In this document: one piece after another, positions 1-64,000 of the stretch
Numbering within the stretch: the stretch's first letter is position 1
Layout: each line of letters opens with the position of its first letter
NCBI GenBank assembly: GCA_009784185.1
Contig: WRCD01000001.1
Span: forward strand, 129,698-193,697
Direction of reading: 5' to 3'
Length of the DNA stretch: 64,000 nucleotides
DNA from: Bacillota bacterium
GTDB taxonomy: Bacteria > Bacillota > Clostridia > Christensenellales > UBA1242
The notes under the pieces: model-generated
What the model was told of the DNA's origin: nothing
The model's input: the letters and a program-made list of their open reading frames with translations, nothing else
Databases searched by the model: none
Made by a program: the position numbers and the translations under genes

Positions 1-1
1 T

Positions 2-1861
2 GATGTTGCGTACTCTAATTATGATTCAAGCTACTTGCCGGATATAGGGGTATATGTTAACTACACAAAGCGGGCAAGCGTTGCCGAAGGCAAAGGACAA
101 TTCGTGCTGGAAGGTCCTGATTTTCCTGTATTTAGTGAACATTCCGACGGGGTGGTTGTATACAAGTCTCTCGTGTACTATTCTTACTACATTCAGGCAA
201 TGGGCACACAAGGTGACGACAACACTTCCGGATTTGTAAACTCAAACATAAGCGATGAGCGCGGTGCATACAAAATGCCGCAGCTGCAAAGTATTACCAT
301 AGGTGCGGAAGAATTGTTTCTGACCTGGCAGGGGCCGGACGATATAGAACTGCCGGAAGACATTTTGGCTGATATGTTTGTTGTATCATACAGAATATCA
401 AACAAGTTTAGACTTGAAGACGGGGACGGGGATGATGTGGGAGAAAAGACAATAATCGGCACAAATAAAATGCCGTTTTGGACATTGGGCACATATGACC
501 TCAGTATTTCGGCGGCCATGAGCAATGACTCGGTATTCCGTTCGGACGCATTGCCTGCAGGCAACAGTTTTGTGTTTAACAAGTTCCAGAGCGGTAACGG
601 AAGCAAGGATAAACCATTTATTATAAACGACAAAACCCCTGTAAACGAAACAGCTGCAGGCAGTGAGGTAGCTAAGCTTGATTATATCAGGCACATACCA
701 ATGTGCTGGTTTGAACTGGGTCAGGATATAGAGCTGCCCGCCCTTGGCAATCAAGGCACAAATTTTATAAGTATCGGCACAGCAGCCGAGCCGTTTACGG
801 GCGGACTTAACGGAAAAAAATTCAGCATAAGCAATTATAGAACCAACAACCAAAAAACTGCTGCGTTGTTTAACTATATAGACGGCGGAACTGTTAAAAA
901 CCTGAATTTAAAAGATGTTGATATTTACGGCGGGCCTAATGCGCCAGAAGTTGAGGCCGCTGCTATTGCAAGATATAATAACGGCACCATATACAACTGT
1001 CATGTGCTTGCTACCGTGGCAGGCAGCAGAATATATAATAATGCCACAAACAACAATAATTCGCGTGCCGGCGGGCTGGTTGTGTTTAACGAACCCATGG
1101 GCGTTATAAGCAACAGCTCAAGCAATATGACCATTACGCTTGAATGCAACGTTCCGGTTACATACGCCGGCGGTATTGCGGCAGAAAACAAAGGAAAGAT
1201 AGAAAAAAGCGCAAACAAGGGCATAATAACGGCAAATTACGCAGGCGGAATAGTTGCAAGCAATATATTCGGCGGAAATGTTGTTGTGTGTAAAAACGAA
1301 GGCGCTGTTAATGGCGAAGGAAAAAATACGGGCGGTTATGCATCTAACGGGCAGGCGGGAGGAATTGCCGGGCTTAACAACGGTGATATTCTGCTATGCT
1401 ACAATACAGCCGATATCACCAGCGAAAACTTTTCCGGTGAGACCTGGATAGTTTATGCCGGCGGAATCGTTGGCGAAAACCAGAGTAGCGGCAAAATAAA
1501 CAATTGCTACAGCAGCGGCTGGATCAAACTCTTAGAACGGCCAAACACCAATTTTAAAGGCGGGATTGTAGGATACAACTGGGCCCCACATTCGGAATTA
1601 TTAAACAATGTGTTTTATCAGGGAGAGGGACCAGTGTTTGACGGCTTTACCGGAGCCGGAACCCAGGCCCTTGCCGGATATAGTAGGGGGGTATTAATAC
1701 CTAGCAGCTATACTGATGCCGGTGCTTACAAAACTATGTCAGAACTAAAAACAGATTCCGCAGTAGTAGTCAGGTTAAACAACGGATACGAGGCGTTTAA
1801 TGGTGGTTTGGGGGCGTTTAATGGTGGTTCGGGCGCGTTACCGACACTTTGGTGGGAATAA
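2..1861 (+). CDS. GLUG-motif repeat surface protein, 5'-truncated by window edge
   Basis: The frame is open from the window edge, with no stop upstream of the ORF-track start at 35. Repeated (Y)AGG[IL][AV]..N.G.I motifs (AGGLVVFN, YAGGIAAEN, YAGGIVASN, AGGIAGLN, YAGGIVGEN, KGGIVGYN) are typical of GLUG/beta-helix repeats. The gene ends 16 nt before the giant ORF. Confidence 0.6.
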   Translation, partial: DVAYSNYDSSYLPDIGVYVNYTKRASVAEGKGQFVLEGPDFPVFSEHSDGVVVYKSLVYYSYYIQAMGTQGDDNTSGFVNSNISDERGAYKMPQLQSITIGAEELFLTWQGPDDIELPEDILADMFVVSYRISNKFRLEDGDGDDVGEKTIIGTNKMPFWTLGTYDLSISAAMSNDSVFRSDALPAGNSFVFNKFQSGNGSKDKPFIINDKTPVNETAAGSEVAKLDYIRHIPMCWFELGQDIELPALGNQGTNFISIGTAAEPFTGGLNGKKFSISNYRTNNQKTAALFNYIDGGTVKNLNLKDVDIYGGPNAPEVEAAAIARYNNGTIYNCHVLATVAGSRIYNNATNNNNSRAGGLVVFNEPMGVISNSSSNMTITLECNVPVTYAGGIAAENKGKIEKSANKGIITANYAGGIVASNIFGGNVVVCKNEGAVNGEGKNTGGYASNGQAGGIAGLNNGDILLCYNTADITSENFSGETWIVYAGGIVGENQSSGKINNCYSSGWIKLLERPNTNFKGGIVGYNWAPHSELLNNVFYQGEGPVFDGFTGAGTQALAGYSRGVLIPSSYTDAGAYKTMSELKTDSAVVVRLNNGYEAFNGGLGAFNGGSGALPTLWWE

Positions 1862-1877
1862 ACAGAAGAGGTAAACT

Positions 1878-4800
1878 ATGAGTTATAGTTACGGGCAGAA
1901 GAGCGGCAAGAAGCGGACATGGATATACATAGTATCGGCAGTTGCCGTTGTTTTGGCAGCCGCTATTGTTACGCTTGTAATTACGCTAAGGCCGGGTAAT
2001 GTACCGGAGCCGGAGTACAAGCTCAGCGCGCCAAGCAATTTGGTGGTAGTGGTTGAAAATGGGCGGCATCTGGTTAAATTCGGGGCTGTTACAAATGCCA
2101 AGAGTTATGACCTTCTTATAGACGAGTCCAGAGTTACAATATACGGCAGCGACCTGCCGCTGGTTGAGTTTGATATAACCAATTGGATGACAGACTATAA
2201 GCAATATGCAATAAGCGTAAAGGCAAGAGCTGCAAATTCCGAATTTGATTCGGATTATACCACTAATATACCTCACAACAACACAACCCGGCTTGCTTCG
2301 CCTCAGTTGGAGGTTGATTTAACAGGGTCGGTTTTAATGTGGAACAGCGTACCAAGGGCTGATATGTACAAGGTAACTATTGATACGGTGGATTTTCTTA
2401 CCTCGCGCCTGGTTTTTGATATTGCTGCAAACTTGCCGGCAATTGCGCATTTAGGCATTGGAAGCTACGACATGAAGGTTGCGGCACACAACAGCAACAG
2501 TGCGTTTGTTTTAGATTCGCTGCCCAGTAATATCTTAAAGTATGTTATAAACACGGAGCTGTCTGCGCCCGCCAACCTAAGGATAGATGATATGGGCGGC
2601 AGTTTGATAGTAAGCTGGAGTCCGGTAAGCGGTGCCAGCTGTTATGAGCTGGAACTTTTACATGGCGGCACATCAACCGAACTGGGATATACAAACGACC
2701 TGGCATTTGATATAACAAGCCTGGTAAGCAACCCGCTTGAGTACGCCGTAAGAGTAAGGGCAATAGGAGCGCCTTTTGTTGCAACCAGTCCGTTTACCGA
2801 GCCGGTTGTGTATCAGAAGTTTGTAACACATGCCGCTCCTGCAGGTCTTGCCGCGGTTAAAGAAGGAAATCAGCTGATTATCACCTGGGATGCCGTTCCC
2901 GGTGCGTTAAGTTATAACCTTGTGGTTGGAACCGACCTTGGTTTTCCGTTTGTCAGCGGAGACTCAATTTCCATTACTGCAACACGGGCGGTTGTTCCGC
3001 TAAGCTCGTCGGACGACGGAATTTATAATATAAAAGTCAGGGTAAATGCGGGGCCGGCCTTTTACAATGCTTCGGAGTTTTGTGAGCCTATAAGGGTAGA
3101 TGTAAATACGCAGCTTGACACGCCTGTTGGCTTGGCAGTAGGCGGGGCGGCGGGTGCGGAATTTTTAACCTGGCAGCATATTCCGTATGCTACAAACGGA
3201 TATCTGGTAAGGGCATACAGCGGCGGTTCGGTTGTAGCCAGCGCAACGGTTAAAGACAACTGGGCTGCCCTTGGCAGCTTGGTATCCGTTTCGGGAGAAT
3301 ACAGGCTTACCGTACAGGCCATAGGCTACAAATTTTATGCTGCATCGGCAGAAAGCGCAAGCCTGCTGTATGTTATTAAATATGTGCTGCCGGCTCCGGT
3401 GCTTTTTAAGGTAGAGGTAAAAGAGGTAGAAGCAGAAGAGGAAACCGATACAAGCTCCGAAGAGGAAGTGATTAACTATCGCGAATATCTGGTTTGGACG
3501 AAAGTAGGTCAGCCTGCATCACAAATTTACTATAGCATATGGTTCAGCGGTCTGGGAGTATCGGGCTGGGTAACGGATATTGACGGCAAAAGGGTTAATA
3601 TACGTCAGGATTCGGAAAGCTTTATGCGCACGGACCCGGTTTTGGGGTTGGTTGAAGTGTTTATTTATGATATAACCGACTTTTTAGATGCCGGCAACTT
3701 GCCGTATGTATTCAGAGTAAAAGCATTTCCCGAGCCGGGCAATAACGTGGAATTGGAATCAGTGTTTTCAAATGAGCAGGCATACGGCCCAATCACGCCT
3801 TTCGGTACTCCTGACAATGTAGGTGTTGATTCGGCGTTTGTGCTGACATGGGAGCGTGTTCCGGGTACACGTAACGGATATTATGTAATGCTTAACGGCA
3901 AGCTGATAAATTCTGATGAGGGGACAACAACCCATTTTGTAAATTCTTTTAACCTGATTAATCACTTAAGGCCGGGTGAAAATACCGTAAGCGTATGTGC
4001 GGCCGGCTACGGAAGGTTTTTACAGTCTCCGTTCAGCGCTCCTATAACGGTTAATTACACCGTCATTAAACTGGCGGCGGTTACCGACTTTAATGTATCG
4101 GCCAGGATTGTGGGCGGCACAATACGGTATCAGGCAAACTTTAACAGCGTACGTCATGCCACACATTACATTATTGTTGTTGAAGATGACGAGGGCAATT
4201 CCATAATTGTTAAGCGTCCTGTTCCGCTTGGATTAAGTCTGTTGATTTCAATTGAAATACCGGAGGACCTGATTGAGAAAAGCGGCACAACAATGTTCAG
4301 TATTGTGGCAGCGTATCTGCACGAACATGCACTTCCGGGCAGCGAAGATTACACAGGCTGGATAATAAACTCGAATAAATTTGAATATTATTACCACGAT
4401 TTAGCCGTGCTTGCAACTCCGGTGCCTGTTATTAGCGAAGATGCTTTCGGCAGGTGGTGGGTCAGCTGGGGTGCAATAGACAGAGCCACAGGCTATGCTT
4501 TCAGCGTTTCGGTGCAAAATGCCGTAAGCACTCCAATTTCGCTTACGCTTAGCGGAGGAACAACCGCCTACGAGCTTACCGATTATTTTGCCGCAAACGG
4601 CGGAGCAAAGTATCAGATTGTTGTCCGGGCAATCGGAAACAACTTACTGATAGCAAACAGTGCGGCTGCTATGTTAATTTATGACAGAAAGCTTCAGCTT
4701 GCAACTCCCGATATCAGCGTTGAGGTGCGCAACGGCCGCCATGAGGTTGTGTGGGAGGTTGTGCCGTACGCTACGGTTTACAACGTGCGCGTTTACAAGG

Positions 4801-7800
4801 ATTATGCAATAAATGGCACTTCAGTGACTGTGGTTAACCAAAACACCAGTTTCTTAGGCAGCCCCGACAACAAAGTCAGGCTTGATATTGAACCGCAGCT
4901 GTCGGCCGCATTTCCGGGAATATACACTGTTGTAGTTACGGCAATCGGGCATAAACAGATACCGGATGAGGCAATAGGAGAATATTATTATCAGGCCAGT
5001 TTGGAGGCGGAACTGCTGTATACATACAGTCCGCCGTTAAGCAGTCCCAATTTTAGAACCGTGACCAGCGGTGAAACAATTACGGTAGAGATTATTGCTG
5101 TCCAGAATGCGGTTAGCTATGAAGTTTACGCTTCCAGAACCGGCTGGAATGCCGGACAGCTGAGTCTGGCTGAGCTGGTTGAAAGCGGAACAAGTTTATC
5201 TTACAATATTTCCGGCTGGTTTTATCCCAGCTCCACAGCGTTTTTTGGGAGCCCGGGTGAAGTGTATTTTGGTGTGCGCGCAATAGCAAGCCCAACAATT
5301 CCGAGCGGGTCTACAGTCTGGTATCAAGACTCGCTTTGCCCATCATCACAAATTTATGTTCATTACGGCAAGCTGGATATGGTTTCAAATGTTGAAATTA
5401 TTCAGTTGTTTAATCATCCGCAAAGCACTGATGACTACGGAATTGTGTTTGTATCATGGCAGGCTCCGGCAAACTCGTTGGATTTTGAAATTAAGGTAAC
5501 CGGCAGTGCAGCAATAGACGTTCCAAGCAACATGATTACAGATTTAGGCGGCGGCAGATTCGGCGCATATTTAAACTCAGGTTACTTCTCGAAGATTCCA
5601 CAACAGAACAGCTATACCATTGAAATCAGGGCTTCCGATAATCTGGCGGCATTTTATCTTGCGTCAAACTGGAACCGTCATGACTTTACGTATTGCCTTC
5701 AGTTTGAAACTGCTAACGTAAGTTTTGTAGGCGGAAGCAAGGTTCTTGAGGCAACACAAAGCCTGCTGGAAATTGTGTTTGAACGGCCCAACCTGGCAGC
5801 CAGAAGCTTTGCGATACACGTAACAGACAGGCTTAATAACATAGTATTAACGCCTATTACGTTTACTCCTTCAGCGGGCCTTAACCCAATAAGCTACAGT
5901 CTTACTAATTTCAGTGAGATTACTACAAAAGCCGGAGTATACGAGGTAAGGGTAGAGGTTTTGGGCTCGGGCGTTTGGGCAAACAGTCCGCTCAGCACGC
6001 CGGTATATTGTATCCGGCACGAGAAGCTTGCGGCAACGCAGGACTTGTTTATTGTAAAGGTGGAGTCTGCAGCAGAGCTTCGTTTTACGCCTGTAGCAAA
6101 CAGCGAGACATATACTCTGGAGTTTTTTAGAGAGGATTGGCCGCTGGAAACTATAGTTATAACGCGCGGGGAATGTGTTCCTTCCGGAAGCCGCTTAGTG
6201 TATTCCATACCAACAAATCTTGTAGATGTTGCAACCAGTTATAAATATACGGTTAAGCTGTACAGCAATGATGTAACAGCTTCCGTAACTATTCCGTCCG
6301 AGTTTACGGGCATCTTACCAAACGGCTACACATACCTTGCGTATCTTAAGTCTGATGCAGCTGAAACCAATTACGAGGCGGATGGCGCGTTAAGCCCTCC
6401 AGCCTATTTGGAGCTTGTAGTTATTGAAGGCGTAAGGTATTTAACCTGGACTCAGGTCTGGACTCAGGTAACGTATCCGAGCAGCGGCTTGCCGGTTGAC
6501 TCCTATAGGCTTGCGTATGTGCTTAGAGACGCCAACGGCATCTATTTCATGCCGGACGGCACGGTTGTTCCGTGGGAGGAAGACACATATTTTGATGAAA
6601 GCGTGGGTGACTGGGTCACCAGATATTATCAGAGACACAATGATTATTTATTAGCGGAGTTGTCCGCGGTGCTTACAAGCGCTAATGTAATTGTTGGGCA
6701 AAACGGAGTTTATGTGGACGATGGAAGAGTATATTATCCGCTTACGGATACCTTAACCACCGCAAATCTCCACCTCACATATTATTACGCAATTGCATTG
6801 CTTGCAGAAGGCAATAATGAGCACGGCAACAGTGATGTTGTACTTGCTACTCTGCTGCCGGCGCCAAGGGACGCGCCCGAAATTGTTTTGGCCGACCCGG
6901 CACTCTCTCCCGATTTTTACATAAATAAAACCGGCGGAACAATTACATTGAGTTTTAAAAACGAGCTGTCAAGCCAGCTTGGGCTGTACACAGAAGACGG
7001 AAAGCCGCGCTGGGAAAATATATATTCGCTTAGTATTAACGGCAAAGAACAATGGGCCATTAACGATGATAACGCAAGTTTTAATGCGGTAACGAGTATT
7101 ATAACTATAGACTCCGTGTGGCTTGCAGAAAAGCTGAGGGGCGAATACGAGCTGGTTAAAGACCATCATAATTTTAACCGATACTTTAGTATCAAGCTGT
7201 ATGCGCATGCGGTTAACGGAGTTATACTGACAGAGGTAAAAGAGGACCCAGCTCCAAACTACGATATTCCAAACGGAAGTTTTGAGCAGATAATTTACGG
7301 CAATGCGGTTATGTATGAGGAACGCATCATTGAATTAAACTGGCTGGCGCCGTACTTGTACGATGAGCCTATAATAATAACAAGCGTGGAGGATGATGCC
7401 AGCAACAATTATGTTATAAACTTCAGCGGTGACCTAAGACATGCAACCGGGTTTGTTATAGAGGTTTGCGATATAAACGGAGACCCGAATAGTCCTGCAA
7501 CGGTGCTGACAATTAAGATTGGCACGCCCGGTCAAAGCAGCTATAGTCTGGACTTTACCAGTGTACTTGCCGGTTTAAGCCCTATGGAGTATACCGTAAG
7601 GCTATATGTCTACAGCGATACATGTAAAAGGGTATACGGCCAGCGTTCCAGTTCTGACCAACCATATTATAAATCATTTAGAAGATATGCCCTTGAAAAT
7701 ACGGTTGATGTTTTCAGCATATCGGGAGGCTTAAGCAATATACTTAGCTTTGATGCTCCTGCAGGCTACACCATCAACAATTCATTTGAGCTTGAAATAG

Positions 7801-10800
7801 GCAGAAACGTAGGCGGCCAGATTAAGTTTGGCGAAGAGGGCAGAACCTTTACTCTTGGTGGACCGGGCGGGATTGCACTCAGCACATCCGGCGGCGCATT
7901 GACAGCAGACTTAACGGGGCACTTAATAGAACTGGAGGGCGATTATTTATATGCCCGCATACGTATGCTATCACGAGGCACATACTACAAAGATTCACTA
8001 TGGTCGGCGTATGCCGGATTCAGTCATCAGATTAAACTTGTTATATCCGGTCTTAAAGTAAGCATTACACCGGATTTGCCGGCAGATTTGACCAGTCAGG
8101 AGTTTAACGTAAAACGTTTGGAGTTAACCGGCTTTGTGCGCGGCGCTGATATGTTTACAATAGACATTAAACCATCTTCAGGCACAGAGTGGCAGTCCTT
8201 TACGTATTTCATGTATGCCGGGGCTATTGACGTTTCGGGTGTGATACTTCAGCCGGGCGAGTATGATGTGAGATTTACGGCGCTTAATAACGGCGAATAT
8301 TATTTGGGCGGCAATACTGAAACAGTAAAAATTGAGGTTTGGTTTATGCATGCAGAGCCGACCAATGTTACACACACGGTAAAATACGCAATGGGAGCAA
8401 CCCAAGCCGAAGACGAATATAACCCAACAAGCGTGATTGTTAATTTTGGCAATGCTATTATTAACAAGACGTATAACATAAGGCTGTTGGACCCTCTGAG
8501 CTTAACTGAGTTGCATATTTCCGGGATAATTTATGGGGTAGGCGGATTTGAAATTATAGATATATTAAATCAGTTGCCGCCAAGAAGTTATATTATAAGC
8601 GTAAGTGCTCCCGCCAGCGGATATTTCTTAGAATCGAAGCAAGTATTTTCTTCGAGCGGCAGCGGAGTTTATAAGCATCAGTATAGGATGCCGCAGGCGG
8701 AAGAAGCGGCGCTTACGCATATTATGGAGTACGATGCTCCCGAGCCTTACACCGGTTTTGTGCGGGCGCACGGATATATTTATTTTACACATTCCAGCCA
8801 GCTGCCCGGTCACGGGCTGCCGTTTGACGCGTTTAACGGTGAGAGTTATGTCCCGGTTTATGCAGGCTACAACGTATGGGTCAGGGACAATAAAGGAAAC
8901 AGCGCGAACTACAACTGCTTTGTCGGCAAAAATGAATCGGGCTTCTTTATAAAATCCGGTGCCGATGGGTTTACAATTAATCCGTTAACAGGCGAAATAA
9001 GGTTTGATATCTCCGTCTTTGCATATTCAACCGGACGGATTAATAATCCATATATTTCCGGATATTACTATTATACAATCACCACATTGGTGCCCGGCGA
9101 GTTTACGTCTAACATGGATGTGCGTGCAAGCCCTCCGCTGTATCAAGACTACAGTATGGGCGGCAGAATGTTCAACTTTTTAATAAAATACCCATACCGT
9201 CCGGAGGAGCTGACGCTTATGAACGGCGAAACAATCGGCAAAAACACCTGGCTGTATTGGACGCTGGCGGGGCCGGAGGCCGCAGCCGGCAACGTACGGT
9301 TTGTGGTATCTATTAACGGCAAAGAACATTTAATTAATTTAATAGGCGCGCCAACGTCTGCTCCCGGCATATACAGTTATAGCCTGTTTAGCATAGATGG
9401 CCTTATAATGGACTATCTGCGCGGCGGTGACAACCGGATAAGAGTGGCAGTTGAAGCAATGCCCGACAAGCATTTTTCGCGCGGTGACTGGAGTGATGAA
9501 ATACCGGTAAACGGCTACCAGGTAGTGCTTCCTGCGCCAAACGTAAACTGGGGCAGCAATAATGTTGTTTCATGGAACAACCAGCTTAACAGCAACTGGG
9601 ACAACATAGATACAGTATGGTATGAAGTTATAGTTGCATACGACACAGACTCGACTGCAGAGAAAAACGGCAGCGGGTATGAGGATATTCACACCTGGAC
9701 AATGCCCAGAAGTCCGAATCCGGAAATGAGCTTTAATTTGTATGATATGCTGTGGGGGACGGATTATTTAAATGGCCTATCACTGAAAAACGGAGCATAC
9801 CGGTTAACTATTAAAATTATAAGTTCAAACTCAGCCTATACTCCTTCGGAGGCTGCCGTTTGGCGGCAGTTTAAAGACCCGTTTGCCATGCCGGCGGATG
9901 TAGCTGTAGTGGTAACGGTTAACGGCAGCACTTTGCTGGCGGACGACAAAGAAGCTTATACTAGCAACGAAACCGAAACAAAAATTAATGTAAGCTGGCT
10001 TAGAGTTGAAATGGAAATGTCCGACAGCACTAAGGTATATCCAAAAAAATACATGATACAGGTATTTCTTTCTGTCGGCACCAACAGTGAAATAATAAAA
10101 GGTGAATATGAAATCTGCCTTGACACCAACGACGAGCGCCTGACATATGACTCGGTTACAAATAAGTATACATATGACATCTGGGCAGATTTCAAAAATC
10201 AGCGTGGAGGCGGAGACTATGTTGTATATGTAATAGCCATAGGCGAGTCCAGCGACCTCTTCAGTTCAAGCCCAAGGAGTAACAAAACCCCGGCCGCTCA
10301 GTTCAAGCATTATGTAAAGCTTCCTGTGCCGCAATTGCCTGCAACTTTAAGTTTAGACTTCACCGGCGAGGGCTGGTCAATATCGTGGAATGCTTATGAG
10401 GCTGATGGAGTATTGGGATACGAACTTAGCGTGGTTGAAATTAATGGTTTTGCACTAGAAGAGCATAAAATTAGAATAACTACAACATCAAACCGGCACT
10501 TTGCAAGCAGCAACAATACCTCAGGCGGCAATTTTTACTTAGACCAGGGCGCCTGGAACACGGTTAGGTTAAGGGCTATAGGAAATCCGGACTTTTATGT
10601 AAATTCCGACTACTCGCAAGTTGTGTATTATAATCTGCCCAAAGCTTTTCCACCGAGAGATTTTGCCGTGTTAACAAACCAGCCTGGCCGGGTTGAGGTA
10701 AACGAAACAACCGTCAGGGCCCAAACCGCCGAAGTGACCTTAACGTGGAGCTTTTTAAACCAGAACGATGCAGAACACTACATGTTGCTGGTTATGGACG

Positions 10801-13800
10801 AAAGCGGAATAAGCCATTGCAACACATTATACTTTTGTGTGGACAGGGAGAGTTTGCGCCGGAACATTTACTTGTGTAATTCAGAAGGCAAACGCATAGA
10901 TTTTGCCGGTACCCTCGGCGGCAATGCGCTGCTGGGCAGCCTGGATGGTGACCTTACCGGAAGCTTTGTAATTAATATTCCTGCGTGGGTGCTGTTTGGC
11001 GACTATGAACAAAGCACCGGCCCTGGCAGGTACAAGATTCTTCTTAGCGGCTATAATCCGAATCTGCAGGAATTAGGCGTCTATGGCCCGAGTCCGTTTC
11101 AGTTTATCTACAGAATCAGGCTGGATAGCCCGGTTGTGGAAATAGTTACAAATTTGGGGCCAGGATTGGATTATATTACAGCGCAGCAGGTACATGAGCG
11201 CAGTTTTGAGTTTACGGTTAATGTCAGCAATATGTCACACAATGCAAAAAGCTTTACATTAACGCTGGAGGTTTATAATAATAACAACGGATGGGTGCCT
11301 TTACCAAATGGTGCCACGACAATAGTTGAAATTAAGCGTGGTGAAGAAGACGGCAAGTGCAGTGTAGTGATAAGTAAAGAAAGTTACAGCGGTCTTTTTG
11401 ATCAGCTTATGTTGTACGCGCCCGCTACGTTCAGAGTGGTTGTTCAGGCAAAGGCTGAGGACACCTTGTATACAGACAGCTACCAAAGAACAGAAAGCCA
11501 ACAGATAAACCGCCAGATGGTTGCGCCCACATTTGAGCTGCTGATAGATGATATATTTGAAAGAAGCAACCTGAAATCAGGGGAAATAGATGACAAGAAT
11601 CGGCTTACAAACCTTAACACCAACGGTACTGCGTGCGACCTTTATGTGAAAGACGACAATGAAGGCCGTCAGGGCAGCGAATATGATGCTATAGGGCAAT
11701 ATCAGCTGGTTGGCAGGCTGAACGGAGTTGGAAGCTGGAGTGATATTGGCGACCCCATATTAGGCGGAAACTTTAAAAATCCTGCTGCTAATGAGGGCAC
11801 TTACACTATAGCAGGCCTCGGTTCCATATACCAAATGCTCCGTACCTGGCTGTGGGAGAAACATAGTCAAACAGGAGGAGGAATTGTTGAGCTTGCGCTT
11901 ATAGCTGTACCGGATGCATTATCAGGATGGAAAAACAGCCCTATGCCCGAAGGTGATTTGAATGCAAAAACACAGACAATTGCGTTTTATGTACGCTCTG
12001 GGGTTGTGGATACGGTATCGGTTGATGATTTACGGGCGGACATAGACTATTCCAACACCGGACCAAATATGAAACATACAACATACGACGCGTATATCCC
12101 AACTACTATAAGGCTTAATTGGAATGTCCATGAATCCAACAGTACAAACTACCGCGTTACGGTTGCGCCGTTTAACAGAAAGGACAAGACTCCAAATATG
12201 CCGTGGGGAGAATCCGGTTTTTCCATGCCGCAAGCCGGAGTAAAGACTATTGGCGGCCTTGGCGGTACGGGGCTTCAATCAAACCAAAACATTGCAAGCG
12301 GGTTTAACAATAATTTTAATTATAGCAATTTTGATGTTTATCACGGCGGAGTGGGCTATAATGCAAGCAAAGAGGCGGGCGGAGTTGGCTGGTGGGAGGT
12401 TTATGTTGAAGCAATAAAACCGAATGATGGCGGTGAGTTTATGGGCGCAGGATATCCGAGTGAGGCGTATCAGTTCAGGATTATGCTAAAGCTGCGGTCA
12501 ACCCAAATCGACGACCCAAACAAACAGGGTCTTTCAATCAGTGCCGGTGCAGTAAACGGAGTGGTGCCCGGGCAAAATTATATATTTGACGAAACTAAGA
12601 GAGTGAATATAAATAGTCTTACATCCCCTTCTGTATATTACCTGGTTAAGGCGCATGATCTTCAAACAATTAATCCAGACACAGCCAAAAGAATGGGACC
12701 GCTGTTAAAGGTTGACAGATTCAGAGTAGAAACAAATGTCGGCACAAACGGAAGCATAGGCGTATCTAGCTTGTTTGCCGATGATGTGGAGGGCGGAAGT
12801 TACGGGTATTCTGTAACCGCGCTTGACCCAAGCGGCGGGATAGTGTTTTTTGACTCAAATCCGGTGGCGGTTGCCGCCGGCCATGAATATGCGTACAACC
12901 ATGTTGCCAGAATAAACTATACCAACCGGACCACCGGCGGCGTAATTTATAATTACAACACCGGCGAACAAGCATATGGCAACAACAACGGCATATACAA
13001 CAGCGTTATTGCAGAAGTAAAAACGGTTCTTACAACAACCCCACCCAACAACAGGCTGGATATTACATACAATAATCATCCGTTTGCAACTCATTACGCC
13101 ACATATTATGTTCAGGCAATAGGGGAGACTTCTTCTGCGTGGGTGCGGGCAACACAACTAGAAGGCTCTTCTGCAGCACCTGGTCAATCAACCGCAATTC
13201 CTACGGACCGCCCGGCCAACTTTACGCGAAACTTTAACTTCGCTCCGGCATTTTTTGGAGTAAATGTTGATAAAAACATTAACGACACTAGCGCTAATAT
13301 AGCCAATTATCTGGCAGGTTGGGTGAGCAGCAATACATTTGGAGGGTACTTGCAGCCGGGCGAAGGAATGTTTGTGGTAGTGGCCTGGAACGCTCTAAAG
13401 TCAAACGAAGTTTTTATCGACAAGCGTCATGCAAACTTTATAACCTACAACTACAACTTTGAAGATAAGCAAAATACCAGTACAGGACAAAACACAAGCT
13501 TTACAGTTGGGCACAACGCGTACAGTTCAAGCTCCAGCCACTGTGAGTACATGAGTATGTCCCCCAAAAACTACTGGGTTACACCGGCTAATCTTAGTTT
13601 TGCGCCCTCCAACGCCCTTCCGCAGCTTGAGCCCAAGCTGTATATTGAGGCGGTAAAGTTTAATGTTAGAAACTTTACACAAGCCGACCTTAATGCTCCC
13701 AACCTGCAAACAAAAAGAGGCAACGGCCAGGCAGGCGGTAATGCCGGTAAAATTACGGAGTTTAGTTGGAGAAGTATTCCGGGCGCAATCGGGTACTCAA

Positions 13801-14486
13801 TAGAAATGACCGAGACATCGGGCCTTGGTTATGATATATTTAAGTACAGCACGCCGAACGGTGCCATAAGCAATGTTTTTAATGGTACTACCGGTGACAG
13901 ACTTGTATTGCAAGAAAGTATAAGGTGTATTTTAGGCTCTGAGGCATTAAGCAAACTGACCAGTTTGGCAAAATACCCCAGCAAAGATAAGGCCGACGGC
14001 AAAGACAGTGACACGGCAAGAGTCAGGATAGAATCGCATATCCGTGCCGGCACCGGCCAGTACTTTATAACCGCTGCGGTCGAAGACATTTGGCTTATCG
14101 GTTATCAGAGGCTGTATTTTACAAGGCTTGATTGGTTTAGCCAGAACGGTAACCTTGTTCCCTTTTTTGGATATGACCCGTTGTTTTGGTGCAACTTTTA
14201 TTGGGACCCTGTAATTGTGGGAAATCCTAACATGTCTGCTTGGGTTAGAATAGAGGCCAACATAACGACCGCTCAAAGTTCTGGAAAACTGTACTCAAGA
14301 GAATACAGAGAAACAAGTTCTTATACTTCTGTAAGCGGACTGAATCGTGGTGGTCTTCGCTTGCAGGAGTCTGCCTGGAGTGCGGGAGCTAACATGAGAA
14401 ACATGAAGCTGATATGGAGCCTTATTGACAACTCCGGCATTTACGGCAGTTATACAGGTGAAGAAAAGAAGACCACACACGGTTAA
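1878..14486 (+). CDS. Giant (4202 aa) N-terminally anchored surface protein built of FN3/Ig-like modules
   Basis: Single 12.6-kb ORF with a GAGGT SD about 6 nt upstream of the ATG. The N-terminus has a basic stretch plus a hydrophobic helix (WIYIVSAVAVVLAAAIVTLVITL). Dozens of ~90-110 aa modules follow, each with a W..V..A..Y.(V/L) signature (LIVSWSPVSGASCYELEL, LIITWDAVPGALSYNLVV, VLTWERVPGTRNGYYVML, EFSWRSIPGAIGYSIEM). No LPXTG-type C-terminal signal was seen. Confidence 0.85.
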   Translation: MSYSYGQKSGKKRTWIYIVSAVAVVLAAAIVTLVITLRPGNVPEPEYKLSAPSNLVVVVENGRHLVKFGAVTNAKSYDLLIDESRVTIYGSDLPLVEFDITNWMTDYKQYAISVKARAANSEFDSDYTTNIPHNNTTRLASPQLEVDLTGSVLMWNSVPRADMYKVTIDTVDFLTSRLVFDIAANLPAIAHLGIGSYDMKVAAHNSNSAFVLDSLPSNILKYVINTELSAPANLRIDDMGGSLIVSWSPVSGASCYELELLHGGTSTELGYTNDLAFDITSLVSNPLEYAVRVRAIGAPFVATSPFTEPVVYQKFVTHAAPAGLAAVKEGNQLIITWDAVPGALSYNLVVGTDLGFPFVSGDSISITATRAVVPLSSSDDGIYNIKVRVNAGPAFYNASEFCEPIRVDVNTQLDTPVGLAVGGAAGAEFLTWQHIPYATNGYLVRAYSGGSVVASATVKDNWAALGSLVSVSGEYRLTVQAIGYKFYAASAESASLLYVIKYVLPAPVLFKVEVKEVEAEEETDTSSEEEVINYREYLVWTKVGQPASQIYYSIWFSGLGVSGWVTDIDGKRVNIRQDSESFMRTDPVLGLVEVFIYDITDFLDAGNLPYVFRVKAFPEPGNNVELESVFSNEQAYGPITPFGTPDNVGVDSAFVLTWERVPGTRNGYYVMLNGKLINSDEGTTTHFVNSFNLINHLRPGENTVSVCAAGYGRFLQSPFSAPITVNYTVIKLAAVTDFNVSARIVGGTIRYQANFNSVRHATHYIIVVEDDEGNSIIVKRPVPLGLSLLISIEIPEDLIEKSGTTMFSIVAAYLHEHALPGSEDYTGWIINSNKFEYYYHDLAVLATPVPVISEDAFGRWWVSWGAIDRATGYAFSVSVQNAVSTPISLTLSGGTTAYELTDYFAANGGAKYQIVVRAIGNNLLIANSAAAMLIYDRKLQLATPDISVEVRNGRHEVVWEVVPYATVYNVRVYKDYAINGTSVTVVNQNTSFLGSPDNKVRLDIEPQLSAAFPGIYTVVVTAIGHKQIPDEAIGEYYYQASLEAELLYTYSPPLSSPNFRTVTSGETITVEIIAVQNAVSYEVYASRTGWNAGQLSLAELVESGTSLSYNISGWFYPSSTAFFGSPGEVYFGVRAIASPTIPSGSTVWYQDSLCPSSQIYVHYGKLDMVSNVEIIQLFNHPQSTDDYGIVFVSWQAPANSLDFEIKVTGSAAIDVPSNMITDLGGGRFGAYLNSGYFSKIPQQNSYTIEIRASDNLAAFYLASNWNRHDFTYCLQFETANVSFVGGSKVLEATQSLLEIVFERPNLAARSFAIHVTDRLNNIVLTPITFTPSAGLNPISYSLTNFSEITTKAGVYEVRVEVLGSGVWANSPLSTPVYCIRHEKLAATQDLFIVKVESAAELRFTPVANSETYTLEFFREDWPLETIVITRGECVPSGSRLVYSIPTNLVDVATSYKYTVKLYSNDVTASVTIPSEFTGILPNGYTYLAYLKSDAAETNYEADGALSPPAYLELVVIEGVRYLTWTQVWTQVTYPSSGLPVDSYRLAYVLRDANGIYFMPDGTVVPWEEDTYFDESVGDWVTRYYQRHNDYLLAELSAVLTSANVIVGQNGVYVDDGRVYYPLTDTLTTANLHLTYYYAIALLAEGNNEHGNSDVVLATLLPAPRDAPEIVLADPALSPDFYINKTGGTITLSFKNELSSQLGLYTEDGKPRWENIYSLSINGKEQWAINDDNASFNAVTSIITIDSVWLAEKLRGEYELVKDHHNFNRYFSIKLYAHAVNGVILTEVKEDPAPNYDIPNGSFEQIIYGNAVMYEERIIELNWLAPYLYDEPIIITSVEDDASNNYVINFSGDLRHATGFVIEVCDINGDPNSPATVLTIKIGTPGQSSYSLDFTSVLAGLSPMEYTVRLYVYSDTCKRVYGQRSSSDQPYYKSFRRYALENTVDVFSISGGLSNILSFDAPAGYTINNSFELEIGRNVGGQIKFGEEGRTFTLGGPGGIALSTSGGALTADLTGHLIELEGDYLYARIRMLSRGTYYKDSLWSAYAGFSHQIKLVISGLKVSITPDLPADLTSQEFNVKRLELTGFVRGADMFTIDIKPSSGTEWQSFTYFMYAGAIDVSGVILQPGEYDVRFTALNNGEYYLGGNTETVKIEVWFMHAEPTNVTHTVKYAMGATQAEDEYNPTSVIVNFGNAIINKTYNIRLLDPLSLTELHISGIIYGVGGFEIIDILNQLPPRSYIISVSAPASGYFLESKQVFSSSGSGVYKHQYRMPQAEEAALTHIMEYDAPEPYTGFVRAHGYIYFTHSSQLPGHGLPFDAFNGESYVPVYAGYNVWVRDNKGNSANYNCFVGKNESGFFIKSGADGFTINPLTGEIRFDISVFAYSTGRINNPYISGYYYYTITTLVPGEFTSNMDVRASPPLYQDYSMGGRMFNFLIKYPYRPEELTLMNGETIGKNTWLYWTLAGPEAAAGNVRFVVSINGKEHLINLIGAPTSAPGIYSYSLFSIDGLIMDYLRGGDNRIRVAVEAMPDKHFSRGDWSDEIPVNGYQVVLPAPNVNWGSNNVVSWNNQLNSNWDNIDTVWYEVIVAYDTDSTAEKNGSGYEDIHTWTMPRSPNPEMSFNLYDMLWGTDYLNGLSLKNGAYRLTIKIISSNSAYTPSEAAVWRQFKDPFAMPADVAVVVTVNGSTLLADDKEAYTSNETETKINVSWLRVEMEMSDSTKVYPKKYMIQVFLSVGTNSEIIKGEYEICLDTNDERLTYDSVTNKYTYDIWADFKNQRGGGDYVVYVIAIGESSDLFSSSPRSNKTPAAQFKHYVKLPVPQLPATLSLDFTGEGWSISWNAYEADGVLGYELSVVEINGFALEEHKIRITTTSNRHFASSNNTSGGNFYLDQGAWNTVRLRAIGNPDFYVNSDYSQVVYYNLPKAFPPRDFAVLTNQPGRVEVNETTVRAQTAEVTLTWSFLNQNDAEHYMLLVMDESGISHCNTLYFCVDRESLRRNIYLCNSEGKRIDFAGTLGGNALLGSLDGDLTGSFVINIPAWVLFGDYEQSTGPGRYKILLSGYNPNLQELGVYGPSPFQFIYRIRLDSPVVEIVTNLGPGLDYITAQQVHERSFEFTVNVSNMSHNAKSFTLTLEVYNNNNGWVPLPNGATTIVEIKRGEEDGKCSVVISKESYSGLFDQLMLYAPATFRVVVQAKAEDTLYTDSYQRTESQQINRQMVAPTFELLIDDIFERSNLKSGEIDDKNRLTNLNTNGTACDLYVKDDNEGRQGSEYDAIGQYQLVGRLNGVGSWSDIGDPILGGNFKNPAANEGTYTIAGLGSIYQMLRTWLWEKHSQTGGGIVELALIAVPDALSGWKNSPMPEGDLNAKTQTIAFYVRSGVVDTVSVDDLRADIDYSNTGPNMKHTTYDAYIPTTIRLNWNVHESNSTNYRVTVAPFNRKDKTPNMPWGESGFSMPQAGVKTIGGLGGTGLQSNQNIASGFNNNFNYSNFDVYHGGVGYNASKEAGGVGWWEVYVEAIKPNDGGEFMGAGYPSEAYQFRIMLKLRSTQIDDPNKQGLSISAGAVNGVVPGQNYIFDETKRVNINSLTSPSVYYLVKAHDLQTINPDTAKRMGPLLKVDRFRVETNVGTNGSIGVSSLFADDVEGGSYGYSVTALDPSGGIVFFDSNPVAVAAGHEYAYNHVARINYTNRTTGGVIYNYNTGEQAYGNNNGIYNSVIAEVKTVLTTTPPNNRLDITYNNHPFATHYATYYVQAIGETSSAWVRATQLEGSSAAPGQSTAIPTDRPANFTRNFNFAPAFFGVNVDKNINDTSANIANYLAGWVSSNTFGGYLQPGEGMFVVVAWNALKSNEVFIDKRHANFITYNYNFEDKQNTSTGQNTSFTVGHNAYSSSSSHCEYMSMSPKNYWVTPANLSFAPSNALPQLEPKLYIEAVKFNVRNFTQADLNAPNLQTKRGNGQAGGNAGKITEFSWRSIPGAIGYSIEMTETSGLGYDIFKYSTPNGAISNVFNGTTGDRLVLQESIRCILGSEALSKLTSLAKYPSKDKADGKDSDTARVRIESHIRAGTGQYFITAAVEDIWLIGYQRLYFTRLDWFSQNGNLVPFFGYDPLFWCNFYWDPVIVGNPNMSAWVRIEANITTAQSSGKLYSREYRETSSYTSVSGLNRGGLRLQESAWSAGANMRNMKLIWSLIDNSGIYGSYTGEEKKTTHG

Positions 14487-14511
14487 AAAACAGGCATGGG
14501 CCTGTTTTTTA
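14485..14511 (+). terminator. Rho-independent terminator after the giant gene
   Basis: AAAAAACAGGC-ATGG-GCCTGTTTTTT hairpin plus T-run directly after the TAA at 14484-14486. Confidence 0.8.
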
Positions 14512-14561
14512 ATTGAAGCAGGAGAATTGACTTTTATGTTAAGTTTATGTAAACTGAATGT

Positions 14562-15654
14562 ATGGATATAAATGAAGCAAGGCAGCGGCTTGCGGCTATA
14601 GAAGAGCTGATGGAAACTATACGAGGTCATCTTTGACCAGGGAGAGCTTAAGTCCAGGCGTGACAGCCTGGAAGCTGCTCAAATGCAGCCCGATTTTTTT
14701 GCCGATTCCGAAAACGCCAAAAAGGTGCTGAAAGGCCTTAAGGCTGTTAACAACAGGATAGAAGAACTGTTTTTGCTTGAATCCGGTTTAGAGAACCTTA
14801 AGTTTTTAATTGAACTGGCCGAGCATGACGAAACCGAGCTTATAGACGGTTCTGCGGAAAGCTTTAAAGAAATTGAAAACAGGGCCGAGGCCTCTTATTT
14901 AAAAGCGCTTTTGCGCGGTAAGTATGATAAAAACGATGCTGTGCTTAACATTCAGGCAGGCGCCGGCGGAACCGAGGCTCAGGATTGGGCCGAAATGCTC
15001 AGCCGCATGTATATGCGGTATGCGGACAGCGCCGAAATGGACGTTTCTGTTTTGGATTCCAGCCCCGGTGACGGTGCAGGCATTAAAAGCATAAGCATAT
15101 CTGTTTCGGGCGAAAACGCTTATGGCTTTTTGCGTGCCGAGGCCGGAGTGCACAGGCTGGTGCGCATATCTCCGTTTGACAGCAACGCACGCAGGCACAC
15201 AAGCTTTGCGGCGGTTGAGGTTGTTCCTGTAATTGAAGCCGAGGCCAATGTGGAAATAAGGCCGGATGATTTAAAAATTGATACGTATAAAAGCGGCGGT
15301 GCCGGCGGCCAGCATGTAAACACATCTGACTCTGCGGTGCGTATTAAACATATACCCACAGGAATTGTGGTCAGCTGTCAAAATGAGCGCAGCCAGCTGC
15401 AGAATAAAGAAACGGCTATGCGCGTATTAAAAAGTAAGCTGCTGGAGCTTGCAGAGCAGCAGAACGCAGACAGCATTAACGCTGTTAAAGGCGTTCAGAA
15501 AAAAATAGAATGGGGCAGTCAGATAAGGAGTTATGTGTTTTGCCCGTATACAATGGTAAAAGACCACCGTACGGAGTTTGAAACAGCAAATGTTGCCGCG
15601 GTTATGGACGGCGACATTCAGGGCTTTATAAATGAGTTTTTAAGGAAAGGGTAA
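14562..15654 (+). CDS. prfB: Peptide chain release factor 2, with programmed +1 frameshift at 14631-14637
   Basis: Frame-0 ORF MDINEARQRLAAIEELMETIRGHL ends at CTT TGA C (14631-14637), the canonical RF2 shift site. A GAGGT SD-like element lies 3 nt upstream. The +1 frame is continuous with ORF 14683..15654, which carries SPF (ISPFDS) and GGQ (GGAGGQH) motifs. Confidence 0.95.
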
Positions 15655-15657
15655 ACA

Positions 15658-16716
15658 ATGTATTACAAAAAGGCTTCAGCGCAAGCCGGAAAACTAAAAA
15701 GCAAAGAGAAAGTAACGATTCTTGCTGTTGAAACCAGCTGCGACGAAACATCTGCCGCGGTTGTTGTTAACGGACGCACAGTGCTTAGCAATGTGGTTGC
15801 AAGCCAGATTGAGGTGCACAAGCGTTTTGGCGGAGTGGTGCCGGAGGTGGCAAGCCGCAACCATATTATGTGTATAAATAATGTGGTTGATGAGGCTATA
15901 GTAAAAGCGGGCATTAAGTTAAACGATATAGACGCAATTGCCGTTACATATGGTGCCGGTCTGGTTGGTGCGCTGCTGGTTGGGGTTAGTACGGCTAAAG
16001 CCTTTGCGTATGCGCTGGGCGTTCCGCTTATTGCCGTAAATCACATAAAAGCGCACATAGCGGCTAATTATGTAGAGCATAGCGGGCTTAAACCGCCGTT
16101 TATCTGTCTTGTTGTAAGCGGAGGGCATACAGCAATTGTTAAGGTAACCAGCCCCACCCACTTTGAGTTGTTAGGCCAGACACAGGACGATGCTATTGGC
16201 GAATGCTACGACAAGGTGGCGCGCGTATTGGGTTTAGGGTATCCCGGAGGACCGATTATTGAACGGACTGCCGCAGGCGGTGCGGGGGACATTGTGTTTG
16301 TAAGGCAGGACAGCTTCGGCAAAAGCTGCGACACAAGTTTCAGCGGACTTAAAACAGCTGTAATAAATTATATAAACTCTAAGCGGCAGGCGGGCGCTGA
16401 GCTGGATATGGCTAACATCTGTGCCAGTTTTCAGGCGGCAGCCTGCAACGGCCTGATAGAAAAAACCGTAAAGGCTGCCAAAGATTACGGGTTAAAAACC
16501 ATCTGCCTTGCCGGCGGTGTTGCGGCAAACAAGTATTTACGAAACGGCTTGGCCGAACGTGCGGCAAAAGAAGGGATAGAAGTGCTTGCTCCTACTATGG
16601 CAATGTGTACCGACAATGCTGCAATGATAGGTGCGCTGGGGTACTTTAACTTACTGGCAGGCGTGGGCATAAGCGAGTTAAGCCTAAAAGCCGAGCCTAA
16701 TATAGAATTAAAATAA
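15658..16716 (+). CDS. tsaD: tRNA N6-adenosine threonylcarbamoyltransferase TsaD (Kae1/Gcp family)
   Basis: ILAVETSCDETSAAVV N-terminus, HIKAHIAAN and SGGHT motifs. Length is 352 aa. Confidence 0.9.
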   Translation: MYYKKASAQAGKLKSKEKVTILAVETSCDETSAAVVVNGRTVLSNVVASQIEVHKRFGGVVPEVASRNHIMCINNVVDEAIVKAGIKLNDIDAIAVTYGAGLVGALLVGVSTAKAFAYALGVPLIAVNHIKAHIAANYVEHSGLKPPFICLVVSGGHTAIVKVTSPTHFELLGQTQDDAIGECYDKVARVLGLGYPGGPIIERTAAGGAGDIVFVRQDSFGKSCDTSFSGLKTAVINYINSKRQAGAELDMANICASFQAAACNGLIEKTVKAAKDYGLKTICLAGGVAANKYLRNGLAERAAKEGIEVLAPTMAMCTDNAAMIGALGYFNLLAGVGISELSLKAEPNIELK

Positions 16717-16795
16717 AGGGCGACACTTTGCAACGTGGTCTGTTACGTGCCTTAGCAAAACACATCCCCCGTTCAAAGTGTCACCCTTGTTGTTT

Positions 16796-17503
16796 TTACA
16801 GTTCTTCTGTCGTTAAATTAAAGAAATGCATAATGCCCAGAAACATTTGATAGGCAAGTTTGTTTTGATAGTCTGCGGTTTGCAACAGCCGCTCTTCTTC
16901 CGGGTTAGATAAAAAACCGCACTCAATTAAAACAGTTGGAATATTGCTGCAGTCTAATATATAAAAATTGCGCGGTTTTGGAATCGGCCTTGTGTGTGGC
17001 AGATTTTTAATAAACAGCTGTTGTATGTCGGCTGCTAATGCCCTGCTTGTTTCACTGTCCGGACTGTAAAACACCTGTGCACCCTGTACGTTTGGGTTGT
17101 GAAGTATGTTCATATGGATTGAAACAACCAGGTCTGCGCCGGAGTTTTGTATAATTCTTTTCCGTTCGCTCATGTCTTTCCGTTTAAAGCCGGCGGCAAA
17201 CGTGCCGTATAGGCCATCTTCGGTTTTTCTGGTCTGGATTACGCCAACGCCCATACTTTTAAGGTGTGTTTCCAGCTTCCGGCTTATGCTTAGGTTTAGG
17301 TCGGACTCCTTAACGCCTGTGGTTCTGCCGACACTGCCGCCGTCAATCCCGCCATGCCCGGCATCAATCACCACCGTGTACTGCGGCACCGGCCTGCCTA
17401 TGGCAATTGTTTCTGTAATAAACAAATGAGACAAAATTAAAACGGCAATTCCAACCAGCACCAAACCAGATTTCATCCACTTTTTAGAAACTAATAAAAG
17501 CAA
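16796..17503 (-). CDS. N-acetylmuramoyl-L-alanine amidase (Amidase_3), CwlD-like
   Basis: N-terminal TM helix, then VVIDAGHGGIDGGSVG ... ADLVVSIHMN ... GAQVFY, the Amidase_3 zinc-site pattern. Size and architecture resemble CwlD. The start is uncertain: TTG at 17503 or ATG at 17476. Confidence 0.8.
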   Translation of the reverse strand: MLLLVSKKWMKSGLVLVGIAVLILSHLFITETIAIGRPVPQYTVVIDAGHGGIDGGSVGRTTGVKESDLNLSISRKLETHLKSMGVGVIQTRKTEDGLYGTFAAGFKRKDMSERKRIIQNSGADLVVSIHMNILHNPNVQGAQVFYSPDSETSRALAADIQQLFIKNLPHTRPIPKPRNFYILDCSNIPTVLIECGFLSNPEEERLLQTADYQNKLAYQMFLGIMHFFNLTTEEL

Positions 17504-17510
17504 ACTAAAA

Positions 17511-17554
17511 CCACCCCGCCACTATGTGGCACCCCTCCAGGGAGGGGAATTTTT
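17511..17554. repeat. GGGGAATT-family nested-hairpin repeat, single unit
   Basis: CCACCCCGCC-[GCCAC-tat-GTGGC]-A-[CCCCTCC-ag-GGAGGGG]-AATTTTT. Confidence 0.85.
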
Positions 17555-17604
17555 ACCTTATTATTCTATTGTTATTTACTCTGCAAATATGCTATACTTA
17601 ACAT

Positions 17605-17994
17605 ATGATATCGGAATCCGAACTAAAGAAGTATTCATCAACCGCACTTGCTTTTGTAGGCGATGCTGTTTTTACATTGGCCGTAAGGGCGCGTCTTACA
17701 AGCTGCAGTTTGGCCAAAAGCGGAAAGCTGCACGAGGAAAGCAATAAGTATATTAATGCTGTAAACCAAAGCCGGCTGCTGACGGAGCTTGAAGAAATGC
17801 TTACAACGGCGGAGCAGGAGGTAGTAAGAAGGGGCAGAAATGCTTATACAAACAACAAAGCAAAGGCGGCCGGTCTTGGTGAGTATGCGGATTCAACCGC
17901 ATATGAGGCATTGCTTGGATATTTGTATTTATCGGGAAACGAAAACAGGCTGAACGAGCTTCTTGGGCTTGCCTTAAAGGGGGCAAGAGTATGA
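17605..17994 (+). CDS. mrnC: Mini-ribonuclease III
   Basis: ALAFVGDAVFTLAVR motif, 129 aa. It lies immediately upstream of rlmB-sigH, as in Bacillus (yazC-yacO-sigH synteny). Confidence 0.85.
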   Translation: MISESELKKYSSTALAFVGDAVFTLAVRARLTSCSLAKSGKLHEESNKYINAVNQSRLLTELEEMLTTAEQEVVRRGRNAYTNNKAKAAGLGEYADSTAYEALLGYLYLSGNENRLNELLGLALKGARV

Positions 17995-18719
17995 AAATAG
18001 AAGGCAAAAACGCTGTGTACGAAAATCTGGCTGCCGGCAAGGCCGTTTATAAGATTTATTTAAGCAAAGCCGCCAACCAGGCGCAGTACAAAGACATTTT
18101 AGACCTGGCCAGAAAGGCAAACGTAAAGGTAGAACTGCTGGAGCGGCAGGAATTGGATAAAATAAGCCTGACCAAAAACAACCAGGGCGTGCTAGCCGAA
18201 ATGCAGGATTTTGTTTATAGCAGTGTAGAAGATATTTTGGCGGTTGCAGGTGTAAGGAACGAACCGGCGTTTGTTGTTGCGCTTGACGGCGTTGAGGACC
18301 CGCATAATTTAGGAAGCATAATAAGGGTTTGCGATTGCTCGGGTGTGCACGGCATAATTATTCCTAAGCACAATGCCTGCCCGGTAAACGAGACTGTGGC
18401 AAAAGTAAGCGCGGGGGCAATTTCTCATGTAAAAATTGCAAAAGTAACTAATTTAAACCAGGCTTTAGAAGAGCTGAAACAAAAAGGTGTTTGGGTTTAT
18501 GCGGCAGAACTTGGCGGTGCCAGTATTTATGAGCAGAACCTGACCGGCGCAATATGCCTGGTTGTTGGCGGAGAAGGCAAGGGTGTAAGTCAGCTTACTA
18601 AAAAGGTTTGTGACGGGGTTGTAACTTTGCCGATGCGCGGAGGTGTAAATTCGTTAAACGCCAGTGTTGCGTGCGGAATTACGGTATATGAGGCTTTAAG
18701 GCAGCGAGGTGCAAAATGA
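17991..18719 (+). CDS. rlmB: 23S rRNA (guanosine-2'-O)-methyltransferase, SpoU/TrmH family (RlmB/YacO-like)
   Basis: SpoU-type motifs (LDGVEDPHNLGSIIR, LVVGGEGKGV, LNASVA). Its start overlaps the mrnC stop by 4 nt. Confidence 0.85.
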   Translation: MKIEGKNAVYENLAAGKAVYKIYLSKAANQAQYKDILDLARKANVKVELLERQELDKISLTKNNQGVLAEMQDFVYSSVEDILAVAGVRNEPAFVVALDGVEDPHNLGSIIRVCDCSGVHGIIIPKHNACPVNETVAKVSAGAISHVKIAKVTNLNQALEELKQKGVWVYAAELGGASIYEQNLTGAICLVVGGEGKGVSQLTKKVCDGVVTLPMRGGVNSLNASVACGITVYEALRQRGAK

Positions 18720-19327
18720 TTTTGGACAGCGAGCTTTTAAAGCGGGCCGCAAGCGGTGAAACCGATTGTTTGGAGCAGCTTTTGGAGCGCTACAAAGCGC
18801 TTACGTCTGGAATAGCGCGAGGGTACTTCTTAATAGGCGGAGACACAGACGACCTGATTCAGGAAGGCATGATTGGGCTGTACAAGGCTATACTTGGTTA
18901 CAAAGAAGGAAACGACACAACCTTTAAAACGTTTGCAGCGCTTTGTGTGCGCAGGCAGATACAAACTGCTATTAAGCAGGATGGGCGGCTTAAAAACCGG
19001 CCGCTTAACAACAGTGTTGGGCTTAACGGTCAGGGCATGCTTATTGTTCCTAACCCGGAGTCTGAATCGGATGAAGACGAAGATGTTGGTGTATATGTTG
19101 TAAGCAGTGAGCTTACGCCTGAGCAGCTGCTGCTTAACAGGGAACAGTTAAAAGATGTTACGTGCCAGATACATAAATCTTTAAGCGATTATGAATACAG
19201 GGTGCTGGCATTATATGTAAAGGGATTAAACTACACCCAGATTGCGGAAAAAACCAACAGCAATATTAAAGCTATAGATAACGCACTAAGCAGGATAAAA
19301 ACCAAACTCAGCTATTTAGCGGTTTAG
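18716..19327 (+). CDS. sigH: RNA polymerase sigma factor, SigH-like
   Basis: Region 2 DLIQEGMIGLYKAILGY...FKTFAALCVRRQIQTAIK closely matches the SigH pattern. There is a C-terminal HTH (YTQIAEKTNSNIKAIDNALSRIK). Synteny with mrnC-rlmB supports the call. Confidence 0.8.
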   Translation: MILDSELLKRAASGETDCLEQLLERYKALTSGIARGYFLIGGDTDDLIQEGMIGLYKAILGYKEGNDTTFKTFAALCVRRQIQTAIKQDGRLKNRPLNNSVGLNGQGMLIVPNPESESDEDEDVGVYVVSSELTPEQLLLNREQLKDVTCQIHKSLSDYEYRVLALYVKGLNYTQIAEKTNSNIKAIDNALSRIKTKLSYLAV

Positions 19328-19481
19328 TAATTTGTGATGCTACGGCGCTGGCTTCGCTGCTCTGCAGCTGCAGAGGCGCTCTCCGCAATCACAAATTACT
19401 AAACTTGGCGGATTGTAAAGCTACGGCGCTGGCTTCGCCACTAAAGTGGCTGCAGAGGCGCTCTTAGCACTTACAATCCGC
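19326..19481. repeat. Two tandem ~75-nt long hairpins with conserved cores and covarying outer stems
   Basis: Unit 1 (19326-19400) has the stem AGTAATTTGTGAT/ATCACAAATTACT. Unit 2 (19408-19481) has the stem GGCGGATTGTAAA/CTTACAATCCGCC. Both enclose the identical core flanks GCTACGGCGCTGGCTTCGC and CTGCAGAGGCGCTCT. Confidence 0.8.
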
Positions 19482-19508
19482 CATAAATCAATCGTTAAGG
19501 AGGATGCA

Positions 19509-21083
19509 ATGTATTTAGCATTATACCGTAAATACCGGCCGGAGGTCTTTGAGGATTTAATCGGGCAGGAGCATATTACAAAAACGCTGGTTAATCAAAT
19601 AGCCATGGGTCAGGTCGGGCACGCCTATTTGTTTTGCGGAAGCCGCGGTACCGGCAAAACTACGGCAGCAAAGGTGTTTAGCAGGGCAATTAACTGCCAG
19701 AGCCCAAAATCGGGCAGCCCTTGCGGCAAATGTGCGGCGTGCAAAGCTTTAAGTGACCCGAGCAACATGGACATTATTGAGATTGACGCTGCCAGCAACA
19801 ACAGGGTAGACGAGGTGCGGGATATCCGCGAAAAGGCTAAATATCCTCCGGTGTCCGGAAAGTACAAGGTGTATATTATAGACGAAGTGCATATGCTTAC
19901 CGAAAGCGCTTTTAATGCTTTGCTTAAAACGCTGGAAGAGCCTCCAAAGCATGCTGTGTTTATTTTGGCAACAACCGAAGCACATAAGCTGCCGTCCACA
20001 ATTTTAAGCAGAGTGCTCAGGTTTGATTTTAAGCTGCTGGCGCGCACAGATATTGAAAAGCTGCTTAAAAAAGTGTTTAAGTCTGCGGGCATAACCTGTG
20101 ACGAGGCGGCGCTTAGTGCAATAGCTGTTGCTGGCGAAGGCTCGGTACGGGATGCGCTGTCTGTAGCCGATATGGTGGCCGCCTATAGCAACAACAACAT
20201 TACTTACAATGCCGTGCTGGAGGTGCTTGGCTCAGGCGACAAAAACACGATAATTGATATCAGCCGTGCAATTTTAGGCGGGAATGTAGCCGGCTTTGTA
20301 GACTTAGTTAATGTTTATAATTCCGCAGGCAGAAATCTGCAGGCACTGGTTAAGGACCTGACGGCACATTTTTATCAGCTGATTATGATAAAAACCTTGC
20401 CGGAAGCTAACAAAACATTGCTGCTGCCTAAAGAGGTTTTTGTGGAAATGCAGAAAGATTGTGCAGCGGATGCGGCATTGCTTAATGAGTGTATGCAGAC
20501 ATTTAATAAAGCCGGGCTGGAACTGAAGTTTGCGCCGGACCCGCTGCTTTGTTTAACTGCCGCAGGGCTGGGAATTATGCTTGGCGGCGATAAAAAAAAA
20601 CGGGTGATTGATAATTCCCCTCTTGAGAGGGGTGTCGGCAAAGCCGACGGGGTGTGTTTAAACAAAGTTTCTGCGCCGCCTTTGGCGGCGACTACCCCGT
20701 CTGCTTCGCTTTGCTCGCATCCACCCCTTCGCGAGCAAAGGGGAATTGGTTTGGCGGAGGCCAATGGTGACGCTCGCAAGATTTGGGGGCAGGTGTTGCA
20801 GGAGCTGGACAAAAAGCAATGTATGCTGCTTTACCCCATTTGCGGAAAGATTAGTAACGTGTATATAAACGGCAATAATTTTGTTGTTGCAGCAGGAAGC
20901 GCTGCCGAGCAGAAACTGCTAAAAAAAGAGCAAAACTACAACGATTTGGTAGCAGCTTTTGCCGGAATCGGATATAATTACAATATCGTGATTGAAGTTG
21001 GGCTAAATATAAAGACTCAAACCAAAAACACCGAAGACATATTAAAAGAAAAGTTAGGCGATATATTAAAAATAAAGGAGTAA
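19509..21083 (+). CDS. dnaX: DNA polymerase III subunit gamma/tau
   Basis: Start is MYLALYRKYRPEVFEDLIGQEH, with an AAGGAGGA SD. Walker A GSRGTGKTT, zinc module CGKCAAC, DEVHML and SRV motifs are present. The ORF-track start at 19446 is an unsupported extension. Confidence 0.92.
   Translation: MYLALYRKYRPEVFEDLIGQEHITKTLVNQIAMGQVGHAYLFCGSRGTGKTTAAKVFSRAINCQSPKSGSPCGKCAACKALSDPSNMDIIEIDAASNNRVDEVRDIREKAKYPPVSGKYKVYIIDEVHMLTESAFNALLKTLEEPPKHAVFILATTEAHKLPSTILSRVLRFDFKLLARTDIEKLLKKVFKSAGITCDEAALSAIAVAGEGSVRDALSVADMVAAYSNNNITYNAVLEVLGSGDKNTIIDISRAILGGNVAGFVDLVNVYNSAGRNLQALVKDLTAHFYQLIMIKTLPEANKTLLLPKEVFVEMQKDCAADAALLNECMQTFNKAGLELKFAPDPLLCLTAAGLGIMLGGDKKKRVIDNSPLERGVGKADGVCLNKVSAPPLAATTPSASLCSHPPLREQRGIGLAEANGDARKIWGQVLQELDKKQCMLLYPICGKISNVYINGNNFVVAAGSAAEQKLLKKEQNYNDLVAAFAGIGYNYNIVIEVGLNIKTQTKNTEDILKEKLGDILKIKE
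20613..20747. repeat. GGGGAATT-family repeat, inverted pair, embedded in-frame in dnaX
   Basis: AATTCCCCTCttgaGAGGGGT-GTCGGCaaaGCCGAC-GGGGTGTG ... CCCCGTC...CCACCCCTTcgcgagcaAAGGGGAATT. The architecture matches the intergenic copies. Confidence 0.8.
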
Positions 21084-21087
21084 ACTT

Positions 21088-21402
21088 ATGTTTAACGGAG
21101 CAAATATGCAGCAATTAATGAAGCAGGCAAGAGCAATGCAGGAGCAGATGGAGCGCGACAAGCAGGAGCTGGAAGAGAGTGAGGTTACCGGTACCGCAGG
21201 CGGCGGGGCGGTTTCTGTAAAGATAAACGGCAGAAGAGAGGCCCTTGAGGTTAAAATTAAGCCCGAGGTGGTGTCGGGTGACGATGTTGAAATGCTTGAG
21301 GATTTGGTTATGGCTGCGGTTAATGATGCAAATGCGCAGATTGATGAAATTGCCGAGAGACTATCGCCAAAGCTTCCCGGCGGAATGAATATACCGTTTT
21401 AA
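21088..21402 (+). CDS. ybaB: YbaB/EbfC family nucleoid-associated protein
   Basis: 104 aa with MQQLMKQARAMQEQM...GGGAVSVKINGRREALEVKI, in the conserved dnaX-ybaB-recR order. Confidence 0.9.
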   Translation: MFNGANMQQLMKQARAMQEQMERDKQELEESEVTGTAGGGAVSVKINGRREALEVKIKPEVVSGDDVEMLEDLVMAAVNDANAQIDEIAERLSPKLPGGMNIPF

Positions 21403-21410
21403 GGCAGGAC

Positions 21411-22004
21411 ATGAAAAACTTTGTTGAGCCGATTGAGCGGCTGATAAATGAATTTAGCAAGCTTCCCGGTGTTGGAACCAAAACGGCGGGGCGGTTTGCG
21501 TATAGTATTATTAACCGCACGGATACGGAGGTGCGGGAGTTTGCTAAAGCGCTTACAGACGCCAAAACCAAGGTTAGGTATTGCAATATCTGCGGCAATT
21601 TTACAGATAAAGAAACCTGCAGCGTCTGTGTTGCCAGAGACCATAGTATTATATGTGTTGTGGCAGAACCCAAAGATGTGCTGGCACTTGAAAAGGTGCG
21701 CAGCTACAACGGCAGTTATCATGTGCTTCATGGCGTGCTTAGTCCGCTAGACGGCAAGGGCGCAGATGACATAAGGCTTAAAGAATTGCTGGCAAGGCTA
21801 AACGGCGGCAAAACGCAAGAGATTGTGCTGGCAACGCCTACTAATGTAGAAGGCGAAGCAACCGCAATGTATATAGCAAAGCTTATTAAGCCGCTGGGGA
21901 TAAAGGTAACCAGAATTGCCCAGGGTATATCCTTAGGCACCGAGCTGGAATACGCCGACGAGGTTACGCTGACCAGAGCGCTGAGCGATAGGAGAGAGAT
22001 TTAG
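21411..22004 (+). CDS. recR: Recombination protein RecR
   Basis: LPGVGTKTAGRFAY HhH motif, a C4 zinc finger (CNICGN...CSVC) and a Toprim region (VVAEPKDVLALE). Confidence 0.92.
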   Translation: MKNFVEPIERLINEFSKLPGVGTKTAGRFAYSIINRTDTEVREFAKALTDAKTKVRYCNICGNFTDKETCSVCVARDHSIICVVAEPKDVLALEKVRSYNGSYHVLHGVLSPLDGKGADDIRLKELLARLNGGKTQEIVLATPTNVEGEATAMYIAKLIKPLGIKVTRIAQGISLGTELEYADEVTLTRALSDRREI

Positions 22005-22060
22005 TAAGATTCCCCTTTTTTGTTGCCCAAAACTTTTTTGAAAAACTTTTGATTTTGGTA

Positions 22061-22091
22061 TTGACAAATGCGTAGGGGGGGGGGCTATAAT
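22061..22091 (+). promoter_or_regulatory. Sigma-70-type promoter with a G10 tract in a 19-bp spacer
   Basis: TTGACA (22061-22066), 19 bp containing G10 (22075-22084), then TATAAT (22086-22091). An AAAGGAGA SD and the ATG at 22122 follow. Confidence 0.7.
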
Positions 22092-22121
22092 AGACACATA
22101 GACCAAAAGGAGAAACAAAAT

Positions 22122-22745
22122 ATGATTAAAGAATTGATTTTTATAATTGACACTTCTAGTGATTCGGGGAGCAGGGCTAGAGAAGTAATGACGGCGGAAA
22201 CGGTTAATGTGGCTATGAGCATGGTCTGTAAAGACTTAGCTGATTTTTCAGGCTCAGTTCATCCGGAGGTGGAGCCGCGGCTTTCTATTTACCACAGTGT
22301 GTGGGATATGGAGCCACTGAGAAGCAAGGTCAACAATTGTCCATGGGCGGCGGCACCTGAGGCTGCCGAGAGAAATAAGTTTAACAAAGCGAAAATTAAT
22401 TTTGTAGGAAATCCAATGCTTGACGGTGCAATATTGGCGCTTGCAGAAAAACTTGAGGAAAAAGCAAACGCAGGCGGTTACGATTCAGGCATATGCGCGC
22501 CCGAAATTTTTGTGCTTGCCGGTGAGGCAGTAAACATGGATATGTTTTTTAGAACTGTTGAAAAGGCTGCGGAAAGAAGCCGCTTGATTAAACACTCAAG
22601 GGTTAGCGCAGTTTATATAGGCAACGATGCAGGTGCTCTGTATAAACAGATAGGCACAGGCACTAAGAAATGGAAAGACAAGTGGGCAGGAAAGGCAACA
22701 GCAATTGAGCCGCAAGGCGGCGCCGGAACCATGGACAAGAAATAA
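22122..22745 (+). CDS. Hypothetical protein, vWA/TerY-like fold with a degenerate MIDAS (tentative)
   Basis: The SD sits 8 nt upstream. LIFIIDTSSDSGS ... PRLSIYHSVWD ... GNPMLDGAILALAEKL ... PEIFVLAGEAVNMD ... VSAVYIGNDAG follows the vWA beta-alpha-beta order, but the metal-binding residues are replaced. Confidence 0.45.
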   Translation: MIKELIFIIDTSSDSGSRAREVMTAETVNVAMSMVCKDLADFSGSVHPEVEPRLSIYHSVWDMEPLRSKVNNCPWAAAPEAAERNKFNKAKINFVGNPMLDGAILALAEKLEEKANAGGYDSGICAPEIFVLAGEAVNMDMFFRTVEKAAERSRLIKHSRVSAVYIGNDAGALYKQIGTGTKKWKDKWAGKATAIEPQGGAGTMDKK

Positions 22746-22753
22746 TTTTTAAA

Positions 22754-22797
22754 CCGCCCCGGCGCTATGCGCCACCCCTCCAAGGAGGGGAATTTTT
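22754..22797. repeat. GGGGAATT-family repeat, single unit (terminator-like)
   Basis: CCGCCCC-[GGCGC-tat-GCGCC]-A-[CCCCTCC-aa-GGAGGGG]-AATTTTT, directly after the stop at 22745. Confidence 0.85.
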
Positions 22798-22858
22798 ATT
22801 TTACACATATTTTTTGCATAAAGCATATACATTGTTAAGTTTTGTTACAGGAGTGCAA

Positions 22859-23386
22859 GTGTTGGAGAGTTACAACGACTTTTTGCTGTTAGACAATAAT
22901 ACATATTCTCAAATGGAGCGGGCATATGCGCAGAGCATAGCTCCGCAAAGCGTAGTTCCGCCAATTGTTTCAAAAGTGGTCCCGGTTATTGCCTGGGAGG
23001 CGCTGCGCCTTATTTTTTATGGGCTGAAGCACACGCATTTTAATTTAAATCAGTTAACCAGGTTTGCGGGCCGCGGCACCACCAAAGAAAAGATTTTATT
23101 AAATGTGATTAAAATTGAACGGCAGCTTGCTATGCTCCATAGGTTGTATCACCAAAAAACCGGCACGGAATGCGTGTTTAATTTTATTGCTCCAAAGCAG
23201 GCACCAAATAATTGCACTGCATTACGGGCGGCAATAGATACTCAACTGGACGTGTTTAAAACCATGTTTGAGCTATACAAAAACGAAACAAACGCTGAAT
23301 CTAAAGCTATGCTGGAATCCGGCATAACCGAAGCGCATGAAGTGCTGAAAAATTTAACCAGTATGGTTTGTGCGGTAAGGTATTAA
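22859..23386 (+). CDS. Hypothetical protein (helical, no recognised domain)
   Basis: GTG start with a GGAG SD 6 nt upstream; the ORF-track TTG at 22814 has no SD. No motif was recognised. Confidence 0.5.
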   Translation: MLESYNDFLLLDNNTYSQMERAYAQSIAPQSVVPPIVSKVVPVIAWEALRLIFYGLKHTHFNLNQLTRFAGRGTTKEKILLNVIKIERQLAMLHRLYHQKTGTECVFNFIAPKQAPNNCTALRAAIDTQLDVFKTMFELYKNETNAESKAMLESGITEAHEVLKNLTSMVCAVRY

Positions 23387-23402
23387 GGTTGTTGTCGTCG
23401 CT

Positions 23403-23528
23403 AAAATTCCCCTCTATAAGAGGGGTGGCAATCACGAAGTGATTGACGGGGTGTGGATAACGAAAAGTCTGTATGACAACCACACCCCGCCTCGCAGGCT
23501 CGGCACCCCTCTTATAGAGGGGAATTTT
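23403..23528. repeat. GGGGAATT-family repeat, complete inverted pair
   Basis: AAAATTCCCCTCTataAGAGGGGT-GCAATCACgaaGTGATTGAC-GGGGTGTGG ... CCACACCCC-GCCTCGcagGCTCGGC-ACCCCTCTtatAGAGGGGAATTTT. Confidence 0.9.
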
Positions 23529-23580
23529 ATATGGCAAATCATTAGGAGCAAAACTTTTTTAAAAACTTTTGATTTTAGTA

Positions 23581-23611
23581 TTGACAAGTTCGGGGGGGGG
23601 GGCGCTATAAT
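23581..23611 (+). promoter_or_regulatory. Sigma-70-type promoter with a G11 tract in a 19-bp spacer (duplicate of the 22061 module)
   Basis: TTGACA (23581-23586), 19 bp containing G11 (23592-23602), then TATAAT (23606-23611). About 40 bp upstream and the 5'UTR are near-identical to the 22028-22124 module. Confidence 0.7.
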
Positions 23612-23641
23612 GGATGTATAAACCAAAAGGAGAAAAATAAA

Positions 23642-24214
23642 ATGAATATAGAACAAAGAGCGGACAGAATTATTGAAACCAGCAATAAGTATGTTGTAAG
23701 GCCTTCTGACCCGGATAGTTTTGGCAAGTTTAGTATCACAGATAAAAAAACCGGAGTTGATATGTCTGCAAAACTGGACAAGGACAGCAAGCGAGAGATA
23801 GTTTATAATGATATGATTAGAAACTTGTGCAGCGTAAAGAAATATTCTACAGATGGAACTCAAGATAGTTATGACAAAATTATGCTAGAAAATATGTTGC
23901 CTAATTTTGACGTATTGGCTGCAATGATTAACAAAGATTTAGGCAATGGCTCAATAGACACACAACCCATATTTAAGTATTTTGACGAGTGTAAATTTAA
24001 ATACACAGATGAATTAATACGAGGAATGTTCACTTCATCAATCTCGTATGGGCCGGAAAGGTTTTTGATTTTTGCAAATTACCATAACAATAATCCGGAC
24101 ATAAAACGAGTTTCAGATGCAAGTTGTAAAGGTCCGTCCGGCATTATACCCAACCCAACCAGAGTGAATTTTAAGGTGGAGAGAGCGCCTGCGGCCAAAG
24201 TTAAACTTCCTTAA
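23642..24214 (+). CDS. Hypothetical protein
   Basis: An AAAGGAGA SD precedes the ATG. 190 aa, no recognised motif. Confidence 0.55.
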   Translation: MNIEQRADRIIETSNKYVVRPSDPDSFGKFSITDKKTGVDMSAKLDKDSKREIVYNDMIRNLCSVKKYSTDGTQDSYDKIMLENMLPNFDVLAAMINKDLGNGSIDTQPIFKYFDECKFKYTDELIRGMFTSSISYGPERFLIFANYHNNNPDIKRVSDASCKGPSGIIPNPTRVNFKVERAPAAKVKLP

Positions 24215-24216
24215 AC

Positions 24217-24259
24217 CACCCCGCCCTTCGGGCACCCCTCCAAGGAGGGGAATTTTTTT
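24217..24259. repeat. GGGGAATT-family repeat, single unit (terminator-like)
   Basis: CCACCCC-[GCCC-ttc-GGGC]-A-[CCCCTCC-aa-GGAGGGG]-AATTTTTTT, immediately after the stop at 24214. Confidence 0.85.
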
Positions 24260-24296
24260 GAGTTCTATCCAGGGGGTTGCCAGCAATGATAACTGG

Positions 24297-25175
24297 CTAG
24301 CCCGGCAAAAATACTTTCAGTCCGCCTGCAACAACTTTTGCTTCAAACGGTGCGTTGTCGTATAGTTCGCCGTCGGTTTCAAGCAGCTCCGGGCTGCCAA
24401 GGGTTTTTATGCTTACAGTTTTGCACATAACTTCTTCTGCCCAATCTTCTCCAAGATGTTTGCCGCGCAAAAGCTTAAGCAATAAAAGCGGGATGCGTAT
24501 TTTCTTAATCTTTTTTATCATAACCAGATTAATTAAGCCATCGGTAATATCGGAGCGCGGGCTAACGGGGATTCCTCCTCCAAACCCGCTGCCGTTGCAG
24601 CACGCGGCCAAAACGTATTCGCCTTTATATTCTTTGTCGTCTGCTTTAATATGAAATTTGTAAAACTTAAAACACAGCAATGTAATTAGCAGTGCCAGCA
24701 TATAAGCAATCTTGCCGCGGAATACTTTAGCGTTGTTGTATTTAATTAACACCTCGGTATCCAAGCCGGTTGAAACTACATTAATGCTTTTCAGCTTGCC
24801 GCATTCAATGTAGTCTATGCTTCCGGTTTTGGCTTTTAATATGTCTTCAAAGGCTGCTACAGCCTCAAGCTTTAAACCCATCATTTTGGCAAAATCATTG
24901 CCGCTGCCGCTCGGCACAAACCCGACCGTAGTGTTTTTAAAGTCGGCAATACCTGCCAGCGCTTCGTTAAAGGTGCCGTCCCCGCCCATTACAACCAGGT
25001 TGCATGATTTGCCGCCGGAAGTGAGCTTAGCTGCAATATCGGTCATATGTTTGCTTTTTTCTGAAAAGTACATACGGTGTTCAATGCCGTTTTCTTTTAA
25101 ATAGTTATAAAGCAGAGCAATCTGCTTCCGGCTTTTTCTGCCGCCCGCTTTGGGGTTGATGACTATGTGGTACAT
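24297..25175 (-). CDS. Diacylglycerol/lipid kinase family protein (YegS/DagK-like)
   Basis: MYHIVINPKAGG N-terminus, the GGDGT motif (VVMGGDGTFNEA) and GSGNDFA. Confidence 0.85.
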   Translation of the reverse strand: MYHIVINPKAGGRKSRKQIALLYNYLKENGIEHRMYFSEKSKHMTDIAAKLTSGGKSCNLVVMGGDGTFNEALAGIADFKNTTVGFVPSGSGNDFAKMMGLKLEAVAAFEDILKAKTGSIDYIECGKLKSINVVSTGLDTEVLIKYNNAKVFRGKIAYMLALLITLLCFKFYKFHIKADDKEYKGEYVLAACCNGSGFGGGIPVSPRSDITDGLINLVMIKKIKKIRIPLLLLKLLRGKHLGEDWAEEVMCKTVSIKTLGSPELLETDGELYDNAPFEAKVVAGGLKVFLPG

Positions 25176-25195
25176 GGGCTTGCTCCTAGTATAAT

Positions 25196-25242
25196 AATTC
25201 CCCTCTATAAGAGGGGTGCCGAGTTTACGAGGCGGGGTGTGG
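25196..25242. repeat. GGGGAATT-family repeat, single unit (opposite orientation)
   Basis: AATTCCCCTCTataAGAGGGGT-GCCGAGtttaCGAGGC-GGGGTGTGG, between divergent genes. Confidence 0.85.
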
Positions 25243-25328
25243 TTGCCATTTAATGGAGGCCAACTTAATTCTACAACAAACGCTTAAAATTTACTACTGT
25301 TTTTAATTCATTGTGATATAATTAAGGC

Positions 25329-26648
25329 ATGAAAATGGTTATATCGCCTACATTAAACAGGCTTGCAGAAGTTTTTGACGGAATCAATGCTCCGCTATAT
25401 ATTGTAGGAGGTTATGTTCGTAATGCAGCCCTTGGATTTGTTGATACCGATGTTGACATATGCAGCAGCCTTAGGCCGGAGCAGGTAAAGAGTTTGCTGA
25501 AAGGTACGGGATTTACTTCAACCGTTGTGCACGCTAAGCTGGGTACGCTGCTCATTAAAAGCAGGTTTGCGCCCGAGAGTTATGAGTATACGCCGTTCAG
25601 AGCTGAGGATTATCCTGAGGGCGGATGTCATATGCCCGATAAGGTTGAATTTATAACAGACGTCACCGAGGACGCAAAGCGGCGTGATTTTACTTCTAAT
25701 TGCATTTATTACGAGATTAAGTACGGAGTAATAGTTGACCCATACGGCGGATTGGCGGACATAAAGAGCCGCCTGTTAAAGTGTATAGAGAAGCCGGAAT
25801 TTGTGTTTAAGAGTGACGGGCTTAGAATACTGCGGTTGTTGCGTATGGGTGCGGAGCTCGGTTTTGACTTGGAAGAAAACTCTTTTAGGGTGGCTAAAAA
25901 ATTGGTGTCTCAACTAAAAGACATTACCCGCGAGCGGTTTCATAAAGAAGTGCTTGGTATGCTATATGCAGATTACAGGTATACGGGGCTGTCTAAAAAA
26001 TTTGCTCATTTTACGGCCATGCAGAATGTAACTGCGCTTGGCGCATGGAGTTATGTGCTGCCGGAGCTTTTAAAGTACGACGGCATTAAACGCGCTAAGA
26101 ATAACCCGAATGAAATTAAATTAGCTAAGGATGCCTTTGTAACGCTTAAACAGGCACCGCCGGAATTGCGGCTTTCTGCCTTGGTTTATGACTTGTCGGT
26201 TGCGCTTGGCAACTTAAGAGTAAACTACCAGTTTATAGATGATGTTTTGGGGCTTAAGGGCCTGATGATTAAAAAGGACGAAATAAAGGCTGCAACCGAC
26301 CTGCTGCGTGCAAGCAGACAGGCCAAAACCGGGTTTGCCAGTCCGCGCGACGAAACGATTTTTATTGCCAAAAACTATAAGTTAATGCCGAAGCTGCTGG
26401 AGTGGCAGCGTATAAGGGGGATACCCAGCAACCTTGCGGTAAGGTATAATATTATGGTGGTTGAATCGGCTCCCATGACCTTAAAAGACCTGGCCATAAA
26501 CGGCAACGACATAAAAGAACACTTTCCGTTAATGAAGCCGAGGCTATATTCGTTTTTCCTAAATATGTGTCTGGAGGTGGCAGCAGCCAGGCCGGAACTG
26601 AATACAAAGAAAAATCTGATAAAATTTATAAAGGATAACAACCTGTAA
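25329..26648 (+). CDS. cca: CCA-adding enzyme / poly(A) polymerase family tRNA nucleotidyltransferase
   Basis: Motifs GGYVRN, DTDVDI and RRDFTSN of class II nucleotidyltransferases. Confidence 0.8.
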   Translation: MKMVISPTLNRLAEVFDGINAPLYIVGGYVRNAALGFVDTDVDICSSLRPEQVKSLLKGTGFTSTVVHAKLGTLLIKSRFAPESYEYTPFRAEDYPEGGCHMPDKVEFITDVTEDAKRRDFTSNCIYYEIKYGVIVDPYGGLADIKSRLLKCIEKPEFVFKSDGLRILRLLRMGAELGFDLEENSFRVAKKLVSQLKDITRERFHKEVLGMLYADYRYTGLSKKFAHFTAMQNVTALGAWSYVLPELLKYDGIKRAKNNPNEIKLAKDAFVTLKQAPPELRLSALVYDLSVALGNLRVNYQFIDDVLGLKGLMIKKDEIKAATDLLRASRQAKTGFASPRDETIFIAKNYKLMPKLLEWQRIRGIPSNLAVRYNIMVVESAPMTLKDLAINGNDIKEHFPLMKPRLYSFFLNMCLEVAAARPELNTKKNLIKFIKDNNL

Positions 26649-27934
26649 TGGATGCAGTTTTAATTTTAGTAATTATATCTGTAATAATGTCCGGTATTTG
26701 TGCGCTGCTTTTGGCGGCGCAATATCTTATTAAACCAAGACGCAATATGGATATAGGGGATGCAGTTAAAAAAACAGAACAGCAGTTTAGCCAACTGCTT
26801 GGAATGGTAGAGCGTGAAAACGAGCATATGCTGCGGATATACCGCGAGAGTAATGCTCTGCTGGCGGAGAGAATCAGCCAGTATAATACTGAAGTTAGTA
26901 AAAGCGTGGAGAATGCGGGCAAGTTTCAGCGTGAGGCTTTTGAGGGCGTGGAAAACAGATTAAAAGAGGTGCTTAGCAGCAATGAGACCAGGTTGGAGCG
27001 TATAAACAAAAACGTAACCGAAAACTTAAGCAAAATGCAGCAGACGGTAGACGAAAAGCTGAACGAGACGCTGGAGAAGAGGCTGAACCAGAGTCTGCTT
27101 GGAATAAGTGAGCGGCTGGAGTCTGTGTTTAAGGGGCTGGGTGAAATGCAGCAGCTGGCGGCCGGCGTGGGTGACCTTAAAAAAGTGCTCTCAAATGTAA
27201 AGGTGCGCGGCACCTGGGGCGAGGTTCAGCTTGGCAACCTGTTGGAGCAGATGCTTGCGCCCAATCAATATGCGGCACAGGTTAAGCTTGGCAAAGACGA
27301 AAATAGCAGGGTAGACTATGCTGTGGTTATGCCCGGCAAGGATGACGGCGTGGTATATCTGCCGCTGGACTCTAAATTCCCTATGGACAGTTATGAGCGG
27401 CTGGTGCTGGCAAGCGAGGCGGGTGATATAGCCGCAATTGAAAAAGCCGCAAAAGAAATAGAGTCAAGAGTTAAGAACGAGGCAAAGAAAATATCCGCGG
27501 CATATATTAAAACGCCTGTTACAACCGATTTTGCAATAATGTATATTCCTATAGAAGGGTTGTTTGCCGAGGTTGTAAAAAAGCAGGGGCTGATAGAACA
27601 GCTGCAATCCGAGTACAGGATAATGGTATGCGGGCCCACTACGCTATCTGCGTTGCTAAACAGTTTGCAAATGGGCTTTAGAACTATGGCAATTGAGCAG
27701 AGAAGCAGTGAGATTTGGGCGCTTCTATCTATGTTTAGAAGCGAGTTTGGCAAGTTTACCGATTTGCTGGCTAAAACCCAAAAGAAGTTATCGGAAGCAA
27801 GTAGCACAATTGAAGATGCAACTAAAAAGACCGCTAAAATAAGCAAGGGACTTGCCGCCGTACAAACCTTTGAGCCAAAAGGAAACGAGAGTTTTAATTT
27901 AGTCAACTTTGGGGATGACGAGAAAGAAGAATAA
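26648..27934 (+). CDS. rmuC: DNA recombination protein RmuC
   Basis: N-terminal TM helix, a long coiled coil and a C-terminal RmuC-type region (VDYAVVMPG...YLPLDSKFP...MYIPIEG). The start overlaps the cca stop. Confidence 0.8.
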   Translation: MDAVLILVIISVIMSGICALLLAAQYLIKPRRNMDIGDAVKKTEQQFSQLLGMVERENEHMLRIYRESNALLAERISQYNTEVSKSVENAGKFQREAFEGVENRLKEVLSSNETRLERINKNVTENLSKMQQTVDEKLNETLEKRLNQSLLGISERLESVFKGLGEMQQLAAGVGDLKKVLSNVKVRGTWGEVQLGNLLEQMLAPNQYAAQVKLGKDENSRVDYAVVMPGKDDGVVYLPLDSKFPMDSYERLVLASEAGDIAAIEKAAKEIESRVKNEAKKISAAYIKTPVTTDFAIMYIPIEGLFAEVVKKQGLIEQLQSEYRIMVCGPTTLSALLNSLQMGFRTMAIEQRSSEIWALLSMFRSEFGKFTDLLAKTQKKLSEASSTIEDATKKTAKISKGLAAVQTFEPKGNESFNLVNFGDDEKEE

Positions 27935-27978
27935 GTATATATAGTGTAACTTTGCGTAATCTAATTTAGGCGCTTTAT

Positions 27979-28028
27979 CACATACCCCGTCGGCTTCGCC
28001 GCCACCCCTTTATCTTAAAGGGGAATTT
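27979..28028. repeat. GGGGAATT-family repeat, single unit
   Basis: CACATACCCC-[GTCGGC-ttc-GCCGCC]-A-[CCCCTTT-atctt-AAAGGGG]-AATTT. The hairpin B stem carries compensatory changes. Confidence 0.8.
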
Positions 28029-28058
28029 ATCTGGGGTAGCGTTGCAGGGTGGTTTAGA

Positions 28059-29405
28059 TTGTACTTTAAAGGTTACGCTTTTTTGTTTAGTTTAGTTGTG
28101 CTCGTATTGTTTACGGGTTTTTCAGGCTTTAGTTCGGTTGGGGCAAGCAACGAGCCGCATGAGGATTTTGTTTTAAGATACGACGGCAAAAAGCATATAT
28201 ACGATGTAGCTAAAAACGAGCCCAAGAGCAGCATCCATACCATTGAGCACCGGTATCAGAGGTTTGGCAAAAAAGGAACTCCTGCCGAGCGTGCGGAACT
28301 GCTGGGGAGGGTAATGGAACTGGGATTCGGCTATGAAGAGGCATTTAAATATGTATTTAAAAACTTTGATGTATTTGTTGCGGGGGTAATTAAAGGCGTT
28401 AGCCGCCCAAGCAAGGACTCTAAGATTTCTTTCTATCCCAACAGGAGCGATATGTTTGATATATCCCGGGAGCAGGTTGGTTTTGTGGTAAACAAGGAGC
28501 AGCTTTACAAAAAAATGTACATAGAATACTGTAAGACCGGCAAAATTGATATAGAAATTATTCCGCAAGTATTGGAGCCGCGGTACACATATGACGAGCT
28601 GAGTGCGGTAGACAACCTAAAGGCAAAGTTTGGCACATATTACGGAAGCAGCGGAGCGGACAGGCGGCACAACATTAACCTGGCTCTCAGGCAGCTTAAC
28701 GGTATGCGGATAGAGCCGAATGAAGAATACTCATTTAACAAAATCACCGGCAGACGGACAGAAGCCAACGGATACAGAAAAGCAAATATAATTATCAACG
28801 ACGAATATGTAGAAGGGTACGGCGGCGGGGTTTGCCAGGTGAGCACTACCCTATATAACGCATTGCTTCTTTCAGGCGCAGATATAACCGAGGTAAGGCG
28901 GCATTCGTTGCCCAGCAGTTATGTAGCGCTTGGGTTTGATGCAATGGTATCTCACGGCACAAGTGACCTTAAGTTTATAAACCGCAGCAGCCTGCCTATG
29001 TTTATAAAAGCATACAGCACTCAAAACAATATCTACATTGAAGTATACGGCGCTTCAAGCGAACCTGATTTTAAAATTAAACGCATTACCGAGATAATAA
29101 GAAAAATATCTCCTGCGCCGAGTAAAACCATTATTGATACAGCCGGAGAACATTCTGGCCTTGTAAACTATACAGACGAAACAGCAGTGCTGCATTACGC
29201 AAAGGACGGATATGAGGTAAACGCGTATCTGGAGTATTACATTGGCAGTACAATGGTAGGCAGAAAATTAATCCGGCATGAAACATACAAGCCGCAGCAA
29301 GGAGTGTACGTGCGCGGGGCTAAGAAGCGTCCTTTGCCACCACTGGAATCGGAGCCGCTAACTCAAATAATTCCCCTCTTAGAAAGAGGGGTGGCAGGCG
29401 TTTAG
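28059..29405 (+). CDS. VanW family protein
   Basis: N-terminal signal/TM and the VanW core (EPNEEYSFNKITGRRT...GYGGGVCQVSTTLYNA). The last ~12 codons (IIPLLERGVAGV) are encoded by a repeat element. Confidence 0.85.
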   Translation: MYFKGYAFLFSLVVLVLFTGFSGFSSVGASNEPHEDFVLRYDGKKHIYDVAKNEPKSSIHTIEHRYQRFGKKGTPAERAELLGRVMELGFGYEEAFKYVFKNFDVFVAGVIKGVSRPSKDSKISFYPNRSDMFDISREQVGFVVNKEQLYKKMYIEYCKTGKIDIEIIPQVLEPRYTYDELSAVDNLKAKFGTYYGSSGADRRHNINLALRQLNGMRIEPNEEYSFNKITGRRTEANGYRKANIIINDEYVEGYGGGVCQVSTTLYNALLLSGADITEVRRHSLPSSYVALGFDAMVSHGTSDLKFINRSSLPMFIKAYSTQNNIYIEVYGASSEPDFKIKRITEIIRKISPAPSKTIIDTAGEHSGLVNYTDETAVLHYAKDGYEVNAYLEYYIGSTMVGRKLIRHETYKPQQGVYVRGAKKRPLPPLESEPLTQIIPLLERGVAGV

Positions 29406-29512
29406 CCTCGCCGGGGTGTATGATTAATAACTATATACGCCTTCGGCGGCTACCCTGTCTGACTTCGCCACGAATGGCTCGTCATCCACCCCTTCGGAGA
29501 AGGGGAATTTTT
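29369..29512. repeat. GGGGAATT-family repeat, inverted pair overlapping the vanW 3' end
   Basis: AATTCCCCTCTtagaaAGAGGGGT-GGCAGGCgtttaGCCTCGCC-GGGGTGTA ... ACCCTGTC...CCACCCCTTCggaGAAGGGGAATTTTT. Confidence 0.8.
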
Positions 29513-29617
29513 ACTAAGGCGGTCTCTAAAGTTATTCACACGCGCTGCAAATACGACACACACTCTCCCAAAACCGGAATATTTACTCATGTAATTTGTG
29601 AATAAGTCTAACACGGT

Positions 29618-29746
29618 TGTGGAAAAGTGGACAACTCTTGTGTAATTATGCACCCATTTGATTAATTATGCACCCTATACACGGTTATGCAAGAATATTT
29701 ATAATTATGCGCGTGTGCATATGTGGATAACTTATAATTATGCAAT
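29618..29746. promoter_or_regulatory. Cluster of DnaA-box-like 9-mers / AATTATGC direct repeats in an AT-rich non-coding gap
   Basis: TGTGGAAAA 29618; AGTGGACAA 29626; TTATGCACC 29646 and 29666; TGTGCATAT 29714; TGTGGATAA 29722 (exact reverse complement of TTATCCACA). AATTATGC also occurs at 29644, 29664, 29703 and 29736. Confidence 0.45.
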
Positions 29747-29839
29747 CCGCATTGCATTATACGAAATCCGGCATGAATAATATGCATGCATAAAATTACA
29801 TAGCGTGTATAATAAGTACGGAAAATGTTGTATATACGA

Positions 29840-29968
29840 AATTCCCCTCTATAAGAGGGGTGCCGAGCTTGCGAGGCGGGGTGTGGAAAACACTATAGCT
29901 AGTTTTATCTCCACACCCCGTCTGTCTGCGTTATCGCTTGACATCCACCCCTCTTGTAGAGGGGAATC
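29840..29968. repeat. GGGGAATT-family repeat, inverted pair
   Basis: AATTCCCCTCTataAGAGGGGT-GCCGAGcttgCGAGGC-GGGGTGTGG ... CCACACCCCGTC...CCACCCCTCTtgtAGAGGGGAATC. Confidence 0.85.
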
Positions 29969-29972
29969 TTTT

Positions 29973-30022
29973 GGAGCGAAAGCGACCCGTAGTTGTTACC
30001 TGTTACCTGTTCACTGTTCCCT
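29973..30022. repeat. Heptamer-arm repeat family, right half (core + 4 x 7 bp)
   Basis: GGAGCGAAAGCGACC-CGTAGTT-(GTTACCT)(GTTACCT)(GTTCACT)(GTTCCCT). Confidence 0.8.
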
Positions 30023-30293
30023 GAAACTTTGGGTGGCAGTTATATTCGTTTACCAGCACTTTAATTGTTTCGTCATTTGCGTCAGGCACCGTAATATAAT
30101 ACCAGCCTTTCTTTATTCCTTTAAATATTGCCTTGCCCTGGCGGTTGGATTTTAAAAAATAAACTTGTCCCGTCTGGTCGTCTTTCATATATACGGCCTT
30201 ACCGCAGGCGGGGCATCCGCTTTTATGTTTGAGGTTTATTCTAATGCAATACGGAATGTTGTTTTTATCCCGTCCTGGTTGGGGATAGCTCAT
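30003..30293 (-). CDS. Small hypothetical protein with a possible beta-sandwich (Cna-B/carboxypeptidase-regulatory-like) segment
   Basis: 96 aa. QGKAIFKGIKKGWYYITVPDAN resembles the G.Y.V motif of such domains. There is no strong SD, and the C-terminal codons are supplied by the heptamer repeat. Confidence 0.45.
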   Translation of the reverse strand: MSYPQPGRDKNNIPYCIRINLKHKSGCPACGKAVYMKDDQTGQVYFLKSNRQGKAIFKGIKKGWYYITVPDANDETIKVLVNEYNCHPKFQGTVNR

Positions 30294-30462
30294 ACTGCAT
30301 TCTATGCTGATAAAAATTGTATGGCTACTGTTTAAAATAATGCGGGATAACAGCCAAAAGATTAATTTACAAACAAATTGTTTAAAAGGTATTTACTTTT
30401 TTTTGTGTATGTGTTATGATAGGGCAACCATAGGAAATTCGGGACAATAAGGAGAGAGTTTA

Positions 30463-31191
30463 ATGGCTAATTTAAAAAAGACAAACGGTATGTTGCTGGT
30501 AACTGAATACAGTAATGGACTGGACACAAAAGCAGATACTGTATACGATGTAATAAAAATGCACATAAATTTTGGCGGTCATATTGGAGCCACAAGGGTG
30601 GCAAAAAAATTTGAAGACGGCTCATTTGTTTTTGCGTTTCCAAAAGAGAAAGAGGGAATGTACGACACGACCATTAAGCTTGCCGACACTGAACCGGGCG
30701 CTGCGGTTTGGCTTAGTCTTTTTGGTCTGGACAACCCAAAACTAAAAGCTGAAATGATTATGGCTGCAACAGCTAAGGTGCTGGAACCCGAATTTGCAGT
30801 GCTTATAGCTAAGCGAACGGCGGCAGAGGGTAAACTGGACTATGACATGTCGTTGGAAGGCATTAAGCGGGTTATCGGTACTGTTGAGACCGAGATGAAA
30901 AGTAAAACGCCGTCTGTTAAAGCAATAAACAAAGCTTTTGAGTTGGACAAGATTGCTTTCGGCAGCAGGGCAAGTGATTTTATTGAAAAAGCGGGTAATC
31001 ATTGTACCATGGTTGTTCTTGAAGCCGGGATATTGGTGGACCACAACATAGCAAACCTGAAGCCGGACGGAAAAAGTTTTAAGGATTTAACAAAAAATCA
31101 AGTTAACACAAAAAACTTTGTTATTGCTTCAGCGGATATTGCTGACTTTATGCAAAAAACAAACAAGGGCACTCCTGTTGCTACAAAGTAA
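30463..31191 (+). CDS. Hypothetical protein
   Basis: AAGGAGAG SD, 242 aa, no recognised motif. A hairpin terminator (AAACTACCC-aat-GGGTAGTTT) follows. Confidence 0.6.
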   Translation: MANLKKTNGMLLVTEYSNGLDTKADTVYDVIKMHINFGGHIGATRVAKKFEDGSFVFAFPKEKEGMYDTTIKLADTEPGAAVWLSLFGLDNPKLKAEMIMAATAKVLEPEFAVLIAKRTAAEGKLDYDMSLEGIKRVIGTVETEMKSKTPSVKAINKAFELDKIAFGSRASDFIEKAGNHCTMVVLEAGILVDHNIANLKPDGKSFKDLTKNQVNTKNFVIASADIADFMQKTNKGTPVATK

Positions 31192-31284
31192 CAATGAAAA
31201 CTAAACTACCCAATGGGTAGTTTTTGTTTGCCAAAATAGGCGTAAATATTCTATAATTAAACAGAATATAAGTTGGGGATACAA

Positions 31285-31650
31285 ATGGGAGTTTTTGATT
31301 ACCTGGATAAAGAAGAGTTTAATGCAAATCTTCAGATTAAGTTTTACTTAATCTGGGGCAGGCTTAGTTTTTACATTGCGCTTGGCGGGCTGGTGATTTT
31401 TCTGGTTAACATCCTTCTTTATTTTACTATTCCGGGACTTGCCGGCAACAATATTCCGATTTTAATTCCGTCTATGTTTGCACTTGCTGCGGGAATTACG
31501 GGCATGGTGTTTGCTCAGTTCGGCGCCAAGGGAGCCAAAGAGCGCAAGGTTAAATGTGCAATTATAGGTGCCGGAAGGGCGCTTAGCATATTGGTGATGC
31601 TCTACAGCCTGACTTTGGTGCTTGCGGGTATTTTAGTGGCGGTACTGTAA
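31285..31650 (+). CDS. Small integral membrane protein (3-4 TM helices)
   Basis: The ATG at 31285 is preceded by GGGGA. Hydrophobic segments include LSFYIALGGLVIFLVNILLYFTI, ILIPSMFALAAGITGMVFAQF and ALSILVMLYSLTLVLAGILVAVL. Confidence 0.6.
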   Translation: MGVFDYLDKEEFNANLQIKFYLIWGRLSFYIALGGLVIFLVNILLYFTIPGLAGNNIPILIPSMFALAAGITGMVFAQFGAKGAKERKVKCAIIGAGRALSILVMLYSLTLVLAGILVAVL

Positions 31651-31653
31651 GCG

Positions 31654-31684
31654 GGGAACAGGGAGCAGGGAACAGGTAACAACG
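31654..31684. repeat. Heptamer-arm repeat family, left arm only (4 x 7 bp)
   Basis: (GGGAACA)(GGGAGCA)(GGGAACA)(GGTAACA)ACG. This is the reverse complement of the arm at 29995-30022. Confidence 0.75.
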
Positions 31685-31714
31685 AATTTAAAAATATTTA
31701 AGGGGTAAAAAACG

Positions 31715-32011
31715 ATGGCACAATTTGTTTTTCCGGCGGTATTGTATAAAGATGGGGATAGAGCAGGCTACACAATAGTGTTGCATGATATTGATGTATT
31801 TACCGAGGGGGCAACCGTAGAAGAGGCGTTTCTGCGTGCCAAGGAATTTTTACTGACATATTGCCAATGCGCACTGGATTACAACGGTGAGGTGCCAATG
31901 GCAACCAGTTTTGCAGATGTTAACGAAGGTATTAATATCAAAATTCTGGTAGATGCCGAGCTTGAGGCCGGGGAGTATAAAGCAAAAAGAGCAGTCTTCA
32001 GTTTAGATTAG
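31715..32011 (+). CDS. HicB-like antitoxin-fold protein (UPF0150), no DNA-binding extension
   Basis: FVFPAVLYKDGDRAGYTIVLHDIDVFTEGATVEEAFLRAKEFLL...GEVPMATS matches the HicB N-terminal domain pattern (Y.FPA....DGGY.V.FPD....T.G.T.EEA...A.E.L). Confidence 0.6.
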   Translation: MAQFVFPAVLYKDGDRAGYTIVLHDIDVFTEGATVEEAFLRAKEFLLTYCQCALDYNGEVPMATSFADVNEGINIKILVDAELEAGEYKAKRAVFSLD

Positions 32012-32038
32012 ACCAATGTTTTGGAGGAGTGCTAAATT

Positions 32039-32653
32039 ATGATAAGCAGAGCGTTTACAAACGAACAGGCCAGACAACACATATGCTATAGCATAACCTG
32101 TGGCTTTGAGTTTGAAAAGTTTATATGCGGTAAAGGCCTGTACGGCAACCGGGTATCCCTTATGCGCAACAAAGACCCGTCCGCAGTTTATAAGCAGCAG
32201 GCTGAATTTAAGACCAGTGTTTTTCATGCAATAGAAGGACTGAAGCCGTTGGAGTACGGGGCCACAATTACTTTTGCCAGAAACAAGATAGAAGCAATAA
32301 TAAGAGACAAGGAAAGCATGCGTGATTATTTTAAAAATAATTCCGGCGGCTTTGTTACGGCAAATGATTTGGAATCCACACTTAATGCATGGTATACCAA
32401 GGTGTCGCGCAAGCTGATTACAAACAGCTATTCGGATTTTAAGGCGCTGGATGATTTTGTAATAAATGCAATTATGTTGATTCTGCCAATATCCGAACAG
32501 GAGCTGATAGGAACATTCAGGGCTAAACAATTAAACCGGCTGGTTAAGGAAGGGGTGCTTGAAAAAGGCTATGCCGATGAGAGGATACAAGCGCTGCCGG
32601 GAGAGCTTGACAAGCTGATAGCGCTAAAGCAGAAACTACTGAGCAAAAAATAA
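32039..32653 (+). CDS. Hypothetical protein
   Basis: GGAGGAG SD, starting 27 nt after the HicB-like gene. 204 aa, no recognised motif. Preferred over the Cys-rich antisense ORF 32003..32530. Confidence 0.55.
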   Translation: MISRAFTNEQARQHICYSITCGFEFEKFICGKGLYGNRVSLMRNKDPSAVYKQQAEFKTSVFHAIEGLKPLEYGATITFARNKIEAIIRDKESMRDYFKNNSGGFVTANDLESTLNAWYTKVSRKLITNSYSDFKALDDFVINAIMLILPISEQELIGTFRAKQLNRLVKEGVLEKGYADERIQALPGELDKLIALKQKLLSKK

Positions 32654-32654
32654 A

Positions 32655-32761
32655 AATTCCCCTCTAGAGAGGGGTGGCACGGAGTGCCTGGGTGTGTTAT
32701 GTGTGCTTTTCACATACCCCGCCTCGCAAGCTCGGCACCCACAATATCCTAAAGGGGAATA
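32655..32761. repeat. GGGGAATT-family repeat, inverted pair (right half degenerate)
   Basis: AATTCCCCTCTagAGAGGGGT-GGCACGGagTGCCTGG-GTGTGTT ... CACATACCCC-GCCTCGcaaGCTCGGC-ACCC...AAAGGGGAAT. Confidence 0.8.
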
Positions 32762-32781
32762 TAATTGAGGAGATAGTGTAA

Positions 32782-33807
32782 ATGATAAAAAAACTTTTGG
32801 GTTTATGCTGCAGTTTTGCAATAATTGCAATTGCGTTTTTTGTGTTTTCGGGCTGCGATGCAAAATTGGCCAAAATTGAGCTGGAATTTTTACCAAACAA
32901 GATAGTGTATGTTATTAACAGTTCGCCCGATTTAACGGGCAATAGCATAATTGCCTCTTTTAGTGACGGCAGCACCGACGGGGTGTATTTAGGTTCCACG
33001 TCGGTTACAATCACGCCGTCAACGTTTACGCAGCTGGGCAAGCAGCAGGTTAATGTAACTTATTCTTTTAACGGAATTTCAAAATCAACCTGCTTTGATG
33101 TGATAGTGATATCTGAAGAGCAGCAGGCATTAAATGAAGCCAAACTTGCTGCAATTCTGCAGCTGGATTCCATAATGAGTTCTCTAAACAAAGACCATTA
33201 CCCGGCACAGAGGTGGCTTAACATAGAAGCATATTATTACGGTGCGCTTTACAACATAGATAATTCTTTGGTTGTGGAAGAGCCCGAAACATATCTCTAT
33301 TGGGCGGAGTACGGTATCAGTCAGGTTGACACATATGCAGCTGCCGGCGAACTGATTGTTTTAAACGCGCCGGGCGGGCAGGGCTACAAAACTTTTGCCG
33401 GGGCAATAGCTGCTGCGCAGGCCGGCGATACGCTGATTCTTTACGGCAATATTAATCTGGGATACAACGACGATTACGAGACGGAATTTAACGGGCTTGT
33501 AAATATTAATAAGGACATAACAATAAAATCATATGGCAGTCTGCTGTTTAAAATCAGCGGCATAATGAACTGGACTCCCGGGTATGACGGAGGATACGGT
33601 CCGTTTGCTTCTGCTCCTGCCTTGTTTGGCATAGAACCGGGTGTAACTCTTACGCTTATAAACATAATTCTTGACATGGAAATAACCGAAGGAGTAACGG
33701 ATGTGTATCTTATTTATGTGTCTGACGGTGCGGAACTGATAATGCCAAACGTTTTGTACAACAGTGAAGTAATAGATAATGGCCATCCGTTGATTTATTT
33801 TGAGTAG
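32782..33807 (+). CDS. Lipoprotein with an N-terminal bacterial Ig-like (Big_3-type) domain
   Basis: Signal peptide with a lipobox (FVFSGC). IELEFLPNKIVYVINSSPDLTGNSIIASFSDGSTDGV...GKQQVNVTYSFNGISKSTCFDV fits the Big_3-like pattern. Confidence 0.7.
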   Translation: MIKKLLGLCCSFAIIAIAFFVFSGCDAKLAKIELEFLPNKIVYVINSSPDLTGNSIIASFSDGSTDGVYLGSTSVTITPSTFTQLGKQQVNVTYSFNGISKSTCFDVIVISEEQQALNEAKLAAILQLDSIMSSLNKDHYPAQRWLNIEAYYYGALYNIDNSLVVEEPETYLYWAEYGISQVDTYAAAGELIVLNAPGGQGYKTFAGAIAAAQAGDTLILYGNINLGYNDDYETEFNGLVNINKDITIKSYGSLLFKISGIMNWTPGYDGGYGPFASAPALFGIEPGVTLTLINIILDMEITEGVTDVYLIYVSDGAELIMPNVLYNSEVIDNGHPLIYFE

Positions 33808-33908
33808 CGGGCAGCAAAAAACCTTTCCGGCGGAGAGGTTCTTTTGTTTTTTGGTTGACAAGTATACCTAGTCGGGAGTAATATACTATTATTACATAAA
33901 AAGGTCTC

Positions 33909-36164
33909 GTGTGTTTTGAAGTGGGCATAATTTTAAAGTATCTCAAAAAGTTTTGGCCGGCATTAGTTATATGTCTGGTATTGTTGTTTGGTCAGGCCAT
34001 GTGCGACCTTTTTTTGCCTAATTACATGGGGCAGATTGTAAATGTGGGTATTCAGCAAGGCGGAATAGAAAGAAGCACGCCTGAGGCGCTTAGTGAGGAC
34101 GGCTACGATTTTTTATCTGAATTTATGACGGCAGAACAAAAGCTTGTGACGGCGGACAATTACACGCTGGTGTTAAGCGGTATGGAAACCGCGGAGCAGC
34201 TTGATAAATATCCTGCCTTAAGCAATAAAAATGTTTATGTGTTAAACACGGTGTTAACCATATCCGAAACCGAACTGGATGTTATGTTTGGGCAGGCGTG
34301 TTTTACATTTGTGCTGTGGCTGCAAAGTACGGAGTTTGCAGATTTTCTTGTGTTTAACGGTTTTGAGCTGCCCGAAACCGGCGGCTCGGCTGTATTGGAT
34401 ATAGCCGAGATGTATGGTCCGATGATGGGGTTAATTACCTTATATAAAATGCAAACTGCCGGCTTTGGGCAGTTTCAGGCGGCGGCCGGCAACATAGACG
34501 CTGTTATGCTTAACACGACCGGTGCAAGCTTTACAAAGATGCTGTATCGGGAGCTGGGTATTGATGTAGGGGCAATTCAGACCAACTACATTTTGCTGAA
34601 AGGACTGGTTATGCTGCTTATCAGCCTTGCGGGCGGGGCTGCAAGCATATTGGTCGGATTCTTTTCAAGCAGGCTGGCTGCGGGTTTTGCCAAAAAACTC
34701 AGAGCCGATTTGTTTACAAAAGTGCAGAGTTTTGGCAATGCCGAATTTGACAAGTTTAGCACAGCAAGCTTAATTACCCGCACCACAAACGATATTACTC
34801 AGATACAGTTTGCGCTGGTGCTGGGGGTGAGGTTTTTATTATATGCACCGGTGCTTGGAATAGGGGCCATAATAATGGCGCTCAGTAAATCGATTGGTAT
34901 GGGATGGATAGTGGCCGTTGCGCTAGGAGCACTGCTGATACTTATGGCAGGGCTTTTGCTTATAGCACTGCCAAAGTTTAAAATAATGCAAAAGCTTGTA
35001 GACAAAGTTAATCTGGTAGCAAGAGAGAACTTAAGCGGCTTACTTGTAGTACGTGCATTCAGCACTCAGCCAAGAGAAGCCGGCAGATTTGAAGACGCCA
35101 ACTATAATCTGACCAAAACCATGCGGTTTACTCAGCGCACAATGGCACTTTTTATGCCTGCGCTAATGCTTTTAATGAACCTGCTTGCAGTAGTTACAAT
35201 CTGGGTGGGAGCACATCAGGTAGCGGCAAGCAGTATTCAGGTTGGAGACATGATGGCGTTTATGCAATATGCAATGCTGGTTGTTATGGCGTTTATTATG
35301 GTGGCGGCAATATTTATTATGATACCGCGGGCACTGGTCAGCAGCAAGCGTATTGCCGAAGTGTTGAATACGCCGCTCAGCGTAATTGACCCGGCAGAGC
35401 CCGTAAGCTTTGATAACAGTAAAACAGGCGTGGTTGAGTTTAAAGGTGTGGGTTTCAGGTATTCCGGAGCGGAATCGGAGGTTTTGTCTGATATAAGTTT
35501 TGTGGCGGAGCGCGGCAAAACAACAGCAGTTGTTGGCGGAACAGGTTCGGGCAAGTCCACTTTAATAAACCTGATACCGCGCTTTTATGATGTTACGGCA
35601 GGGCAAGTGCTGGTAAACGGTGTGGATGTACGCAAAGTGCTTCAGCATGATTTGCGCAACAGCATTGGTTATGTGCCTCAAAAAGGGATGCTGCTTTCAG
35701 GAACGGTTGAGTCTAATTTAAAATACGGAAGAACGGATGCCGGCAACGAAATTGTTGATACGGCACTTGAAATTGCTCAGGGTGCGGAGTTTGTAAACAA
35801 GCTGCCTCACAAAACAGAAGCACCTGTTGCGGCCGGAGGCACAAATTTTTCGGGCGGGCAGAAGCAGCGTCTGTCAATTGCCAGAGCGCTTGTGAAGGAG
35901 GCTCCGATTTATATATTTGATGATAGTTTTTCGGCGCTGGATTACAAAACCGATGCGGCACTTAGAGAGGCATTAGCAGAAAATGCAAAGGGCAGCACTG
36001 TTATTATTGTGGCACAAAGAGTGGCTACAATCAGAAATGCCGACCAGATTATTGTGCTGGATAAGGGTAAGCTAGTGGGCAAGGGCACACACAAGCAGCT
36101 TATTAAAAACTGCAGCGTATACAAAGAAATTGCACTGTCACAGTTAAATAAGGAGGAGTTGTAA
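33909..36164 (+). CDS. ABC exporter, fused permease/ATPase (heterodimer partner 1) with a long extracytoplasmic loop after TM1
   Basis: Six-TM ABC_membrane region plus an NBD (Walker A GGTGSGKST, signature FSGGQKQR, Walker B IYIFDDSFS). About 170 aa are inserted between TM1 and TM2. The start is GTG at 33909 or 33921. Confidence 0.85.
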   Translation: MCFEVGIILKYLKKFWPALVICLVLLFGQAMCDLFLPNYMGQIVNVGIQQGGIERSTPEALSEDGYDFLSEFMTAEQKLVTADNYTLVLSGMETAEQLDKYPALSNKNVYVLNTVLTISETELDVMFGQACFTFVLWLQSTEFADFLVFNGFELPETGGSAVLDIAEMYGPMMGLITLYKMQTAGFGQFQAAAGNIDAVMLNTTGASFTKMLYRELGIDVGAIQTNYILLKGLVMLLISLAGGAASILVGFFSSRLAAGFAKKLRADLFTKVQSFGNAEFDKFSTASLITRTTNDITQIQFALVLGVRFLLYAPVLGIGAIIMALSKSIGMGWIVAVALGALLILMAGLLLIALPKFKIMQKLVDKVNLVARENLSGLLVVRAFSTQPREAGRFEDANYNLTKTMRFTQRTMALFMPALMLLMNLLAVVTIWVGAHQVAASSIQVGDMMAFMQYAMLVVMAFIMVAAIFIMIPRALVSSKRIAEVLNTPLSVIDPAEPVSFDNSKTGVVEFKGVGFRYSGAESEVLSDISFVAERGKTTAVVGGTGSGKSTLINLIPRFYDVTAGQVLVNGVDVRKVLQHDLRNSIGYVPQKGMLLSGTVESNLKYGRTDAGNEIVDTALEIAQGAEFVNKLPHKTEAPVAAGGTNFSGGQKQRLSIARALVKEAPIYIFDDSFSALDYKTDAALREALAENAKGSTVIIVAQRVATIRNADQIIVLDKGKLVGKGTHKQLIKNCSVYKEIALSQLNKEEL

Positions 36165-38000
36165 ATGAGTAAAGCTCCTCAGAGACCGGGCGGCAGAGCC
36201 CCAAACACCGGCGAAAAGCCGAAAGATTTTAAAGGCACTGCTAAAAAGCTGATAAAAATACTGGGCGAATATAAGTTTACGCTTATGATAGTATTTTCGT
36301 TTGCCGTGCTGTCTACCGTATTTGCAATAGTTGGACCTAAAATTCTGGGAATGGCCACAACCCGGCTGTTTGAAGATATAATGGGCATGATAGCGGGAAC
36401 TGCAACCGGCATAGACTTTGGCTATATCGGGCAGATTATTTTAATTTTAATCGGGCTGTATATTGTAAGCGCAACGTTTTCGTATATCCAGGGTTACCTA
36501 ATGGCTGGTGTAGCTATGAAAATAACACACAAATTACGTGAGCGCATATTTGATAAGATTCACAAATTGCCCATAGGGTATTATGATAAAAAAAGCCATG
36601 GAGATGTGCTAAGCCACCTGACTAACGATGTGGATGCCGTAAGCCAGAGTTTGAGCAACAGCATAACTCAGATAATAACCAGTGTAACCATGCTTTTGGG
36701 TATCACGATTATGATGTTTACAATCAGTTGGGAAATTACCCTGGTTACATTGGCTACGCTTCCAATTTCGTTTCTGATACTGGCATTTATAATGAAGCGC
36801 AGCCAGAAGCATTTTGTAGCGCAACAAAAACATCTTGGGCTTGTTAACGGGCTTGTAGAAGAGATGTACGGCAACCATACGCTGGTAAAGGCGTTTAACG
36901 GGCAGGCTCAGGCCAGGCAGGAGTTTGACGAGAAAAACAATGTACTGTACAAATCCGCGTGGAAAAGTCAGTTCTTTACCGGGCTAATGATGCCGATTAT
37001 GCTTTTTATAGGTAACATCAGTTATGTAATAGTCTGTATTATGGGCGGCAGTTTTGCGGCAGCCGGCAGGATTGCGGTTGGAGATATTCAGGCGTTTATA
37101 CAATACGTTCAGCAATTTCATCAGCCGGTGGCGCAGGTTGCCAATATCGGAAATGTGCTTCAGCAGACGCTGGCGGCAAGTGAGCGCGTGTTTACCTTTT
37201 TAGAGGAAAAAGACGAGAGCGTTGAAACAGCCGAAAGCAAAAAGCCCGAAAAGCTTTCAGGTGGAGTTGAGTTCAGGCAGGTTAAATTCGGCTATACGCC
37301 GGACAAAGAAATAATACATAACTTTTCCGTTAAAGTTAAGCCCGGGCAGAAGGTAGCAATAGTCGGTCCTACAGGCGCCGGCAAAACTACTCTTGTAAAA
37401 CTGCTTATGAGATTTTACGATATAAACAGCGGTGAGATACTGGTTGACGGTGTTAACATAAACGACTATAAACGAAACGATTTGCGGGCAAACTTTGGCA
37501 TGGTGCTGCAGGATGCGTGGCTGTATAACGACACGATTTGTAACAACATAAAGTACGGCAGACCCGATGCCGATAAAGAAATGGTGCTTGCGGCCAGTGC
37601 GGCCGCTCAGAGCGACCATTTTATACGAACCTTACCGGACGGATACAATATGATACTTAATGAAGAAAGCAGCAACGTAAGCGCAGGTGAGCGGCAGTTG
37701 CTAACAATTGCACGCGCGCTGATTACCGACCCAAAGATTATGATATTGGATGAAGCCACAAGCAGCGTTGATACCAGAACCGAACTGTTAATTCAGAAAG
37801 CTATGGATAATCTTATAAAGAACCGCACCAGCTTTATAATAGCTCACCGGCTTAGCACAATCCGCAACGCAGATGTAATATTAGTGCTTAATGAAGGTGA
37901 TATAGTTGAGCAGGGCACACATGATGAACTTTTAGCAAAAGGCGGATTTTACGCCGAGTTATACAACAGTCAGTTTAAACATGGAATAATAGAAGAGTAA
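36165..38000 (+). CDS. ABC exporter, fused permease/ATPase (heterodimer partner 2)
   Basis: Walker A GPTGAGKTT, signature VSAGERQ, Walker B IMILDEATSS. It directly abuts the previous gene. Confidence 0.88.
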   Translation: MSKAPQRPGGRAPNTGEKPKDFKGTAKKLIKILGEYKFTLMIVFSFAVLSTVFAIVGPKILGMATTRLFEDIMGMIAGTATGIDFGYIGQIILILIGLYIVSATFSYIQGYLMAGVAMKITHKLRERIFDKIHKLPIGYYDKKSHGDVLSHLTNDVDAVSQSLSNSITQIITSVTMLLGITIMMFTISWEITLVTLATLPISFLILAFIMKRSQKHFVAQQKHLGLVNGLVEEMYGNHTLVKAFNGQAQARQEFDEKNNVLYKSAWKSQFFTGLMMPIMLFIGNISYVIVCIMGGSFAAAGRIAVGDIQAFIQYVQQFHQPVAQVANIGNVLQQTLAASERVFTFLEEKDESVETAESKKPEKLSGGVEFRQVKFGYTPDKEIIHNFSVKVKPGQKVAIVGPTGAGKTTLVKLLMRFYDINSGEILVDGVNINDYKRNDLRANFGMVLQDAWLYNDTICNNIKYGRPDADKEMVLAASAAAQSDHFIRTLPDGYNMILNEESSNVSAGERQLLTIARALITDPKIMILDEATSSVDTRTELLIQKAMDNLIKNRTSFIIAHRLSTIRNADVILVLNEGDIVEQGTHDELLAKGGFYAELYNSQFKHGIIEE

Positions 38001-38006
38001 AAAAAC

Positions 38007-38033
38007 AAAACCACGGGTAATCCGTGGTTTTTT
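38007..38033. terminator. Bidirectional hairpin terminator between convergent genes
   Basis: AAAACCACGG-gtaat-CCGTGGTTTTTT, between the stops at 38000 (+) and 38042 (-). Confidence 0.8.
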
Positions 38034-38041
38034 GTGCGGTG

Positions 38042-40537
38042 TTAAGCCTTAATGTTTGGTTGCTGCGGCAAATTTGGCGGGGCTTCGTTTCTGGTATGCA
38101 TTGGTTTTTTAAATACCAGATACAGGAAGCTGAACTGAACCATTATGATTGTAAACAATATTGCGGGCTGTCCAAGCGGGACGTATCCAAAGAAGTCCTG
38201 CGGTATGCTGAGCAGTGCTATTGTACAGCCCAGTGCCATTGAGCAGAATAATATTCCGCGGAACATATCCAGCGGCCTGCAGATTGCAAGCAGCATTATG
38301 AGGCCGGTAAACGCAACCGCGTAACTGCCCATGGTTTCGTACTGCCACCCGGTGCCAAGATAAATATCAAACAGGAAACAACCGAGGAAGGCTAAGAAGA
38401 ATATTGCTCCGCCGGGCAGGGCATTTTTAAAGATGGTTGCTAAAAACTTTCCTTTAATAGGAACGCTGCTTGGCTGGAGAGCTAAGAAGAAGCTTGGTAT
38501 TCCGATTGCAAAAATTTCTAACAGCATTAAGTGGTTTGGCGCAAACGGAAAGCTTATACCACGGTCGCCCGAGAACTGAGATATAATTACAAAACCTACA
38601 AGCGACATAATAAATATGGTTTTCATTAAGAACAGTGATGATGATTTGGTAATGTTGTTTACAACCCGCCGGCCCTCTGCAACAACGCTAGGTAAGGATT
38701 GAAAGTTGCTGTCCATTAATACCAGGTGGCTGACGTTTCTTGCTGCTTCACTTCCGCTTGCCATGGCTATGCTGCAGTCGGCGTCTTTAAGAGCCAAAAT
38801 GTCGTTTACTCCGTCGCCCGTCATGGCTACCTTGTAGTTGCTTGCTTTAAGCGCGCGCACCAGCACCGCTTTCTGTTCCGGACTGACCCGGCCGAACACA
38901 GTATACTTATCTGCTGCATCAATTACCTGCTGGTCTGAGAGGCCCGCAAGGCTGATATATTTATCGGCATCCGGAACTCCGCACCTCCGGCTTACTTCGC
39001 TTACGGTTATCGGGTTGTCACCAGATATTATTCGCACTTTAACATCGTTGCCCACAAACCACTTAATTGTAGCGGGGGCGTCTTCTCTTATGTGGTCTTG
39101 AATAACAATCAGCGCAACCGGTTTCATGCTGGCCGGCAGTTTTTCGCCCGATATTGCGGCGGCCGAATGCGTAACCAGCAATACTCTTTGCCCCTGTGCA
39201 CTATACTCTTTTACCAGCTTGTTTATTGCAATATCGTCTTCCTTAAGCAAAAAGTCCGGTGCCCCAAATGCGTAGGTGCCTGCTTCCTTAAGAGTTACGG
39301 CGCTGTATTTTCTTTCACTGCTGAACGGTATTTTTTTTGTTGCAGGGTATCTTGTATTTACGCCAAAATGAAGTTCAAGCGCCTGAGAGGTTTGATTTTT
39401 ATTGTCCAGTGCTTTAAGAATGCTTCCAAAAACAGTTTTAAACTTTTCCTCGTTGTAGCTGTTGTTTAATTTTACTACGCTGGTTACCTTCATTGTGCCG
39501 TCTGTTAGCGTACCGGTTTTATCAAGGCAAAGCATATTAACACGTGCCAGCATTTCAATTCCGTACAAGTCCTGAACGTAAGCGCGCTTGTTGGCAAGCT
39601 TAACCGCTCCAACCGCCAGGGCTACGCTGGTAAGTAAGAACATTCCCGCAGGTATCATTCCGATTATTGCGCCTGCGGTTTTAACCACAACGTCGCTGGT
39701 GCTTGGTAAAAAGGTGTAGTTAATGTAAAACATTACCACCCCAAGCGGAATAACCAGTGCGCCAATTACTTTAATAATCAGGCGCAAGCTATACATAAGC
39801 TCGGATTTAGCCTTTGCGTACCGCTTGGCTTTTTCGGCTAACGATACCGAGTAGCACGCACTTGCAACTTTCTCAACTCTTGCCACACAGTTTCCGCTGG
39901 ATACAAAGCTGCCGCCGTATAACATATCGCCCGTCTTTTTCTTAATTGCGTTTGGTTCACCGGTAAGCAGGCTTTCGTTTGCCTCCAGCTCGCCGGACAC
40001 AACCACGCAATCGGCGCTTATCTGATTACCATGTGTAAACAACACTATGTCATCTACAACCAGCTGGTTAACTGCCACAACCGTTTTTACGCCGTTTCTG
40101 ATAACCGTGGCGGTTGGTGCAGTGATTAACGAAATTTTGTCTATCTTGCGCTTTGCTCTAAACTCCTGCACAATACCGATAACCATGTTTGAGCATATTA
40201 TAAGTAAAAAGAACAGATTGGCGGCGGCACCCACCGCAATAAGCGCACCTGCCACAAAAAAACACAGCAGGTTAAAAAACGTGCATACGTTTTGGATTAC
40301 TATGCCAAGATATGTCTTTTTATTTTTGTTTACGGTAACATTTACAAAGCCGCCCAAAGTTCTGGCGGAGACCTGCTCATCGTTCAGCCCTATGCCGGGG
40401 TCAGCACTGATTCGTTCCAGTGCGTCCCAGCTCCAGCCTTTTTTGCGGCGCGCGCGCTTGGCGGCTCCTGCAGCCTTGCTGCTAAGGCGCGGTGCCATAA
40501 CCGGCTTAGCCTCTGCAACTACTTTGTTCTCTTCCAC
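38042..40537 (-). CDS. Cation-translocating P-type ATPase (E1-E2, HAD superfamily)
   Basis: TGEP (LLTGEPNAI), the phosphorylation site CLDKTGTLT, MTGDGVNDILALKDAD and about 10 TM segments. Confidence 0.88.
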   Translation of the reverse strand: MEENKVVAEAKPVMAPRLSSKAAGAAKRARRKKGWSWDALERISADPGIGLNDEQVSARTLGGFVNVTVNKNKKTYLGIVIQNVCTFFNLLCFFVAGALIAVGAAANLFFLLIICSNMVIGIVQEFRAKRKIDKISLITAPTATVIRNGVKTVVAVNQLVVDDIVLFTHGNQISADCVVVSGELEANESLLTGEPNAIKKKTGDMLYGGSFVSSGNCVARVEKVASACYSVSLAEKAKRYAKAKSELMYSLRLIIKVIGALVIPLGVVMFYINYTFLPSTSDVVVKTAGAIIGMIPAGMFLLTSVALAVGAVKLANKRAYVQDLYGIEMLARVNMLCLDKTGTLTDGTMKVTSVVKLNNSYNEEKFKTVFGSILKALDNKNQTSQALELHFGVNTRYPATKKIPFSSERKYSAVTLKEAGTYAFGAPDFLLKEDDIAINKLVKEYSAQGQRVLLVTHSAAAISGEKLPASMKPVALIVIQDHIREDAPATIKWFVGNDVKVRIISGDNPITVSEVSRRCGVPDADKYISLAGLSDQQVIDAADKYTVFGRVSPEQKAVLVRALKASNYKVAMTGDGVNDILALKDADCSIAMASGSEAARNVSHLVLMDSNFQSLPSVVAEGRRVVNNITKSSSLFLMKTIFIMSLVGFVIISQFSGDRGISFPFAPNHLMLLEIFAIGIPSFFLALQPSSVPIKGKFLATIFKNALPGGAIFFLAFLGCFLFDIYLGTGWQYETMGSYAVAFTGLIMLLAICRPLDMFRGILFCSMALGCTIALLSIPQDFFGYVPLGQPAILFTIIMVQFSFLYLVFKKPMHTRNEAPPNLPQQPNIKA

Positions 40538-40714
40538 TGGTATTCCCTTTTCAAGTAATAAGCAATTATATCATATTGTACCAACCCGCCGCAAACAAAT
40601 GCGACAAGCACATATTAAGAAAGTATTGAATTTTTACAAGCCAGGTGTTGATAAACTAACTTAAACATAGAGAAAATTAGCCACAGAATTCTTCTTTTAA
40701 CCTAGTAAAATCTA

Positions 40715-40745
40715 TTGACTTTTTGGCAGGGGGGGGGGGTATACT
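40715..40745 (+). promoter_or_regulatory. Sigma-70-type promoter with a G11 tract in a 19-bp spacer
   Basis: TTGACT (40715-40720), 19 bp containing G11 (40729-40739), then TATACT (40740-40745). The methyltransferase start lies 18-24 nt downstream. Confidence 0.65.
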
Positions 40746-40762
40746 GGTTAGAAGATTGGAGA

Positions 40763-41851
40763 ATGTTTGTGGAAAAACAAAGGAAAGTGGTAACGAAAAT
40801 CAAATATGAAAGTGGCAAGGTTACTCCTCTTGGCACAGAGCCAAATGATGAATGCTATACTGCAATGCAGGATATTGTAAACGAGTTAGCACAATATGGA
40901 CATGATGGCCGGTTTAGGGGCAAGGACATTATATGTCCGTGTGATTGGGATATTTTAGAAGATGAGGAAGTCTACTCACTTCGTGTTGATTTTGACGAAG
41001 ACATCCATGCGCACACTAACGATGTTAAACTAATTAGTTATGAGAAGCAAAATGGTGCGTTACATAATGTCAGAGTTGAGAAAGAGGAAATAGACAAGTT
41101 TTTAAGAGAAAGAACCAGGTGTAACTTTCTACGAACCCTGATTGAGAACGCAAACACATGGGGAATAAAAAGTGTGTCTGTAAGTGGCTATAATCCGGCA
41201 ACAGGAAAAGGTAAAAAGTTTCAGGATGTTGATTATTCACAATATGATATTTGTATCACCAATCCGCCATTTTCGCGGTATGCCGAATTTATTGAAACCT
41301 TAGTAAAAACTGAAATTGACTTCATAATTCTTGCTCCATTCCTAAACAGGGTAAATCCTTGTGTTGGTATTCCATTATTACTAAAACAATGCTACCTTGG
41401 ATACGGAAGAAAATTAAGAATGAATTTTTTCAACCCCACGATTGACAATGAATACAACACAAAACTAGTTGCTTGTGATTGGATAACAACATTCTATGAC
41501 GCACAGGAGGCGGTAGACAAATCAAGATTGTTAAACGGTATCAAGTACGAGGACTATGAAGACGAGTATATGGTAATGGAAAACATGACAATGAAGGATG
41601 GCACTCATCCAATAAGAGTGAACAACTTTAGAGCAATTCCGGACGACTACTATGGATGGATGTTCTGCTCCATAGGAGTGCTTGATATATTGAGCAACGA
41701 AGAATTTGAATGGTACGGCACAGGGTTCAAGGGCTATTTAAATACAAACAGGCACATCAGTCCGTTTGAGCACAGAGCTTCAAATGAAATGGTGTCAAAT
41801 GCAAACACCAAAGGGTTTCACGGTGTAGTGATAAGACGAAGGAGAATATGA
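40763..41851 (+). CDS. N6-adenine DNA methyltransferase, EcoRI-methylase-like family
   Basis: NDECYTAMQDIVNEL...FRGKDIICPCDWD and DICITNPPFSRYAEFIETLVK...DFIILAP. NPPF is motif IV of amino-methyltransferases, and the layout matches my recollection of the PF13651 family. The start is ATG 40763 or GTG 40769 (GGAG at 40758). Confidence 0.65.
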   Translation: MFVEKQRKVVTKIKYESGKVTPLGTEPNDECYTAMQDIVNELAQYGHDGRFRGKDIICPCDWDILEDEEVYSLRVDFDEDIHAHTNDVKLISYEKQNGALHNVRVEKEEIDKFLRERTRCNFLRTLIENANTWGIKSVSVSGYNPATGKGKKFQDVDYSQYDICITNPPFSRYAEFIETLVKTEIDFIILAPFLNRVNPCVGIPLLLKQCYLGYGRKLRMNFFNPTIDNEYNTKLVACDWITTFYDAQEAVDKSRLLNGIKYEDYEDEYMVMENMTMKDGTHPIRVNNFRAIPDDYYGWMFCSIGVLDILSNEEFEWYGTGFKGYLNTNRHISPFEHRASNEMVSNANTKGFHGVVIRRRRI

Positions 41852-42963
41852 AAATGAAGCTAACGGTAAAGGCAATAATTGAAATGCTTGAAAGCGGCAA
41901 ATTGCAAACTGAGCAAACAACGCAAAGGCAATTCATTTATAACTCTATAACTAAAAAATTAGAAGATGGAGAAATTACAAAGGCCGGCAATGTTTTAAAA
42001 TCAATATTGCAGTATAAAATTCAATTGCCTGCACTATATTTTTGGGAGCGAGACGGCAAGTATAATGTTCATGATGGCAAGCAAAGAATTTTAAGCATCC
42101 GTTATTTTGTTAAGCCGACAAGAGAGATTAATGTTATAACAAGAATAAATGGCAGAGAAGCCAGCTATATAAGTCTGTCGGAAGAACAAAGGAAGGAGCT
42201 GCTAGAGTATGAGTTTGATATCGTTGTTGCGGCCGGCGAACAGGAGAAAGAAGAAACAACGTTTGATTTGATAAACACGAACGCTGTGCCACTAACAGAA
42301 TACGAAAGTTTGCGCGGTATGTTTTACGGCACATTTTTATACGAGTTTGAGCAATATATAGAATCCAAATCTAAAGTTGTTGATGCTGTAAAAGGTGTAG
42401 GCAGAGGCGAGCAGGCAAAACTGTTCTTGTATAACTGTTTTGAGTTGTTGGGGGAAAAAGTAGCAGACAGGAAAATTAGGACACTGCTGAGACATGTTAG
42501 AAATTCATCGTTTGATGCAAAGACATACAAGATGGAAGAAACAATAGCAGTGTTTAGTGAAGTGTCAAAAATATTAGGTGTTAGTGACGAGAAGGCACTG
42601 GGCGTTGCTGCCTTTATAGTTGGAAAGGGATACGACAAGGACATGGTCTGTGATTATTTTAGGCGAATAGTACGCAAAAAAAATGACGTAAAAAGCTGGG
42701 ATGTATATGAGCACTTTAGGGTTGCCATAAACAATTTAATAAACAACAATATTGAGTGCGACGGCAAAAGGAAATTTGCATCGGAAGATAAAGATGTTTT
42801 ATATGGAAGGTCGCAAAAATGTGCGGGCTTAAACTGTAAAGAAACAAATTACAAAAAGCTGGAAGTTGACCACATAAAGAAATGGAGTGAAGGTGGCCCA
42901 ACGGTGCTGGACAATGCTAGACTTCTCTGCAAGTCGTGCAATGCAAGTGAAAAATATAATTAA
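41848..42963 (+). CDS. DUF262 (ParB-like NTPase, DGQQR motif) fused to a C-terminal HNH nuclease
   Basis: TTQRQF...LPALYFWERDGKYNVHDGKQRILSIRYF...TFDLINTNAVPLTEYE is the DUF262 pattern. The C-terminus CAGLNC...LEVDHIKKWSEGGPTVLDNARLLCKSCN is a Cys4 HNH. The ATG overlaps the methyltransferase TGA (ATGA). Confidence 0.7.
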   Translation: MKMKLTVKAIIEMLESGKLQTEQTTQRQFIYNSITKKLEDGEITKAGNVLKSILQYKIQLPALYFWERDGKYNVHDGKQRILSIRYFVKPTREINVITRINGREASYISLSEEQRKELLEYEFDIVVAAGEQEKEETTFDLINTNAVPLTEYESLRGMFYGTFLYEFEQYIESKSKVVDAVKGVGRGEQAKLFLYNCFELLGEKVADRKIRTLLRHVRNSSFDAKTYKMEETIAVFSEVSKILGVSDEKALGVAAFIVGKGYDKDMVCDYFRRIVRKKNDVKSWDVYEHFRVAINNLINNNIECDGKRKFASEDKDVLYGRSQKCAGLNCKETNYKKLEVDHIKKWSEGGPTVLDNARLLCKSCNASEKYN

Positions 42964-42964
42964 C

Positions 42965-42993
42965 AAAAAGCAGCTGGTTAATAGCTGCTTTTT
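42965..42993. terminator. Bidirectional hairpin terminator
   Basis: AAAAAGCAGCT-ggttaat-AGCTGCTTTTT, between the stops at 42963 (+) and 42997 (-). Confidence 0.8.
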
Positions 42994-42996
42994 AAT

Positions 42997-45870
42997 TTAC
43001 TGTGCTTCTGCTCGTATTACTTCCACCGGCTGCTTGCGGGCTATCCTTAATATCGGCAATGTTATGGAAATTGCTACACCTGCAACGGTTACGGCGGCCA
43101 TCAGCAATACCTGCCGTACGCTGAATGCAACTATGCTGTACATCTCGGCAATCTGCCCCAGCTGTGACACAAAGAATTCGTTAAGGAAGAAGTAGCCTAG
43201 ATAGCATGAGACACTTGCAAGGATTATCATAATTAGTGCAATAAACGCGCCCTCGGTTATAAATATACCTGCAATATCTTTCTGGCGGGCGCCGAGGCTG
43301 CGTAATATACCAATGTCTTTTTTCCTTGCATTAATAGAGGCCGCTATAAACGAATAGGTCAGCAGAACCGAAAACAGTGTAAATACTATTGCGGACAAAC
43401 TGAATACGCCTACAAACAAACTGAACATATTGTTAAGAAAATAAATTTCCTGTGCGCTGCTGCTCCATATTACAAAACTGAAAATCCTGTCCGGGGCATC
43501 CTGTTCCTGGCTTGGTGTTGTAAACTTGCCGCTGCTGTTTAAAGTGTTTAGCAGCTGCATACGCTCCTGATATGTATCTGCCGGCACCAGGATATTGCCT
43601 ATAGGATAAATAATAAGCCGGTCATAAAAGTTTTGGGTTGCGTAAAAACACGGACCCAAATCGAGGTAGACTGCTACAATTTCATAACCACTGAGCTCTG
43701 CTTGTAAATTAACACCGCCGATATTGCGGTCTACCTTAAAGTTTATGTAGGCTCCGCCGCTGCTTATTCCCAATTCATCCATAATAGCAGCAAAGTCAAC
43801 AGTATTAATATTGCTGCTGTCCACAGTATATAAGGCCTGAAGCTCGCTTGGCAATAAATCAAGAAGCAACCTTACATCCACCACTACTTGTTTCTTGTTG
43901 TAGCCGGGTTCGTTCGGGTTATATGGGGCAAGGTCTGCCTCGGTAAATCCGTTTATAGGAATTGTATTTGTATACCAATACGGATATAGTCCGTCCGACC
44001 TGAAAAAGCTATCCATAGCGGTGTGGTTGGGTGCGTGAGTTACTGTTTGCCCTGTGGTTGAACTCTGGCCGGGCAAGGTGAGGGATAATTCAATTCCGGT
44101 TTGCAGATACAGCTTGCTGCTGTGCCTCATTAAATTGTGATAATAACCGGGCAGTGCATAATAATTGTTGAGGTATGTACTCCATGCGTTTGCTGCCTGC
44201 GGCCATACAGCTTTTTGTTCAGATGTGGCGGGAGTGGTCTGGCGCACAGTAGGCATCAGGAGCGCATATGGGCTAAGGTCAAAATCTATCATGCCCACAA
44301 TACGCATTGTACGCCACCGGGTGTGGTCATCGTTAGAGTTTGGAAACTGATGTTCGGCCCAGGAAGTGCCGCCTCTGTCATAGCCTTCCCAAATGGCGCG
44401 TTCATAAATTTGTGAAAACTCGGTCAGTTTTGTAACGCTTCCCGGCGTGCCTGCCGGCGTAACTACTCCATATAGTCTTTCTATGCTGGTTGTTCCGTCT
44501 ATAATCAGTTCAATGCCGTATCGCAGATACCGCTCAAACATAAAGTTGGTTATAACAACCTCATTAAAGTTAGCCGGCCATCTGCCTGCGGATAGTGTTA
44601 GCCCCAGGGCTTCGGGAGAGTCGGTTTCAACAACGCCCTGCACAACGGTGCCCAAAAAATTGTAATACGGAATTAATGTGGGCTGAAAAACATGGTTGGG
44701 GTTGGCGCCGTTAAACGGCAGCTGATATTTTACCGCGTGCGGCAGATTAAGTTTTTTAAATTCGTCAAGATGCTCCGGCTCAATTATGCGGCGCTCCTGG
44801 CTTGGCACGAATCCTTCTTCCTTGGTTTCCATCATTGCAAGCGGCACAAACGGCAGGCCCGACCGCTCAATTTCCTGCTGCATTACATTGTTTACATTAA
44901 ATTGAGCCACCATGTCGGCAAAACCGAAAAACGCAATTGCAAACATAGACAGGCATATTGTAAACAGCACCCGCACCCATTTAGCGCGCATGCTCATCAG
45001 CGACAGTTTAAACGAAGACTTAAACGGCAGTTTTACTTTTGTGTCCAGGTTGATTGGGGCAGCGGCTGCCGGCCTAAGGGCTGCAGGTTTTGGCTTTGTG
45101 TTTTTAACCAGAACAACTTTTTTACCGGCGTTAAGAAGTTTGTCCAACTCTTTTTTATTAACCTTGTCAACGGATAATTTAACGGTTTCGTTTGTGCCGT
45201 CACCGTGATAGGCGGCTGATATTTTTCCGTCAGACAGTTCAATAATCCGGTCTGCATAAGTATGAGCAGAATCCAGGTCGTGACTGATAACTATAACCAG
45301 ATTTGTTTTTGATAACTGCTGTAAAAGATTGAATATTTCTTTGCTGGTTACACTGTCCAGGTTTCCGGTGGGCTCATCCGCTAAGATTATTTTAGGGTTT
45401 TTAATTAGCGCACGTGCAATTGCAACACGCTGCTTCTGTCCGCCCGATACACCTCTGGCGTAGCGGTTTTCAAAGCCGGCCAGCCCAACCTTATCTAATG
45501 CTGCCGCAATCTGTGCTGCTGCGGCCTCCTGCTGCCCGATTTCAAGTGCAAGGCTCAGGTTCTGCCCGATAGTGTATTTCTCAATTATATGAAATTCCTG
45601 AAACACAAAGCCGATATTCAAAGCGCGGTATGCGTCACGCTCATTAGCGGAAAAATCTTTGGTTGACTTACCATTGACCTTAAGCTCTCCGCTGTCGTAG
45701 CTATCCAACAGACCAAGCATGTTTAATAAGGTAGACTTTCCGCTGCCGGATTTGCCCACAATAAAAACTAAGCCGGTTTCAGGCAAACTAAAACTAACAC
45801 CCTTAAGCGCGTCAACGTTGCGCCCGGTTTTACTAACGTATGATTTATGTAAATTGATAAACTCAATCAT
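42997..45870 (-). CDS. MacB-like ABC transporter, fused ATPase + FtsX-type permease with a large extracytoplasmic domain
   Basis: N-terminal NBD (GKSGSGKST, VSGGQKQR, ILADEPT). C-terminal FtsX region (RKKDIGILRSLGARQKDI plus TM helices). Confidence 0.85.
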   Translation of the reverse strand: MIEFINLHKSYVSKTGRNVDALKGVSFSLPETGLVFIVGKSGSGKSTLLNMLGLLDSYDSGELKVNGKSTKDFSANERDAYRALNIGFVFQEFHIIEKYTIGQNLSLALEIGQQEAAAAQIAAALDKVGLAGFENRYARGVSGGQKQRVAIARALIKNPKIILADEPTGNLDSVTSKEIFNLLQQLSKTNLVIVISHDLDSAHTYADRIIELSDGKISAAYHGDGTNETVKLSVDKVNKKELDKLLNAGKKVVLVKNTKPKPAALRPAAAAPINLDTKVKLPFKSSFKLSLMSMRAKWVRVLFTICLSMFAIAFFGFADMVAQFNVNNVMQQEIERSGLPFVPLAMMETKEEGFVPSQERRIIEPEHLDEFKKLNLPHAVKYQLPFNGANPNHVFQPTLIPYYNFLGTVVQGVVETDSPEALGLTLSAGRWPANFNEVVITNFMFERYLRYGIELIIDGTTSIERLYGVVTPAGTPGSVTKLTEFSQIYERAIWEGYDRGGTSWAEHQFPNSNDDHTRWRTMRIVGMIDFDLSPYALLMPTVRQTTPATSEQKAVWPQAANAWSTYLNNYYALPGYYHNLMRHSSKLYLQTGIELSLTLPGQSSTTGQTVTHAPNHTAMDSFFRSDGLYPYWYTNTIPINGFTEADLAPYNPNEPGYNKKQVVVDVRLLLDLLPSELQALYTVDSSNINTVDFAAIMDELGISSGGAYINFKVDRNIGGVNLQAELSGYEIVAVYLDLGPCFYATQNFYDRLIIYPIGNILVPADTYQERMQLLNTLNSSGKFTTPSQEQDAPDRIFSFVIWSSSAQEIYFLNNMFSLFVGVFSLSAIVFTLFSVLLTYSFIAASINARKKDIGILRSLGARQKDIAGIFITEGAFIALIMIILASVSCYLGYFFLNEFFVSQLGQIAEMYSIVAFSVRQVLLMAAVTVAGVAISITLPILRIARKQPVEVIRAEAQ

Positions 45871-45980
45871 AACTGTATTATATCATGCAAGAAGCTAAAA
45901 AACAAAATATTAAAAATGTATAGTTTTCAATTTTCCGCTTGCAAGTTTGCAGTAAGTGTTGTATAATAGGGGAACCATTT

Positions 45981-46067
45981 GGAGAGGTACCGAAGCGGTC
46001 ATAACGGGGCGGTCTTGAAAACCGTTAGACGTAAGTCACGGGGGTTCGAATCCCTCCCTCTCCGCCA
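45981..46067 (+). tRNA. tRNA-Ser (anticodon UGA), CCA-encoded
   Basis: Acceptor stem GGAGAGG/CCTCTCC and anticodon loop CTTGAAA (TGA at 46016-46018). It has a long variable arm, a T-loop GGTTCGAATCC and a 3' GCCA. TTGCAA/TATAAT lie upstream. Confidence 0.9.
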
Positions 46068-46157
46068 ATGGCGACAGAGTTTGAACACCCGGGTTCAAAC
46101 GCAATTACCACCAGCCCGCCAAACTACATGGTGATAAAAATAAAAAGGAGAATAAAA

Positions 46158-46916
46158 ATGGCAGACAAAAAACTGGAAACAGAAATCAAAAAAGCCTTTG
46201 CTTTTATGGACGAAGGGAAAATTGATGAGGCAAAGGAAATTCTCTTAAACCTATGGGACGATAAAGAAAAGGAAAATGTAAAAATTCTGTGGGGGCTGGC
46301 TTGCACGTTTACGCCGGGTGTTGGAGTTAAATCATTTACCGATATAATCCAAAGCAAATCCCAAAGCATTTCCGCAGAAGAAAAGGAGCTTTACGACCAG
46401 CTGGGAACAACAAAATACTCTATGATTTTTGCAAGCATACTTATAAAGGACTACGAGCGTCTTGAATATTTTTGCGCAAACTTTAACAACAACATGAAAA
46501 CCCCTGTAAAAGAATTTCTTGACGTAACGGTAACAATTGGCGACAAACCGTTTACATATCTTGCGGCGGCAACAAACAACAATGATGAAATAGCAGTTAA
46601 AATACTGCTAAAGTACGGTGCATCTCCGCTAACACAGCACAACAACCGTCCGGCTGTGGTTACGGCAATTATGAGCGAAAAACTAGGCATTGCAGGGTTA
46701 ATGATGGAAGTGCCGGGTGTAGAAGACTTTGTGTTGAGTTATGCCGTTACCACGTATCCTATCAGGCAGGGCTTAATGGAGAGTGCTATTTATCAGTGCA
46801 GCGGAGCAACAGCCAAGTTTTTGTTAGACTATGGTGCGGACAAAAAAGCTGCGCTTGCTTATGCTAAGTCTAACAAGCACAAAAATATGTTTAAGTTTAT
46901 CAGGAATTTAAAATGA
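46158..46916 (+). CDS. Ankyrin-repeat protein
   Basis: The start has an AAAAGGAGA SD; the ORF-track start at 46068 abuts the tRNA and is rejected. ANK-like repeats: TYLAAATNNNDEIAVKILLKYGASPLTQHN and ESAIYQCSGATAKFLLDYGADK. Confidence 0.65.
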   Translation: MADKKLETEIKKAFAFMDEGKIDEAKEILLNLWDDKEKENVKILWGLACTFTPGVGVKSFTDIIQSKSQSISAEEKELYDQLGTTKYSMIFASILIKDYERLEYFCANFNNNMKTPVKEFLDVTVTIGDKPFTYLAAATNNNDEIAVKILLKYGASPLTQHNNRPAVVTAIMSEKLGIAGLMMEVPGVEDFVLSYAVTTYPIRQGLMESAIYQCSGATAKFLLDYGADKKAALAYAKSNKHKNMFKFIRNLK

Positions 46917-47620
46917 GCGTGTTCAGACGGATTGCAGAATATATCCCTCTGGCCGTTGCGGCAGCAGCGCTTGCGCTGTTCTTTGTTTTTGGCGGGCTTA
47001 GCGGCATAGATATTATTCTGTATACTGCCGTATTATGGCTGTGCCCGGCATTGTTGTTTATTTTTGCCGTTTACAATAAGTCAATGTTTGAAACTCCCCG
47101 GTTTATTATTTATCTGGTGGGCGGCATATTAACTGCGGTGTTTGTAATTACAATGTACGTAATACACGCCATAAGTGCCGACATCCTTGCGGATTTATGG
47201 TGGCATATTGCCAATATGCTGCTGTTTTTTGTAAGCGGACCGATTGCCATGATTATTATGGCGGTAAGAGATACGGAAACCAAGAAAGCCTTGCCGCTTG
47301 CAATATTTATTCCGCCTATTGCCGTTTTTGTTCTTTTGGGCTATCTGCTTATGCTTGCGGGCGTTATTGCGGGGTCATCAGGCTCAAACACTAAGTCAGG
47401 CGGCAGCAGAAGCGTGTCACCTGCATCAGGCACCGGCGGGGCAACAAATGTTGGGGATGACGCAGTGTGTATTGAAAAAGCGGGGCTGCTGCATCAGTAC
47501 CTTATATTAAAAGACGGCCGCAGAATTCAGCTTTATGATTACAACGGCGCAACCGGTATGGCAACAGATTATCACGGCAACAAATATTCCGGGCTATCCA
47601 AAACGCCTATTAGAGAATAA
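46913..47620 (+). CDS. Integral membrane protein with a Gly/Ser linker and a small C-terminal soluble domain
   Basis: ATGA overlap with the ankyrin gene. About 5 hydrophobic helices. No recognised motif. Confidence 0.6.
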   Translation: MSVFRRIAEYIPLAVAAAALALFFVFGGLSGIDIILYTAVLWLCPALLFIFAVYNKSMFETPRFIIYLVGGILTAVFVITMYVIHAISADILADLWWHIANMLLFFVSGPIAMIIMAVRDTETKKALPLAIFIPPIAVFVLLGYLLMLAGVIAGSSGSNTKSGGSRSVSPASGTGGATNVGDDAVCIEKAGLLHQYLILKDGRRIQLYDYNGATGMATDYHGNKYSGLSKTPIRE

Positions 47621-47622
47621 AC

Positions 47623-47646
47623 AACAGGCGTTTAGCCTGTTTTTCT
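47623..47646 (+). terminator. Rho-independent terminator
   Basis: ACAGGC-gttta-GCCTGT followed by TTTT. Confidence 0.7.
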
Positions 47647-47705
47647 TTGGTTTATACTCTTGTTTTGTGGTATAATAAGTTTATTATCAATAGGGGATAC
47701 AAAAG

Positions 47706-48791
47706 ATGATGGCGAATGAGAAAATAGAACACACCCCGCCTTCGGCACCCCTCTCAAGAGGGGAATTATTGGCAGGAACGGGTAATGACAGGGTGGGAAT
47801 AAAGCAAAGGATTGTTACGTGCGTGCTGGTGCCGGTTATGGTGCTTGCGCTTGTGCTTGCAGTTTTTGGTGCGTATCTGCTTGCTCCGCTAAAGGGCGAG
47901 GTGCGTGGGTATTACTGGAATGAATTCACGCCGTTTAGTTTAGCACACGGGCAGAGCATAGATGTTGGCGGCGAGGACTACAACATATTGCTGCTTACCG
48001 ATTTTCATTATCCGCTGTCGGGTGCTAAAACAGATGCGCTTATAAAAACAATGGTGGAAGAGAATAATCCGGACCTGATTGTGCTGGTGGGGGACCAGGT
48101 TTTTAGTCCGTTTAACCATTTCAGTTACCGGCATTTAATCAACCTTTTTGATTCGTTTAAAGTGCCTTGGGCACCGGTGTTTGGCAACCATGACGAAGAA
48201 GGCAAGGCAGATAAGCAATACTTAGCCAATATGCTTGAAGAAAGCGAGTACTGTATGTTTCAGTACGGCCCCAGAATTACAGGTGCCGGCAATTATTTTA
48301 TAAACCTGACTAACGGAGCAGATATTATTTACACCTTGTTCTTTTTAGATTCGTTCAGTTCGTTTTGGGAAAGCGGATACAGGCCATATACTGCCGACCA
48401 GGTAAGCTGGCTGAAATGGGCTGCTAGCGGGATAGCAGCGGAAGCAGGCAAAAAGGTGCCGTCGGTTGTGTATGGGCATATACCTGTGCCGGAGTTTACT
48501 CCTGCTTTTAATGAAGCGTTTGCCTCGGGCACAGTTATTCACGGGCAGCAGCTTGAGCCAAACGGACACAGCAATATTAACAACGGCTTGTTTGCCGCCA
48601 TAAAAGATATAGGTGCCGAGTATATGTTTTGCGGGCATGAGCACGTAAACGATTTTATGGTAGAGTATCAGGGCGTTAAGCTGGCTTATGTATTATCCGG
48701 CGGGGTGGGCGGCTACGGCAACATCTTGGGCGGAACGATGTTTACCGTAAAGCCGGATGCAAGCACAACAGTGGTTAACAAACCGTATTAA
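47706..48791 (+). CDS. Calcineurin-like metallophosphoesterase with an N-terminal TM anchor
   Basis: Motifs DFHY, GDQV, GNHDEEG, GHIP and GHEH. A GGGGA SD lies 9 nt before the ATG. Codons ~9-22 derive from a repeat unit. Confidence 0.8.
   Translation: MMANEKIEHTPPSAPLSRGELLAGTGNDRVGIKQRIVTCVLVPVMVLALVLAVFGAYLLAPLKGEVRGYYWNEFTPFSLAHGQSIDVGGEDYNILLLTDFHYPLSGAKTDALIKTMVEENNPDLIVLVGDQVFSPFNHFSYRHLINLFDSFKVPWAPVFGNHDEEGKADKQYLANMLEESEYCMFQYGPRITGAGNYFINLTNGADIIYTLFFLDSFSSFWESGYRPYTADQVSWLKWAASGIAAEAGKKVPSVVYGHIPVPEFTPAFNEAFASGTVIHGQQLEPNGHSNINNGLFAAIKDIGAEYMFCGHEHVNDFMVEYQGVKLAYVLSGGVGGYGNILGGTMFTVKPDASTTVVNKPY
47729..47768. repeat. GGGGAATT-family repeat, single unit inside the 5' end of a CDS
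   Basis: ACACACCCC-[GCC-ttc-GGC]-A-[CCCCTCT-ca-AGAGGGG]-AATTATT. Confidence 0.8.
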
Positions 48792-48887
48792 TTCCCCCTT
48801 TAGCAAAGGGGTGCCGGCTGAGCGAACGGGGTTCCACCATAATTCCCCTCTAGAGAGGGGTGTCGGGCGAAGCCTGACGGGGTGTGT
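48790..48887. repeat. GGGGAATT-family repeat, two tandem same-orientation units
   Basis: AATTCCCCCTTTagcAAAGGGGT-GCCGGCtgagcgaAC-GGGGTTCC, then AATTCCCCTCTagAGAGGGGT-GTCGGGCgaaGCCTGAC-GGGGTGTG. The first unit starts in the stop codon at 48789-48791. Confidence 0.85.
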
Positions 48888-48899
48888 TTGCGTTAAAGT

Positions 48900-49049
48900 T
48901 TGTTTAAATACAAAAACGATGATTTGCCCTATAACCCAAAACTAAAACAGTATGCGTCAAAGCTGCGTAAGGCGGGTAATCTGTCTGAGGTTTTGCTGTG
49001 GCAACAGTTAAAGAGAAAGCAATTGAATGGCTTTTTCTTTAGTAGATAA
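48900..49049 (+). pseudogene. Truncated DUF559 (Vsr-like endonuclease domain) gene remnant
   Basis: The frame encodes ...DDLPYNPKLKQYASKLRKAGNLSEVLLWQQLKRKQLNGFFFSR*. This matches the conserved N-terminal leader of DUF559 proteins but stops before the nuclease core. A repeat unit abuts the break. Confidence 0.55.
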
Positions 49050-49054
49050 AAGGT

Positions 49055-49106
49055 CACAACCCCCGTCGGCTCCGCCGACACCCCCTTGGCTCAAGGGGGA
49101 ATTTTA
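49055..49106. repeat. GGGGAATT-family repeat, single unit
   Basis: CACAACCCCC-[GTCGGC-tcc-GCCGAC]-A-[CCCCCTTG-gct-CAAGGGGG]-AATTTTATTT. Confidence 0.85.
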
Positions 49107-49109
49107 TTT

Positions 49110-49159
49110 GGAGCGAAAGCGACCTATAATTATTAAGTATTCAATATTCATTATTCATT
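49110..49159. repeat. Heptamer-arm repeat family, right half
   Basis: GGAGCGAAAGCGACC-TATAATT-(ATTAAGT)(ATTCAAT)(ATTCATT)(ATTCATT). The core is identical to the copy at 29973. Confidence 0.8.
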
Positions 49160-49171
49160 AAAAAGAGCCGT

Positions 49172-49804
49172 TTACGGCTCTTTTTGTACCATTTCTTTTA
49201 CTTTCATCAGGCGCACGCGGCTGCCGCGCTCGTTTTCCTCCAGCTTCATGCCAATGTACTTAATTGTTTCATGCAGGTCGGGAATCACCACGTGCTCAAG
49301 CGCGTTTATCCGCCGGCGGTTTTTTTCTATTTCAGCCGCCAGCAACACACAGGTTTTTTCTGTTGCTGCCAGCTGGATAATTTTTATCAGCAATCTGCTT
49401 ATTGTGCTTACGGCATAGTCCAGCTGACTTGAGGTGGTTAAAAAGCTATATGGAAGTGCGCCGGTGTTTTTAACCTCTATATCAAAAAATTCCGGCACGT
49501 CCAGGCCCATAATTGTGGTTTTGCTAGGGACGAAGCTGTAACTCATAACCGGAGTGCTGAGCGCCTCCTCAATGGCCTTTGGAGGCATGGCGGCACGCGC
49601 CATACTAAACGCCCGCTGCGCCTGCTCCAGTTCATGTTCCAGTTCTTCACGTATTTTTTTGTTCTCAAAAATGTAATTCATAAACTGACGAATCATTTCG
49701 TCACTTTTGTCTTTTAACAGTTTATGCCCCCTTACCGCCATTTTGCGCCGCGCTTTAAGTTTGCGCTGCTCCATACGGGTGGAGTTTACATTTAACTTGG
49801 CCAT
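49172..49804 (-). CDS. ntpD: V-type ATPase subunit D
   Basis: 210 aa coiled-coil protein starting MAKLNVNSTRMEQRKLKARRKMAVRGHKLLKDK. It is the last gene of the operon, and the terminator hairpin AAAAAGAGCCG-ttta-CGGCTCTTTTT spans its stop. Confidence 0.88.
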   Translation of the reverse strand: MAKLNVNSTRMEQRKLKARRKMAVRGHKLLKDKSDEMIRQFMNYIFENKKIREELEHELEQAQRAFSMARAAMPPKAIEEALSTPVMSYSFVPSKTTIMGLDVPEFFDIEVKNTGALPYSFLTTSSQLDYAVSTISRLLIKIIQLAATEKTCVLLAAEIEKNRRRINALEHVVIPDLHETIKYIGMKLEENERGSRVRLMKVKEMVQKEP

Positions 49805-49821
49805 GAGTCTCCTTTGGAGAC

Positions 49822-49935
49822 AGGTAACAGGTAACAGGTAACAGGTAACAACTGCGGGTCACTTCGTTCCCAAAAAACACATATCGGAGCGTTAGCGACC
49901 AATCATTGTTAAGTGTTAAGTGTTAAGTGTTAAGT
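49822..49935. repeat. Heptamer-arm repeat family, complete element (between ntpB and ntpD)
   Basis: (AGGTAAC)x4 - GGGTCACTTCGTTCCC - 14 nt - GGAGCGTTAGCGACC - AATCATT - (GTTAAGT)x4. The last heptamer overlaps the ntpB stop. Confidence 0.85.
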
Positions 49936-51306
49936 GTCAGTCGGGTAGTATTTGTCTAAGATTTCAACCTTAATTCGTTTCAGTTCCGCTCTTGGCAGCA
50001 TTTTTAACAGCTTCCAGCCGAGGTCAAGTGTTTCATCAATATCACGGTTGGTATAAAAGCCTTGTGCAATATACTCTTTTTCAAAAGTATCCGCAAACTT
50101 GGCGTATAGCTTATCCAGGTCGGTAAGTGCCGCCTCGCCTAAAATGGCCGACAGTTCTTTGCTGTCTTTTCCGCGCGCATATGCCGCAAACAACTGGTTC
50201 ATAGTTCCGCTGTGGTCTTCACGCGTTTTGCCGGCACCAATGCCTTTGTCTTTAAGTCTTGACAAACTCGGCAGCACGTCAATCGGCGGAGTAATTTTTG
50301 CCTTGGTCAGCTCGCGCGAAAGCATAATTTGGCCTTCGGTAATATATCCGGTAAGGTCGGGTATGGGGTGAGTTTTGTCGTCCTCGGGCATGGTTAATAT
50401 CGGCATAAGCGTAATGCTGCCGGGCACTGCTTTTATTATTCCCGCACGCTCGTAAAGAGAGGCTAAGTCTGTATACATATAGCCTGGGTATCCGCGTCTG
50501 CCGGGCACTTCTTTTCTTGCCGCAGATACTTCACGCAATGCTTCTGCGTAGTTTGTTATATCGGTGATAATTACCAGCACGTGCATTCCCAATTCAAAAG
50601 CCAGATACTCGGCGCAGGTAAGTGCAAGGCGCGGAGTAGCAATACGCTCCAGCGCAGGGTCGTTAGCAAGGTTCATAAACAGTACCGCGCGCTCAATTGC
50701 GCCGGTTTTTCTAAAGTCCTGAGTAAAGTAATCAAATTCTTCATATGTAATTCCAACCGCCGCAAAAACAACCGCAAACCGGGTGTCCTGACTCAGCACT
50801 TTTGCCTGCCGTGCAACCTGAGCCGCAAGCTGGGCGTGCGGCAGACCGCTCATGCTGAATACCGGCAGCTTCTGCCCGCGCACCAATGTGTTAAGCCCGT
50901 CTATGGCAGACACGCCTGTCTGTATAAATTCGTTCGGGTGCTGCCTTGCTGTAGGATTGATAGGTAAACCGTTTACGTCCAGGTTCTTATCCGGGATTAC
51001 ATCTCTGCCGCCGTCTCTCGGGCGCCCAAGTCCGTCAAACACCCGCCCAAGCATATCCCGTGACACTTTAAGCTCTAAGCCCTTGCCAAGAAAGCGCGCT
51101 TTGCTTGTGGCAATTTCCAGCCCCTGGCTGGACTCGAACAGCTGAACAACCGCATTGCTGCCGTTAACTTCCAGCACTTTTCCAAGGCGCACTTCGCCGC
51201 TGCTTTGCACAATTTCCACCAGTTCGTTGTACTTAACCCCTTCCACATTTTGCACCAGCATTAACGGGCCAACAACTTCTTTAAGTGTTTTATATTCTCT
51301 CAGCAT
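49930..51306 (-). CDS. ntpB: V-type ATPase subunit B
   Basis: 458 aa with conserved V1-B sequence ([31 protein letters not shown]). Confidence 0.93.
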
Positions 51307-53066
51307 CAGTCATCCTCCCCTGAAAGCGCTTCCATTTCGTTTATAAGTTCACGCCCAATCAGGTCCAGTTTGGTCAGCTCTGACTCCGGCACATGCTTAG
51401 CCCTTCCTATATTTTCTGCGGTTTTGATATATAGTATTTTATTAATGTCAATGTCTCTGTCGATTGCAGCCAAACCAAGCTCATAATAATCAATTATCAG
51501 TTTTAAAATCTTAAATTGCTTTTTAAGGCTTGCGTAGTTATCTACATCGCTGAATGCGTCCTGGTGCAAAAAGTCTTCTCTCAGCATTTTTGCCGTCTCC
51601 AAAACCAGCCGGTCCTTACTGGAAAGCGAGTCCATACCAACCAGGCGCACCATTTCTTCCAGCACTGCTTCTTCCGATAGCAGTCCGATAGCCTGACTGC
51701 GGTACTTACTAAATTCGTTGCTTACATTGTTGTTAAACCAGTCGGTTAAACCGTCTGCGTATAACGAATAGCTTATGTTCCAATCAATTGCGGGGAAGTG
51801 GCGCCTATATGCAAGGTTTGCCGACAGCCCCCAAAATACCTTTACAATTCTGAGTGTGCCTTGTGCTACGGGCTCAGCCAGGTCGCCGCCGGGGGGAGAC
51901 ACCGCTCCAATGGCTGTTATGCTGCCTGTACGGCTGTTGCTTCCCAGTGTTTTTACAATTCCGGCGCGCTCGTAAAAGTCGGCCAGCCGGCTGGAAAGAT
52001 ATGCAGGATACCCTTCTTCGCCGGGCATTTCTTCAAGCCTTCCGCTCATTTCACGCAAAGCTTCGGCCCAGCGGCTGGTACTGTCTGCCATAATGGCTAC
52101 GTTGTAGCCCATGTCTCTAAAGTATTCGGCTATAGTAATTCCGGTGTATATACTGGCCTCACGCGCCGCAACCGGCATATCGGAAGTGTTGGCAATTAAA
52201 ATTGTACGCTTCATAAGCGCCTCACCGGTTTTAGGGTCTTTAAGGGTAGGGAAGTCGGTCAGTACGTCTGTCATTTCGTTGCCGCGCTCACCGCAGCCAA
52301 CGTAGACTACAATCTCGGCATCCGCCCACTTGGCCAGCTGATGCTGAAACACGGTTTTACCGCTTCCAAACGGACCGGGGATAGTAGCCGCTCCTCCGCG
52401 CGCAATCGGGAAAAGCGTATCAATAATACGCTGGCCGGTTATCATAGGTAATTTTGGTGACAGCTTTTCTTTATACGGCCGGCCTTTCCGCACGGGCCAT
52501 TTCTGCATCATAGTTAGGTTTATTGTTTTGCCGTCGTCGGTTTTAAGTTTGGCTACGGTGTCCGTTATTGCTGCTTCGCCTGATTTTATTTCGGTTATTG
52601 TGCCGGCAGCTCCAAACGGCACCATAATTTTGTGCTCTACTATTTTGGTTTCGGCAACTGTGCCGATTATATCTCCTGCCTTTACATGGTCACCTTTTTT
52701 TGCGGTTGGTACAAAATTCCATTTTTTATCTCTGTCCAGGCTGGGGGCGGTTATGCCGCCCTCAATCCTGTCGCCGCTTTTTTGTCTGAGCAAATCAAGC
52801 GGGCGCTGAATGCCATCATATATTCCGCCTATTATTCCAGGCCCCAGTTCAACCGAAAGCGGTGCGCCCGTGCTTATGCAGTCGTCACCCGGCCCAAGCC
52901 CGCTGGTTTCTTCGTATACCTGAACAGAGGCGCGTGCACCTCTCAGCTCAATTATTTCGCCTATAAGCCCTTTGCTGCCAACCTTAACCACGTCAAACAA
53001 CTTAACGTTAGCCATATTGTCGGCTACAATCAGCGGGCCTGATACCTTCACAATTTTTCCGTTCAT
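51306..53066 (-). CDS. ntpA: V-type ATPase catalytic subunit A
   Basis: 586 aa. Walker [10 protein letters not shown], then [12 protein letters not shown] and [10 protein letters not shown]. Confidence 0.95.
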
Positions 53067-53404
53067 AATTCTATTTTTTCCTTGTTGAATATTGAGTCTG
53101 CCGGCACTCCGAGTGCACGTTCTACATTAGCCTTTATCTGCTGCATACCGTAGCCGCTTGACCCCAGGCTGCTTGGTATTGGAATAATAATAGGGTATGT
53201 GTTTGAATTATGCTTTTTAATTACATCATCATTTGCTTTGTAAAGTTCTTCTGTTATCAAAACTATAGCGTATTTTTCCTCAGACAGCTTTTTGAGAGTT
53301 TGTTTTATCTGTTCACCTTGGAAAACCTCACAGCCTGCTGCCTTAAACGCCAGCACGGAGTCTTTATCACCTATTATTGCAATTTTATTGTTTGTCTGAT
53401 ACAT
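53063..53404 (-). CDS. V-type ATPase subunit F
   Basis: 113 aa starting [22 protein letters not shown]. Its position between C and A matches the Thermus/Enterococcus operon order. Confidence 0.8.
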
Positions 53405-53416
53405 GGTACTCCTTAT

Positions 53417-53443
53417 AATTCCCCTCTATAAGAGGGGATTTTT
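53417..53443. repeat. GGGGAATT-family hairpin B only, intra-operonic
   Basis: AATTCCCCTCTataAGAGGGGATTTTT, between the subunit C and subunit F genes. Confidence 0.75.
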
Positions 53444-53447
53444 AGTC

Positions 53448-54428
53448 TTACGTTTTATAATACTTTAGTTTTGGTTCAATCACGCCGGGCGCTAATCCAA
53501 GCTTCTTTGAAATCAGCACCAGTTTAATCGTTTTAAGCTCTTCCTTTTTGCGTATATACCAGTTAAACAACGGGTCCAGCTTAAATGCGTTGTTCTTTTC
53601 TTTGGCAGATAGCTCAAGCAGGTAGCCCCACATATTGTGTTCGCAATCGGCCAGACTGTTGTTTTTAATGCCTGAGCTGAGGTCTTGCATAAACTTATAA
53701 TACGGTGTGTTAATAAACTTTTCGGAAAACTTTTGAGGCGGCAGGGTAATTATGGTTTCAACAAGCTCTTTTTTAAGCGTGCCGCCCGCAACAAAATAAT
53801 CATGTGCAAGACGGGTGGGCAGGTCCATTACCCGGGTTCTGGCAAAACTAAGAATGTTTTGAATATCTATCTCTGCCGTAAAATATGCTTTTATGGTTTT
53901 GCTTTTTATCTTTTTAAGCAGCTCGCTAAATTCGGAATACATGGCTTTATCAAGCTTAAGTTCAATTTCGGCAGATGTAACTTTATTTTCTTTTGCAAAT
54001 GTATCCAGCTCATGCAATGCCGTCTGCATATGTGCGGTTAGCAGGTAGCGCTGTTTTTCGGTTAGTGCTGCTTTCATGTCCTTTACAGCAATATTGCCAA
54101 ACGGATAAAGCAGGGTGTCATCGGAATCTTTATATACAGATTTAAGGTTGTGGTAGTCGTAGCGTAAAAGCACGAGCCGCAACAGGCTTGAATCAGCGCA
54201 AAGCCCGCTAAACACTTTAATTGTTTTTTCGTGTTCGTTTGCTATTAATGAGTCAATGCTTTCGGGGTTGTTTTGTATTAGTCCAACATCATATCCGCAC
54301 TCGTATAGTATTTTTATTGCTTCAATCAGCGTTGGGGCACTTAGCATACGTTTAACTTGCTGCAGGCGCAGCAGCTTGCCCTCTTTGCAGGCAATTATTG
54401 AGTTTGCGTATATAACGCTGCCTTTCAT
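53448..54428 (-). CDS. ntpC: V-type ATPase subunit C (d-like)
   Basis: 326 aa helical protein. The call rests on its position in the operon and its size. Confidence 0.75.
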   Translation of the reverse strand: MKGSVIYANSIIACKEGKLLRLQQVKRMLSAPTLIEAIKILYECGYDVGLIQNNPESIDSLIANEHEKTIKVFSGLCADSSLLRLVLLRYDYHNLKSVYKDSDDTLLYPFGNIAVKDMKAALTEKQRYLLTAHMQTALHELDTFAKENKVTSAEIELKLDKAMYSEFSELLKKIKSKTIKAYFTAEIDIQNILSFARTRVMDLPTRLAHDYFVAGGTLKKELVETIITLPPQKFSEKFINTPYYKFMQDLSSGIKNNSLADCEHNMWGYLLELSAKEKNNAFKLDPLFNWYIRKKEELKTIKLVLISKKLGLAPGVIEPKLKYYKT

Positions 54429-54437
54429 GTTTGTCTC

Positions 54438-55025
54438 CTAATTGTTAAACAAAATATCAGCCACCTGCGTTTCAATCTTTTTGCGCAGTTCTGCTAAAAT
54501 ATTGTCAAGCGTAAAATCCCGGTCAAAGGTCTTTCCCATTATTTTTATGCCGCCCTTAAAATCTGACACAACACTGTAGCCAAGTTTAATTTTGCCAGCC
54601 TTTGCTGCTTCGGCCACAAATGTGGATGTAATGCGTTTTTCGTCATGTTTTGATACAATTATTACATCACCGTTGTTTGCGTTCTTTAAAATAATTGCCT
54701 TAATAACCTCCAGATACTTCTTGTCGTTTAGTTTAAGGATGTCTTGTTTGGCCAAATCAAAGGCAAAACCGGTAAGCTCGGACTTAAAATTAAGCTCATT
54801 GCGTTTAACATCTATGTTAGACAGCAGCAGCCGGTGTTTGTTTGCGTCCAGTGCCTTGCCGGTTGCTTTTTTTACGGCTTCGGCACGAACTTCTTTGAGC
54901 TCGGCTTTTACGGCATCAAACTGAGCAGCGCTGGTTTTTGCGGTGTCGGCTAAAAGAGCCTCGGCTTTGGCTTTTGCGTCGGCTATGATTTTTTCAACCA
55001 CTATGTTTTCCTGGACTTCAACCAC
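54438..55025 (-). CDS. ntpE: V-type ATPase subunit E
   Basis: 195 aa with an N-terminal Ala/Lys-rich coiled coil and a C-terminal globular part. Operon position supports the call. Confidence 0.75.
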   Translation of the reverse strand: MVEVQENIVVEKIIADAKAKAEALLADTAKTSAAQFDAVKAELKEVRAEAVKKATGKALDANKHRLLLSNIDVKRNELNFKSELTGFAFDLAKQDILKLNDKKYLEVIKAIILKNANNGDVIIVSKHDEKRITSTFVAEAAKAGKIKLGYSVVSDFKGGIKIMGKTFDRDFTLDNILAELRKKIETQVADILFNN

Positions 55026-55474
55026 TATAATACTCCTAATACCGATACTATTAATGCAATTAACGCAAACAGCTCTGAGAAAATAATCATGGTTGCGGCT
55101 TTGCCGGCCAGTTCAGGCTTTTTACCTACCATATTTATGGTTGCTACTGCCACTTTTCCTTGAAAGATTGAAGTAACCATGCCCACTATTGCAATCGGCA
55201 GGCAATACAGCATAAGCATAAGGCCTTGGTCAAGTGTATATGCAACCCCGTCTGTAATAATTGGCAGAACTACCAAAAACGCAATAACAAACCCGTACAG
55301 GGCCTGAGAAGACGGGAAAAGCTGAAGCAGCATGGTTTTACCAAATTTTTCCGGGTCCTCGCTTATTACTCCCGCTGCCGCCTGACTGGCTGTTGTTACA
55401 CCGATAGTTGAACCAATGCCGGTTAGTCCGGCAGCCAGCACTGCACCAACTATGGCTAAAATTGTACCGTCCAT
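55025..55474 (-). CDS. ntpK: V-type ATPase proteolipid subunit K (4-TM, 16-kDa type)
   Basis: 149 aa with duplicated hairpins and a carboxylate in the last helix (IIFSELFAL). PSSQALYGF and IFQGKV resemble the Na+-site residues of Enterococcus NtpK. Confidence 0.85.
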   Translation of the reverse strand: MDGTILAIVGAVLAAGLTGIGSTIGVTTASQAAAGVISEDPEKFGKTMLLQLFPSSQALYGFVIAFLVVLPIITDGVAYTLDQGLMLMLYCLPIAIVGMVTSIFQGKVAVATINMVGKKPELAGKAATMIIFSELFALIALIVSVLGVL

Positions 55475-57546
55475 TATTTATTCTCCTTTATTATCTTTTT
55501 ATTTTTTAAAATTACATATTTTGTATTGGTGCCCATAGGCGCAAACGGAGTGCCCTCACCGGTGTAGAATTTACCGAAGAATTCCACAAACTGCAAACGC
55601 GCATTGTGTACGTACGCTCCAAGTACGGCAAGCCCAACGTTGAAGCTGTGAAACACAACCGCAACCAATATTCCAAGCGGAATTCCCACGCCGGGAATAT
55701 CAAACACCATAACTCCCATTCTGTTTGCTACAGTTGCTATTACCGCTCCAACCAAGCCGATAGCAAACAGCCTTGCATAACTTAAAATGTCACCCGCGTA
55801 GTTTACCAAGCTGTAAACTCCGGCAATCCCGCCCGTTATTTTACCAAAGAAGCCTTTGTTTTTGCGGCCGTTGGTAAACATAATTAACACAACGGATGCA
55901 ATTGCCATGTACAGGCCGATATCTGCTACAATGCCGGTTGGTGTAATAAGGTTTGATACAAACATAACTATACCCAGCAGCATGGTCAGCCTGATACCGG
56001 CATCAAGTATTGCGTCCAGCCACCGTTTTTGTTTAAGCAGTGCCACCATTTTAAGCGTTATGCCAAACATAATATGAATCATGCCAAGTGCCAGAGACAA
56101 TCCCAGAAACAATATTGCATCATTAACGGGGTCCAACAGTCCGGGTATTATGGATACGGCCTTGCCGCCGGCACCAACAGTCTGCAGCCCCAGCCAGCCC
56201 CCAAACACAAGCCCCCAGATAATTGCGGATACGCCGCCCATACATATAATGGCAATCAAACTTTTGGTGCCGCGCTCCATTTTACAAAACATTAGTACCG
56301 CAAGGGTTGCTATAAACAGAATTATTCCGTAACCCACATCGCCTACCATTATGCCGAAAAACAGAAAGAAGAATATTCCCACAAAAATGTTGGGGTCACG
56401 CTCGCGGCTGCTGGGGTAGCTGTACATATTGGTTATGCTTTCGTACGGCCGTACTATTGCGCTGTTTTTTGTATATGTCGGAACCTTTTCATCCGGAGCC
56501 GGGTCGGTAAACTGTACAAACACGTCGGTACTTACCTGATTAATCAGTGCGGTTACATTCTGCTGCTGATGCTCGGGAACCCAGCCGGTTAATACAAACG
56601 TGCGGTTGGTGGATAATATGCGGTCGCCTATGTTTACGCCTTCCAGTTCAAGATTCAGCCAGTCGTGATAAACTTTCAGCTTTTGTTCCATGTCAGCGTT
56701 GGTGGCGGCATATTTCAGAAGGTCTAAAATTTTGTAGCGTATTCCTACGTTGGTGGCTTCAAGTTCATCTATTTTCTGTTGTGCCGTAACGGGGAAGCTA
56801 TAGCTGCATTTGTTTAGCCCGTATTTGTAAATCTCGTTTAAAAACACCTCGTTGTCTTTGTGGCAGAACAATGCCACACAACACATATTGCCTTTAGTTA
56901 CTTTTTCAATTACAAGATTTGTAGTATCGCATTCTGCCATAAAGGCGTTAAAACTGCGTTCCTGTATTGTACCTACAATCCGCACGGACTTATTGTTGTT
57001 TGTAAACTGGTCCAGCGGTACGGTAAGTTTTGCGTACGGTTTTAGTTCACGGCGTATCAGATTGTTGTTGTTCATCTCGTTTTTCAGTTCCGGTATCAGC
57101 TGGTTGATTTGTTCCAGTTCATGAATATGGCTTAAAATTTTTTCTTCGTACTTTGATATTGACTTAAACTCGGCGTAGTCTATCTCGTTTCTGTAAAAGA
57201 ACATTGGGGATTTTGGTTTTTTATACTTGTGACTATTTGTTTGTTCCAGCGCAAACTTGTATAGCTCCGGTCTGCGTTTAGCTAAGTATTTTAAAAAGCT
57301 TTTGTTATTGATAAGTGTGTTAAGGTAACCGGTATGACTTTTATCGGAAAATTCAATTGCAAACTTGGTGCGGGTAAGACTGGCCTGAATATGGTCGCGG
57401 CGCTGCTGGTCCGTAATAAATTCGCTGCCCGTAAGTTTTTCTAATTTACCCATTTCAAAACTGGAGCTGACGCGCAATGCCTCTAAAATGGCGTTCAGTT
57501 CGCTCTTGAGTCCTATTAAGTTTATTTTTTTCATGCGTTCAATCAT
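55474..57546 (-). CDS. ntpI: V-type ATPase subunit I (a-like stator/channel)
   Basis: 690 aa. Soluble N-terminal half plus a multi-TM C-terminal half with the conserved Arg region (LSYARLFAIGL). Confidence 0.88.
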   Translation of the reverse strand: MIERMKKINLIGLKSELNAILEALRVSSSFEMGKLEKLTGSEFITDQQRRDHIQASLTRTKFAIEFSDKSHTGYLNTLINNKSFLKYLAKRRPELYKFALEQTNSHKYKKPKSPMFFYRNEIDYAEFKSISKYEEKILSHIHELEQINQLIPELKNEMNNNNLIRRELKPYAKLTVPLDQFTNNNKSVRIVGTIQERSFNAFMAECDTTNLVIEKVTKGNMCCVALFCHKDNEVFLNEIYKYGLNKCSYSFPVTAQQKIDELEATNVGIRYKILDLLKYAATNADMEQKLKVYHDWLNLELEGVNIGDRILSTNRTFVLTGWVPEHQQQNVTALINQVSTDVFVQFTDPAPDEKVPTYTKNSAIVRPYESITNMYSYPSSRERDPNIFVGIFFFLFFGIMVGDVGYGIILFIATLAVLMFCKMERGTKSLIAIICMGGVSAIIWGLVFGGWLGLQTVGAGGKAVSIIPGLLDPVNDAILFLGLSLALGMIHIMFGITLKMVALLKQKRWLDAILDAGIRLTMLLGIVMFVSNLITPTGIVADIGLYMAIASVVLIMFTNGRKNKGFFGKITGGIAGVYSLVNYAGDILSYARLFAIGLVGAVIATVANRMGVMVFDIPGVGIPLGILVAVVFHSFNVGLAVLGAYVHNARLQFVEFFGKFYTGEGTPFAPMGTNTKYVILKNKKIIKENK

Positions 57547-57863
57547 AAAAACTCTTTATTAAACTCATCCAATATTAGTTTTTTGACCCGGTCTGCATTT
57601 TTTTCGTAAGCTATTTTCAGTTTTTCATGATGCCGGTTGTGGTCGTCAAAAAAAGCAGCGAGTTCGGCGTCGCTGATAGTTTTATATTTTTCCTCAAGCT
57701 CTGATATTTCGGCACGCAGCTTGCCTAAAAACTCATCGCGGTACTCGTCGGTTTCAAGCTGGATTTTTAACGCCAGCTGTTTTGCCTTTTCCGCAGCATC
57801 CGCCTCAATAAGCGCGGCGGTATTTTCGGCTTCCACAATATCAGAAACAACCTGGTCTAACAT
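57543..57863 (-). CDS. V-type ATPase peripheral-stalk subunit (G/H-like, NtpF-like)
   Basis: Coiled-coil ~106 aa and the first gene of the operon, with an ATGA overlap with subunit I. The ATG at 57863 is preferred because GGGGA lies 5 nt upstream; the ORF track gives 57893. Confidence 0.55.
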   Translation of the reverse strand: MLDQVVSDIVEAENTAALIEADAAEKAKQLALKIQLETDEYRDEFLGKLRAEISELEEKYKTISDAELAAFFDDHNRHHEKLKIAYEKNADRVKKLILDEFNKEFL

Positions 57864-57978
57864 AATTTCCCCTTTCAAACCATAATACAACATTATTATA
57901 CGCCTTTTTTGTATATATACAAAATGATTTATGCAACTTACTATGTAATTTACGGTATGGTTTTATGTTGTAAATGCT

Positions 57979-58007
57979 TTGACATTTAAAACTGTTTTGG
58001 CTATATT
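57979..58007 (+). promoter_or_regulatory. Sigma-70-type promoter for the PPC-domain gene
   Basis: TTGACA - 17 bp - TATATT. A GGAG SD and the GTG start at 58031 follow. Confidence 0.6.
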
Positions 58008-58030
58008 ATTAGCATAGGAGTAGGGGAAGC

Positions 58031-58612
58031 GTGAAAACACTGGCGGTAAGGTTAACAGGCGGCAGCGATTTAAAGCTGGAAATTATCAGGGTGGCCATTG
58101 AGAACAAAATACAGGCAGCCGTTGTTTTGTCGTCGGCAGGCAGTTTGAAAAAAGCCGATATACGCTTAGCCGGAGCCGAGCTTAACCTTTGCAAACAGGA
58201 GCCGCTTGAAATAATTAGTATTAACGGAACAATAGCAAAAGACGGCCTTCATCTGCATCTGGCTTTCAGCGACCTGATGGGCAACGTTTACGGGGGACAT
58301 ATGCAAAACGGCTGCATTATAGACACTACCTGCGAACTGGTAATTGGCATATTAGACGAATATGAGTTCAGCAGGGTGGTAGACGATGATACCGGCTATA
58401 AGGAACTGGCAATAAGCCCCAAAGGGGCTGCAAAAAAAGAGGCTCCGGTACCCGAGCGGAAGATTGCGGCGGATGTTCCCGAAAAGAAACCCGTAACTCC
58501 GGTTCCGATAAAGAAGCCTGTGCCCGCAGCCGCAGCAAAGAAGCGTGCGGCTATTGTAACCAACAAGAAGCTTACTTTACCAAACGCAGAAGAACAGCCG
58601 CAACACGAATAA
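58031..58612 (+). CDS. PPC (DUF296) domain protein with a Lys/Pro/Ala-rich basic tail
   Basis: AVRLTGGSDLKLEI...SAGSLKKADIRL...ISINGTIAKDGLHLHLAFSD..G.VYGGHM fits the PPC/DUF296 pattern. The tail is KKEAPVPERKIAADVPEKKPVTPVPIKKPVPAAAAKKRAA. Confidence 0.65.
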   Translation: MKTLAVRLTGGSDLKLEIIRVAIENKIQAAVVLSSAGSLKKADIRLAGAELNLCKQEPLEIISINGTIAKDGLHLHLAFSDLMGNVYGGHMQNGCIIDTTCELVIGILDEYEFSRVVDDDTGYKELAISPKGAAKKEAPVPERKIAADVPEKKPVTPVPIKKPVPAAAAKKRAAIVTNKKLTLPNAEEQPQHE

Positions 58613-58646
58613 CCGGAACCGGGACAATCATGGATACAATGTAAAA

Positions 58647-58675
58647 CAAAAACACCCATATGGGTGTTTTTTTTG
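58647..58675. terminator. Bidirectional hairpin terminator
   Basis: AAAAACACCCA-ta-TGGGTGTTTTTTTT, between convergent genes. Confidence 0.8.
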
Positions 58676-58685
58676 TGCGTTTTGT

Positions 58686-59597
58686 TTATAATGCTAATGT
58701 TCTGATTACAAGGCTTTGCTGCAGGACGGTATCAACGTGTATTTCGTATGTGCCGGCAATTAAGCGTACAACAAACTTGTATCTGGTATCTGCCTGCAGT
58801 CCGTCAAACACATTGCTGGCCTGCCAAACCAGTTCAACCGGCTCGGTTCCGTTGGGGTTGCCAACTTCCGCGTACCAGCAGATAGCGTATTCGGCGTTCC
58901 ATATTTCAGTTAAGGTAATTGTATCCGTAGTTGGCGGTGCAGCCGGGTCTGCAACGGGGGCCGGTAATGAGTTTGGAATACGGTGAATAATATCTGTCTC
59001 AGATGAGGTTACATGGCCCGAGTTTCCGCGCAGGGCAGTTGCAACAACCCGCACCTTGGTAGCAAACTGATAAACCGGCATAAGCTGTTTGCTGTTAGCG
59101 CCGGCAATATCCTGCCAGCCGTTGGTTGCATGCCATTCCTGCCATTGCAGGCTTACATTGGCGCCCGCGGGCGAAACCACTGCTTCCAGAAAGTCGTATG
59201 TAACAATATAGTCCTCTACAACAGGAAACGGTTGAGTAATGGCCACCGAAACCAGCGGAACAATCGGGCTGTATGTAACATTAAAGCTGGTTTGGGCCGG
59301 TTTGTTGTTTAAAGTGTACGTAATCACAATCTGGTATGTGCCTGCGGCGTCCTTGTTTACCTGGGTTGTGTTAAGCATATTTGCGGTTAACGGCACATCT
59401 GCTTTGCTGCCGTCTACAAAGGTTGCTTCCAATACTCCGCCGGCAACTGATATGTCTTCACCTATAAAATATTGCGTCATAGGGGCAGTCTTGATGTCTA
59501 TGCGTGACAACTCGGGCGGAGTTTCGCAGGCAGAAAACACTGCAACGCCAATTGCAAAGCAGAAACATATAGATAATGCTTTAAATAGCCTGGTCAT
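58686..59597 (-). CDS. Lipoprotein with an N-terminal Big_3-type Ig-like domain
   Basis: Lipobox VFSAC. IDIKTAPMTQYFIGEDISVAGGVLEATFVDGSKADVPL...AGTYQIVITYTLNNKPAQTSFNVTY. Same architecture as 32782..33807. Confidence 0.7.
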   Translation of the reverse strand: MTRLFKALSICFCFAIGVAVFSACETPPELSRIDIKTAPMTQYFIGEDISVAGGVLEATFVDGSKADVPLTANMLNTTQVNKDAAGTYQIVITYTLNNKPAQTSFNVTYSPIVPLVSVAITQPFPVVEDYIVTYDFLEAVVSPAGANVSLQWQEWHATNGWQDIAGANSKQLMPVYQFATKVRVVATALRGNSGHVTSSETDIIHRIPNSLPAPVADPAAPPTTDTITLTEIWNAEYAICWYAEVGNPNGTEPVELVWQASNVFDGLQADTRYKFVVRLIAGTYEIHVDTVLQQSLVIRTLAL

Positions 59598-59687
59598 TCT
59601 GCCACCCCCGAATTATTGTAGTCATATTCTAACAAAATACTACTTATAAAAGCAAACGAAAAATACTAATATATTTTTGATATTGTG

Positions 59688-59716
59688 TTGACAAACACGG
59701 CCGGGTTTGATATAAT
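59688..59716 (+). promoter_or_regulatory. Strong sigma-70-type promoter of the str operon (extended -10)
   Basis: TTGACA - 17 bp - TGaTATAAT, followed by a ~195-nt leader before rpsL. Confidence 0.7.
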
Positions 59717-59911
59717 CACACTCGTTGCATCTAATTGCAACCACATTTTTTATTAATTACTTTTTCACGGTGAACAAAAAGTAGTTGATGGCCTTAAAAT
59801 AATTCATGGTCCATTCCAGGCTTTGAATTGTGTCTGGGCAAAATACGCTGGCTGCTTATAGGGTTGTAAGCACTTAGCAAAATGCTTATTAAATAGAATT
59901 AGGAGAAAAAT

Positions 59912-60286
59912 ATGCCAACAATAAATCAATTGGTTAAGCGTGGCAGAAAGCAAGTGGTTAGGAAAAGCAAATCGCCTCTATTAGACGAATGTCCGCAGAA
60001 GCGTGCGGTATGTCTTTCGGTTACCACCACTACGCCAAAAAAGCCGAACTCTGCGTTGCGTAAGATTGCGCGTGTGCGTATGTCAAACGGCAGTGAGAGC
60101 ACGGTATATATTCCCGGCGTTGGTCACAACCTGCAGGAGCACTCGGTAGTACTTGTGCGCGGCGGGCGTGTTAAGGACCTTGTTGGTGTGCGCTACCACA
60201 TTGTGCGCGGCACTATGGACACTGCCGGAACCGCAAAGCGGAACCAGGGCAGAAGTAAATACGGCACTAAGAAAAACAAAAAGTAA
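59912..60286 (+). CDS. rpsL: 30S ribosomal protein S12
   Basis: [13 protein letters not shown]...[10 protein letters not shown]...[15 protein letters not shown]. Confidence 0.98.
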
Positions 60287-60304
60287 TAAAAAGGAAGATA
60301 AAAT

Positions 60305-60775
60305 ATGCCTAGAAGGAGTGGAATTCCGGCCAAACCCATTTTGCCGGATCCAAAATATAACAGCAAAGTAATTGCTAAGCTGGTGAATCAGGTTATGCAG
60401 GACGGCAAAAAAGGTATAGCACAGGGCATTGTTTGGAAGGCGCTTGATATAGTTGCCGAAAAAACCAGTGTGCCCGCAATGGATGCTTTTGAAAAGGCGC
60501 TTGAAAATGCTATGCCGCTGCTTGAAACCAAAGCCCGTAAGCTTGGCGGCGCAACCTATCAGGTTCCGGTTGAAATAAGACCGGTACGCAGACAGACGCT
60601 TGCAATAAGATGGATAGTTAAGTTTGCCACAAAGCGCGGTGAGCGCGGAATGGAAATGCGCCTAGCCGGAGAGATAGTAGATGCGTTTAACGGAACGGGT
60701 GCAACAATAAAGCGTAAAGATGAAATGCACCGTATGGCTGAAGCTAACAAGGCTTTTGCACATTATAAATGGTAG
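60305..60775 (+). CDS. rpsG: 30S ribosomal protein S7
   Basis: MPRRSGIPAKPILPDPKYNS...GGATYQVPVEIRP...MAEANKAFAHYKW. Confidence 0.98.
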   Translation: MPRRSGIPAKPILPDPKYNSKVIAKLVNQVMQDGKKGIAQGIVWKALDIVAEKTSVPAMDAFEKALENAMPLLETKARKLGGATYQVPVEIRPVRRQTLAIRWIVKFATKRGERGMEMRLAGEIVDAFNGTGATIKRKDEMHRMAEANKAFAHYKW

Positions 60776-60780
60776 AAGGC

Positions 60781-60891
60781 AGGGAACAAGGAACAGGGAA
60801 CAACGAACAACGACGGGTCGCGTTGCTCCAAATAACTATCTCGGAGCGCAGCGACCAATAGTTGTTACCTGTTACCTGTTCACTGTTACTT
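60781..60891. repeat. Heptamer-arm repeat family, complete palindromic element (rpsG-fusA spacer)
   Basis: (AGGGAAC)(AAGGAAC)(AGGGAAC)(AACGAAC) - GGGTCGCGTTGCTCC - 13 nt - GGAGCGCAGCGACC - AATAGTT - (GTTACCT)(GTTACCT)(GTTCACT)(GTTACTT). The arms and the cores are mutually reverse-complementary. Confidence 0.88.
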
Positions 60892-60915
60892 GAAAAAGAA
60901 GAGAGGATAATTAAA

Positions 60916-62985
60916 ATGGCGAGAGCAGTTCCGCTGGAAAAAATAAGAAACATTGGTATCATGGCACACATTGATGCCGGAAAAACAACCACAACCGAGC
61001 GTATATTATATTACACCGGTTTGGTTCATAAAATTGGCGAAGTGCACGAAGGCGGCGCTACAATGGACTGGATGGTTCAGGAGCAGGAGCGTGGCATTAC
61101 AATTACAAGTGCGGCAACAACCACAACCTGGAAGGGCCACACTATAAACGTAATTGATACTCCCGGTCACGTGGACTTTACAATTGAAGTAGAACGCAGC
61201 TTAAAGGTGCTTGACGGGGCCGTAGCGGTGTTTTGCGCGCGCGGCGGAGTTCAGCCGCAATCCGAAACCGTTTGGCGTCAGGCCAACAAATACGGCGTAC
61301 CGAGAATGGCGTATATCAACAAAATGGATATAAACGGAGCAGACTTTTACCGTGATATCCAGATGATGAAAGACCGCCTGAGAGCAAACGCTGTGCCGAT
61401 TCAGCTTCCGATTGGGGCAAGCGAAACATTTTGCGGTATTGTTGACCTTGTTGAGATGAATGCCACATATTATAAGGATGACATGGGCAAGGAAATGGAA
61501 GTTAAAGAAATTCCTGCCGACATGATGGACAAGGCTAAAGAGTATAGGGCGAAACTGATTGAAGCGGTTGCCGAAACAGACGACGTACTGCTTGAAAAGT
61601 TTATTATGGGAGAGGAATTTACCAAAGACGAACTTAAAAAGGGTATCCGAAACGCAACCATAGCCCTGAAAATGAATCCGGTTACTTGCGGCACAAGCTA
61701 CAAAAACAAGGGCGTTCAGTTAATGCTTGATGCGGTTGTGGACTATATGCCAAGCCCGCTGGACATTCCCGCAATTAAAGGCGTGCTTCCAAACGGAGAG
61801 GATTCCGAGCGTCACACAAGCGATGAAGAACCGTTTAGTGCATTAGCGTTTAAGGTAGCAACCGACCCGTACGGAAGGCTGACATATTTCAGAGTTTATA
61901 GTGGTGTATTAACCACAGGAAGCTATGTGTATAACAGCACCAAGGACAAAAAAGAACGCGTTGCAAGGCTTATAAGAATGCACAGTAATGAGCGCAAAGA
62001 AATTGAAGAAGTACGTGCAGGAGATATTGCGGCAATAGTAGGCTTAAAAGACACCACAACCGGGGACACATTATGCGACGAAAAGAAACCGATTATCCTT
62101 GAGAGCATAAATTTCCCGGACCCGGTTATTAAAATTGCAATAGAACCAAAGACCAAGCAAGGGCAAGACAAGATGATGCAGGCTTTACTCAAGTTTGTAG
62201 AAGAAGACCCAAGCTTTAAAACTTACACCGACCAGGAAACAGGCCAGACAATTATAGCCGGCATGGGCGAGCTTCATCTGGATATATATGTAGACAGGCT
62301 GAGACGCGAGTTTAATGTAGAAGCCAATATAGGCAAACCGCAGGTTGCATATAAAGAAACAATCCGCGGAAGCGCACGTATGGAAGGCAAGTACATCAGG
62401 CAGTCCGGCGGAAAGGGTCAATACGGACACTGTGTTATTGAAATGGAACCATTAGAACCGGGCAAGGGCTATGAGTTTGTAGACAAGATTGTTGGAGGCG
62501 CAATACCCAAAGAGTTTATTCAGCCTATCAACAACGGTATTACGGAAGCTAAACAAAACGGTGTGCTGGCGGGCTACGAGATGGTAGACTTTAAGGTAAC
62601 ACTTGTTGACGGAACGTTCCATGATGTTGACTCAAGCGAAATGGCGTTTAAAATTGCGGGAAGTATGGCTTACAAAGATGCTGCAAAGGCCTGTCGTCCG
62701 GTGCTGCTGGAGCCTATCATGAAAGTTTCGGTAGAAATGCCCGACCAATACCTGGGTGACGTTATGGGCGACCTTAACAGACGAAGAGGACAAATCAGGG
62801 AATCCGAAATTAAAGACGGTCAGCAAACGATTAACGCAAATGTTCCGCTATCCGAAATGTTTGGTTATGCAACTGACCTCAGAAGTTTGACACAAGGGCG
62901 CGGATCGTTTATAATGGAGTTGAGTCACTTTGACGAGGTTCCGAAATATGTGGCTGATAAAATTATCGGGGATAGAAGTAAGTAA
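60916..62985 (+). CDS. fusA: Elongation factor G
   Basis: [40 protein letters not shown]. The GAGAGG SD supports the ATG at 60916; the ORF-track start at 60862 lies in the repeat. Confidence 0.97.
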
Positions 62986-63003
62986 TATTGAACACCCGAA
63001 CAA

Positions 63004-63151
63004 AATTCTCCTTTAAGATAAAGGAGTACCCCGCTTGCGGGGGGAGGTATGTGAAACAGTTGGATAAGCAATAAGACTGGATTTATCACATACCCCGTCA
63101 AGCCTGACGGCTTGCCACCCCAATACCCTTAAAGGGGAATTAAAACGCTAA
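63004..63151. repeat. GGGGAATT-family repeat, divergent inverted pair (fusA-tuf spacer)
   Basis: AATTCTCCTTTaagaTAAAGGAGTA-CCCCGCttgcGGGGGG ... CACATACCCC-GTCAAGCctgacGGCTTGC-CACCCCaatacccttaaAGGGGAATT. In the left half, hairpin B has the compensatory stem CTCCTTT/AAAGGAG. Confidence 0.75.
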
Positions 63152-63198
63152 TCAAAAAATAAAAAAAATAAAAACAAAAAAACAAGGAGATTTAAAAA

Positions 63199-64000
63199 AT
63201 GGCTAAAGCTAAATTTGAAAGAAACAAACCACACTTTAACCTTGGTACTATCGGACACGTAGACCACGGTAAAACCACCCTTACAGCTGCTATTACAAGC
63301 ACGCTTGCTAAAAAGGGCTGGGCACAGGCGCGAGACTATGCGTCTATTGACAACACCCCTGAAGAAAAGGCAAGGGGAATTACTATTAACACAAGTCACG
63401 TAGAATACGAAAGTGCTAAGAGGCACTACGCACACGTAGACTGCCCCGGACACGCCGACTATGTTAAAAACATGATTACAGGCGCTGCTCAAATGGACGG
63501 AGCTATTCTTGTAGTATCCGCTACAGACGGACTTATGCCGCAGACTCGTGAGCACATCCTGCTTGCGCGTCAGGTTGGCGTACCGTATATTGTTGTATTT
63601 ATGAACAAGGTTGACCAGCTGCCGGCTGAAGACAAAGACCTTATGACAGAAATGGTAGAAGAAGAAATCCGCGGATTGCTTAATGAATACAAGTTCCCCG
63701 GTGACAAGACTCCTATTATTAAGGGTTCTGCGCTTAAAGCGCTTGAAGCTGCTACCAAGGGCGACATTGACGGCCCGGACAGCAAGCCGATTTTTGAGCT
63801 TGTAGAAGCTATTGACAGCTACTTCCCGGACCCGGTGCGTGCTATCGACAAGCCGTTCCTGATGCCGGTTGAAGACGTGTTTACCATTACCGGAAGAGGC
63901 ACAGTTGCTACAGGACGTGTTGAGCGTGGTGTAGTTAAAGTGGGCGACACAATTGAAATGGTTGGTATGGGAGCTACTAAGGCAACCGTAGTTACCGGCG
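63199..64000 (+). CDS. tuf: Elongation factor Tu, 3'-truncated by the window end
   Basis: Absent from the ORF track because there is no stop in the window. It translates as [33 protein letters not shown]...[26 protein letters not shown]...NKVD, with an AAGGAGA SD. Confidence 0.97.

Follow-up and report, generated by a model that had tools for sequence, protein, structure and literature searches.

The question raised by this locus is what the hairpin-bearing repeats are that recur along much of the window, by which we mean the whole 64-kb stretch of DNA analysed here, and what has placed them there. The explanation that we favour, and consider reasonably likely, is that they are terminal units and gene-less derivatives of a widespread selfish cassette encoding a small DUF559 nuclease, and that each unit folds as a purine-motif intrastrand triplex, which we propose as the target of that nuclease.

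Repeat units in the window

The units, of about 45 bases each, have the plan (A)NNA-CCCC / variable hairpin A / CA-CCCC-stem-loop-stem-GGGG-AATT. Approximately 20 copies are spread over 17.5-63.2 kb, many more than chance would give: the window has 20 occurrences of GGGGAATT against 2.3 +/- 1.5 expected and 7 of CCCCTCT-N3-12-AGAGGGG against 0 expected, and all CCCC...GGGG hairpins in the window except one are members of the family. Automatic parsing recovered 16 full units, and 4 further units were degenerate. These counts bear out the earlier note, made from the letters of this DNA alone, in describing a real and abundant family of single units, inverted pairs and tandems.

Four inverted pairs were found (20613-20747, 23405-23526, 29369-29509 and 29840-29968). 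The first is in frame inside dnaX, with a left unit of the ACA / TCT-AGA type (20613..20657, minus strand) and a right unit of the CTA / TT-AA type whose hairpin A is long and imperfect (20690..20747, plus strand). The second is gene-less and MITE-like, with AATT outward (23405..23456, minus; 23480..23526, plus). In the third, the left unit (29369..29421, minus) overlaps the stop codon of a VanW-domain gene and the right unit (29448..29509, plus) is of the CTA / TTC-GAA type, while the fourth consists of units at 29840..29886 (minus) and 29911..29968 (plus), the latter with the tail AATC. Such gene-less pairs are 105-150 bp long with terminal inverted repeats of ~45 bp, and the window's examples have the appearance of MITE-type derivatives of the DUF559 cassette. 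The one tandem arrangement (48790-48887) joins a degenerate unit (48790..48840, minus) to a unit at 48841..48887.

The remaining units are single. One lies between divergent genes (17509..17551, plus; first C-box, or box1, CCA; arms CCCCTC/GAGGGG), one follows the ORF at 22068-22745 and is itself followed by a T-run, giving it a terminator-like appearance (22752..22794, plus), one lies between convergent genes and precedes a T-run (24214..24254, plus), and one is immediately 5' of the RBS of a yegS-like gene (25196..25242, minus). Others are of the ATA / TTTA-TAAA type (27980..28027, plus), have a degenerate box1, CACCCA (32655..32703, minus), or carry a short hairpin A at the 5' end of a metallophosphoesterase ORF (47729..47767, plus). 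A lone hairpin B with an AATT tail is found inside a V-ATPase operon (53417..53440, minus), and a degenerate unit with box1 ATA and a disrupted hairpin B lies downstream of fusA, before the next gene, which has the tuf position in L001 (63088..63141, plus). A further GGGGAATT at 63374, inside that gene, was rejected as a chance match. The distribution is REP/MITE-like, as the earlier note had it, with units in intergenic spacers in either orientation to the genes and also inside operons and even dnaX. An Rfam search gave no family matching the units, in keeping with the statement that the family was not recognised; it is undescribed as far as Rfam goes, but a related element type, BoxC/PIT/TM_ECO, has already been published.

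When folded as DNA, almost every unit formed two hairpins next to each other (z-scores from -2 to -5.7), and box1 was unpaired in all of the folds. The hairpins, earlier called nested, stand side by side, and nesting occurs in inverted pairs only. Among 133 units fetched without any condition on hairpin A there were 85 distinct hairpin A sequences with a median folding z of -2.3, so that this hairpin is hypervariable yet structured. It is not always self-complementary as had been claimed, since the variant GCCGAG/CGAGGC (23480, 25196, 29840) is not complementary and folds via GCCT/AGGC only. Hairpin B shows true paired substitutions between its arms, which confirms the compensatory changes reported for it and supports selection on structure. 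The AATT is conserved in units and the T-run is not.

A DUF559 nuclease gene between inverted units

Of 246 sequences fetched by the repeat only, 21 contained a gene of ~130 aa, typically between two inverted, AATT-outward units, and the window has a remnant of it. In most of these 21 loci the units lie within about 130 bp of the gene, in G-orientation upstream and C-orientation downstream, and both flanks carry units in roughly two-thirds. Only 4 of 1534 ORFs of similar size had this bracketing arrangement, and 3 of the 4 were DUF559. The product was assigned to DUF559 (PF04480) with E values of 1e-25 to 1e-29, and to PDB 3HRL with an E value of 1e-17. Its invariant residues (D62, E73, D75, H79 and D86) are those of a Vsr-like, EDxHD-type PD-(D/E)XK nuclease. 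Of its known relatives, Vsr nicks DNA at mismatches and another is a homing endonuclease; no DUF559 enzyme is known to transpose anything. Within the 64-kb window there is no intact DUF559 gene, but a decayed cassette is present at 48841-49103. It comprises an upstream terminal unit (48841..48887, minus, with the G-rich strand on plus), a gene remnant covering residues ~12-55 and then a stop (48924..49055, plus; tblastn E 8.5e-12, 59% identity), and a downstream terminal unit with box1 CAA+CCCCC and arms CCCCCTTG/CAAGGGGG (49056..49103, plus).

The elements are confined neither to the window, which would have counted against the reading in the earlier note, nor to one genome or lineage: near-identical copies of the unit turned up in over 15 phyla, and phage contigs carry copies as well. 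Many of the cross-phylum matches are MAGs with uncertain binning, and isolates of Bacteroidota and Proteobacteria carry the unit too. Several features are consistent with a mobility that would be driven by the nuclease. Orthologues of dnaX (62-66% identity) lack the segment encoded by the units, DUF559 pseudogenes were observed among the cassette loci, and in other loci R-M genes (hsdR and type IIG) contain whole cassettes inserted in frame. The relatives compared were all the same genome and yielded no empty-site/filled-site pair, so that an insertion site, a target duplication (AATT?) and mobility itself are putative.

Association by itself does not say which partner serves which, and the units might instead be structural or selfish DNA motifs, with DUF559 as a guardian that processes or repairs triplex-caused lesions or stalled forks and is co-localised for that reason. 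PIT/TM_ECO repeats are reported to block DNA polymerase in vitro, TM_ECO loci are reported to be associated with genome rearrangement, and a Caulobacter DUF559 protein has been proposed as a repair nuclease. We nevertheless regard this as rather unlikely, as strict bracketing by inverted units is typical of a mobile unit and not of a housekeeping gene, and the decayed pseudogenes, the in-frame cassettes in R-M genes and the occurrence in phage contigs are likewise typical of mobility.

Three-box covariation and the predicted triplex

The 3-5 bases 5' of the first CCCC covary with hairpin B in mirror register. In 251 distinct units, which are related by descent so that the counts are not independent, the code is obeyed in register at 489 of 503 positions, and a one-base shift lowers the fit to 238/528 and 124/252 (about 45-50%). 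At position -2, a T in box1 goes with an A-T pair in 102 of 106 cases and a C with a G-C pair in 142 of 145; at -3, A fits in 37/40 and C in 153/156; at -4, A fits in 38/39 and C in 8/8. At least 10 haplotypes obey the code, including the extensions CCCTA/GGGAA and CCATA/GGAAA, while about 3% of positions break it and the seventh position is unpaired in 19 units. Selection on structure, deduced earlier from hairpin covariation, stands, but the decisive covariation involves three boxes in mirror symmetry, not two. Antiparallel Watson-Crick pairing is excluded because the mirror register is incompatible with it. Read on the G-rich strand, the covariation follows the rules of a purine-motif triplex (G·G-C, T·A-T, A·A-T). 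Either A or T may stand opposite an A-T pair, which the purine motif permits and the pyrimidine motif does not. The pattern points to triplex formation by DNA, not to folding of RNA. The putative helix would have 6-10 triads only; E. coli BoxC/TM_ECO, with the same Y-R-RH layout, is reported to form a triplex in vitro by CD and NMR, and we infer from the code that the units fold likewise in vivo.

The unit appears to be built for folding when its DNA is single-stranded or extruded. Its G-rich strand reads 5'-AATT-[CCCCYYY]-loop-[RRRGGGG]-TG-[hairpin A']-[GGGGWKK]. Watson-Crick pairing of the first box with the second would give hairpin B, and the last box would fold back antiparallel onto the purine arm via the three triads, producing a class II purine-motif intrastrand triplex. 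Hairpin A would be a mere connector that returns the third strand, which would explain why its sequence is free while its stem is kept. The folded end may then be recognised and nicked by the DUF559 nuclease, and the nick could start copying of the cassette or, in trans, of gene-less pairs and single units.

A three-box correlation with no nucleic-acid triplex involved could also arise if a protein recognised the units by sequence, or simply through descent within a few subfamilies, given that the units share descent and only a handful of major haplotypes dominate. This is improbable in our view. All four combinations of two binary positions occur (CCA/GGA, ACA/AGA, CTA/GAA, ATA/AAA), with more co-changes at -4 to -6, and dimeric proteins do not read mirror symmetry. 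Moreover, the two ends of one cassette, with its one nuclease, can differ in unit type (L063, L202 and the window), so that there is no simple co-variation of the nuclease with the variable triads. Unrelated families beside distant DUF559 genes also obey the code (for example, 10/10 in A. lipoferum and 9/9 in L252). In the reverse direction, DUF559 genes were fetched by protein alone, giving 17 loci (8 viral, 8 inspected PLSDB hits and E. coli ycjD). Strict triplex motifs were present in 9 of the 17, and the 24 motifs counted in 11 kb compare with 0 in shuffles. Inspection by eye placed triplex-type repeats, in unrelated sequence families, at about 13-14 loci, leaving 3-4 of the 17 without a motif.

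Quite improbable, too, is that the units are RNA-level elements, either intrinsic terminators or mRNA-stabilising 3' hairpins, under RNA-structure selection. Hairpin B with AATT(T)n does fit the terminator consensus, making up 14 of 39 such sites in 17-33.5 kb (19.4 expected in total), and stop codons directly precede several units. To this extent the terminator look described in the earlier note was justified, and some copies are probably also terminators or mRNA-end hairpins. However, units lie in both orientations to the genes and are found between divergent genes, ahead of RBSs and, in frame, within dnaX; AATT alone is conserved, and Rfam gave no match. Watson-Crick folding of RNA does not explain covariation in mirror register, and purine-motif triplexes are stated in the literature not to form in RNA.

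Classical REP/REPIN elements moved by a RAYT (IS200-like Y1 HUH transposase), the partner suggested in the earlier note, are disfavoured as highly improbable: small palindromes abundant in intergenic DNA, in inverted dimers and sometimes intragenic, fit REP behaviour (PMC3733652, PMC6006769), but the units lack a GT[AG]G head, their hairpin sequence is not conserved within a genome, ORF clustering gave no recurrent transposase, and a tblastn search of the repeat-bearing loci (1.76 Mb) with E. coli RayT yielded a single weak match (E 0.006) against more than 20 for DUF559, the actual recurrent neighbour.

Comparison with known systems

With the EDxHD homing endonucleases (I-Bth0305I) and Vsr, the cassette protein shares a Pfam/structural clade (PF04480; PDB 3HRL) as well as the acidic and His residues. 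Unlike them, it lies outside any intron or intein, free-standing or fused in frame, its gene is flanked by structured repeats, and its nuclease activity is putative. MITEs (Correia/NEMIS) and Rickettsia palindromic elements (RPE) resemble the 105-150 bp gene-less pairs in their ~45-bp terminal inverted repeats and in the toleration of in-frame insertion into coding genes (dnaX here; hsdR and type IIG elsewhere). They differ in that the window family has no known transposase family and has internally structured ends; no demonstrated target-site duplication was found for it.

The CGTC-tagged REPs (Di Nocera et al. 2013, PMC3733652), including Neisseria dRS3 and Rickettsia RPE-4/6, share with the window hairpin A a CGTC-like head (CCCC-GTC...) and a CCA tail. 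They also form head-to-head dimers, have copies inside replication/repair genes and no known dedicated transposase, and occur in taxa that overlap with those giving DUF559 matches. Their stems, however, are conserved, of 8-9 bp and starting AT, whereas the window family has a hypervariable stem and conserves flanking C-boxes and a second hairpin. REP/RAYT REPtrons and REPINs likewise have a single-copy gene bracketed by inverted short structured repeats that are otherwise dispersed as gene-less singlets and inverted doublets, and fewer repeats when the gene is absent, as seen here in E. coli. The gene there encodes an HUH Y1 transposase rather than a PD-(D/E)XK Vsr-like nuclease, and the window family has triplex-type covariation in place of a GTAG guide.

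BoxC/PIT/TM_ECO of E. coli (Hoyne & Maher 2000; Holder et al. 2015, PMC4666352) are also interspersed G/C-rich repeats, intergenic, of many copies and strain-variable. They have the same class II order of pyrimidine arm, loop, purine arm, loop and G-rich third box, with hairpin A of the window units in the place of the second loop. Their consensus is CCCTCNCCC... as opposed to AATT-CCCCTCY..., their second loop is 3 nt as opposed to a variable hairpin of 9-40 nt, which the published ITxF search (loops of 1-6 nt) would miss, and the conserved AATT tail of the window family is new. They are limited to Proteobacteria, whereas the window family spans many phyla, and their triplex is reported from work in vitro, whereas that of the window family is predicted from sequence. 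The published work associates no mobility gene with these repeats. A DUF559 gene adjoins both systems, as E. coli ycjD adjoins BoxC, with the intact BoxC downstream of it in the opposite orientation to the cassette pattern. In E. coli, the median number of other BoxC places is 13 for genomes with ycjD and 3 for those without it (p = 7e-8, phylogeny ignored). The DUF559 link may thus also account for the unexplained BoxC-type repeats of E. coli.

Repeat units in the window

In the window, 20 copies of the motif GGGGAATT were counted, where dinucleotide-preserving shuffles give 2.3 +/- 1.5, and the pattern CCCCTCT-N3-12-AGAGGGG occurs seven times against none in the shuffles, which bears out the claim of an earlier note that a real repeat family is present. 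The family was defined from the context of every motif match together with a scan for all CCCC...GGGG hairpins in the window. Each unit follows the plan (A)NNA-CCCC (box 1), G(T)C-stem-loop-stem-GC (hairpin A), CA-CCCC-YYY-loop-RRR-GGGG (hairpin B) and AATT. Sixteen complete units were parsed automatically, and four more are degenerate, located at 32655-32703, 48790-48840, 63088-63141 and, as a lone hairpin B, 53417-53440. A further GGGGAATT match at 63374 was rejected as a chance occurrence inside the gene after fusA (the tuf position in L001, one of two retrieved copies of this genome). DNA folding, which considers Watson-Crick pairs only, gave two adjacent hairpins in almost all units, with z-scores of -2 to -5.7, and left box 1 unpaired in every unit; hairpins A and B are therefore arranged side by side, and not nested as had been described.

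Four inverted pairs of units with AATT outward, measuring 105-141 bp with inverted ends of approximately 45 bp, were found at 20613-20747 (inside dnaX), 23405-23526, 29369-29509 and 29840-29968. These gene-less pairs have AATT at both ends, and this AATT could belong to the element or be a duplication. Units were found in either orientation relative to genes, 5' of ribosome-binding sites and, as stated in the earlier note, between divergent genes and within operons. A loose terminator consensus (G/C-rich hairpin plus T-run) fits 14 units, but across the family units face either way and lack a conserved T-run. No target-site duplication of single units was seen in the flank profiles.

The dnaX gene spans 19509-21083, and its inverted unit pair is translated in frame as approximately 45 residues (..VIDNSPLERGVGKADGVC..SHPPLREQRGIG..), positioned in the variable (hypervariable) linker that joins DnaX domain III to the C-terminal domain. 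Orthologues sharing 62-66% identity are without the unit-encoded insert. The only contigs retrieved with window proteins, L001 and L123, were 100% or 99.99% identical to the window and so represent the same genome. The source is of uncertain taxonomic position: this MAG, labelled Firmicutes, has a complete V-type ATPase operon (49172-57893), and some of its nearest DnaX relatives carry the label Spirochaetales or Clostridia.

Several other features of the window were recorded. Its repeat-free first quarter holds a single ORF of 4202 aa (1878-14486). In the region of lowest GC content (0.41), at 40715-42963, a gene for an EcoRI-type adenine methyltransferase (PF13651) precedes one for an HNH endonuclease; the region has no units, and was probably acquired as a restriction-modification island. 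GAATTC is the target of EcoRI-type enzymes, and the unit has the tail GAATT. Between two of the inverted pairs, a 310-bp A/T-rich spacer (29520-29830) with four to five copies of (T)AATTATGCA and a DnaA-box-like TGTGGATAA may be a regulatory region or binding-site array. Two adjacent hairpins just after fusA (63005-63050), CTCCTTTAAGATAAAGGAG and CCCCGCTTGCGGGG, are not members of the family and may form a fusA terminator or attenuator.

Distribution beyond the window

A scan of one genome per GTDB species for CACCCCTC-N4-7-GAGGGGAATT returned at least 120 stretches, and almost all of the matches listed had a CCACCCC-G(T)C-hairpin upstream, a feature outside the search pattern. Among the matches listed were Bacteroidota isolates (many of Chryseobacterium, Pedobacter and Flavobacterium), Proteobacteria including Serratia, Cyanobacteria, Planctomycetota, Verrucomicrobiota, several Bacillota and Actinomycetota. 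Further matches, many of which came from termite-gut MAGs, belonged to Chlorobiota, Ignavibacteriota, Nitrospirota, Acidobacteriota, Patescibacteria, Fibrobacterota and other groups. Other stem variants added 114 loci from a metagenome scan and seven from a viral-contig scan, and some phage-like contigs contained several copies of the unit. A restriction to the window, considered at the outset, can thus be dismissed. Conservation of the unit ends 5 nt 5' of the first C-run and directly after AATT(t). The repeats are a new pan-bacterial family of the intrastrand-triplex kind.

Three-box covariation

Hairpin A, which had been described as free in sequence and kept as a stem, proved to be so: 133 units fetched without any condition on hairpin A contained 85 distinct sequences for it, with a median folding z of -2.3. 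The paired substitutions reported for hairpin B also recurred across the fetched units. A third box covaries with them, as box 1 changes together with the arms of hairpin B. Box 1 CCA is found with arms TCC/GGA, ACA with TCT/AGA, CTA with TTC/GAA, ATA with TTT/AAA, CCTA with TTCC/GGAA, CCCTA with TTCCC/GGGAA, ACTA with TTCT/AGAA, CCATA with TTTCC/GGAAA, and CAA+CCCCC with CCCCCTTG/CAAGGGGG. Among 251 distinct units, box 1 position -2 was T opposite an A-T pair in 102/106 cases and C opposite a G-C pair in 142/145; the corresponding counts were A in 37/40 and C in 153/156 at position -3, and A in 38/39 and C in 8/8 at position -4. The purine-motif code fitted 489/503 positions in register, compared to 238/528 and 124/252 (about 45-50%) with box 1 slid by one base.

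Box 1 and the purine arm are in parallel register, forming a mirror repeat, and the pattern is therefore not a product of any Watson-Crick pairing. Two Watson-Crick roles for box 1 were rejected on register: pairing with the purine arm and tail together, and pairing of the box 1 complement with the pyrimidine arm. The complementary strand of the unit reads 5'-AATT-CCCCTCC-loop-GGAGGGG-TG-[hairpin]-GGGGTGG, in which the final box runs antiparallel to the purine arm, with G facing G-C pairs and T or A facing A-T pairs. This three-box pattern is exactly the purine-motif (reverse-Hoogsteen) code, with pyrimidine, purine and reverse-Hoogsteen blocks on one strand giving G*G-C and A/T*A-T. A strict triplex-motif finder run on the 64-kb window returned eight units of the family and nothing else. 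As far as sequence comparison can speak, the evidence for a triplex code is strong, and a triplex is probably the cause of the covariation.

Of the other structures considered, a triplex of the pyrimidine motif (C+*G-C), whether in RNA or on the C-rich strand of the DNA, is disfavoured because A, not T, stands opposite most A-T pairs; runs of C+ are also unfavourable at neutral pH. An RNA-only explanation is weak, and according to the TM_ECO paper on E. coli triplex repeats RNA does not form triplexes of the purine motif (PMC4666352), which argues for a DNA-level structure of the units. The i-motif and G-quadruplex readings were rejected because each unit has too few tracts.

A DUF559 nuclease gene between inverted units

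When ORFs from about 240 repeat-bearing loci were clustered, one recurrent protein of approximately 130 aa was obtained. It matched DUF559 (PF04480, E 1e-25 to 1e-29), which places it in the Vsr-like PD-(D/E)XK clade that also holds the EDxHD homing endonuclease I-Bth0305I. The protein matched PDB 3HRL with an E value of 1e-17, and residues D62, E73, D75, H79 and D86 were invariant in 16 DUF559 sequences including YcjD. From these residues and matches, it is a predicted DUF559/Vsr-like EDxHD nuclease.

The DUF559 gene was present in 21/246 repeat-bearing sequences, with units within about 130 bp of the gene in most of the 21 loci and on both flanks in roughly two-thirds. The upstream unit is in the G-rich orientation and the downstream unit in the C-rich orientation, with AATT outward. 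That flanking arrangement was found for only 4 of 1534 ORFs of 90-200 aa from the same loci, and three of the four were DUF559. At the two ends of one cassette, the hairpins A differ and the hairpins B are identical. A covariation of nuclease clade with unit type was only partial, since mixed-type cassettes exist. Several copies of the gene are pseudogenes. The window itself contains a decayed cassette, in which two units (48841-48887 and 49056-49103) stand on either side of a DUF559 remnant (48924-49055, E 8.5e-12). The ends of the gene-less pairs in the window have exactly the geometry of the cassette ends, which makes these pairs look like MITE-type derivatives of the cassette.

At four loci the reading frame of a restriction-modification gene (hsdR or type IIG) continues through the entire cassette. 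Whole cassettes (units, nuclease and units) are read in frame in L078, L042, L202, L016 and L262, loci from public collections whose host genes are hsdR, Eco57I-like type IIG genes and a 1621-aa ORF; in two more (L087, L093) the cassette directly follows an hsdS-like 3' end. Cassette insertions are biased towards restriction-modification genes. In one cassette clade (L165, L218, L221, L234, L237), a conserved palindrome, e.g. CTTCGGCACTACAGTGCCGAAG, stands outside both AATT ends, which suggests a larger composite element.

Flanks of DUF559 genes fetched by protein

DUF559 genes from viral contigs, PLSDB and E. coli were fetched by protein alone and their flanks then inspected. One close relative on viral contigs had canonical units, and distant viral relatives (36-41% identity) were flanked by other sequence families with the same architecture, such as CCCCCCTTT-AGA-AAAGGGGGG-TT-GGGGGGATTT and CCCCTCTCCCCGC-GTG-GCGGGGAGAGG-[long hairpin]-GGTGAGGGG, the latter with 9/9 code matches. 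Triplex-type motifs were present at 8/8 PLSDB loci inspected (N. gonorrhoeae, A. lipoferum, Sinorhizobium, Sphingobium, Synechocystis, PCC 7002, Deinococcus and Pseudanabaena), with 10/10 code matches in A. lipoferum and a hairpin in loop 2 of the Sinorhizobium and Sphingobium motifs. Several PLSDB 'plasmid' records from N. gonorrhoeae, Sinorhizobium and E. coli (H10, H11, H21-H23, H31, H32) are 2-5 Mb in length and evidently mislabelled chromosomes. A strict automatic finder returned 24 motifs in 11 kb of DUF559 flanks (9/17 loci) and none in shuffles.

In E. coli K-12, ycjD is a DUF559 gene with a decayed BoxC over its stop codon (L246, NC_000913.3 1351100-1351800) and a second, canonical copy (BoxC/TM_ECO) about 180 bp downstream. 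The stretch between the gene and the downstream BoxC contains a duplicated piece of the ycjD 3' end. In a spread sample of complete E. coli genomes, the median number of other BoxC-matching places was 13 with ycjD and 3 without (p = 7e-8, uncorrected for phylogeny). No paper linking DUF559 to triplex-type repeats was found in the literature searched, and the association, which extends to BoxC and other families, is not described there; in one survey, DUF559 genes ranked with the families showing the strongest enrichment (odds ratio 14) for 'programmed-inversion' repeats at their flanks. Taken jointly, the repeat family, its three-box covariation and the gene association are very likely to be real.

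Proposed mechanism and significance

In single-stranded or extruded DNA, the G-rich strand of each end would form hairpin B, and hairpin A would hold the remaining box in position as a third strand. This folded end would be recognised or nicked by the DUF559 nuclease, which would set off the copying of cassettes and also, through action in trans, of units that lack the gene. Some units may serve as terminators as well. Mobility driven by DUF559 is a serious but uncertain possibility. Tentatively, DUF559/EDxHD nucleases might be the missing partner enzymes of bacterial intrastrand-triplex repeats, recognising the folded triple helix at the element ends and driving their spread. The repeats concerned could, with similar caution, include this family, BoxC/PIT and similar ones in rhizobia, sphingomonads, Neisseria, cyanobacteria and Deinococcus. 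The main rival explanation retains the triplex and makes DUF559 a guardian or repair enzyme, not a mobiliser.

The original observation is confirmed, and is more interesting than first stated. If DUF559 does mobilise the repeats, they would constitute a new, structure-guided class of mobile elements that is separate from the HUH, DDE, serine and tyrosine systems. Comparison across hundreds of natural copies, through their mirror-register three-way covariation, would provide evidence of selection for a DNA triplex in bacteria, for which earlier support came mainly from in vitro work on one E. coli motif. Bracketing by repeats provides a candidate function for PF04480, a large family of unknown function, and a candidate enzyme for BoxC/PIT-type repeats; the published survey found no mobility function near TM_ECO sites (PMC4666352). 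The origin and spread of such repeats, an old question, is now directly testable. For annotation, units create spurious ORFs and peptide segments (NSPPLEGW...DGVV), sit in frame within essential and restriction-modification genes, and are likely mis-scored as programmed-inversion repeats or terminators.

Comparison with known repeats

Searches of the window and 18 loci against Rfam, at gathering and permissive thresholds, gave nothing on the units; the only matches were tRNA-Ser in the window, and Flavo-1 and a tRNA off the units in other loci. Literature searches with motif strings found nothing relevant. The family is thus absent from Rfam. Its architecture is of the described BoxC/PIT/TM_ECO kind.

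The RAYT explanation, in which an IS200-like transposase moves the repeats, is weak: a RayT query gave only one weak match in 1.76 Mb of repeat-bearing loci, and the partner of this type proposed earlier is rejected. The gene flanked by units is DUF559 and not a Y1 (HUH) transposase, and the head of the unit is CCCC-G(T)C, with no GTAG, unlike the 5' GT[AG]G at the hairpin foot of REP/REPIN elements. Hairpin A resembles CGTC-tagged REPs (PMC3733652) in having a CGTC (or TGTC/CCTC) head and a CCA tail around a stem-loop; it starts with GTC, after CCCC, in 123/251 units, and is followed by CA-CCCC. However, those REPs have a conserved stem of 8-9 bp with A-T as the first two pairs and a 4-5 nt loop, whereas in hairpin A a hypervariable, G/C-rich stem of 3-12 bp mostly encloses a triloop. 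The taxa of CGTC REPs and DUF559 overlap, which makes a link between the two a lead only, but the Neisseria DUF559 gene is flanked by BoxC-like repeats, not dRS3. Like MITEs, the four window pairs have terminal inverted repeats around a short non-coding segment; the autonomous form carries DUF559, which is not a known transposase.

The closest likeness is to the class II 'potential intrastrand triplex' elements, E. coli BoxC, re-described as PIT and TM_ECO; for TM_ECO, CD and NMR were reported to show a triplex in vitro. The order of blocks is common to these and to the units. The TM_ECO consensus is CCCTCNCCC-N3-6-GGGNGAGGG-N3-GGGNGAGGG, and the survey allowed loops of 1-6 nt only (PMC4666352), so it would miss units, whose second loop is TG plus a hairpin of 9-40 nt. 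The boxes of the units are CCCCTCY/RGAGGGG/GGGGTGK and not the CCCTCNCCC/GGGNGAGGG consensus. With another loop and other boxes, the units are therefore a different family that has the same architecture as BoxC/PIT/TM_ECO.

What the first reader, a model, noticed from the sequence alone, without database searches (positions are those of the whole stretch)
20589..20650. A9 slippery run at the gamma/tau boundary of dnaX with immediate stops in both alternative frames and a downstream hairpin
Codons 362-364 of dnaX are AAA AAA AAA (A9, 20592-20600), directly after domain III. A -1 shift, or one extra A in the mRNA, reads ACG GGT GAT TGA, with the stop at 20609-20611. A +1 shift, or one A fewer, reads GGG TGA, with the stop at 20605-20607. 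Either event would yield a gamma-like product of about 365-368 residues. E. coli makes gamma by -1 frameshifting at A AAA AAG with a downstream stem-loop. Thermus thermophilus does it by transcriptional slippage on an A-run. Here strong hairpins (CCCCTC-ttga-GAGGGG, then GTCGGC-aaa-GCCGAC) begin 17 nt downstream of the run and are supplied by the inserted repeat. Bacillota are generally thought to make only tau, so a recoding site here would be noteworthy.
Basis: partly seen in the sequence, partly recalled or inferred. Interest (0 to 1): 0.62.

Follow-up and report, generated by a model that had tools for sequence, protein, structure and literature searches.

The report
Conserved slippery A-run in clostridial dnaX
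A run of nine A's just after the clamp-loader core of the replication gene dnaX is conserved across many uncultured gut Clostridia, so these Gram-positive bacteria probably make a short "gamma" protein as well as full-length "tau", as Thermus does; the hairpin downstream appears to be an unrelated repeat insertion.

Summary
dnaX is 19509-21083. A9 (20592-20600) forms codons 362-364, about 10 residues after domain III. TGA stops lie 1 and 2 sense codons away in the +1 and -1 frames.

Comparative data support a real recoding site:
- Thirteen divergent Clostridia lineages, including the three closest (61-64% aa identity), carry A9 or A10 at this boundary, in all three codon phases.
- In eight lineages tau is in frame 0 and both other frames stop nearby.
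- In five lineages frame 0 stops directly after the run, and a conserved tau C-terminus (pN/pS about 0.3) follows in the -1 frame. One such arrangement was recovered on at least six independent contigs.
- 32 of the 120 best protein clusters show the signature.

This matches Thermus thermophilus dnaX (RNA-polymerase slippage on A9) and the two-ORF dnaX genes of Chlorobi and Bacteroidetes. I found no report of it in Bacillota, which are described as tau-only.

The hairpins belong to a 135-nt palindromic repeat inserted in frame (19 terminal-hairpin modules in the window). They are absent from relatives and start 16 nt after the run, so they are probably irrelevant.

No RNA or protein data exist for this termite-gut organism. 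Expression is inferred. Verdict: new member of a known kind, moderately interesting.

The parts
19509..21083 (+). dnaX, full-length tau reading frame (524 aa plus stop)
   Evidence: ORF list. Pfam DNA_pol3_delta2, AAA, DNAX_ATPase_lid and DNA_pol3_gamma3. NCBIfam PRK05563 'DNA polymerase III subunit gamma/tau', 480 bits against a cut-off of 400. Synteny SpoU-sigma-dnaX-ybaB-recR is shared with relatives.
19509..20561 (+). Domains I-III (clamp-loader core, the part shared by gamma and tau)
   Evidence: dnaX_nterm matches residues 2-351 and Pfam domain III matches 232-349. The E. coli gamma chains in PDB entries 1JR3/1XXH are 373 residues long, about the same as the predicted short product.
20592..20600 (+). 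A9 slippery run (codons 362-364, AAA AAA AAA)
   Evidence: A9 or A10 sits at the homologous place in L081, L082, L083, L094, L003, L059, L092/93, L004, L006, L084-89, L090/91 and L178.
20605..20607 (+). TGA stop in the +1 frame (read by mRNAs with A8 or A11); products end KKNG or KKKNG (365-366 aa)
   Evidence: Lies outside and upstream of the repeat insertion.
20609..20611 (+). TGA stop in the -1 frame (read by mRNAs with A10 or A7, or after -1 ribosomal frameshifting); product ends KKKTGD (367 aa)
   Evidence: Lies outside and upstream of the repeat insertion.
20601..21080 (+). tau-only part: linker plus C-terminal domain (160 aa)
   Evidence: The C-terminal 75 aa align with relatives (…QEQKLLKKEQN…LGY.Y…KLKEKFGSILK).
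20613..20747 (+). 135-nt palindromic MITE/REP-like repeat unit inserted in frame (45 codons) in the tau linker; not part of the recoding signal
   Evidence: Matches other copies at 48839-48889, 47746-47769, 27984-28009 and 32655-32762. 19 terminal-hairpin modules in the window against 0.03 in shuffles. Boundaries AATTCCCC…GGGGAATT come from alignment A1. Word depth is about 3-80x over the single-copy flank in termite-gut runs. Absent from L081-L083.
20617..20649 (+).
   Evidence: Local fold. In a longer fold the whole repeat pairs with itself (-70 kcal/mol). The first stem base is 16 nt after the last A of the run.

Best explanation
The A9 run is a conserved, programmed recoding site of the Thermus thermophilus dnaX type.

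Proposed mechanism. RNA polymerase transcribing the nine-T template realigns the nascent RNA within its 9-10 bp hybrid. It produces a mixture of mRNAs with A9 plus, in diminishing amounts, A10, A11 and so on.
- A9 (and A12) mRNAs give full-length tau (524-525 aa).
- A10 mRNAs terminate at TGA 20609-11.
- A8 and A11 mRNAs terminate at TGA 20605-07.

The truncated products are gamma-like proteins of 365-367 aa. They comprise exactly domains I-III and lack the linker and the C-terminal polymerase-binding part.

Status of each step:
- Shown: the sequence anatomy, the conservation, and the existence of relatives that cannot make tau without a frame change.
- Inferred: that the frame change is mainly transcriptional, that it happens in this organism, and that the short product is used.

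The downstream hairpins are a by-product of a palindromic repeat inserted in frame into the disordered tau linker. They play no role.
For: 1) Anatomy matches Thermus. A9 lies after domain III, tau is a single ORF, and stops follow within 1-2 sense codons in both other frames.

2) Conservation is at the nucleotide level. A9 or A10 sits at the same boundary in 13 lineages at 45-64% aa identity, in codon phases 0, 1 and 2. All Lys codons are AAA, although AAA is only 50-63% of Lys codons in the window and L082.

3) The register varies. Eight lineages have tau in frame 0. Five lineages (L004, L006, L084-89, L090/91, L178) stop in frame 0 right after the run (…AAC TGA/TAA) and carry the tau C-terminus in the -1 frame. 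The L084-type arrangement recurs on at least six contigs from independent samples.

4) The -1-frame part is under purifying selection, with pN/pS 0.28 at saturated pS (L090 vs L092) and 0.35-0.46 within L084-87. Efficient frame change at this run must therefore occur in this clade.

5) Tau is always reached by one extra A, never by one fewer. This matches the insertion bias of RNA-polymerase slippage.

6) In tau-in-frame lineages both alternative frames stop nearby. Per-gene fractions are 0.008-0.39 and the combined p is about 1e-5.

7) No conserved 3' or 5' RNA structure accompanies the A9/A10 sites. A neighbouring clade with only A6 has a heptamer plus a covarying stem-loop. That contrast is what one expects between polymerase slippage and ribosomal frameshifting.

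8) 32 of the 120 best DnaX clusters carry the signature, including the seven nearest by N-terminal identity.
Against: There is no RNA or protein evidence for this organism. No RNA runs exist and only assembled contigs were available.

RNA-derived contigs of the relative Ca. Caccovivens show A9 where its MAG has A10. They share SNPs with runs of unknown type, so this probably reflects a strain difference rather than mRNA heterogeneity.

The run also contains a -1 heptamer (A_AAA_AAA), and all two-ORF relatives need a -1 shift, so ribosomal frameshifting cannot be excluded.

Some sublineages have lost the run (P0012, P0017, P0018, P0022), so gamma is dispensable at least there.

All members are MAGs or metagenome contigs, and homopolymer lengths in such assemblies carry some error risk.
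Confidence: 0.6

Rival explanations
1. Ribosomal -1 frameshifting. Ribosomes slip on A_AAA_AAA (codons 363-364) and terminate at TGA 20609-11. The repeat-derived hairpins might help.
For: A canonical X_XXY_YYZ heptamer is present. All two-ORF relatives need exactly a -1 shift and end A_AAA_AAC plus a stop. A_AAA_AAC and A_AAA_AAA rank among enriched -1 heptamers (Table S1). A neighbouring Clostridia clade clearly uses A_AAA_AAC plus a 7-nt spacer plus a covarying stem. Stable hairpins follow the run in the window.
Against: - The run is kept at 9-10 nt, not 6-7.
- The nearby +1-frame stop is also conserved, which only matters if both kinds of shifted message exist.
- No conserved stem or SD-like element occurs in 12 relatives.
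- The window hairpin starts 16 nt after the site, beyond the 5-9 and 12-15 nt classes, and belongs to a repeat present at 19 places.
- A_AAA_AAA is much less shift-prone than A_AAA_AAG in E. coli.
Confidence: 0.17
2. No programmed role in this organism. The run is an inherited Lys tract, and any slippage products are tolerated noise.
For: Tau is in frame, so nothing requires recoding here. Some related lineages lost the run. Model Bacillota make only tau.
Against: - AAA is conserved over AAG across lineages at 61-64% identity, within an otherwise unconserved linker.
- Stops in both frames are significantly near.
- Runs of 9 A's slip efficiently in the bacterial RNA polymerases tested, so a truncated domain I-III protein should be made in quantity. 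That would be selected against if harmful.
- Relatives depend on the site.
Confidence: 0.15
3. DNA-level hypermutable tract. The A-run changes length by replication slippage, switching the population between tau-in-frame and truncated alleles (phase variation).
For: Run length differs between related lineages (A9 vs A10: L090/91 vs L092/93) and apparently within Ca. Caccovivens faecavium. The same window has poly-G tracts in promoters that look phase-variable.
Against: dnaX is essential, so an off state would be lethal unless rescued by recoding, which returns to the main explanation. The two-ORF state is fixed and reproducible across at least six independent contigs. The only contig spanning the run in the source run has A9 with no indel.
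Confidence: 0.05
4. Assembly or sequencing artefact at a homopolymer.
For: The window and all relatives are metagenome assemblies.
Against: A9 is reproduced by an independent assembler on the source run. The same run appears in 13 lineages from different studies. In the window the frame is intact through the run.
Confidence: 0.03

Closest known systems
Thermus thermophilus dnaX (transcriptional slippage on A9; Larsen et al. 2000, as described in PMC1088944 and PMC5009743)
   Same: A9 in the sense strand after the clamp-loader core. Tau is a single ORF. Stops lie close by in both alternative frames, so any mRNA with a non-multiple-of-three change gives gamma. No dedicated RNA structure is required.
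   Different: A different phylum (Bacillota/Clostridia rather than Deinococcota). The base after the run is C, not G. The site lies about 10 residues after domain III, so gamma would be minimal (365-367 aa). No experimental evidence here.
Two-ORF dnaX genes with A7-A10 runs (Antonov et al. 2013, PMC3711429: Chlorobi, Bacteroidetes, Verrucomicrobia)
   Same: Relatives of the window gene (L004, L006, L084-91, L178) have exactly this layout: frame 0 stops right after the run and tau continues in the -1 frame.
   Different: The window gene itself has tau in frame 0. The motif is A9-10 C T(G/A)A rather than A10 G. The ten organisms shown in that paper's Supplementary Figure S3 include no Bacillota; the other fs-genes were not checked.
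E. coli dnaX -1 programmed ribosomal frameshift (A_AAA_AAG, upstream SD, stem-loop 6 nt downstream)
   Same: Same gene, same outcome (gamma plus tau), an A-rich slippery site, and a -1-frame stop soon after.
   Different: No SD-like element. No conserved stem. The window hairpin is 16 nt away and comes from a repeat. The run is longer than a heptamer. The +1-frame stop is also conserved.
Caulobacter crescentus DnaX (gamma made by ClpXP partial proteolysis)
   Same: Another route to a short DnaX.
   Different: Post-translational, with no nucleic-acid signal. Nothing here suggests it.

Membership tests
DnaX (clamp-loader tau/gamma subunit) | AAA+ module, lid and domain III with DnaX-specific profile scores above the curated cut-off | tested here: met
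   NCBIfam PRK05563 480.6 bits (cut-off 400) and TIGR02397 420 bits (cut-off 250). Pfam PF13177, PF22608 and PF12169. PDB E. coli gamma/tau E = 8e-74.
Thermus-type dnaX transcriptional-slippage site | Homopolymeric A run of about 9 in the sense strand, downstream of domain III | tested here: met
   A9 at 20592-20600, codons 362-364. Domain III ends at about residue 351.
Thermus-type dnaX transcriptional-slippage site | Tau encoded by one uninterrupted ORF through the run, with stops close by in both other frames | tested here: met
   Frame 0 continues for 160 aa. The +1 frame stops after 1 codon and the -1 frame after 2. Only 2.1% of positions in the gene do as well.
Thermus-type dnaX transcriptional-slippage site | Run conserved as nucleotides (not as amino acids) among relatives | tested here: met
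   A9/A10 in 13 lineages, in codon phases 0, 1 and 2, encoding KKK, xKKN or QKKT.
Thermus-type dnaX transcriptional-slippage site | mRNA population heterogeneous in run length while the DNA is homogeneous | tested here: inconclusive
   No RNA runs for the window or L006. For L003 only assembled contigs were available. RNA run X5 has A9 against the MAG's A10, but it shares SNPs with X13, a run of unknown type (and A9 plus one SNP with X14), so a strain difference is likely.
Thermus-type dnaX transcriptional-slippage site | Two protein products (tau and a C-terminally truncated gamma) in cells | not testable with these tools
   Uncultured termite-gut organism. No proteomics available.
E. coli-type dnaX -1 ribosomal frameshift cassette | X_XXY_YYZ heptamer in the zero frame | tested here: met
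   A_AAA_AAA over codons 363-364.
E. coli-type dnaX -1 ribosomal frameshift cassette | Stem-loop stimulator 5-9 nt 3' of the heptamer, conserved among relatives | tested here: not met
   The first stem base is 16 nt after the run. The stem belongs to a dispersed repeat. Twelve relatives show no conserved or significant structure (z -2.4 to +1.2, different shapes).
E. coli-type dnaX -1 ribosomal frameshift cassette | Shine-Dalgarno-like stimulator about 10 nt upstream | tested here: not met
   The upstream sequence is CTTGGCGGCGAT, with no GGAGG-type element. Nothing is conserved in the relatives' upstream 21 nt. Upstream folds are not significant.
Two-ORF dnaX (tau requires a frame change; Antonov 2013) | Zero-frame stop directly after the poly-A run, with the tau C-terminus in the -1 frame | tested here: not met
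   Not met by the window gene, where tau is in frame 0. Met by relatives L004, L006, L084-89, L090/91 and L178.
Phase-variable contingency locus (DNA slipped-strand mispairing) | Run-length polymorphism within a population switching a dispensable gene on and off | tested here: not met
   The one contig spanning the run in the source run has A9 and no indel. The gene is essential. Variation is seen between lineages and strains only.

The most novel reading that the evidence does not exclude
A large radiation of uncultured gut Clostridia (termite, chicken, other animal and human-associated MAGs) makes both gamma and tau from dnaX by slippage on a conserved A9/A10 run. The DNA register flips between species, and even between strains, so that tau is the standard product in some and the recoded product in others. 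A neighbouring clade does the same by stimulated -1 ribosomal frameshifting. This would overturn the textbook statement that Gram-positive bacteria have tau-only clamp loaders. It would also give a natural series for studying how the two recoding mechanisms interconvert.
Probability: 0.6. Interest if true: 0.65.

Novelty: new member of a known kind. Interest (0 to 1): 0.55.

Why it matters
Whether gamma has a function of its own, and why it arose by at least three different mechanisms, is still debated. The apparent absence of gamma from Gram-positives (B. subtilis, S. aureus, S. pyogenes) has been used to argue that it is dispensable or lineage-specific.

A conserved recoding site in Clostridia extends gamma production to Bacillota, which replicate with PolC and DnaE. 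Some members cannot make essential tau without it.

The finding also matters for annotation. 19 of the 120 best-matching protein clusters are truncated DnaX of about 365 aa. The one truncated cluster that carries a source name (P0074) is named plain 'DNA polymerase III subunit gamma/tau', and in the contigs examined the downstream ORF is called as a separate gene with no Pfam hit; the names of the other clusters and any recoding annotation were not checked.

The side-by-side A9/A10 and A6-plus-hairpin designs offer a natural comparison of transcriptional and translational recoding in related genomes.

Tried and rejected
- **RNA evidence.** There are no RNA runs for the window or L006. For L003 only assembled contigs exist. 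They show A9 against the MAG's A10, but probably as a strain allele. This is not usable as proof of mRNA heterogeneity.
- **Closer relatives.** The exact protein is not on record. The metagenome scan gave nothing closer than about 52% identity, and only one further run-bearing locus (L149, A10-G-TAG).
- **Hairpin as stimulator.** Rejected on three grounds: it originates from a repeat, it is not conserved, and its spacing is wrong.
- **Upstream nascent-RNA hairpin as a slippage stimulator.** Upstream folds are not better than shuffles and are not conserved.
- **Upstream SD-like element.** None found.
- **Known structured RNA.** Rfam finds only a tRNA in the window, nothing at dnaX or the repeat.
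- **Run created by the repeat insertion.** Rejected. The run and both stops lie upstream of the element boundary, and relatives without the element have the run.
- **Two-ORF relatives as assembly errors.** Rejected. At least six independent contigs agree, and the -1-frame ORF shows purifying selection.
Full report
**1. What is in the sequence**

The ORF 19509-21083 (+) encodes a 524-aa DnaX. It matches NCBIfam PRK05563 'DNA polymerase III subunit gamma/tau' at 480 bits (cut-off 400) and TIGR02397 dnaX_nterm over residues 2-351. Pfam finds DNA_pol3_delta2, the ATPase lid and domain III (residues 232-349). E. coli gamma/tau structures match at E = 8e-74.

The gene sits in the order SpoU methylase, sigma factor, dnaX, ybaB, recR. 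Relatives have the same order.

The stretch 20589-20611 reads GAT AAA AAA AAA CGG GTG ATT GA.
- A9 occupies 20592-20600 and forms codons 362-364.
- One extra A gives …KKKTGD, stopping at TGA 20609-11 (367 aa).
- One A fewer gives …KKNG, stopping at TGA 20605-07 (365 aa).

A9 is the only A-run of 9 or more in the 64 kb. Only 2.1% of codon positions in the gene have stops this close in both other frames. An independent Logan assembly of the source run, a termite gut metagenome, reproduces the stretch without indels.

**2. The hairpins and the 'inserted repeat'**

The two hairpins are predicted as described, at 20617-20632 and 20633-20649. They are the first module of a 135-nt palindromic unit at 20613-20747, with ends AATTCCCC…GGGGAATT.

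- The terminal hairpin of this unit occurs 19 times in the window, against 0.03 in shuffles.
- Full units also lie at about 23405-23526, 29369-29509, 29840-29968 and 32655-32762.
- The other modules are intergenic or lie within about 120 nt of an end of a long stop-to-stop reading frame; three fall wholly inside such a frame (25198-25218, 29371-29393, 63354-63379).
- The module's word depth is about 3-80 times that of the single-copy flank in the termite-gut runs.

In dnaX the unit is exactly 45 codons and is read through as part of the tau linker. The three closest relatives lack it. The A-run and both out-of-frame stops lie upstream of its boundary. The 'RVI' that follows KKK is shared with the relative P0007. 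The repeat therefore supplies the hairpins but not the recoding anatomy.

**3. Relatives**

The protein search returned two kinds of hit.
- Full-length DnaX with KKK about 22 residues after the KY..NP.LL.E motif: 13 clusters, including the seven nearest by N-terminal identity.
- 19 clusters of 363-369 aa that end …KKN or …KKH at exactly that place.

DNA was obtained for 13 lineages. All have A9 or A10 there, followed by C and, one to three bases later, TGA or TAA.

*Tau in frame 0.* These are the window, L081-83 (61-64% aa identity, A9, phase 0), L094, L003 (Ca. Caccovivens faecavium, Bacillota/Clostridia), L059 and L092/93. In these, both other frames stop within 0-6 codons. The Fisher combined p is about 1e-5, treating lineages as independent, which overstates the significance somewhat.

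*Two-ORF layout.* These are L004, L006, L084-89, L090/91 and L178. Frame 0 reads …AAA AAA AAC TGA/TAA, and a 113-139-aa ORF homologous to the tau C-terminus follows in the -1 frame. The L084-type layout was recovered on at least six contigs from independent samples and assemblers.

The -1-frame part evolves under purifying selection. pN/pS is 0.28 between L090 and L092 at saturated synonymous divergence, and 0.35-0.46 within L084-87.

The run occurs in all three codon phases (KKK; xxA-KK-N; QKKT). What is conserved is therefore the nucleotide run, not a lysine motif. AAA is only 63% of Lys codons in the window and about 50% in L082.

An NJ tree places the run-bearing proteins in several neighbouring clades. 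Register flips occur inside one clade (P0015 vs P0113; P0019 vs P0084). Some clades have lost the run (P0012/17/18/22 and others).

Among more distant relatives the feature is rare. It appears in 4 of 80 GTDB representatives and 1 of 80 metagenome loci.

**4. Mechanism**

Tau tethers the polymerase to the clamp loader and is essential (established knowledge of DnaX). Lineages in which tau lies across a frame change can therefore only live if that change happens efficiently at the run. The same run in the window gene should then also generate shifted messages or products.

Several points favour RNA-polymerase slippage over ribosomal frameshifting.
- The run is kept at 9-10 nt, the length of the RNA-DNA hybrid. 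This is the length at which bacterial polymerases slip with high efficiency in vivo. A heptamer would suffice for the ribosome.
- Stops are close in both alternative frames, as in Thermus.
- Tau in two-ORF forms is always one extra A away. This matches the reported bias towards added A's in diminishing proportion.
- No 3' or 5' structure or SD-like element is conserved.

A neighbouring clade of 388-aa DnaX proteins provides a useful contrast. It has only A6, within CTA AAA AAC GAA TAA. This is followed after 7 nt by an 8-bp stem (z = -4.1) that shows a compensatory G-C to A-U change in one member. Tau follows in the -1 frame. That is a classical stimulated -1 frameshift cassette. It shows what a ribosomal design looks like in these genomes.

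A ribosomal contribution at A_AAA_AAA or A_AAA_AAC cannot be excluded.

The window's hairpins start 16 nt after the run. This is beyond the common 5-9 nt class and the rarer 12-15 nt class. They are not yet transcribed when the polymerase is on the run. I consider them incidental.

**5. What could not be shown**

No RNA run holds this organism. For Ca. Caccovivens, contigs from a metatranscriptome (X5), one run labelled RNA-Seq of uncertain kind (X6) and two runs of unknown type (X13, X14) carry A9 where the MAG has A10. X5 and X13 share both SNPs that distinguish them from the MAG, and X14 shares one of them, so a strain with a templated A9 (two-ORF register) is the simplest reading. That adds a within-species register polymorphism. 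It does not demonstrate mRNA heterogeneity. No protein data exist.

**6. Comparison with what is known**

The anatomy equals T. thermophilus dnaX: A9, single tau ORF, stops in both frames, about 50% gamma.

The two-ORF relatives equal the class described by Antonov et al. 2013. That class comprises 17 genes in 12 genera. The ten organisms shown in their Supplementary Figure S3 are Thermus plus Chlorobi, Bacteroidetes and a verrucomicrobium, with no Bacillota.

Reviews and primary papers state that Gram-positive bacteria, or B. subtilis, S. aureus and S. pyogenes specifically, produce only tau. Searches for dnaX plus slippage plus Firmicutes or Clostridia found no report of such a site in Bacillota. 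The library searched is incomplete.

**7. Verdict**

- The interpretation as a recoding site is well supported by comparative evidence. It is most likely transcriptional.
- This is a new member, and a new phylum, of a known kind of recoding. It is not a new mechanism.
- Confidence in the full best explanation is 0.6. Confidence that some programmed frame change operates at this run in the clade is about 0.8.

Noticed in passing
window 22061-22091, 23583-23613, 40716-40745: Three poly-G tracts (G10, G11, G11) sit exactly in the spacer of sigma-70-type promoters: TTGACA-aatgcgta-G10-c-TATAAT, TTGACA-agttc-G11-cgc-TATAAT and TTGACT-ttttggca-G11-TATACT. Each spacer is 19 nt. The first two share a conserved upstream block. 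They look like phase-variable promoters switched by tract length.
   Followed up: partly
window 20613-20747 (also 23405-23526, 29369-29509, 29840-29968, 32655-32762, 47746-47769, 48792-48889, 49061-49101 and others): A dispersed GC-rich palindromic repeat family (AATTCCCCT..AGGGGTG..CGGGGTGTG) has 19 terminal modules in 64 kb, against 0.03 expected. It is highly multi-copy in termite-gut metagenomes. One 135-nt unit is inserted in frame (45 codons) in the linker of the essential gene dnaX. Rfam has no match.
   Followed up: partly
window 19322-19404 and 19406-19483: Two tandem copies of a different, roughly 80-nt palindromic element lie between the sigma-factor gene and dnaX. They have perfect 17-nt and 13-nt inverted termini and a shared core GCTACGGCGCTGGCTTCGC…GCTGCAGAGGCGCTCT.
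   Followed up: no
L175 3153-3192 (also L179 about 1183-1222, L181 about 2353-2392): A neighbouring Clostridia clade has 388-aa DnaX ending CTA AAA AAC GAA TAA: an A_AAA_AAC heptamer, a 7-nt spacer, then an 8-bp stem GGCAAAGC/GCTTTGCC (z -4.1). One member shows a compensatory G-C to A-U change. The tau C-terminus is in the -1 frame. This is an E. coli-like stimulated -1 frameshift cassette in which tau is the shifted product.
   Followed up: partly
L003 4083-4092: The Ca. Caccovivens faecavium MAG has A10 (tau in frame). Contigs from four chicken-gut runs, including a metatranscriptome, have A9 (two-ORF register). Two of them share two SNPs (4191 G>A, 4224 G>C) and a third shares one. This looks like a register polymorphism within a species.
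   Followed up: partly
proteins P0012, P0017, P0018, P0022: A sublineage nested among run-bearing DnaX proteins has the boundary sequence HKTKHED or NKNRQE in place of KKK. This suggests secondary loss of the slippery run.
   Followed up: no
L149 about 2640-2650: A metagenome contig of a distant DnaX relative carries A10-G-TAG-TTAAG at codon 380, with immediate stops in both other frames. This is the A10-G form seen in the Chlorobi/Bacteroidetes dnaX genes of Antonov et al. 2013.
   Followed up: no

Follow-up and report, generated by a model that had tools for sequence, protein, structure and literature searches.

Poly-G tracts between the -35 and -10 boxes have been described in N. meningitidis porA and in T. 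pallidum tp0126, and for both promoters an optimum at a 17-bp spacer was established experimentally (PMC7864442; for porA, as summarised there). Among the T. pallidum poly-G tracts of at least 8 residues that were tested, 76% vary in length (PMC7864442). The locus studied here resembles porA in having a homopolymer of about 9-11 G in a sigma-70-type spacer, and in porA the length of this homopolymer sets transcription (as summarised in PMC7864442). However, porA comes from a Gram-negative pathogen and encodes a surface porin, whereas our promoters belong to an uncultured Bacillota, i.e. a different phylum, and precede genes for cytoplasmic orphan proteins and a restriction-modification operon. 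Furthermore, two of our promoters (modules 1 and 2) combine perfect hexamers with an UP-like block, their spacers as assembled are 17+2 rather than 17 bp long, and the switch is in our case a proposed one. As for tp0126 and the tpr genes of T. pallidum, they share with our locus the poly-G within the spacer and the occurrence of several such promoters per genome, and most of their tracts of at least 8 G vary within isolates (PMC7864442). On the other hand, these are outer-membrane protein genes of a spirochaete, whose genome has 52.8% G+C and in which poly-G is common, while the DNA analysed here has 45% G+C and is otherwise devoid of G/C runs longer than 6.

Simple repeats in promoter spacers also occur in Mycoplasma hyorhinis vlp and related Mollicutes (poly-A or TA) and in H. 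influenzae hifA/hifB (TA). Systems of the vlp type are generally known as gene families with a common promoter cassette and a spacer repeat, much like the duplicated module described below. The vlp and hif repeats nevertheless consist of A or TA, and their cargo comprises paralogous surface lipoproteins or fimbriae; in our case the repeat is G and the two genes are mutually unrelated.

Three promoters with poly-G spacers

The promoters lie in a 64-kb window (the whole stretch of DNA that was analysed). Their features and genes are as follows:

22028..22060, + strand: A/T-tract block of module 1 (CAAAACTTTTTTGAAAAACTTTTGATTTTGGTA), read directly; putative UP-element-like function
22061..22091, + strand: core promoter of module 1, TTGACA (22061-22066), 19-bp spacer, TATAAT (22086-22091); 12/12 consensus match
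22075..22084, + strand: G10 homopolymer in the module 1 spacer, proposed as the hypermutable element; a spacer of 17 bp would require G8
22122..22745, + strand: gene p207 (207 aa), orphan, predicted to be driven by module 1; gene call in the ENA contig
22775..22799, + strand: terminator-like hairpin with T run closing the p207 unit (sequence)
23506..23530, + strand: terminator-like hairpin, which makes up the right-hand arm of a palindrome of REP type (23402-23529), predicted to insulate module 2 from upstream transcription
23549..23580, + strand: A/T-tract block upstream of the module 2 promoter (sequence)
23581..23611, + strand: core promoter of module 2, TTGACA (23581-23586), 19-bp spacer, TATAAT (23606-23611); 12/12 hexamer match
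23592..23602, + strand: G11 homopolymer in the module 2 spacer; 17 bp would require G9
23642..24214, + strand: gene p190 (190 aa), orphan, predicted to be driven by module 2; low G+C (34-36%)
40715..40745, + strand: third promoter, TTGACT (40715-40720), 19-bp spacer, TATACT (40740-40745); 10/12 hexamer match
40729..40739, + strand: G11 homopolymer of the third promoter, directly adjoining the -10 hexamer; with G9 the spacer would measure 17 bp
40769..41851, + strand: EcoRI-family N6-adenine DNA methyltransferase (360 aa, GTG start); Pfam PF13651 (1e-19), PADLOC MTase_II
41848..42963, + strand: GmrSD_N/DUF262-like and HNH nuclease (371 aa), its start overlapping the methylase stop

The spacers read aatgcgta + G10 + c (22067-22085), agttc + G11 + cgc (23587-23605) and ttttggca + G11 (40721-40739), so that non-tract and tract lengths of 9+10, 8+11 and 8+11 amount to 19 bp at all three promoters. 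Each promoter is followed by a GGAG motif (22109-22112, 23629-23632 and 40758-40761) and a start codon (ATG 22122, ATG 23642 and GTG 40769), and the boxes are separated from these RBS-preceded starts by 30, 30 and 23 nt, respectively. Transcription is predicted to begin near 22098, 23618 and 40752, some 7 nt past the TATAAT/TATACT boxes. With their consensus or near-consensus hexamers, these are putative sigma-A (sigma-70-type) promoters whose sole defect is the length of the spacer, set by the G10-11 tract. A preliminary description of this DNA had placed G tracts in the 19-bp spacers of consensus promoters, and every coordinate was confirmed; it had also pointed to a third G11 promoter at 40715, which was found with its -35 box and tract at the positions given above.

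Apart from the tracts G10, G11 and G11, no G/C run in the window reaches a length of 7, and each of these tracts is located within a promoter spacer. There were no C runs of 6 or more and no further G runs longer than 6 in these 64 kb, and no G/C runs of 7 or more appeared in an additional 17 kb of flank from the same contig (about 81 kb in total). The distribution of repeats is thus non-random, with G runs of at least 7 confined to these promoters, one of which precedes the restriction-modification operon. Matches to G9 numbered 8, compared to 0.38 expected from shuffles, and 8 or more were reached in none of 100 shuffles; the pattern is thus not due to chance. The preliminary description had inferred a genome-wide strategy rather than chance. 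For a genome-wide strategy the support is weak: about 81 kb contained three tracts, of which two belong to neighbouring paralogous modules, and the additional flank contributed none. As for ordinary spacing, a perfect promoter with a 17-bp spacer (TTGACA-17-TATAAT, at 59688) precedes the rpsL-rpsG-fusA genes in the same window, where further plausible promoters between genes have spacers of 17-18 bp. Judged from these predicted promoters, the organism uses canonical promoter spacing.

Modules 1 and 2 (22028-22124 and 23549-23644) had been called near-identical; the figure is 82/97 positions, i.e. 85% identity. The part from CAAAAC to TTGACA differs at two places only, by an indel of 1 nt and by a G/A exchange. 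The similarity is confined to promoter, UTR and RBS and drops to background level directly outside, and the genes behind the two modules are unrelated to each other (BLASTP E = 0.07). From this duplication in front of two unrelated genes, it can be deduced that the promoter travels as a cassette. Each module's transcription unit is bracketed by terminators, with that downstream of p190 at 24235-24250. Rfam gave nothing relevant in or near the modules. Scanning metagenomes with the module core (CTTTTGATTTTRGTATTGACA) retrieved three unrelated chance matches only, and the same scan of viral contigs retrieved none.

Neither p207 nor p190 has a signal peptide, and both remained without a match in Pfam and PADLOC. 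Searches with p207 covered 5.8e9 clusters and, by HMMER, 1.84e9 representatives and found only the self-match, and homolog searches with p190 likewise returned the self-match only. The predicted structures are of low confidence (pLDDT 39 for p207 and 48.5 for p190).

The source contigs represent one strain: the ENA contig (assembly ERZ27257304), from a short-read MEGAHIT metagenome, does not differ from the Logan contigs, which belong to run SRR10512951. Exact-protein look-ups with p207, p190, p175, YbaB, EF-G and a 4202-aa protein led only to these, i.e. the source ENA contig and the Logan contigs of one run. Logan contig L126 also carries G10 at module 1 and ends 3 nt past the tract. We considered this break as a sign of length heterogeneity and set it aside, since it lies 3 nt past the tract and not at the expected branch point, and read error following a homopolymer explains it equally well.

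Similar promoters in other genomes

Species-representative genomes were surveyed with the pattern TTGACA-N3-10-G9-N0-5-TATAAT, which yielded at least 119 loci with at least 122 promoters. By our own estimate, assuming uniform composition, about 13 matches would be expected by chance in the whole collection. Among the matches listed, most loci come from uncultured gut Clostridia and Bacilli: 44 of 80 titled loci are Clostridia by name, and many others are Bacilli or Selenomonadaceae. The matches listed also include Treponema MAGs, gut spirochaetes, Saccharibacteria and Leptotrichiaceae, as well as one cultured isolate, Streptobacillus notomytis AHL 370-1. In the preliminary description, poly-G spacers were not known as a common device in Clostridia-like Bacillota; with at least 119 loci, they are common there at the sequence level. 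When the window was compared with the 119 loci listed (blastn and tblastn), no close relative of the source genome was present among them.

The tracts stand out in their surroundings: further G/C runs of at least 8 numbered just 12 in the 817 kb around the listed promoters. Phased A/T tracts similar to the blocks of modules 1 and 2 precede many of the listed promoters. Signal-peptide-like N-termini were present in 53 of 80 downstream proteins; among control ORFs the share was 124 of 789, which gives an odds ratio of 10.5 (P = 4e-21; matches listed). Contingency loci typically carry exported proteins as cargo.

Spacers of the at least 122 promoters range from 14 to 23 bp; lengths of 18-19 bp are the most frequent, and few spacers measure 17. 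Their variance is lower than expected from independent assortment, and L0 correlates negatively with tract length (P = 0.004, matches listed). Among the matches listed, 78 of 122 promoters have their tract directly beside the -10 box, and it is always the sense strand that carries the G. In viral contigs, G9 was found at 9 loci and C9 at 3; a search of viral contigs for additional members of a pilin-promoter family (L032, L133 and L139) offered nothing new. Tract length differs in 4 of 8 related promoter pairs among the matches listed. One such pair is L047 with G9 and L092 with G10, which share an identical non-tract spacer (ATGGCACTCC) and a similarity of 0.9 in the 40 nt upstream; the comparison covers the upstream side only, as both loci end shortly past the promoter.

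Proposed switching by spacer length and its alternatives

We propose that the tracts act as a slipped-strand, spacer-length phase-variable or rheostat switch of the porA/tp0126 kind, which would control the two orphan genes and the EcoRI-like methylase/HNH operon (probability roughly 0.65). The preliminary description had read them in this way; its anatomy, i.e. tracts in 19-bp spacers of consensus promoters, was right, and the switch is kept as the probable, best explanation. All three tracts are longer than the approximately 8 units from which repeats become hypermutable in length, and in each promoter sequence the repeat is flanked by the -35 and -10 boxes. Slipped-strand mispairing during replication would add or remove Gs, as might be expected from what is established for tracts of at least 8 G. 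Each such change would shift the distance and phasing between the boxes, and hence the strength of the promoter. Because all three spacers are two bp over the 17-bp optimum, the majority state as assembled is predicted to be low or OFF, and loss of one or two Gs would raise expression stepwise. With such stepwise states, the population would hold subpopulations differing in expression of p207, p190 and the methylase-HNH operon, which in the case of the operon might serve for bet-hedging of phage defence and DNA uptake.

Some observations count against a switch. The cargo of modules 1 and 2 consists of cytoplasmic orphan proteins and not of surface antigens, and the methylase homologs closest to ours, P0004 (75% identity) and P0011 (73%), have ordinary promoters with no upstream G tract. 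Moreover, a spacer of about 19 bp could be a selected and stable configuration, given the uniform 19 bp here and the constraint on spacers of the class (P = 0.004). The G tract would then be fixed, with a stiff G:C-rich spacer attenuating or tuning the promoter, or moving its optimum to about 19 bp, while length is held by selection and its variation is negligible or irrelevant. Such a design would account for exactly 19 bp being reached at all three promoters despite unequal tract and flank lengths, and for the mode of 18-19 bp with few spacers at 17 among the matches listed. The frequent abutment of the -10 box and the constant sense-strand G in the matches listed likewise suggest that the tract does more than set the length, with a role in structure or contacts. 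However, tracts of G10-11 are intrinsically unstable wherever tested (PMC7864442), and the experimentally studied G-tract spacers of porA and tp0126 peak at 17 bp, not 19 (PMC7864442). A fixed length would require continuous selection, although a mixed-sequence spacer would serve equally well and stably, and it would have to be reconciled with a genome that otherwise avoids G/C runs over 6 and with related promoters that are one G apart within an identical non-tract spacer. On balance, we regard a fixed tract as unlikely.

Other explanations appear far less probable still. Promoters of the MerR family are characterised by good hexamers set 19 bp apart, and a MerR-like activator or another DNA-distorting factor might realign the boxes over 19 bp, the G tract being its binding or bending site. 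The third promoter is, in addition, divergent from a P-type ATPase gene. Nevertheless, the likeness to MerR-family promoters (19-20 bp) is limited to spacer length: the spacers have no dyad symmetry, there are no inverted repeats in or around them that could form a dyad operator, and the neighbouring genes (recR, DAG kinase and P-type ATPase) include no MerR-family or other HTH gene, and transcription from the G-tract promoter would run away from the ATPase. As spacers of the class also range over 14-23 bp among the matches listed, a MerR-type promoter was rejected as very improbable. Even less weight can be given to a sequencing or assembly artefact, such as poly-G from two-colour chemistry or a homopolymer miscall. 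The source is indeed a short-read MEGAHIT contig, and the break 3 nt past G10 in the Logan contig of the same strain indicates a tract that is hard to sequence or assemble. However, there are three unique loci with unique flanks, each tract sits precisely within a promoter spacer, and both assemblers gave the same G10, even if the called length is possibly off by plus or minus 1. Furthermore, more than 100 genomes, which stem from many studies and assemblers, show this architecture, and so does the S. notomytis isolate. It is similarly hard to credit that a secondary structure of the G strand (a two-tetrad quadruplex or an R-loop) modulates promoter melting regardless of spacer length. G is consistently on the non-template strand, and G9 exceeds C9 in viral contigs, but a single run of G10-11 folds poorly into a quadruplex, the transcribed region begins only downstream of the tract, and no data require such a structure; the strand bias can be explained otherwise, e.g. 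by G at -14/-15 beside the -10 box. An invertible promoter was rejected too, as the surroundings of the three promoters contain neither convincing inverted repeats nor a neighbouring recombinase.

Returning to the spacer-length switch, this type of switch is already known, and its occurrence in this lineage is previously unreported in the literature searched, from which a published description of the poly-G spacer device in Clostridia-like Bacillota is apparently missing. The present locus, together with more than 100 similar promoters from gut MAGs, suggests that homopolymer-spacer switches might be common in uncultured commensal or symbiotic Bacillota. More tentatively, and at somewhat less than even odds, poly-G-gated sigma-A promoters would form a widespread contingency-locus system in uncultured host-associated Bacillota, gating mainly the exported proteome, with populations mostly 1-2 bases off 17. 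The lineages concerned would be Christensenellales-like Clostridia, Bacilli and Selenomonadaceae, with the addition of Saccharibacteria, Leptotrichiaceae and gut spirochaetes; in the genome studied here, the system may gate the restriction-modification cassette and lineage-specific orphan genes. If so, the bimodal distribution of spacers with a dip at 17 would result from populations being mostly one or two bases off the optimum. Multi-locus SSR phase variation would then not be restricted to pathogens. Database bias is suggested in PMC11868660 as a possible cause of the pattern described there. If homopolymer-spacer switches are common in these organisms, a consensus MAG sequence would not reveal how surface proteins and defence systems are expressed, the tract lengths of MAGs would be informative on the state of the population, and assembly would break systematically at poly-G positions.

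The methylase-HNH operon and its relatives

The methyltransferase behind the third promoter has a database copy, P0003 (360 aa, 100% identical). Its partner was assigned by matches to Pfam HNH (2.7e-10) and PADLOC REase_II (4.7e-11), and weakly to GmrSD_N, and the pair of methylase and HNH genes recurs in homologous loci. Exact-protein look-ups with the HNH gene product and both start variants of the methylase returned zero records. A PF13651 methylase directly downstream of a G11-spacer promoter represents, as far as its sequence goes, a phasevarion-type arrangement. The likeness to phase-variable restriction-modification systems thus consists in a methylase-nuclease operon behind a stochastic switch, which is here a proposed one. 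The difference is in the position of the variable element: in classical phasevarions the repeat is located within the mod or hsdS coding sequence, whereas here it is a homopolymer in the promoter spacer.

To our knowledge, the documented switches of Clostridia are DNA inversions. Inversion was also observed for a relative of our operon, P0014, a methylase-HNH cassette of another species with 64% identity. This locus contains a 125-bp segment with perfect inverted repeats at its ends, adjoining a tyrosine recombinase; the segment has one orientation in 7 assemblies and is inverted in 3. P0014 therefore has what defines an invertible promoter, i.e. inverted repeats, a recombinase nearby and both orientations. 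The inverton of P0014 and the G-tract promoter described here may represent convergent control of the same type of cassette. If the spacer-length switch is real, the methylase-HNH cassette would be a clear case of convergent stochastic control over one defence module.

G-tract promoters of the window and their genes

Re-reading of the sequence confirmed the G-tract promoters of the preliminary description. The G tracts lie between -35 and -10 in 19-bp spacers, and a third promoter, carrying G11, is present at 40715, with the hexamers TTGACT/TATACT. Non-tract and tract bases combine as 9+10, 8+11 and 8+11, giving exactly 19 bp in all three cases.

G-tract promoters of the window and the genes near them
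Module 1: TTGACA 22061-22066; 19-bp spacer aatgcgta-G10-c; TATAAT 22086-22091; GGAG 22109-22112; ATG 22122
p207: 22122-22745; orphan gene driven by module 1
p175: 22859-23386; gene between p207 and p190
Module 2: TTGACA 23581-23586; 19-bp spacer agttc-G11-cgc; TATAAT 23606-23611; GGAG 23629-23632; ATG 23642
p190: 23642-24214; orphan gene driven by module 2
Third promoter: TTGACT 40715-40720; 19-bp spacer ttttggca-G11; TATACT 40740-40745; GGAG 40758-40761; GTG 40769
Methylase gene: 40769-41851; behind the third promoter

G9 words occur eight times in the window, versus 0.38 expected from dinucleotide shuffles. Beyond the three tracts, no G run exceeds 6 and no C run reaches 6 in the 64-kb window, and runs of at least 7 are absent from a further 17 kb of the contig, reached via flanking genes. 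Modules 1 and 2 are indeed duplicated, but to call them near-identical was an overstatement, as they share 82 of 97 positions (85%). Their CAAAAC...TTGACA stretches differ by one indel and one substitution, and similarity drops to background immediately beyond the promoter-UTR-RBS block.

Four 12/12 matches to TTGACA-N-TATAAT were found in the window. Two are modules 1 and 2, and the others, at 59688 ahead of rpsL-rpsG-fusA and at 62887 within fusA, have 17-bp spacers. Further plausible intergenic promoters (e.g. ahead of a tRNA at 45939, and at 57979) have spacers of 17-18 bp. From this spacing, the housekeeping sigma factor appears to use canonical geometry, so that 19 bp exceeds the 17-bp optimum by two, as had been proposed. 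With phased A/T tracts upstream, hexamers that are perfect and an RBS that is strong, the spacer is the sole weak point, as would befit an otherwise maximal promoter whose output is gated through a mutable spacer. Transcription is predicted to start near 22098, 23618 and 40752.

Modules 1 and 2 lie just 3' of dnaX-ybaB-recR and 5' of a convergent DAG-kinase gene, p207, p175 and p190 being three successive genes between recR and the latter. Each module serves one gene ended by a hairpin terminator, and another terminator precedes module 2. The p207 and p190 proteins (NCBI: MAG 'Firmicutes bacterium', FWE53_00530 and FWE53_00540) are mutually unrelated and have no signal peptides, and their single-sequence AlphaFold models were uninformative. 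Neither these two nor p175 matched Pfam or PADLOC. Among 5.8 billion protein clusters p207 and p190 found nothing but themselves, as did p207 in a full HMMER search against 1.84 billion representatives. The p190 gene has a G+C content of 34-36%, versus a window mean of 45%. The p207-p175-p190 stretch may be an island specific to the lineage.

The window also contains a family of G+C-rich, REP-like palindromes (AATTCCCCTCTATAAGAGGGGTG...GACGGGGTGTG), mostly between genes, and several copies double as terminator hairpins. Copies lie at 17508-17560, 20611-20659 (within the dnaX ORF), 22751-22803, 23402-23529 (perfect 26-nt arms), 24211-24263, 25196-25242, 29367-29394, 29840-29886, 32653-32740 and 48839-48889.

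G-tract promoters in other genomes

One genome per species of GTDB r232 (a 596-Gb collection) was scanned for TTGACA-N3-10-G9-N0-5-TATAAT. The matches listed comprise at least 119 loci with 122 promoters, while about 13 chance hits would be expected in the whole collection by a uniform-composition estimate; no close relative of the window genome was among these loci. Clostridia names were carried by 44 of the 80 titled loci listed, including Christensenellaceae, Borkfalkia, Gallimonas, Avimicrobium, Oscillospiraceae and Lachnospiraceae; Bacilli, Selenomonadaceae, Saccharibacteria, Treponema, Leptotrichiaceae and Chloroflexi were also listed. Nearly all listed sources are gut MAGs, with one cultured isolate, Streptobacillus notomytis.

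The tract is always of sense-strand G, and it directly abuts TATAAT in 78/122 listed promoters. In the 817 kb of DNA around them, other G/C runs of at least 8 number only 12, of which three lie in imperfect promoter contexts with sense-strand G and none with sense-strand C. N-termini resembling signal peptides or lipoproteins were assigned to 53 of 80 downstream proteins (of at least 100 aa) versus 124 of 789 other ORFs of the same listed loci (odds ratio 10.5, P = 4e-21), by a crude heuristic identically applied to both sets. Several genomes carry paralogous pairs of promoter modules, like the window (L025, L080, L119, L013/L064), and among the listed loci four of eight related promoter pairs differ in tract length. 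Loci L047 (G9) and L092 (G10), for example, have an identical non-tract spacer and similar upstream flanks. Such properties are the marks of contingency loci.

Three loci (L032, L133, L139) share a G-tract promoter family, with G9 or G10, ahead of a gene whose product begins with MKKHKHYQGFTIIEV. This start resembles the leader of a type IV pilin or pseudopilin, and the gene may encode a phase-variable pilin of gut bacteria or their phages.

Spacer length and proposed promoter switching

In a slipped-strand mechanism, changes in G-tract length would alter spacer length and thereby act as a promoter switch or rheostat, with the assembled state two bases beyond the optimum and with the orphan genes p207 and p190 and the restriction-modification operon as targets. 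We consider this the most likely mechanism (probability about 0.65), and the phase-variation interpretation put forward earlier is partly supported. In N. meningitidis porA and in T. pallidum tp0126, as summarised in PMC7864442, a poly-G tract lies between -35 and -10 and expression is optimal at 17 bp; in T. pallidum, 76% of tested poly-G tracts of at least 8 were length-variable within isolates (PMC7864442). Judged by sequence, the window elements would agree with this kind in every visible feature. In the full-text literature searched, promoters of this type were not found described for Clostridia or gut MAGs, and the Clostridia examples in the retrieved part of a 2025 review were all C. 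difficile inversion switches. The uncultured, non-pathogenic Bacillota lineage adds to the interest, as does the wide spread of the class among gut MAGs.

The main rival, a fixed 18-19 bp design with a shifted optimum, seems rather improbable to us. Total spacer length in the listed class is less variable than under independent assortment (P = 0.004). However, tracts of G10-11 are inherently unstable, such a design would be better served by a spacer of mixed sequence, and the G-tract spacers that have been tested have their optimum at 17 bp. The 122 listed spacers are bimodal (15-16 and 18-20), only nine being 17 bp long; among listed promoters with a G9 tract, four have 17 bp, 12-13 each have 15 and 16, and 17 each have 18 and 19. 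This dip could mean that natural consensus states are mostly detuned or OFF, it could reflect ascertainment, the search covering tracts of at least G9 only, or it could stem from the fixed design with its shifted optimum. A MerR-like mechanism was rejected, there being no dyad and no regulator gene at the promoters, and so was an inverton (invertible promoter), as flanking inverted repeats and a recombinase are absent from them.

The tracts are unlikely to be artefacts, since they lie at three unique loci, two assemblers give the same G10, and the architecture recurs in over 100 genomes. The window is identical to ENA metagenome contig ERZ27257304 k141_1238365 (207 kb, MEGAHIT). Exact-protein look-ups with six window genes returned, besides the source contig, nothing but Logan contigs of run SRR10512951, and neither JGI metagenome contigs nor viral contigs yielded the module core. 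The Logan contigs are base-identical to the source contig across 23 kb and 1.37 kb. One is 24 kb long; another (L126, SRR10512951_569495) corresponds to window 20718-22087, starting just past the REP-like repeat within dnaX and ending 3 nt past the G10 tract. The tract evidently breaks assembly, and short-read assemblies appear to break systematically at poly-G promoters. Since the break lies away from the point at which a length polymorphism would branch a k=31 graph, read error after the homopolymer accounts for it no less well than heterogeneity.

The methylase cassette and other features

The third promoter precedes a gene for an EcoRI-family N6-adenine methylase (PF13651, 1e-19), to which a DUF262-like/HNH nuclease gene (PADLOC REase_II) is translationally coupled on the 3' side. 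By sequence, the pair is a putative type II-like restriction-modification cassette. Homologs of the methylase number 339. Of those examined, the two closest, P0004 (75% identity) and P0011 (73%), have ordinary promoters with no G tract, so the G-tract promoter belongs to the locus of the window genome and not to the cassette. In another species, on at least 22 contigs, homolog P0014 (64% identity) likewise belongs to a methylase-HNH pair and is adjoined by a divergent tyrosine recombinase gene. Upstream, a 125-bp segment lies between perfect inverted repeats CTATTCTTATAATA / TATTATAAGAATAG (loci L150-L159, about 1290-1420); it has orientation A in seven assemblies and is inverted in three, the reverse complement being 99% identical. 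The minority orientation has an extended -10 box (TATGCTATAAT) that points toward the methylase. This locus looks like an inverton-controlled restriction-modification cassette. A homologous cassette under a well-recognised stochastic switch elsewhere would make the switch reading of the window G11 spacer more credible.

Other repeats were also observed in the window. Between a sigH-like gene and dnaX, an 81-nt-spaced direct repeat (19332-19394 / 19413-19476, about 86-92% identical) extends into the longest reading frame of dnaX at its 5' end and matched no Rfam family. GGTAACA/GTTACCT-like heptamers form short arrays at 29981-30026, 31654-31683, 49118-49163, 49823-49939 and 60782-60895, one of these sites being between rpsG and fusA. 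Finally, two neighbouring giant genes (window 35-14486 and upstream, L148 3469-9984) encode proteins of 2171 aa, with Big_2 domains, and 4202 aa, with no Pfam hit on record; both are probably cell-surface proteins.
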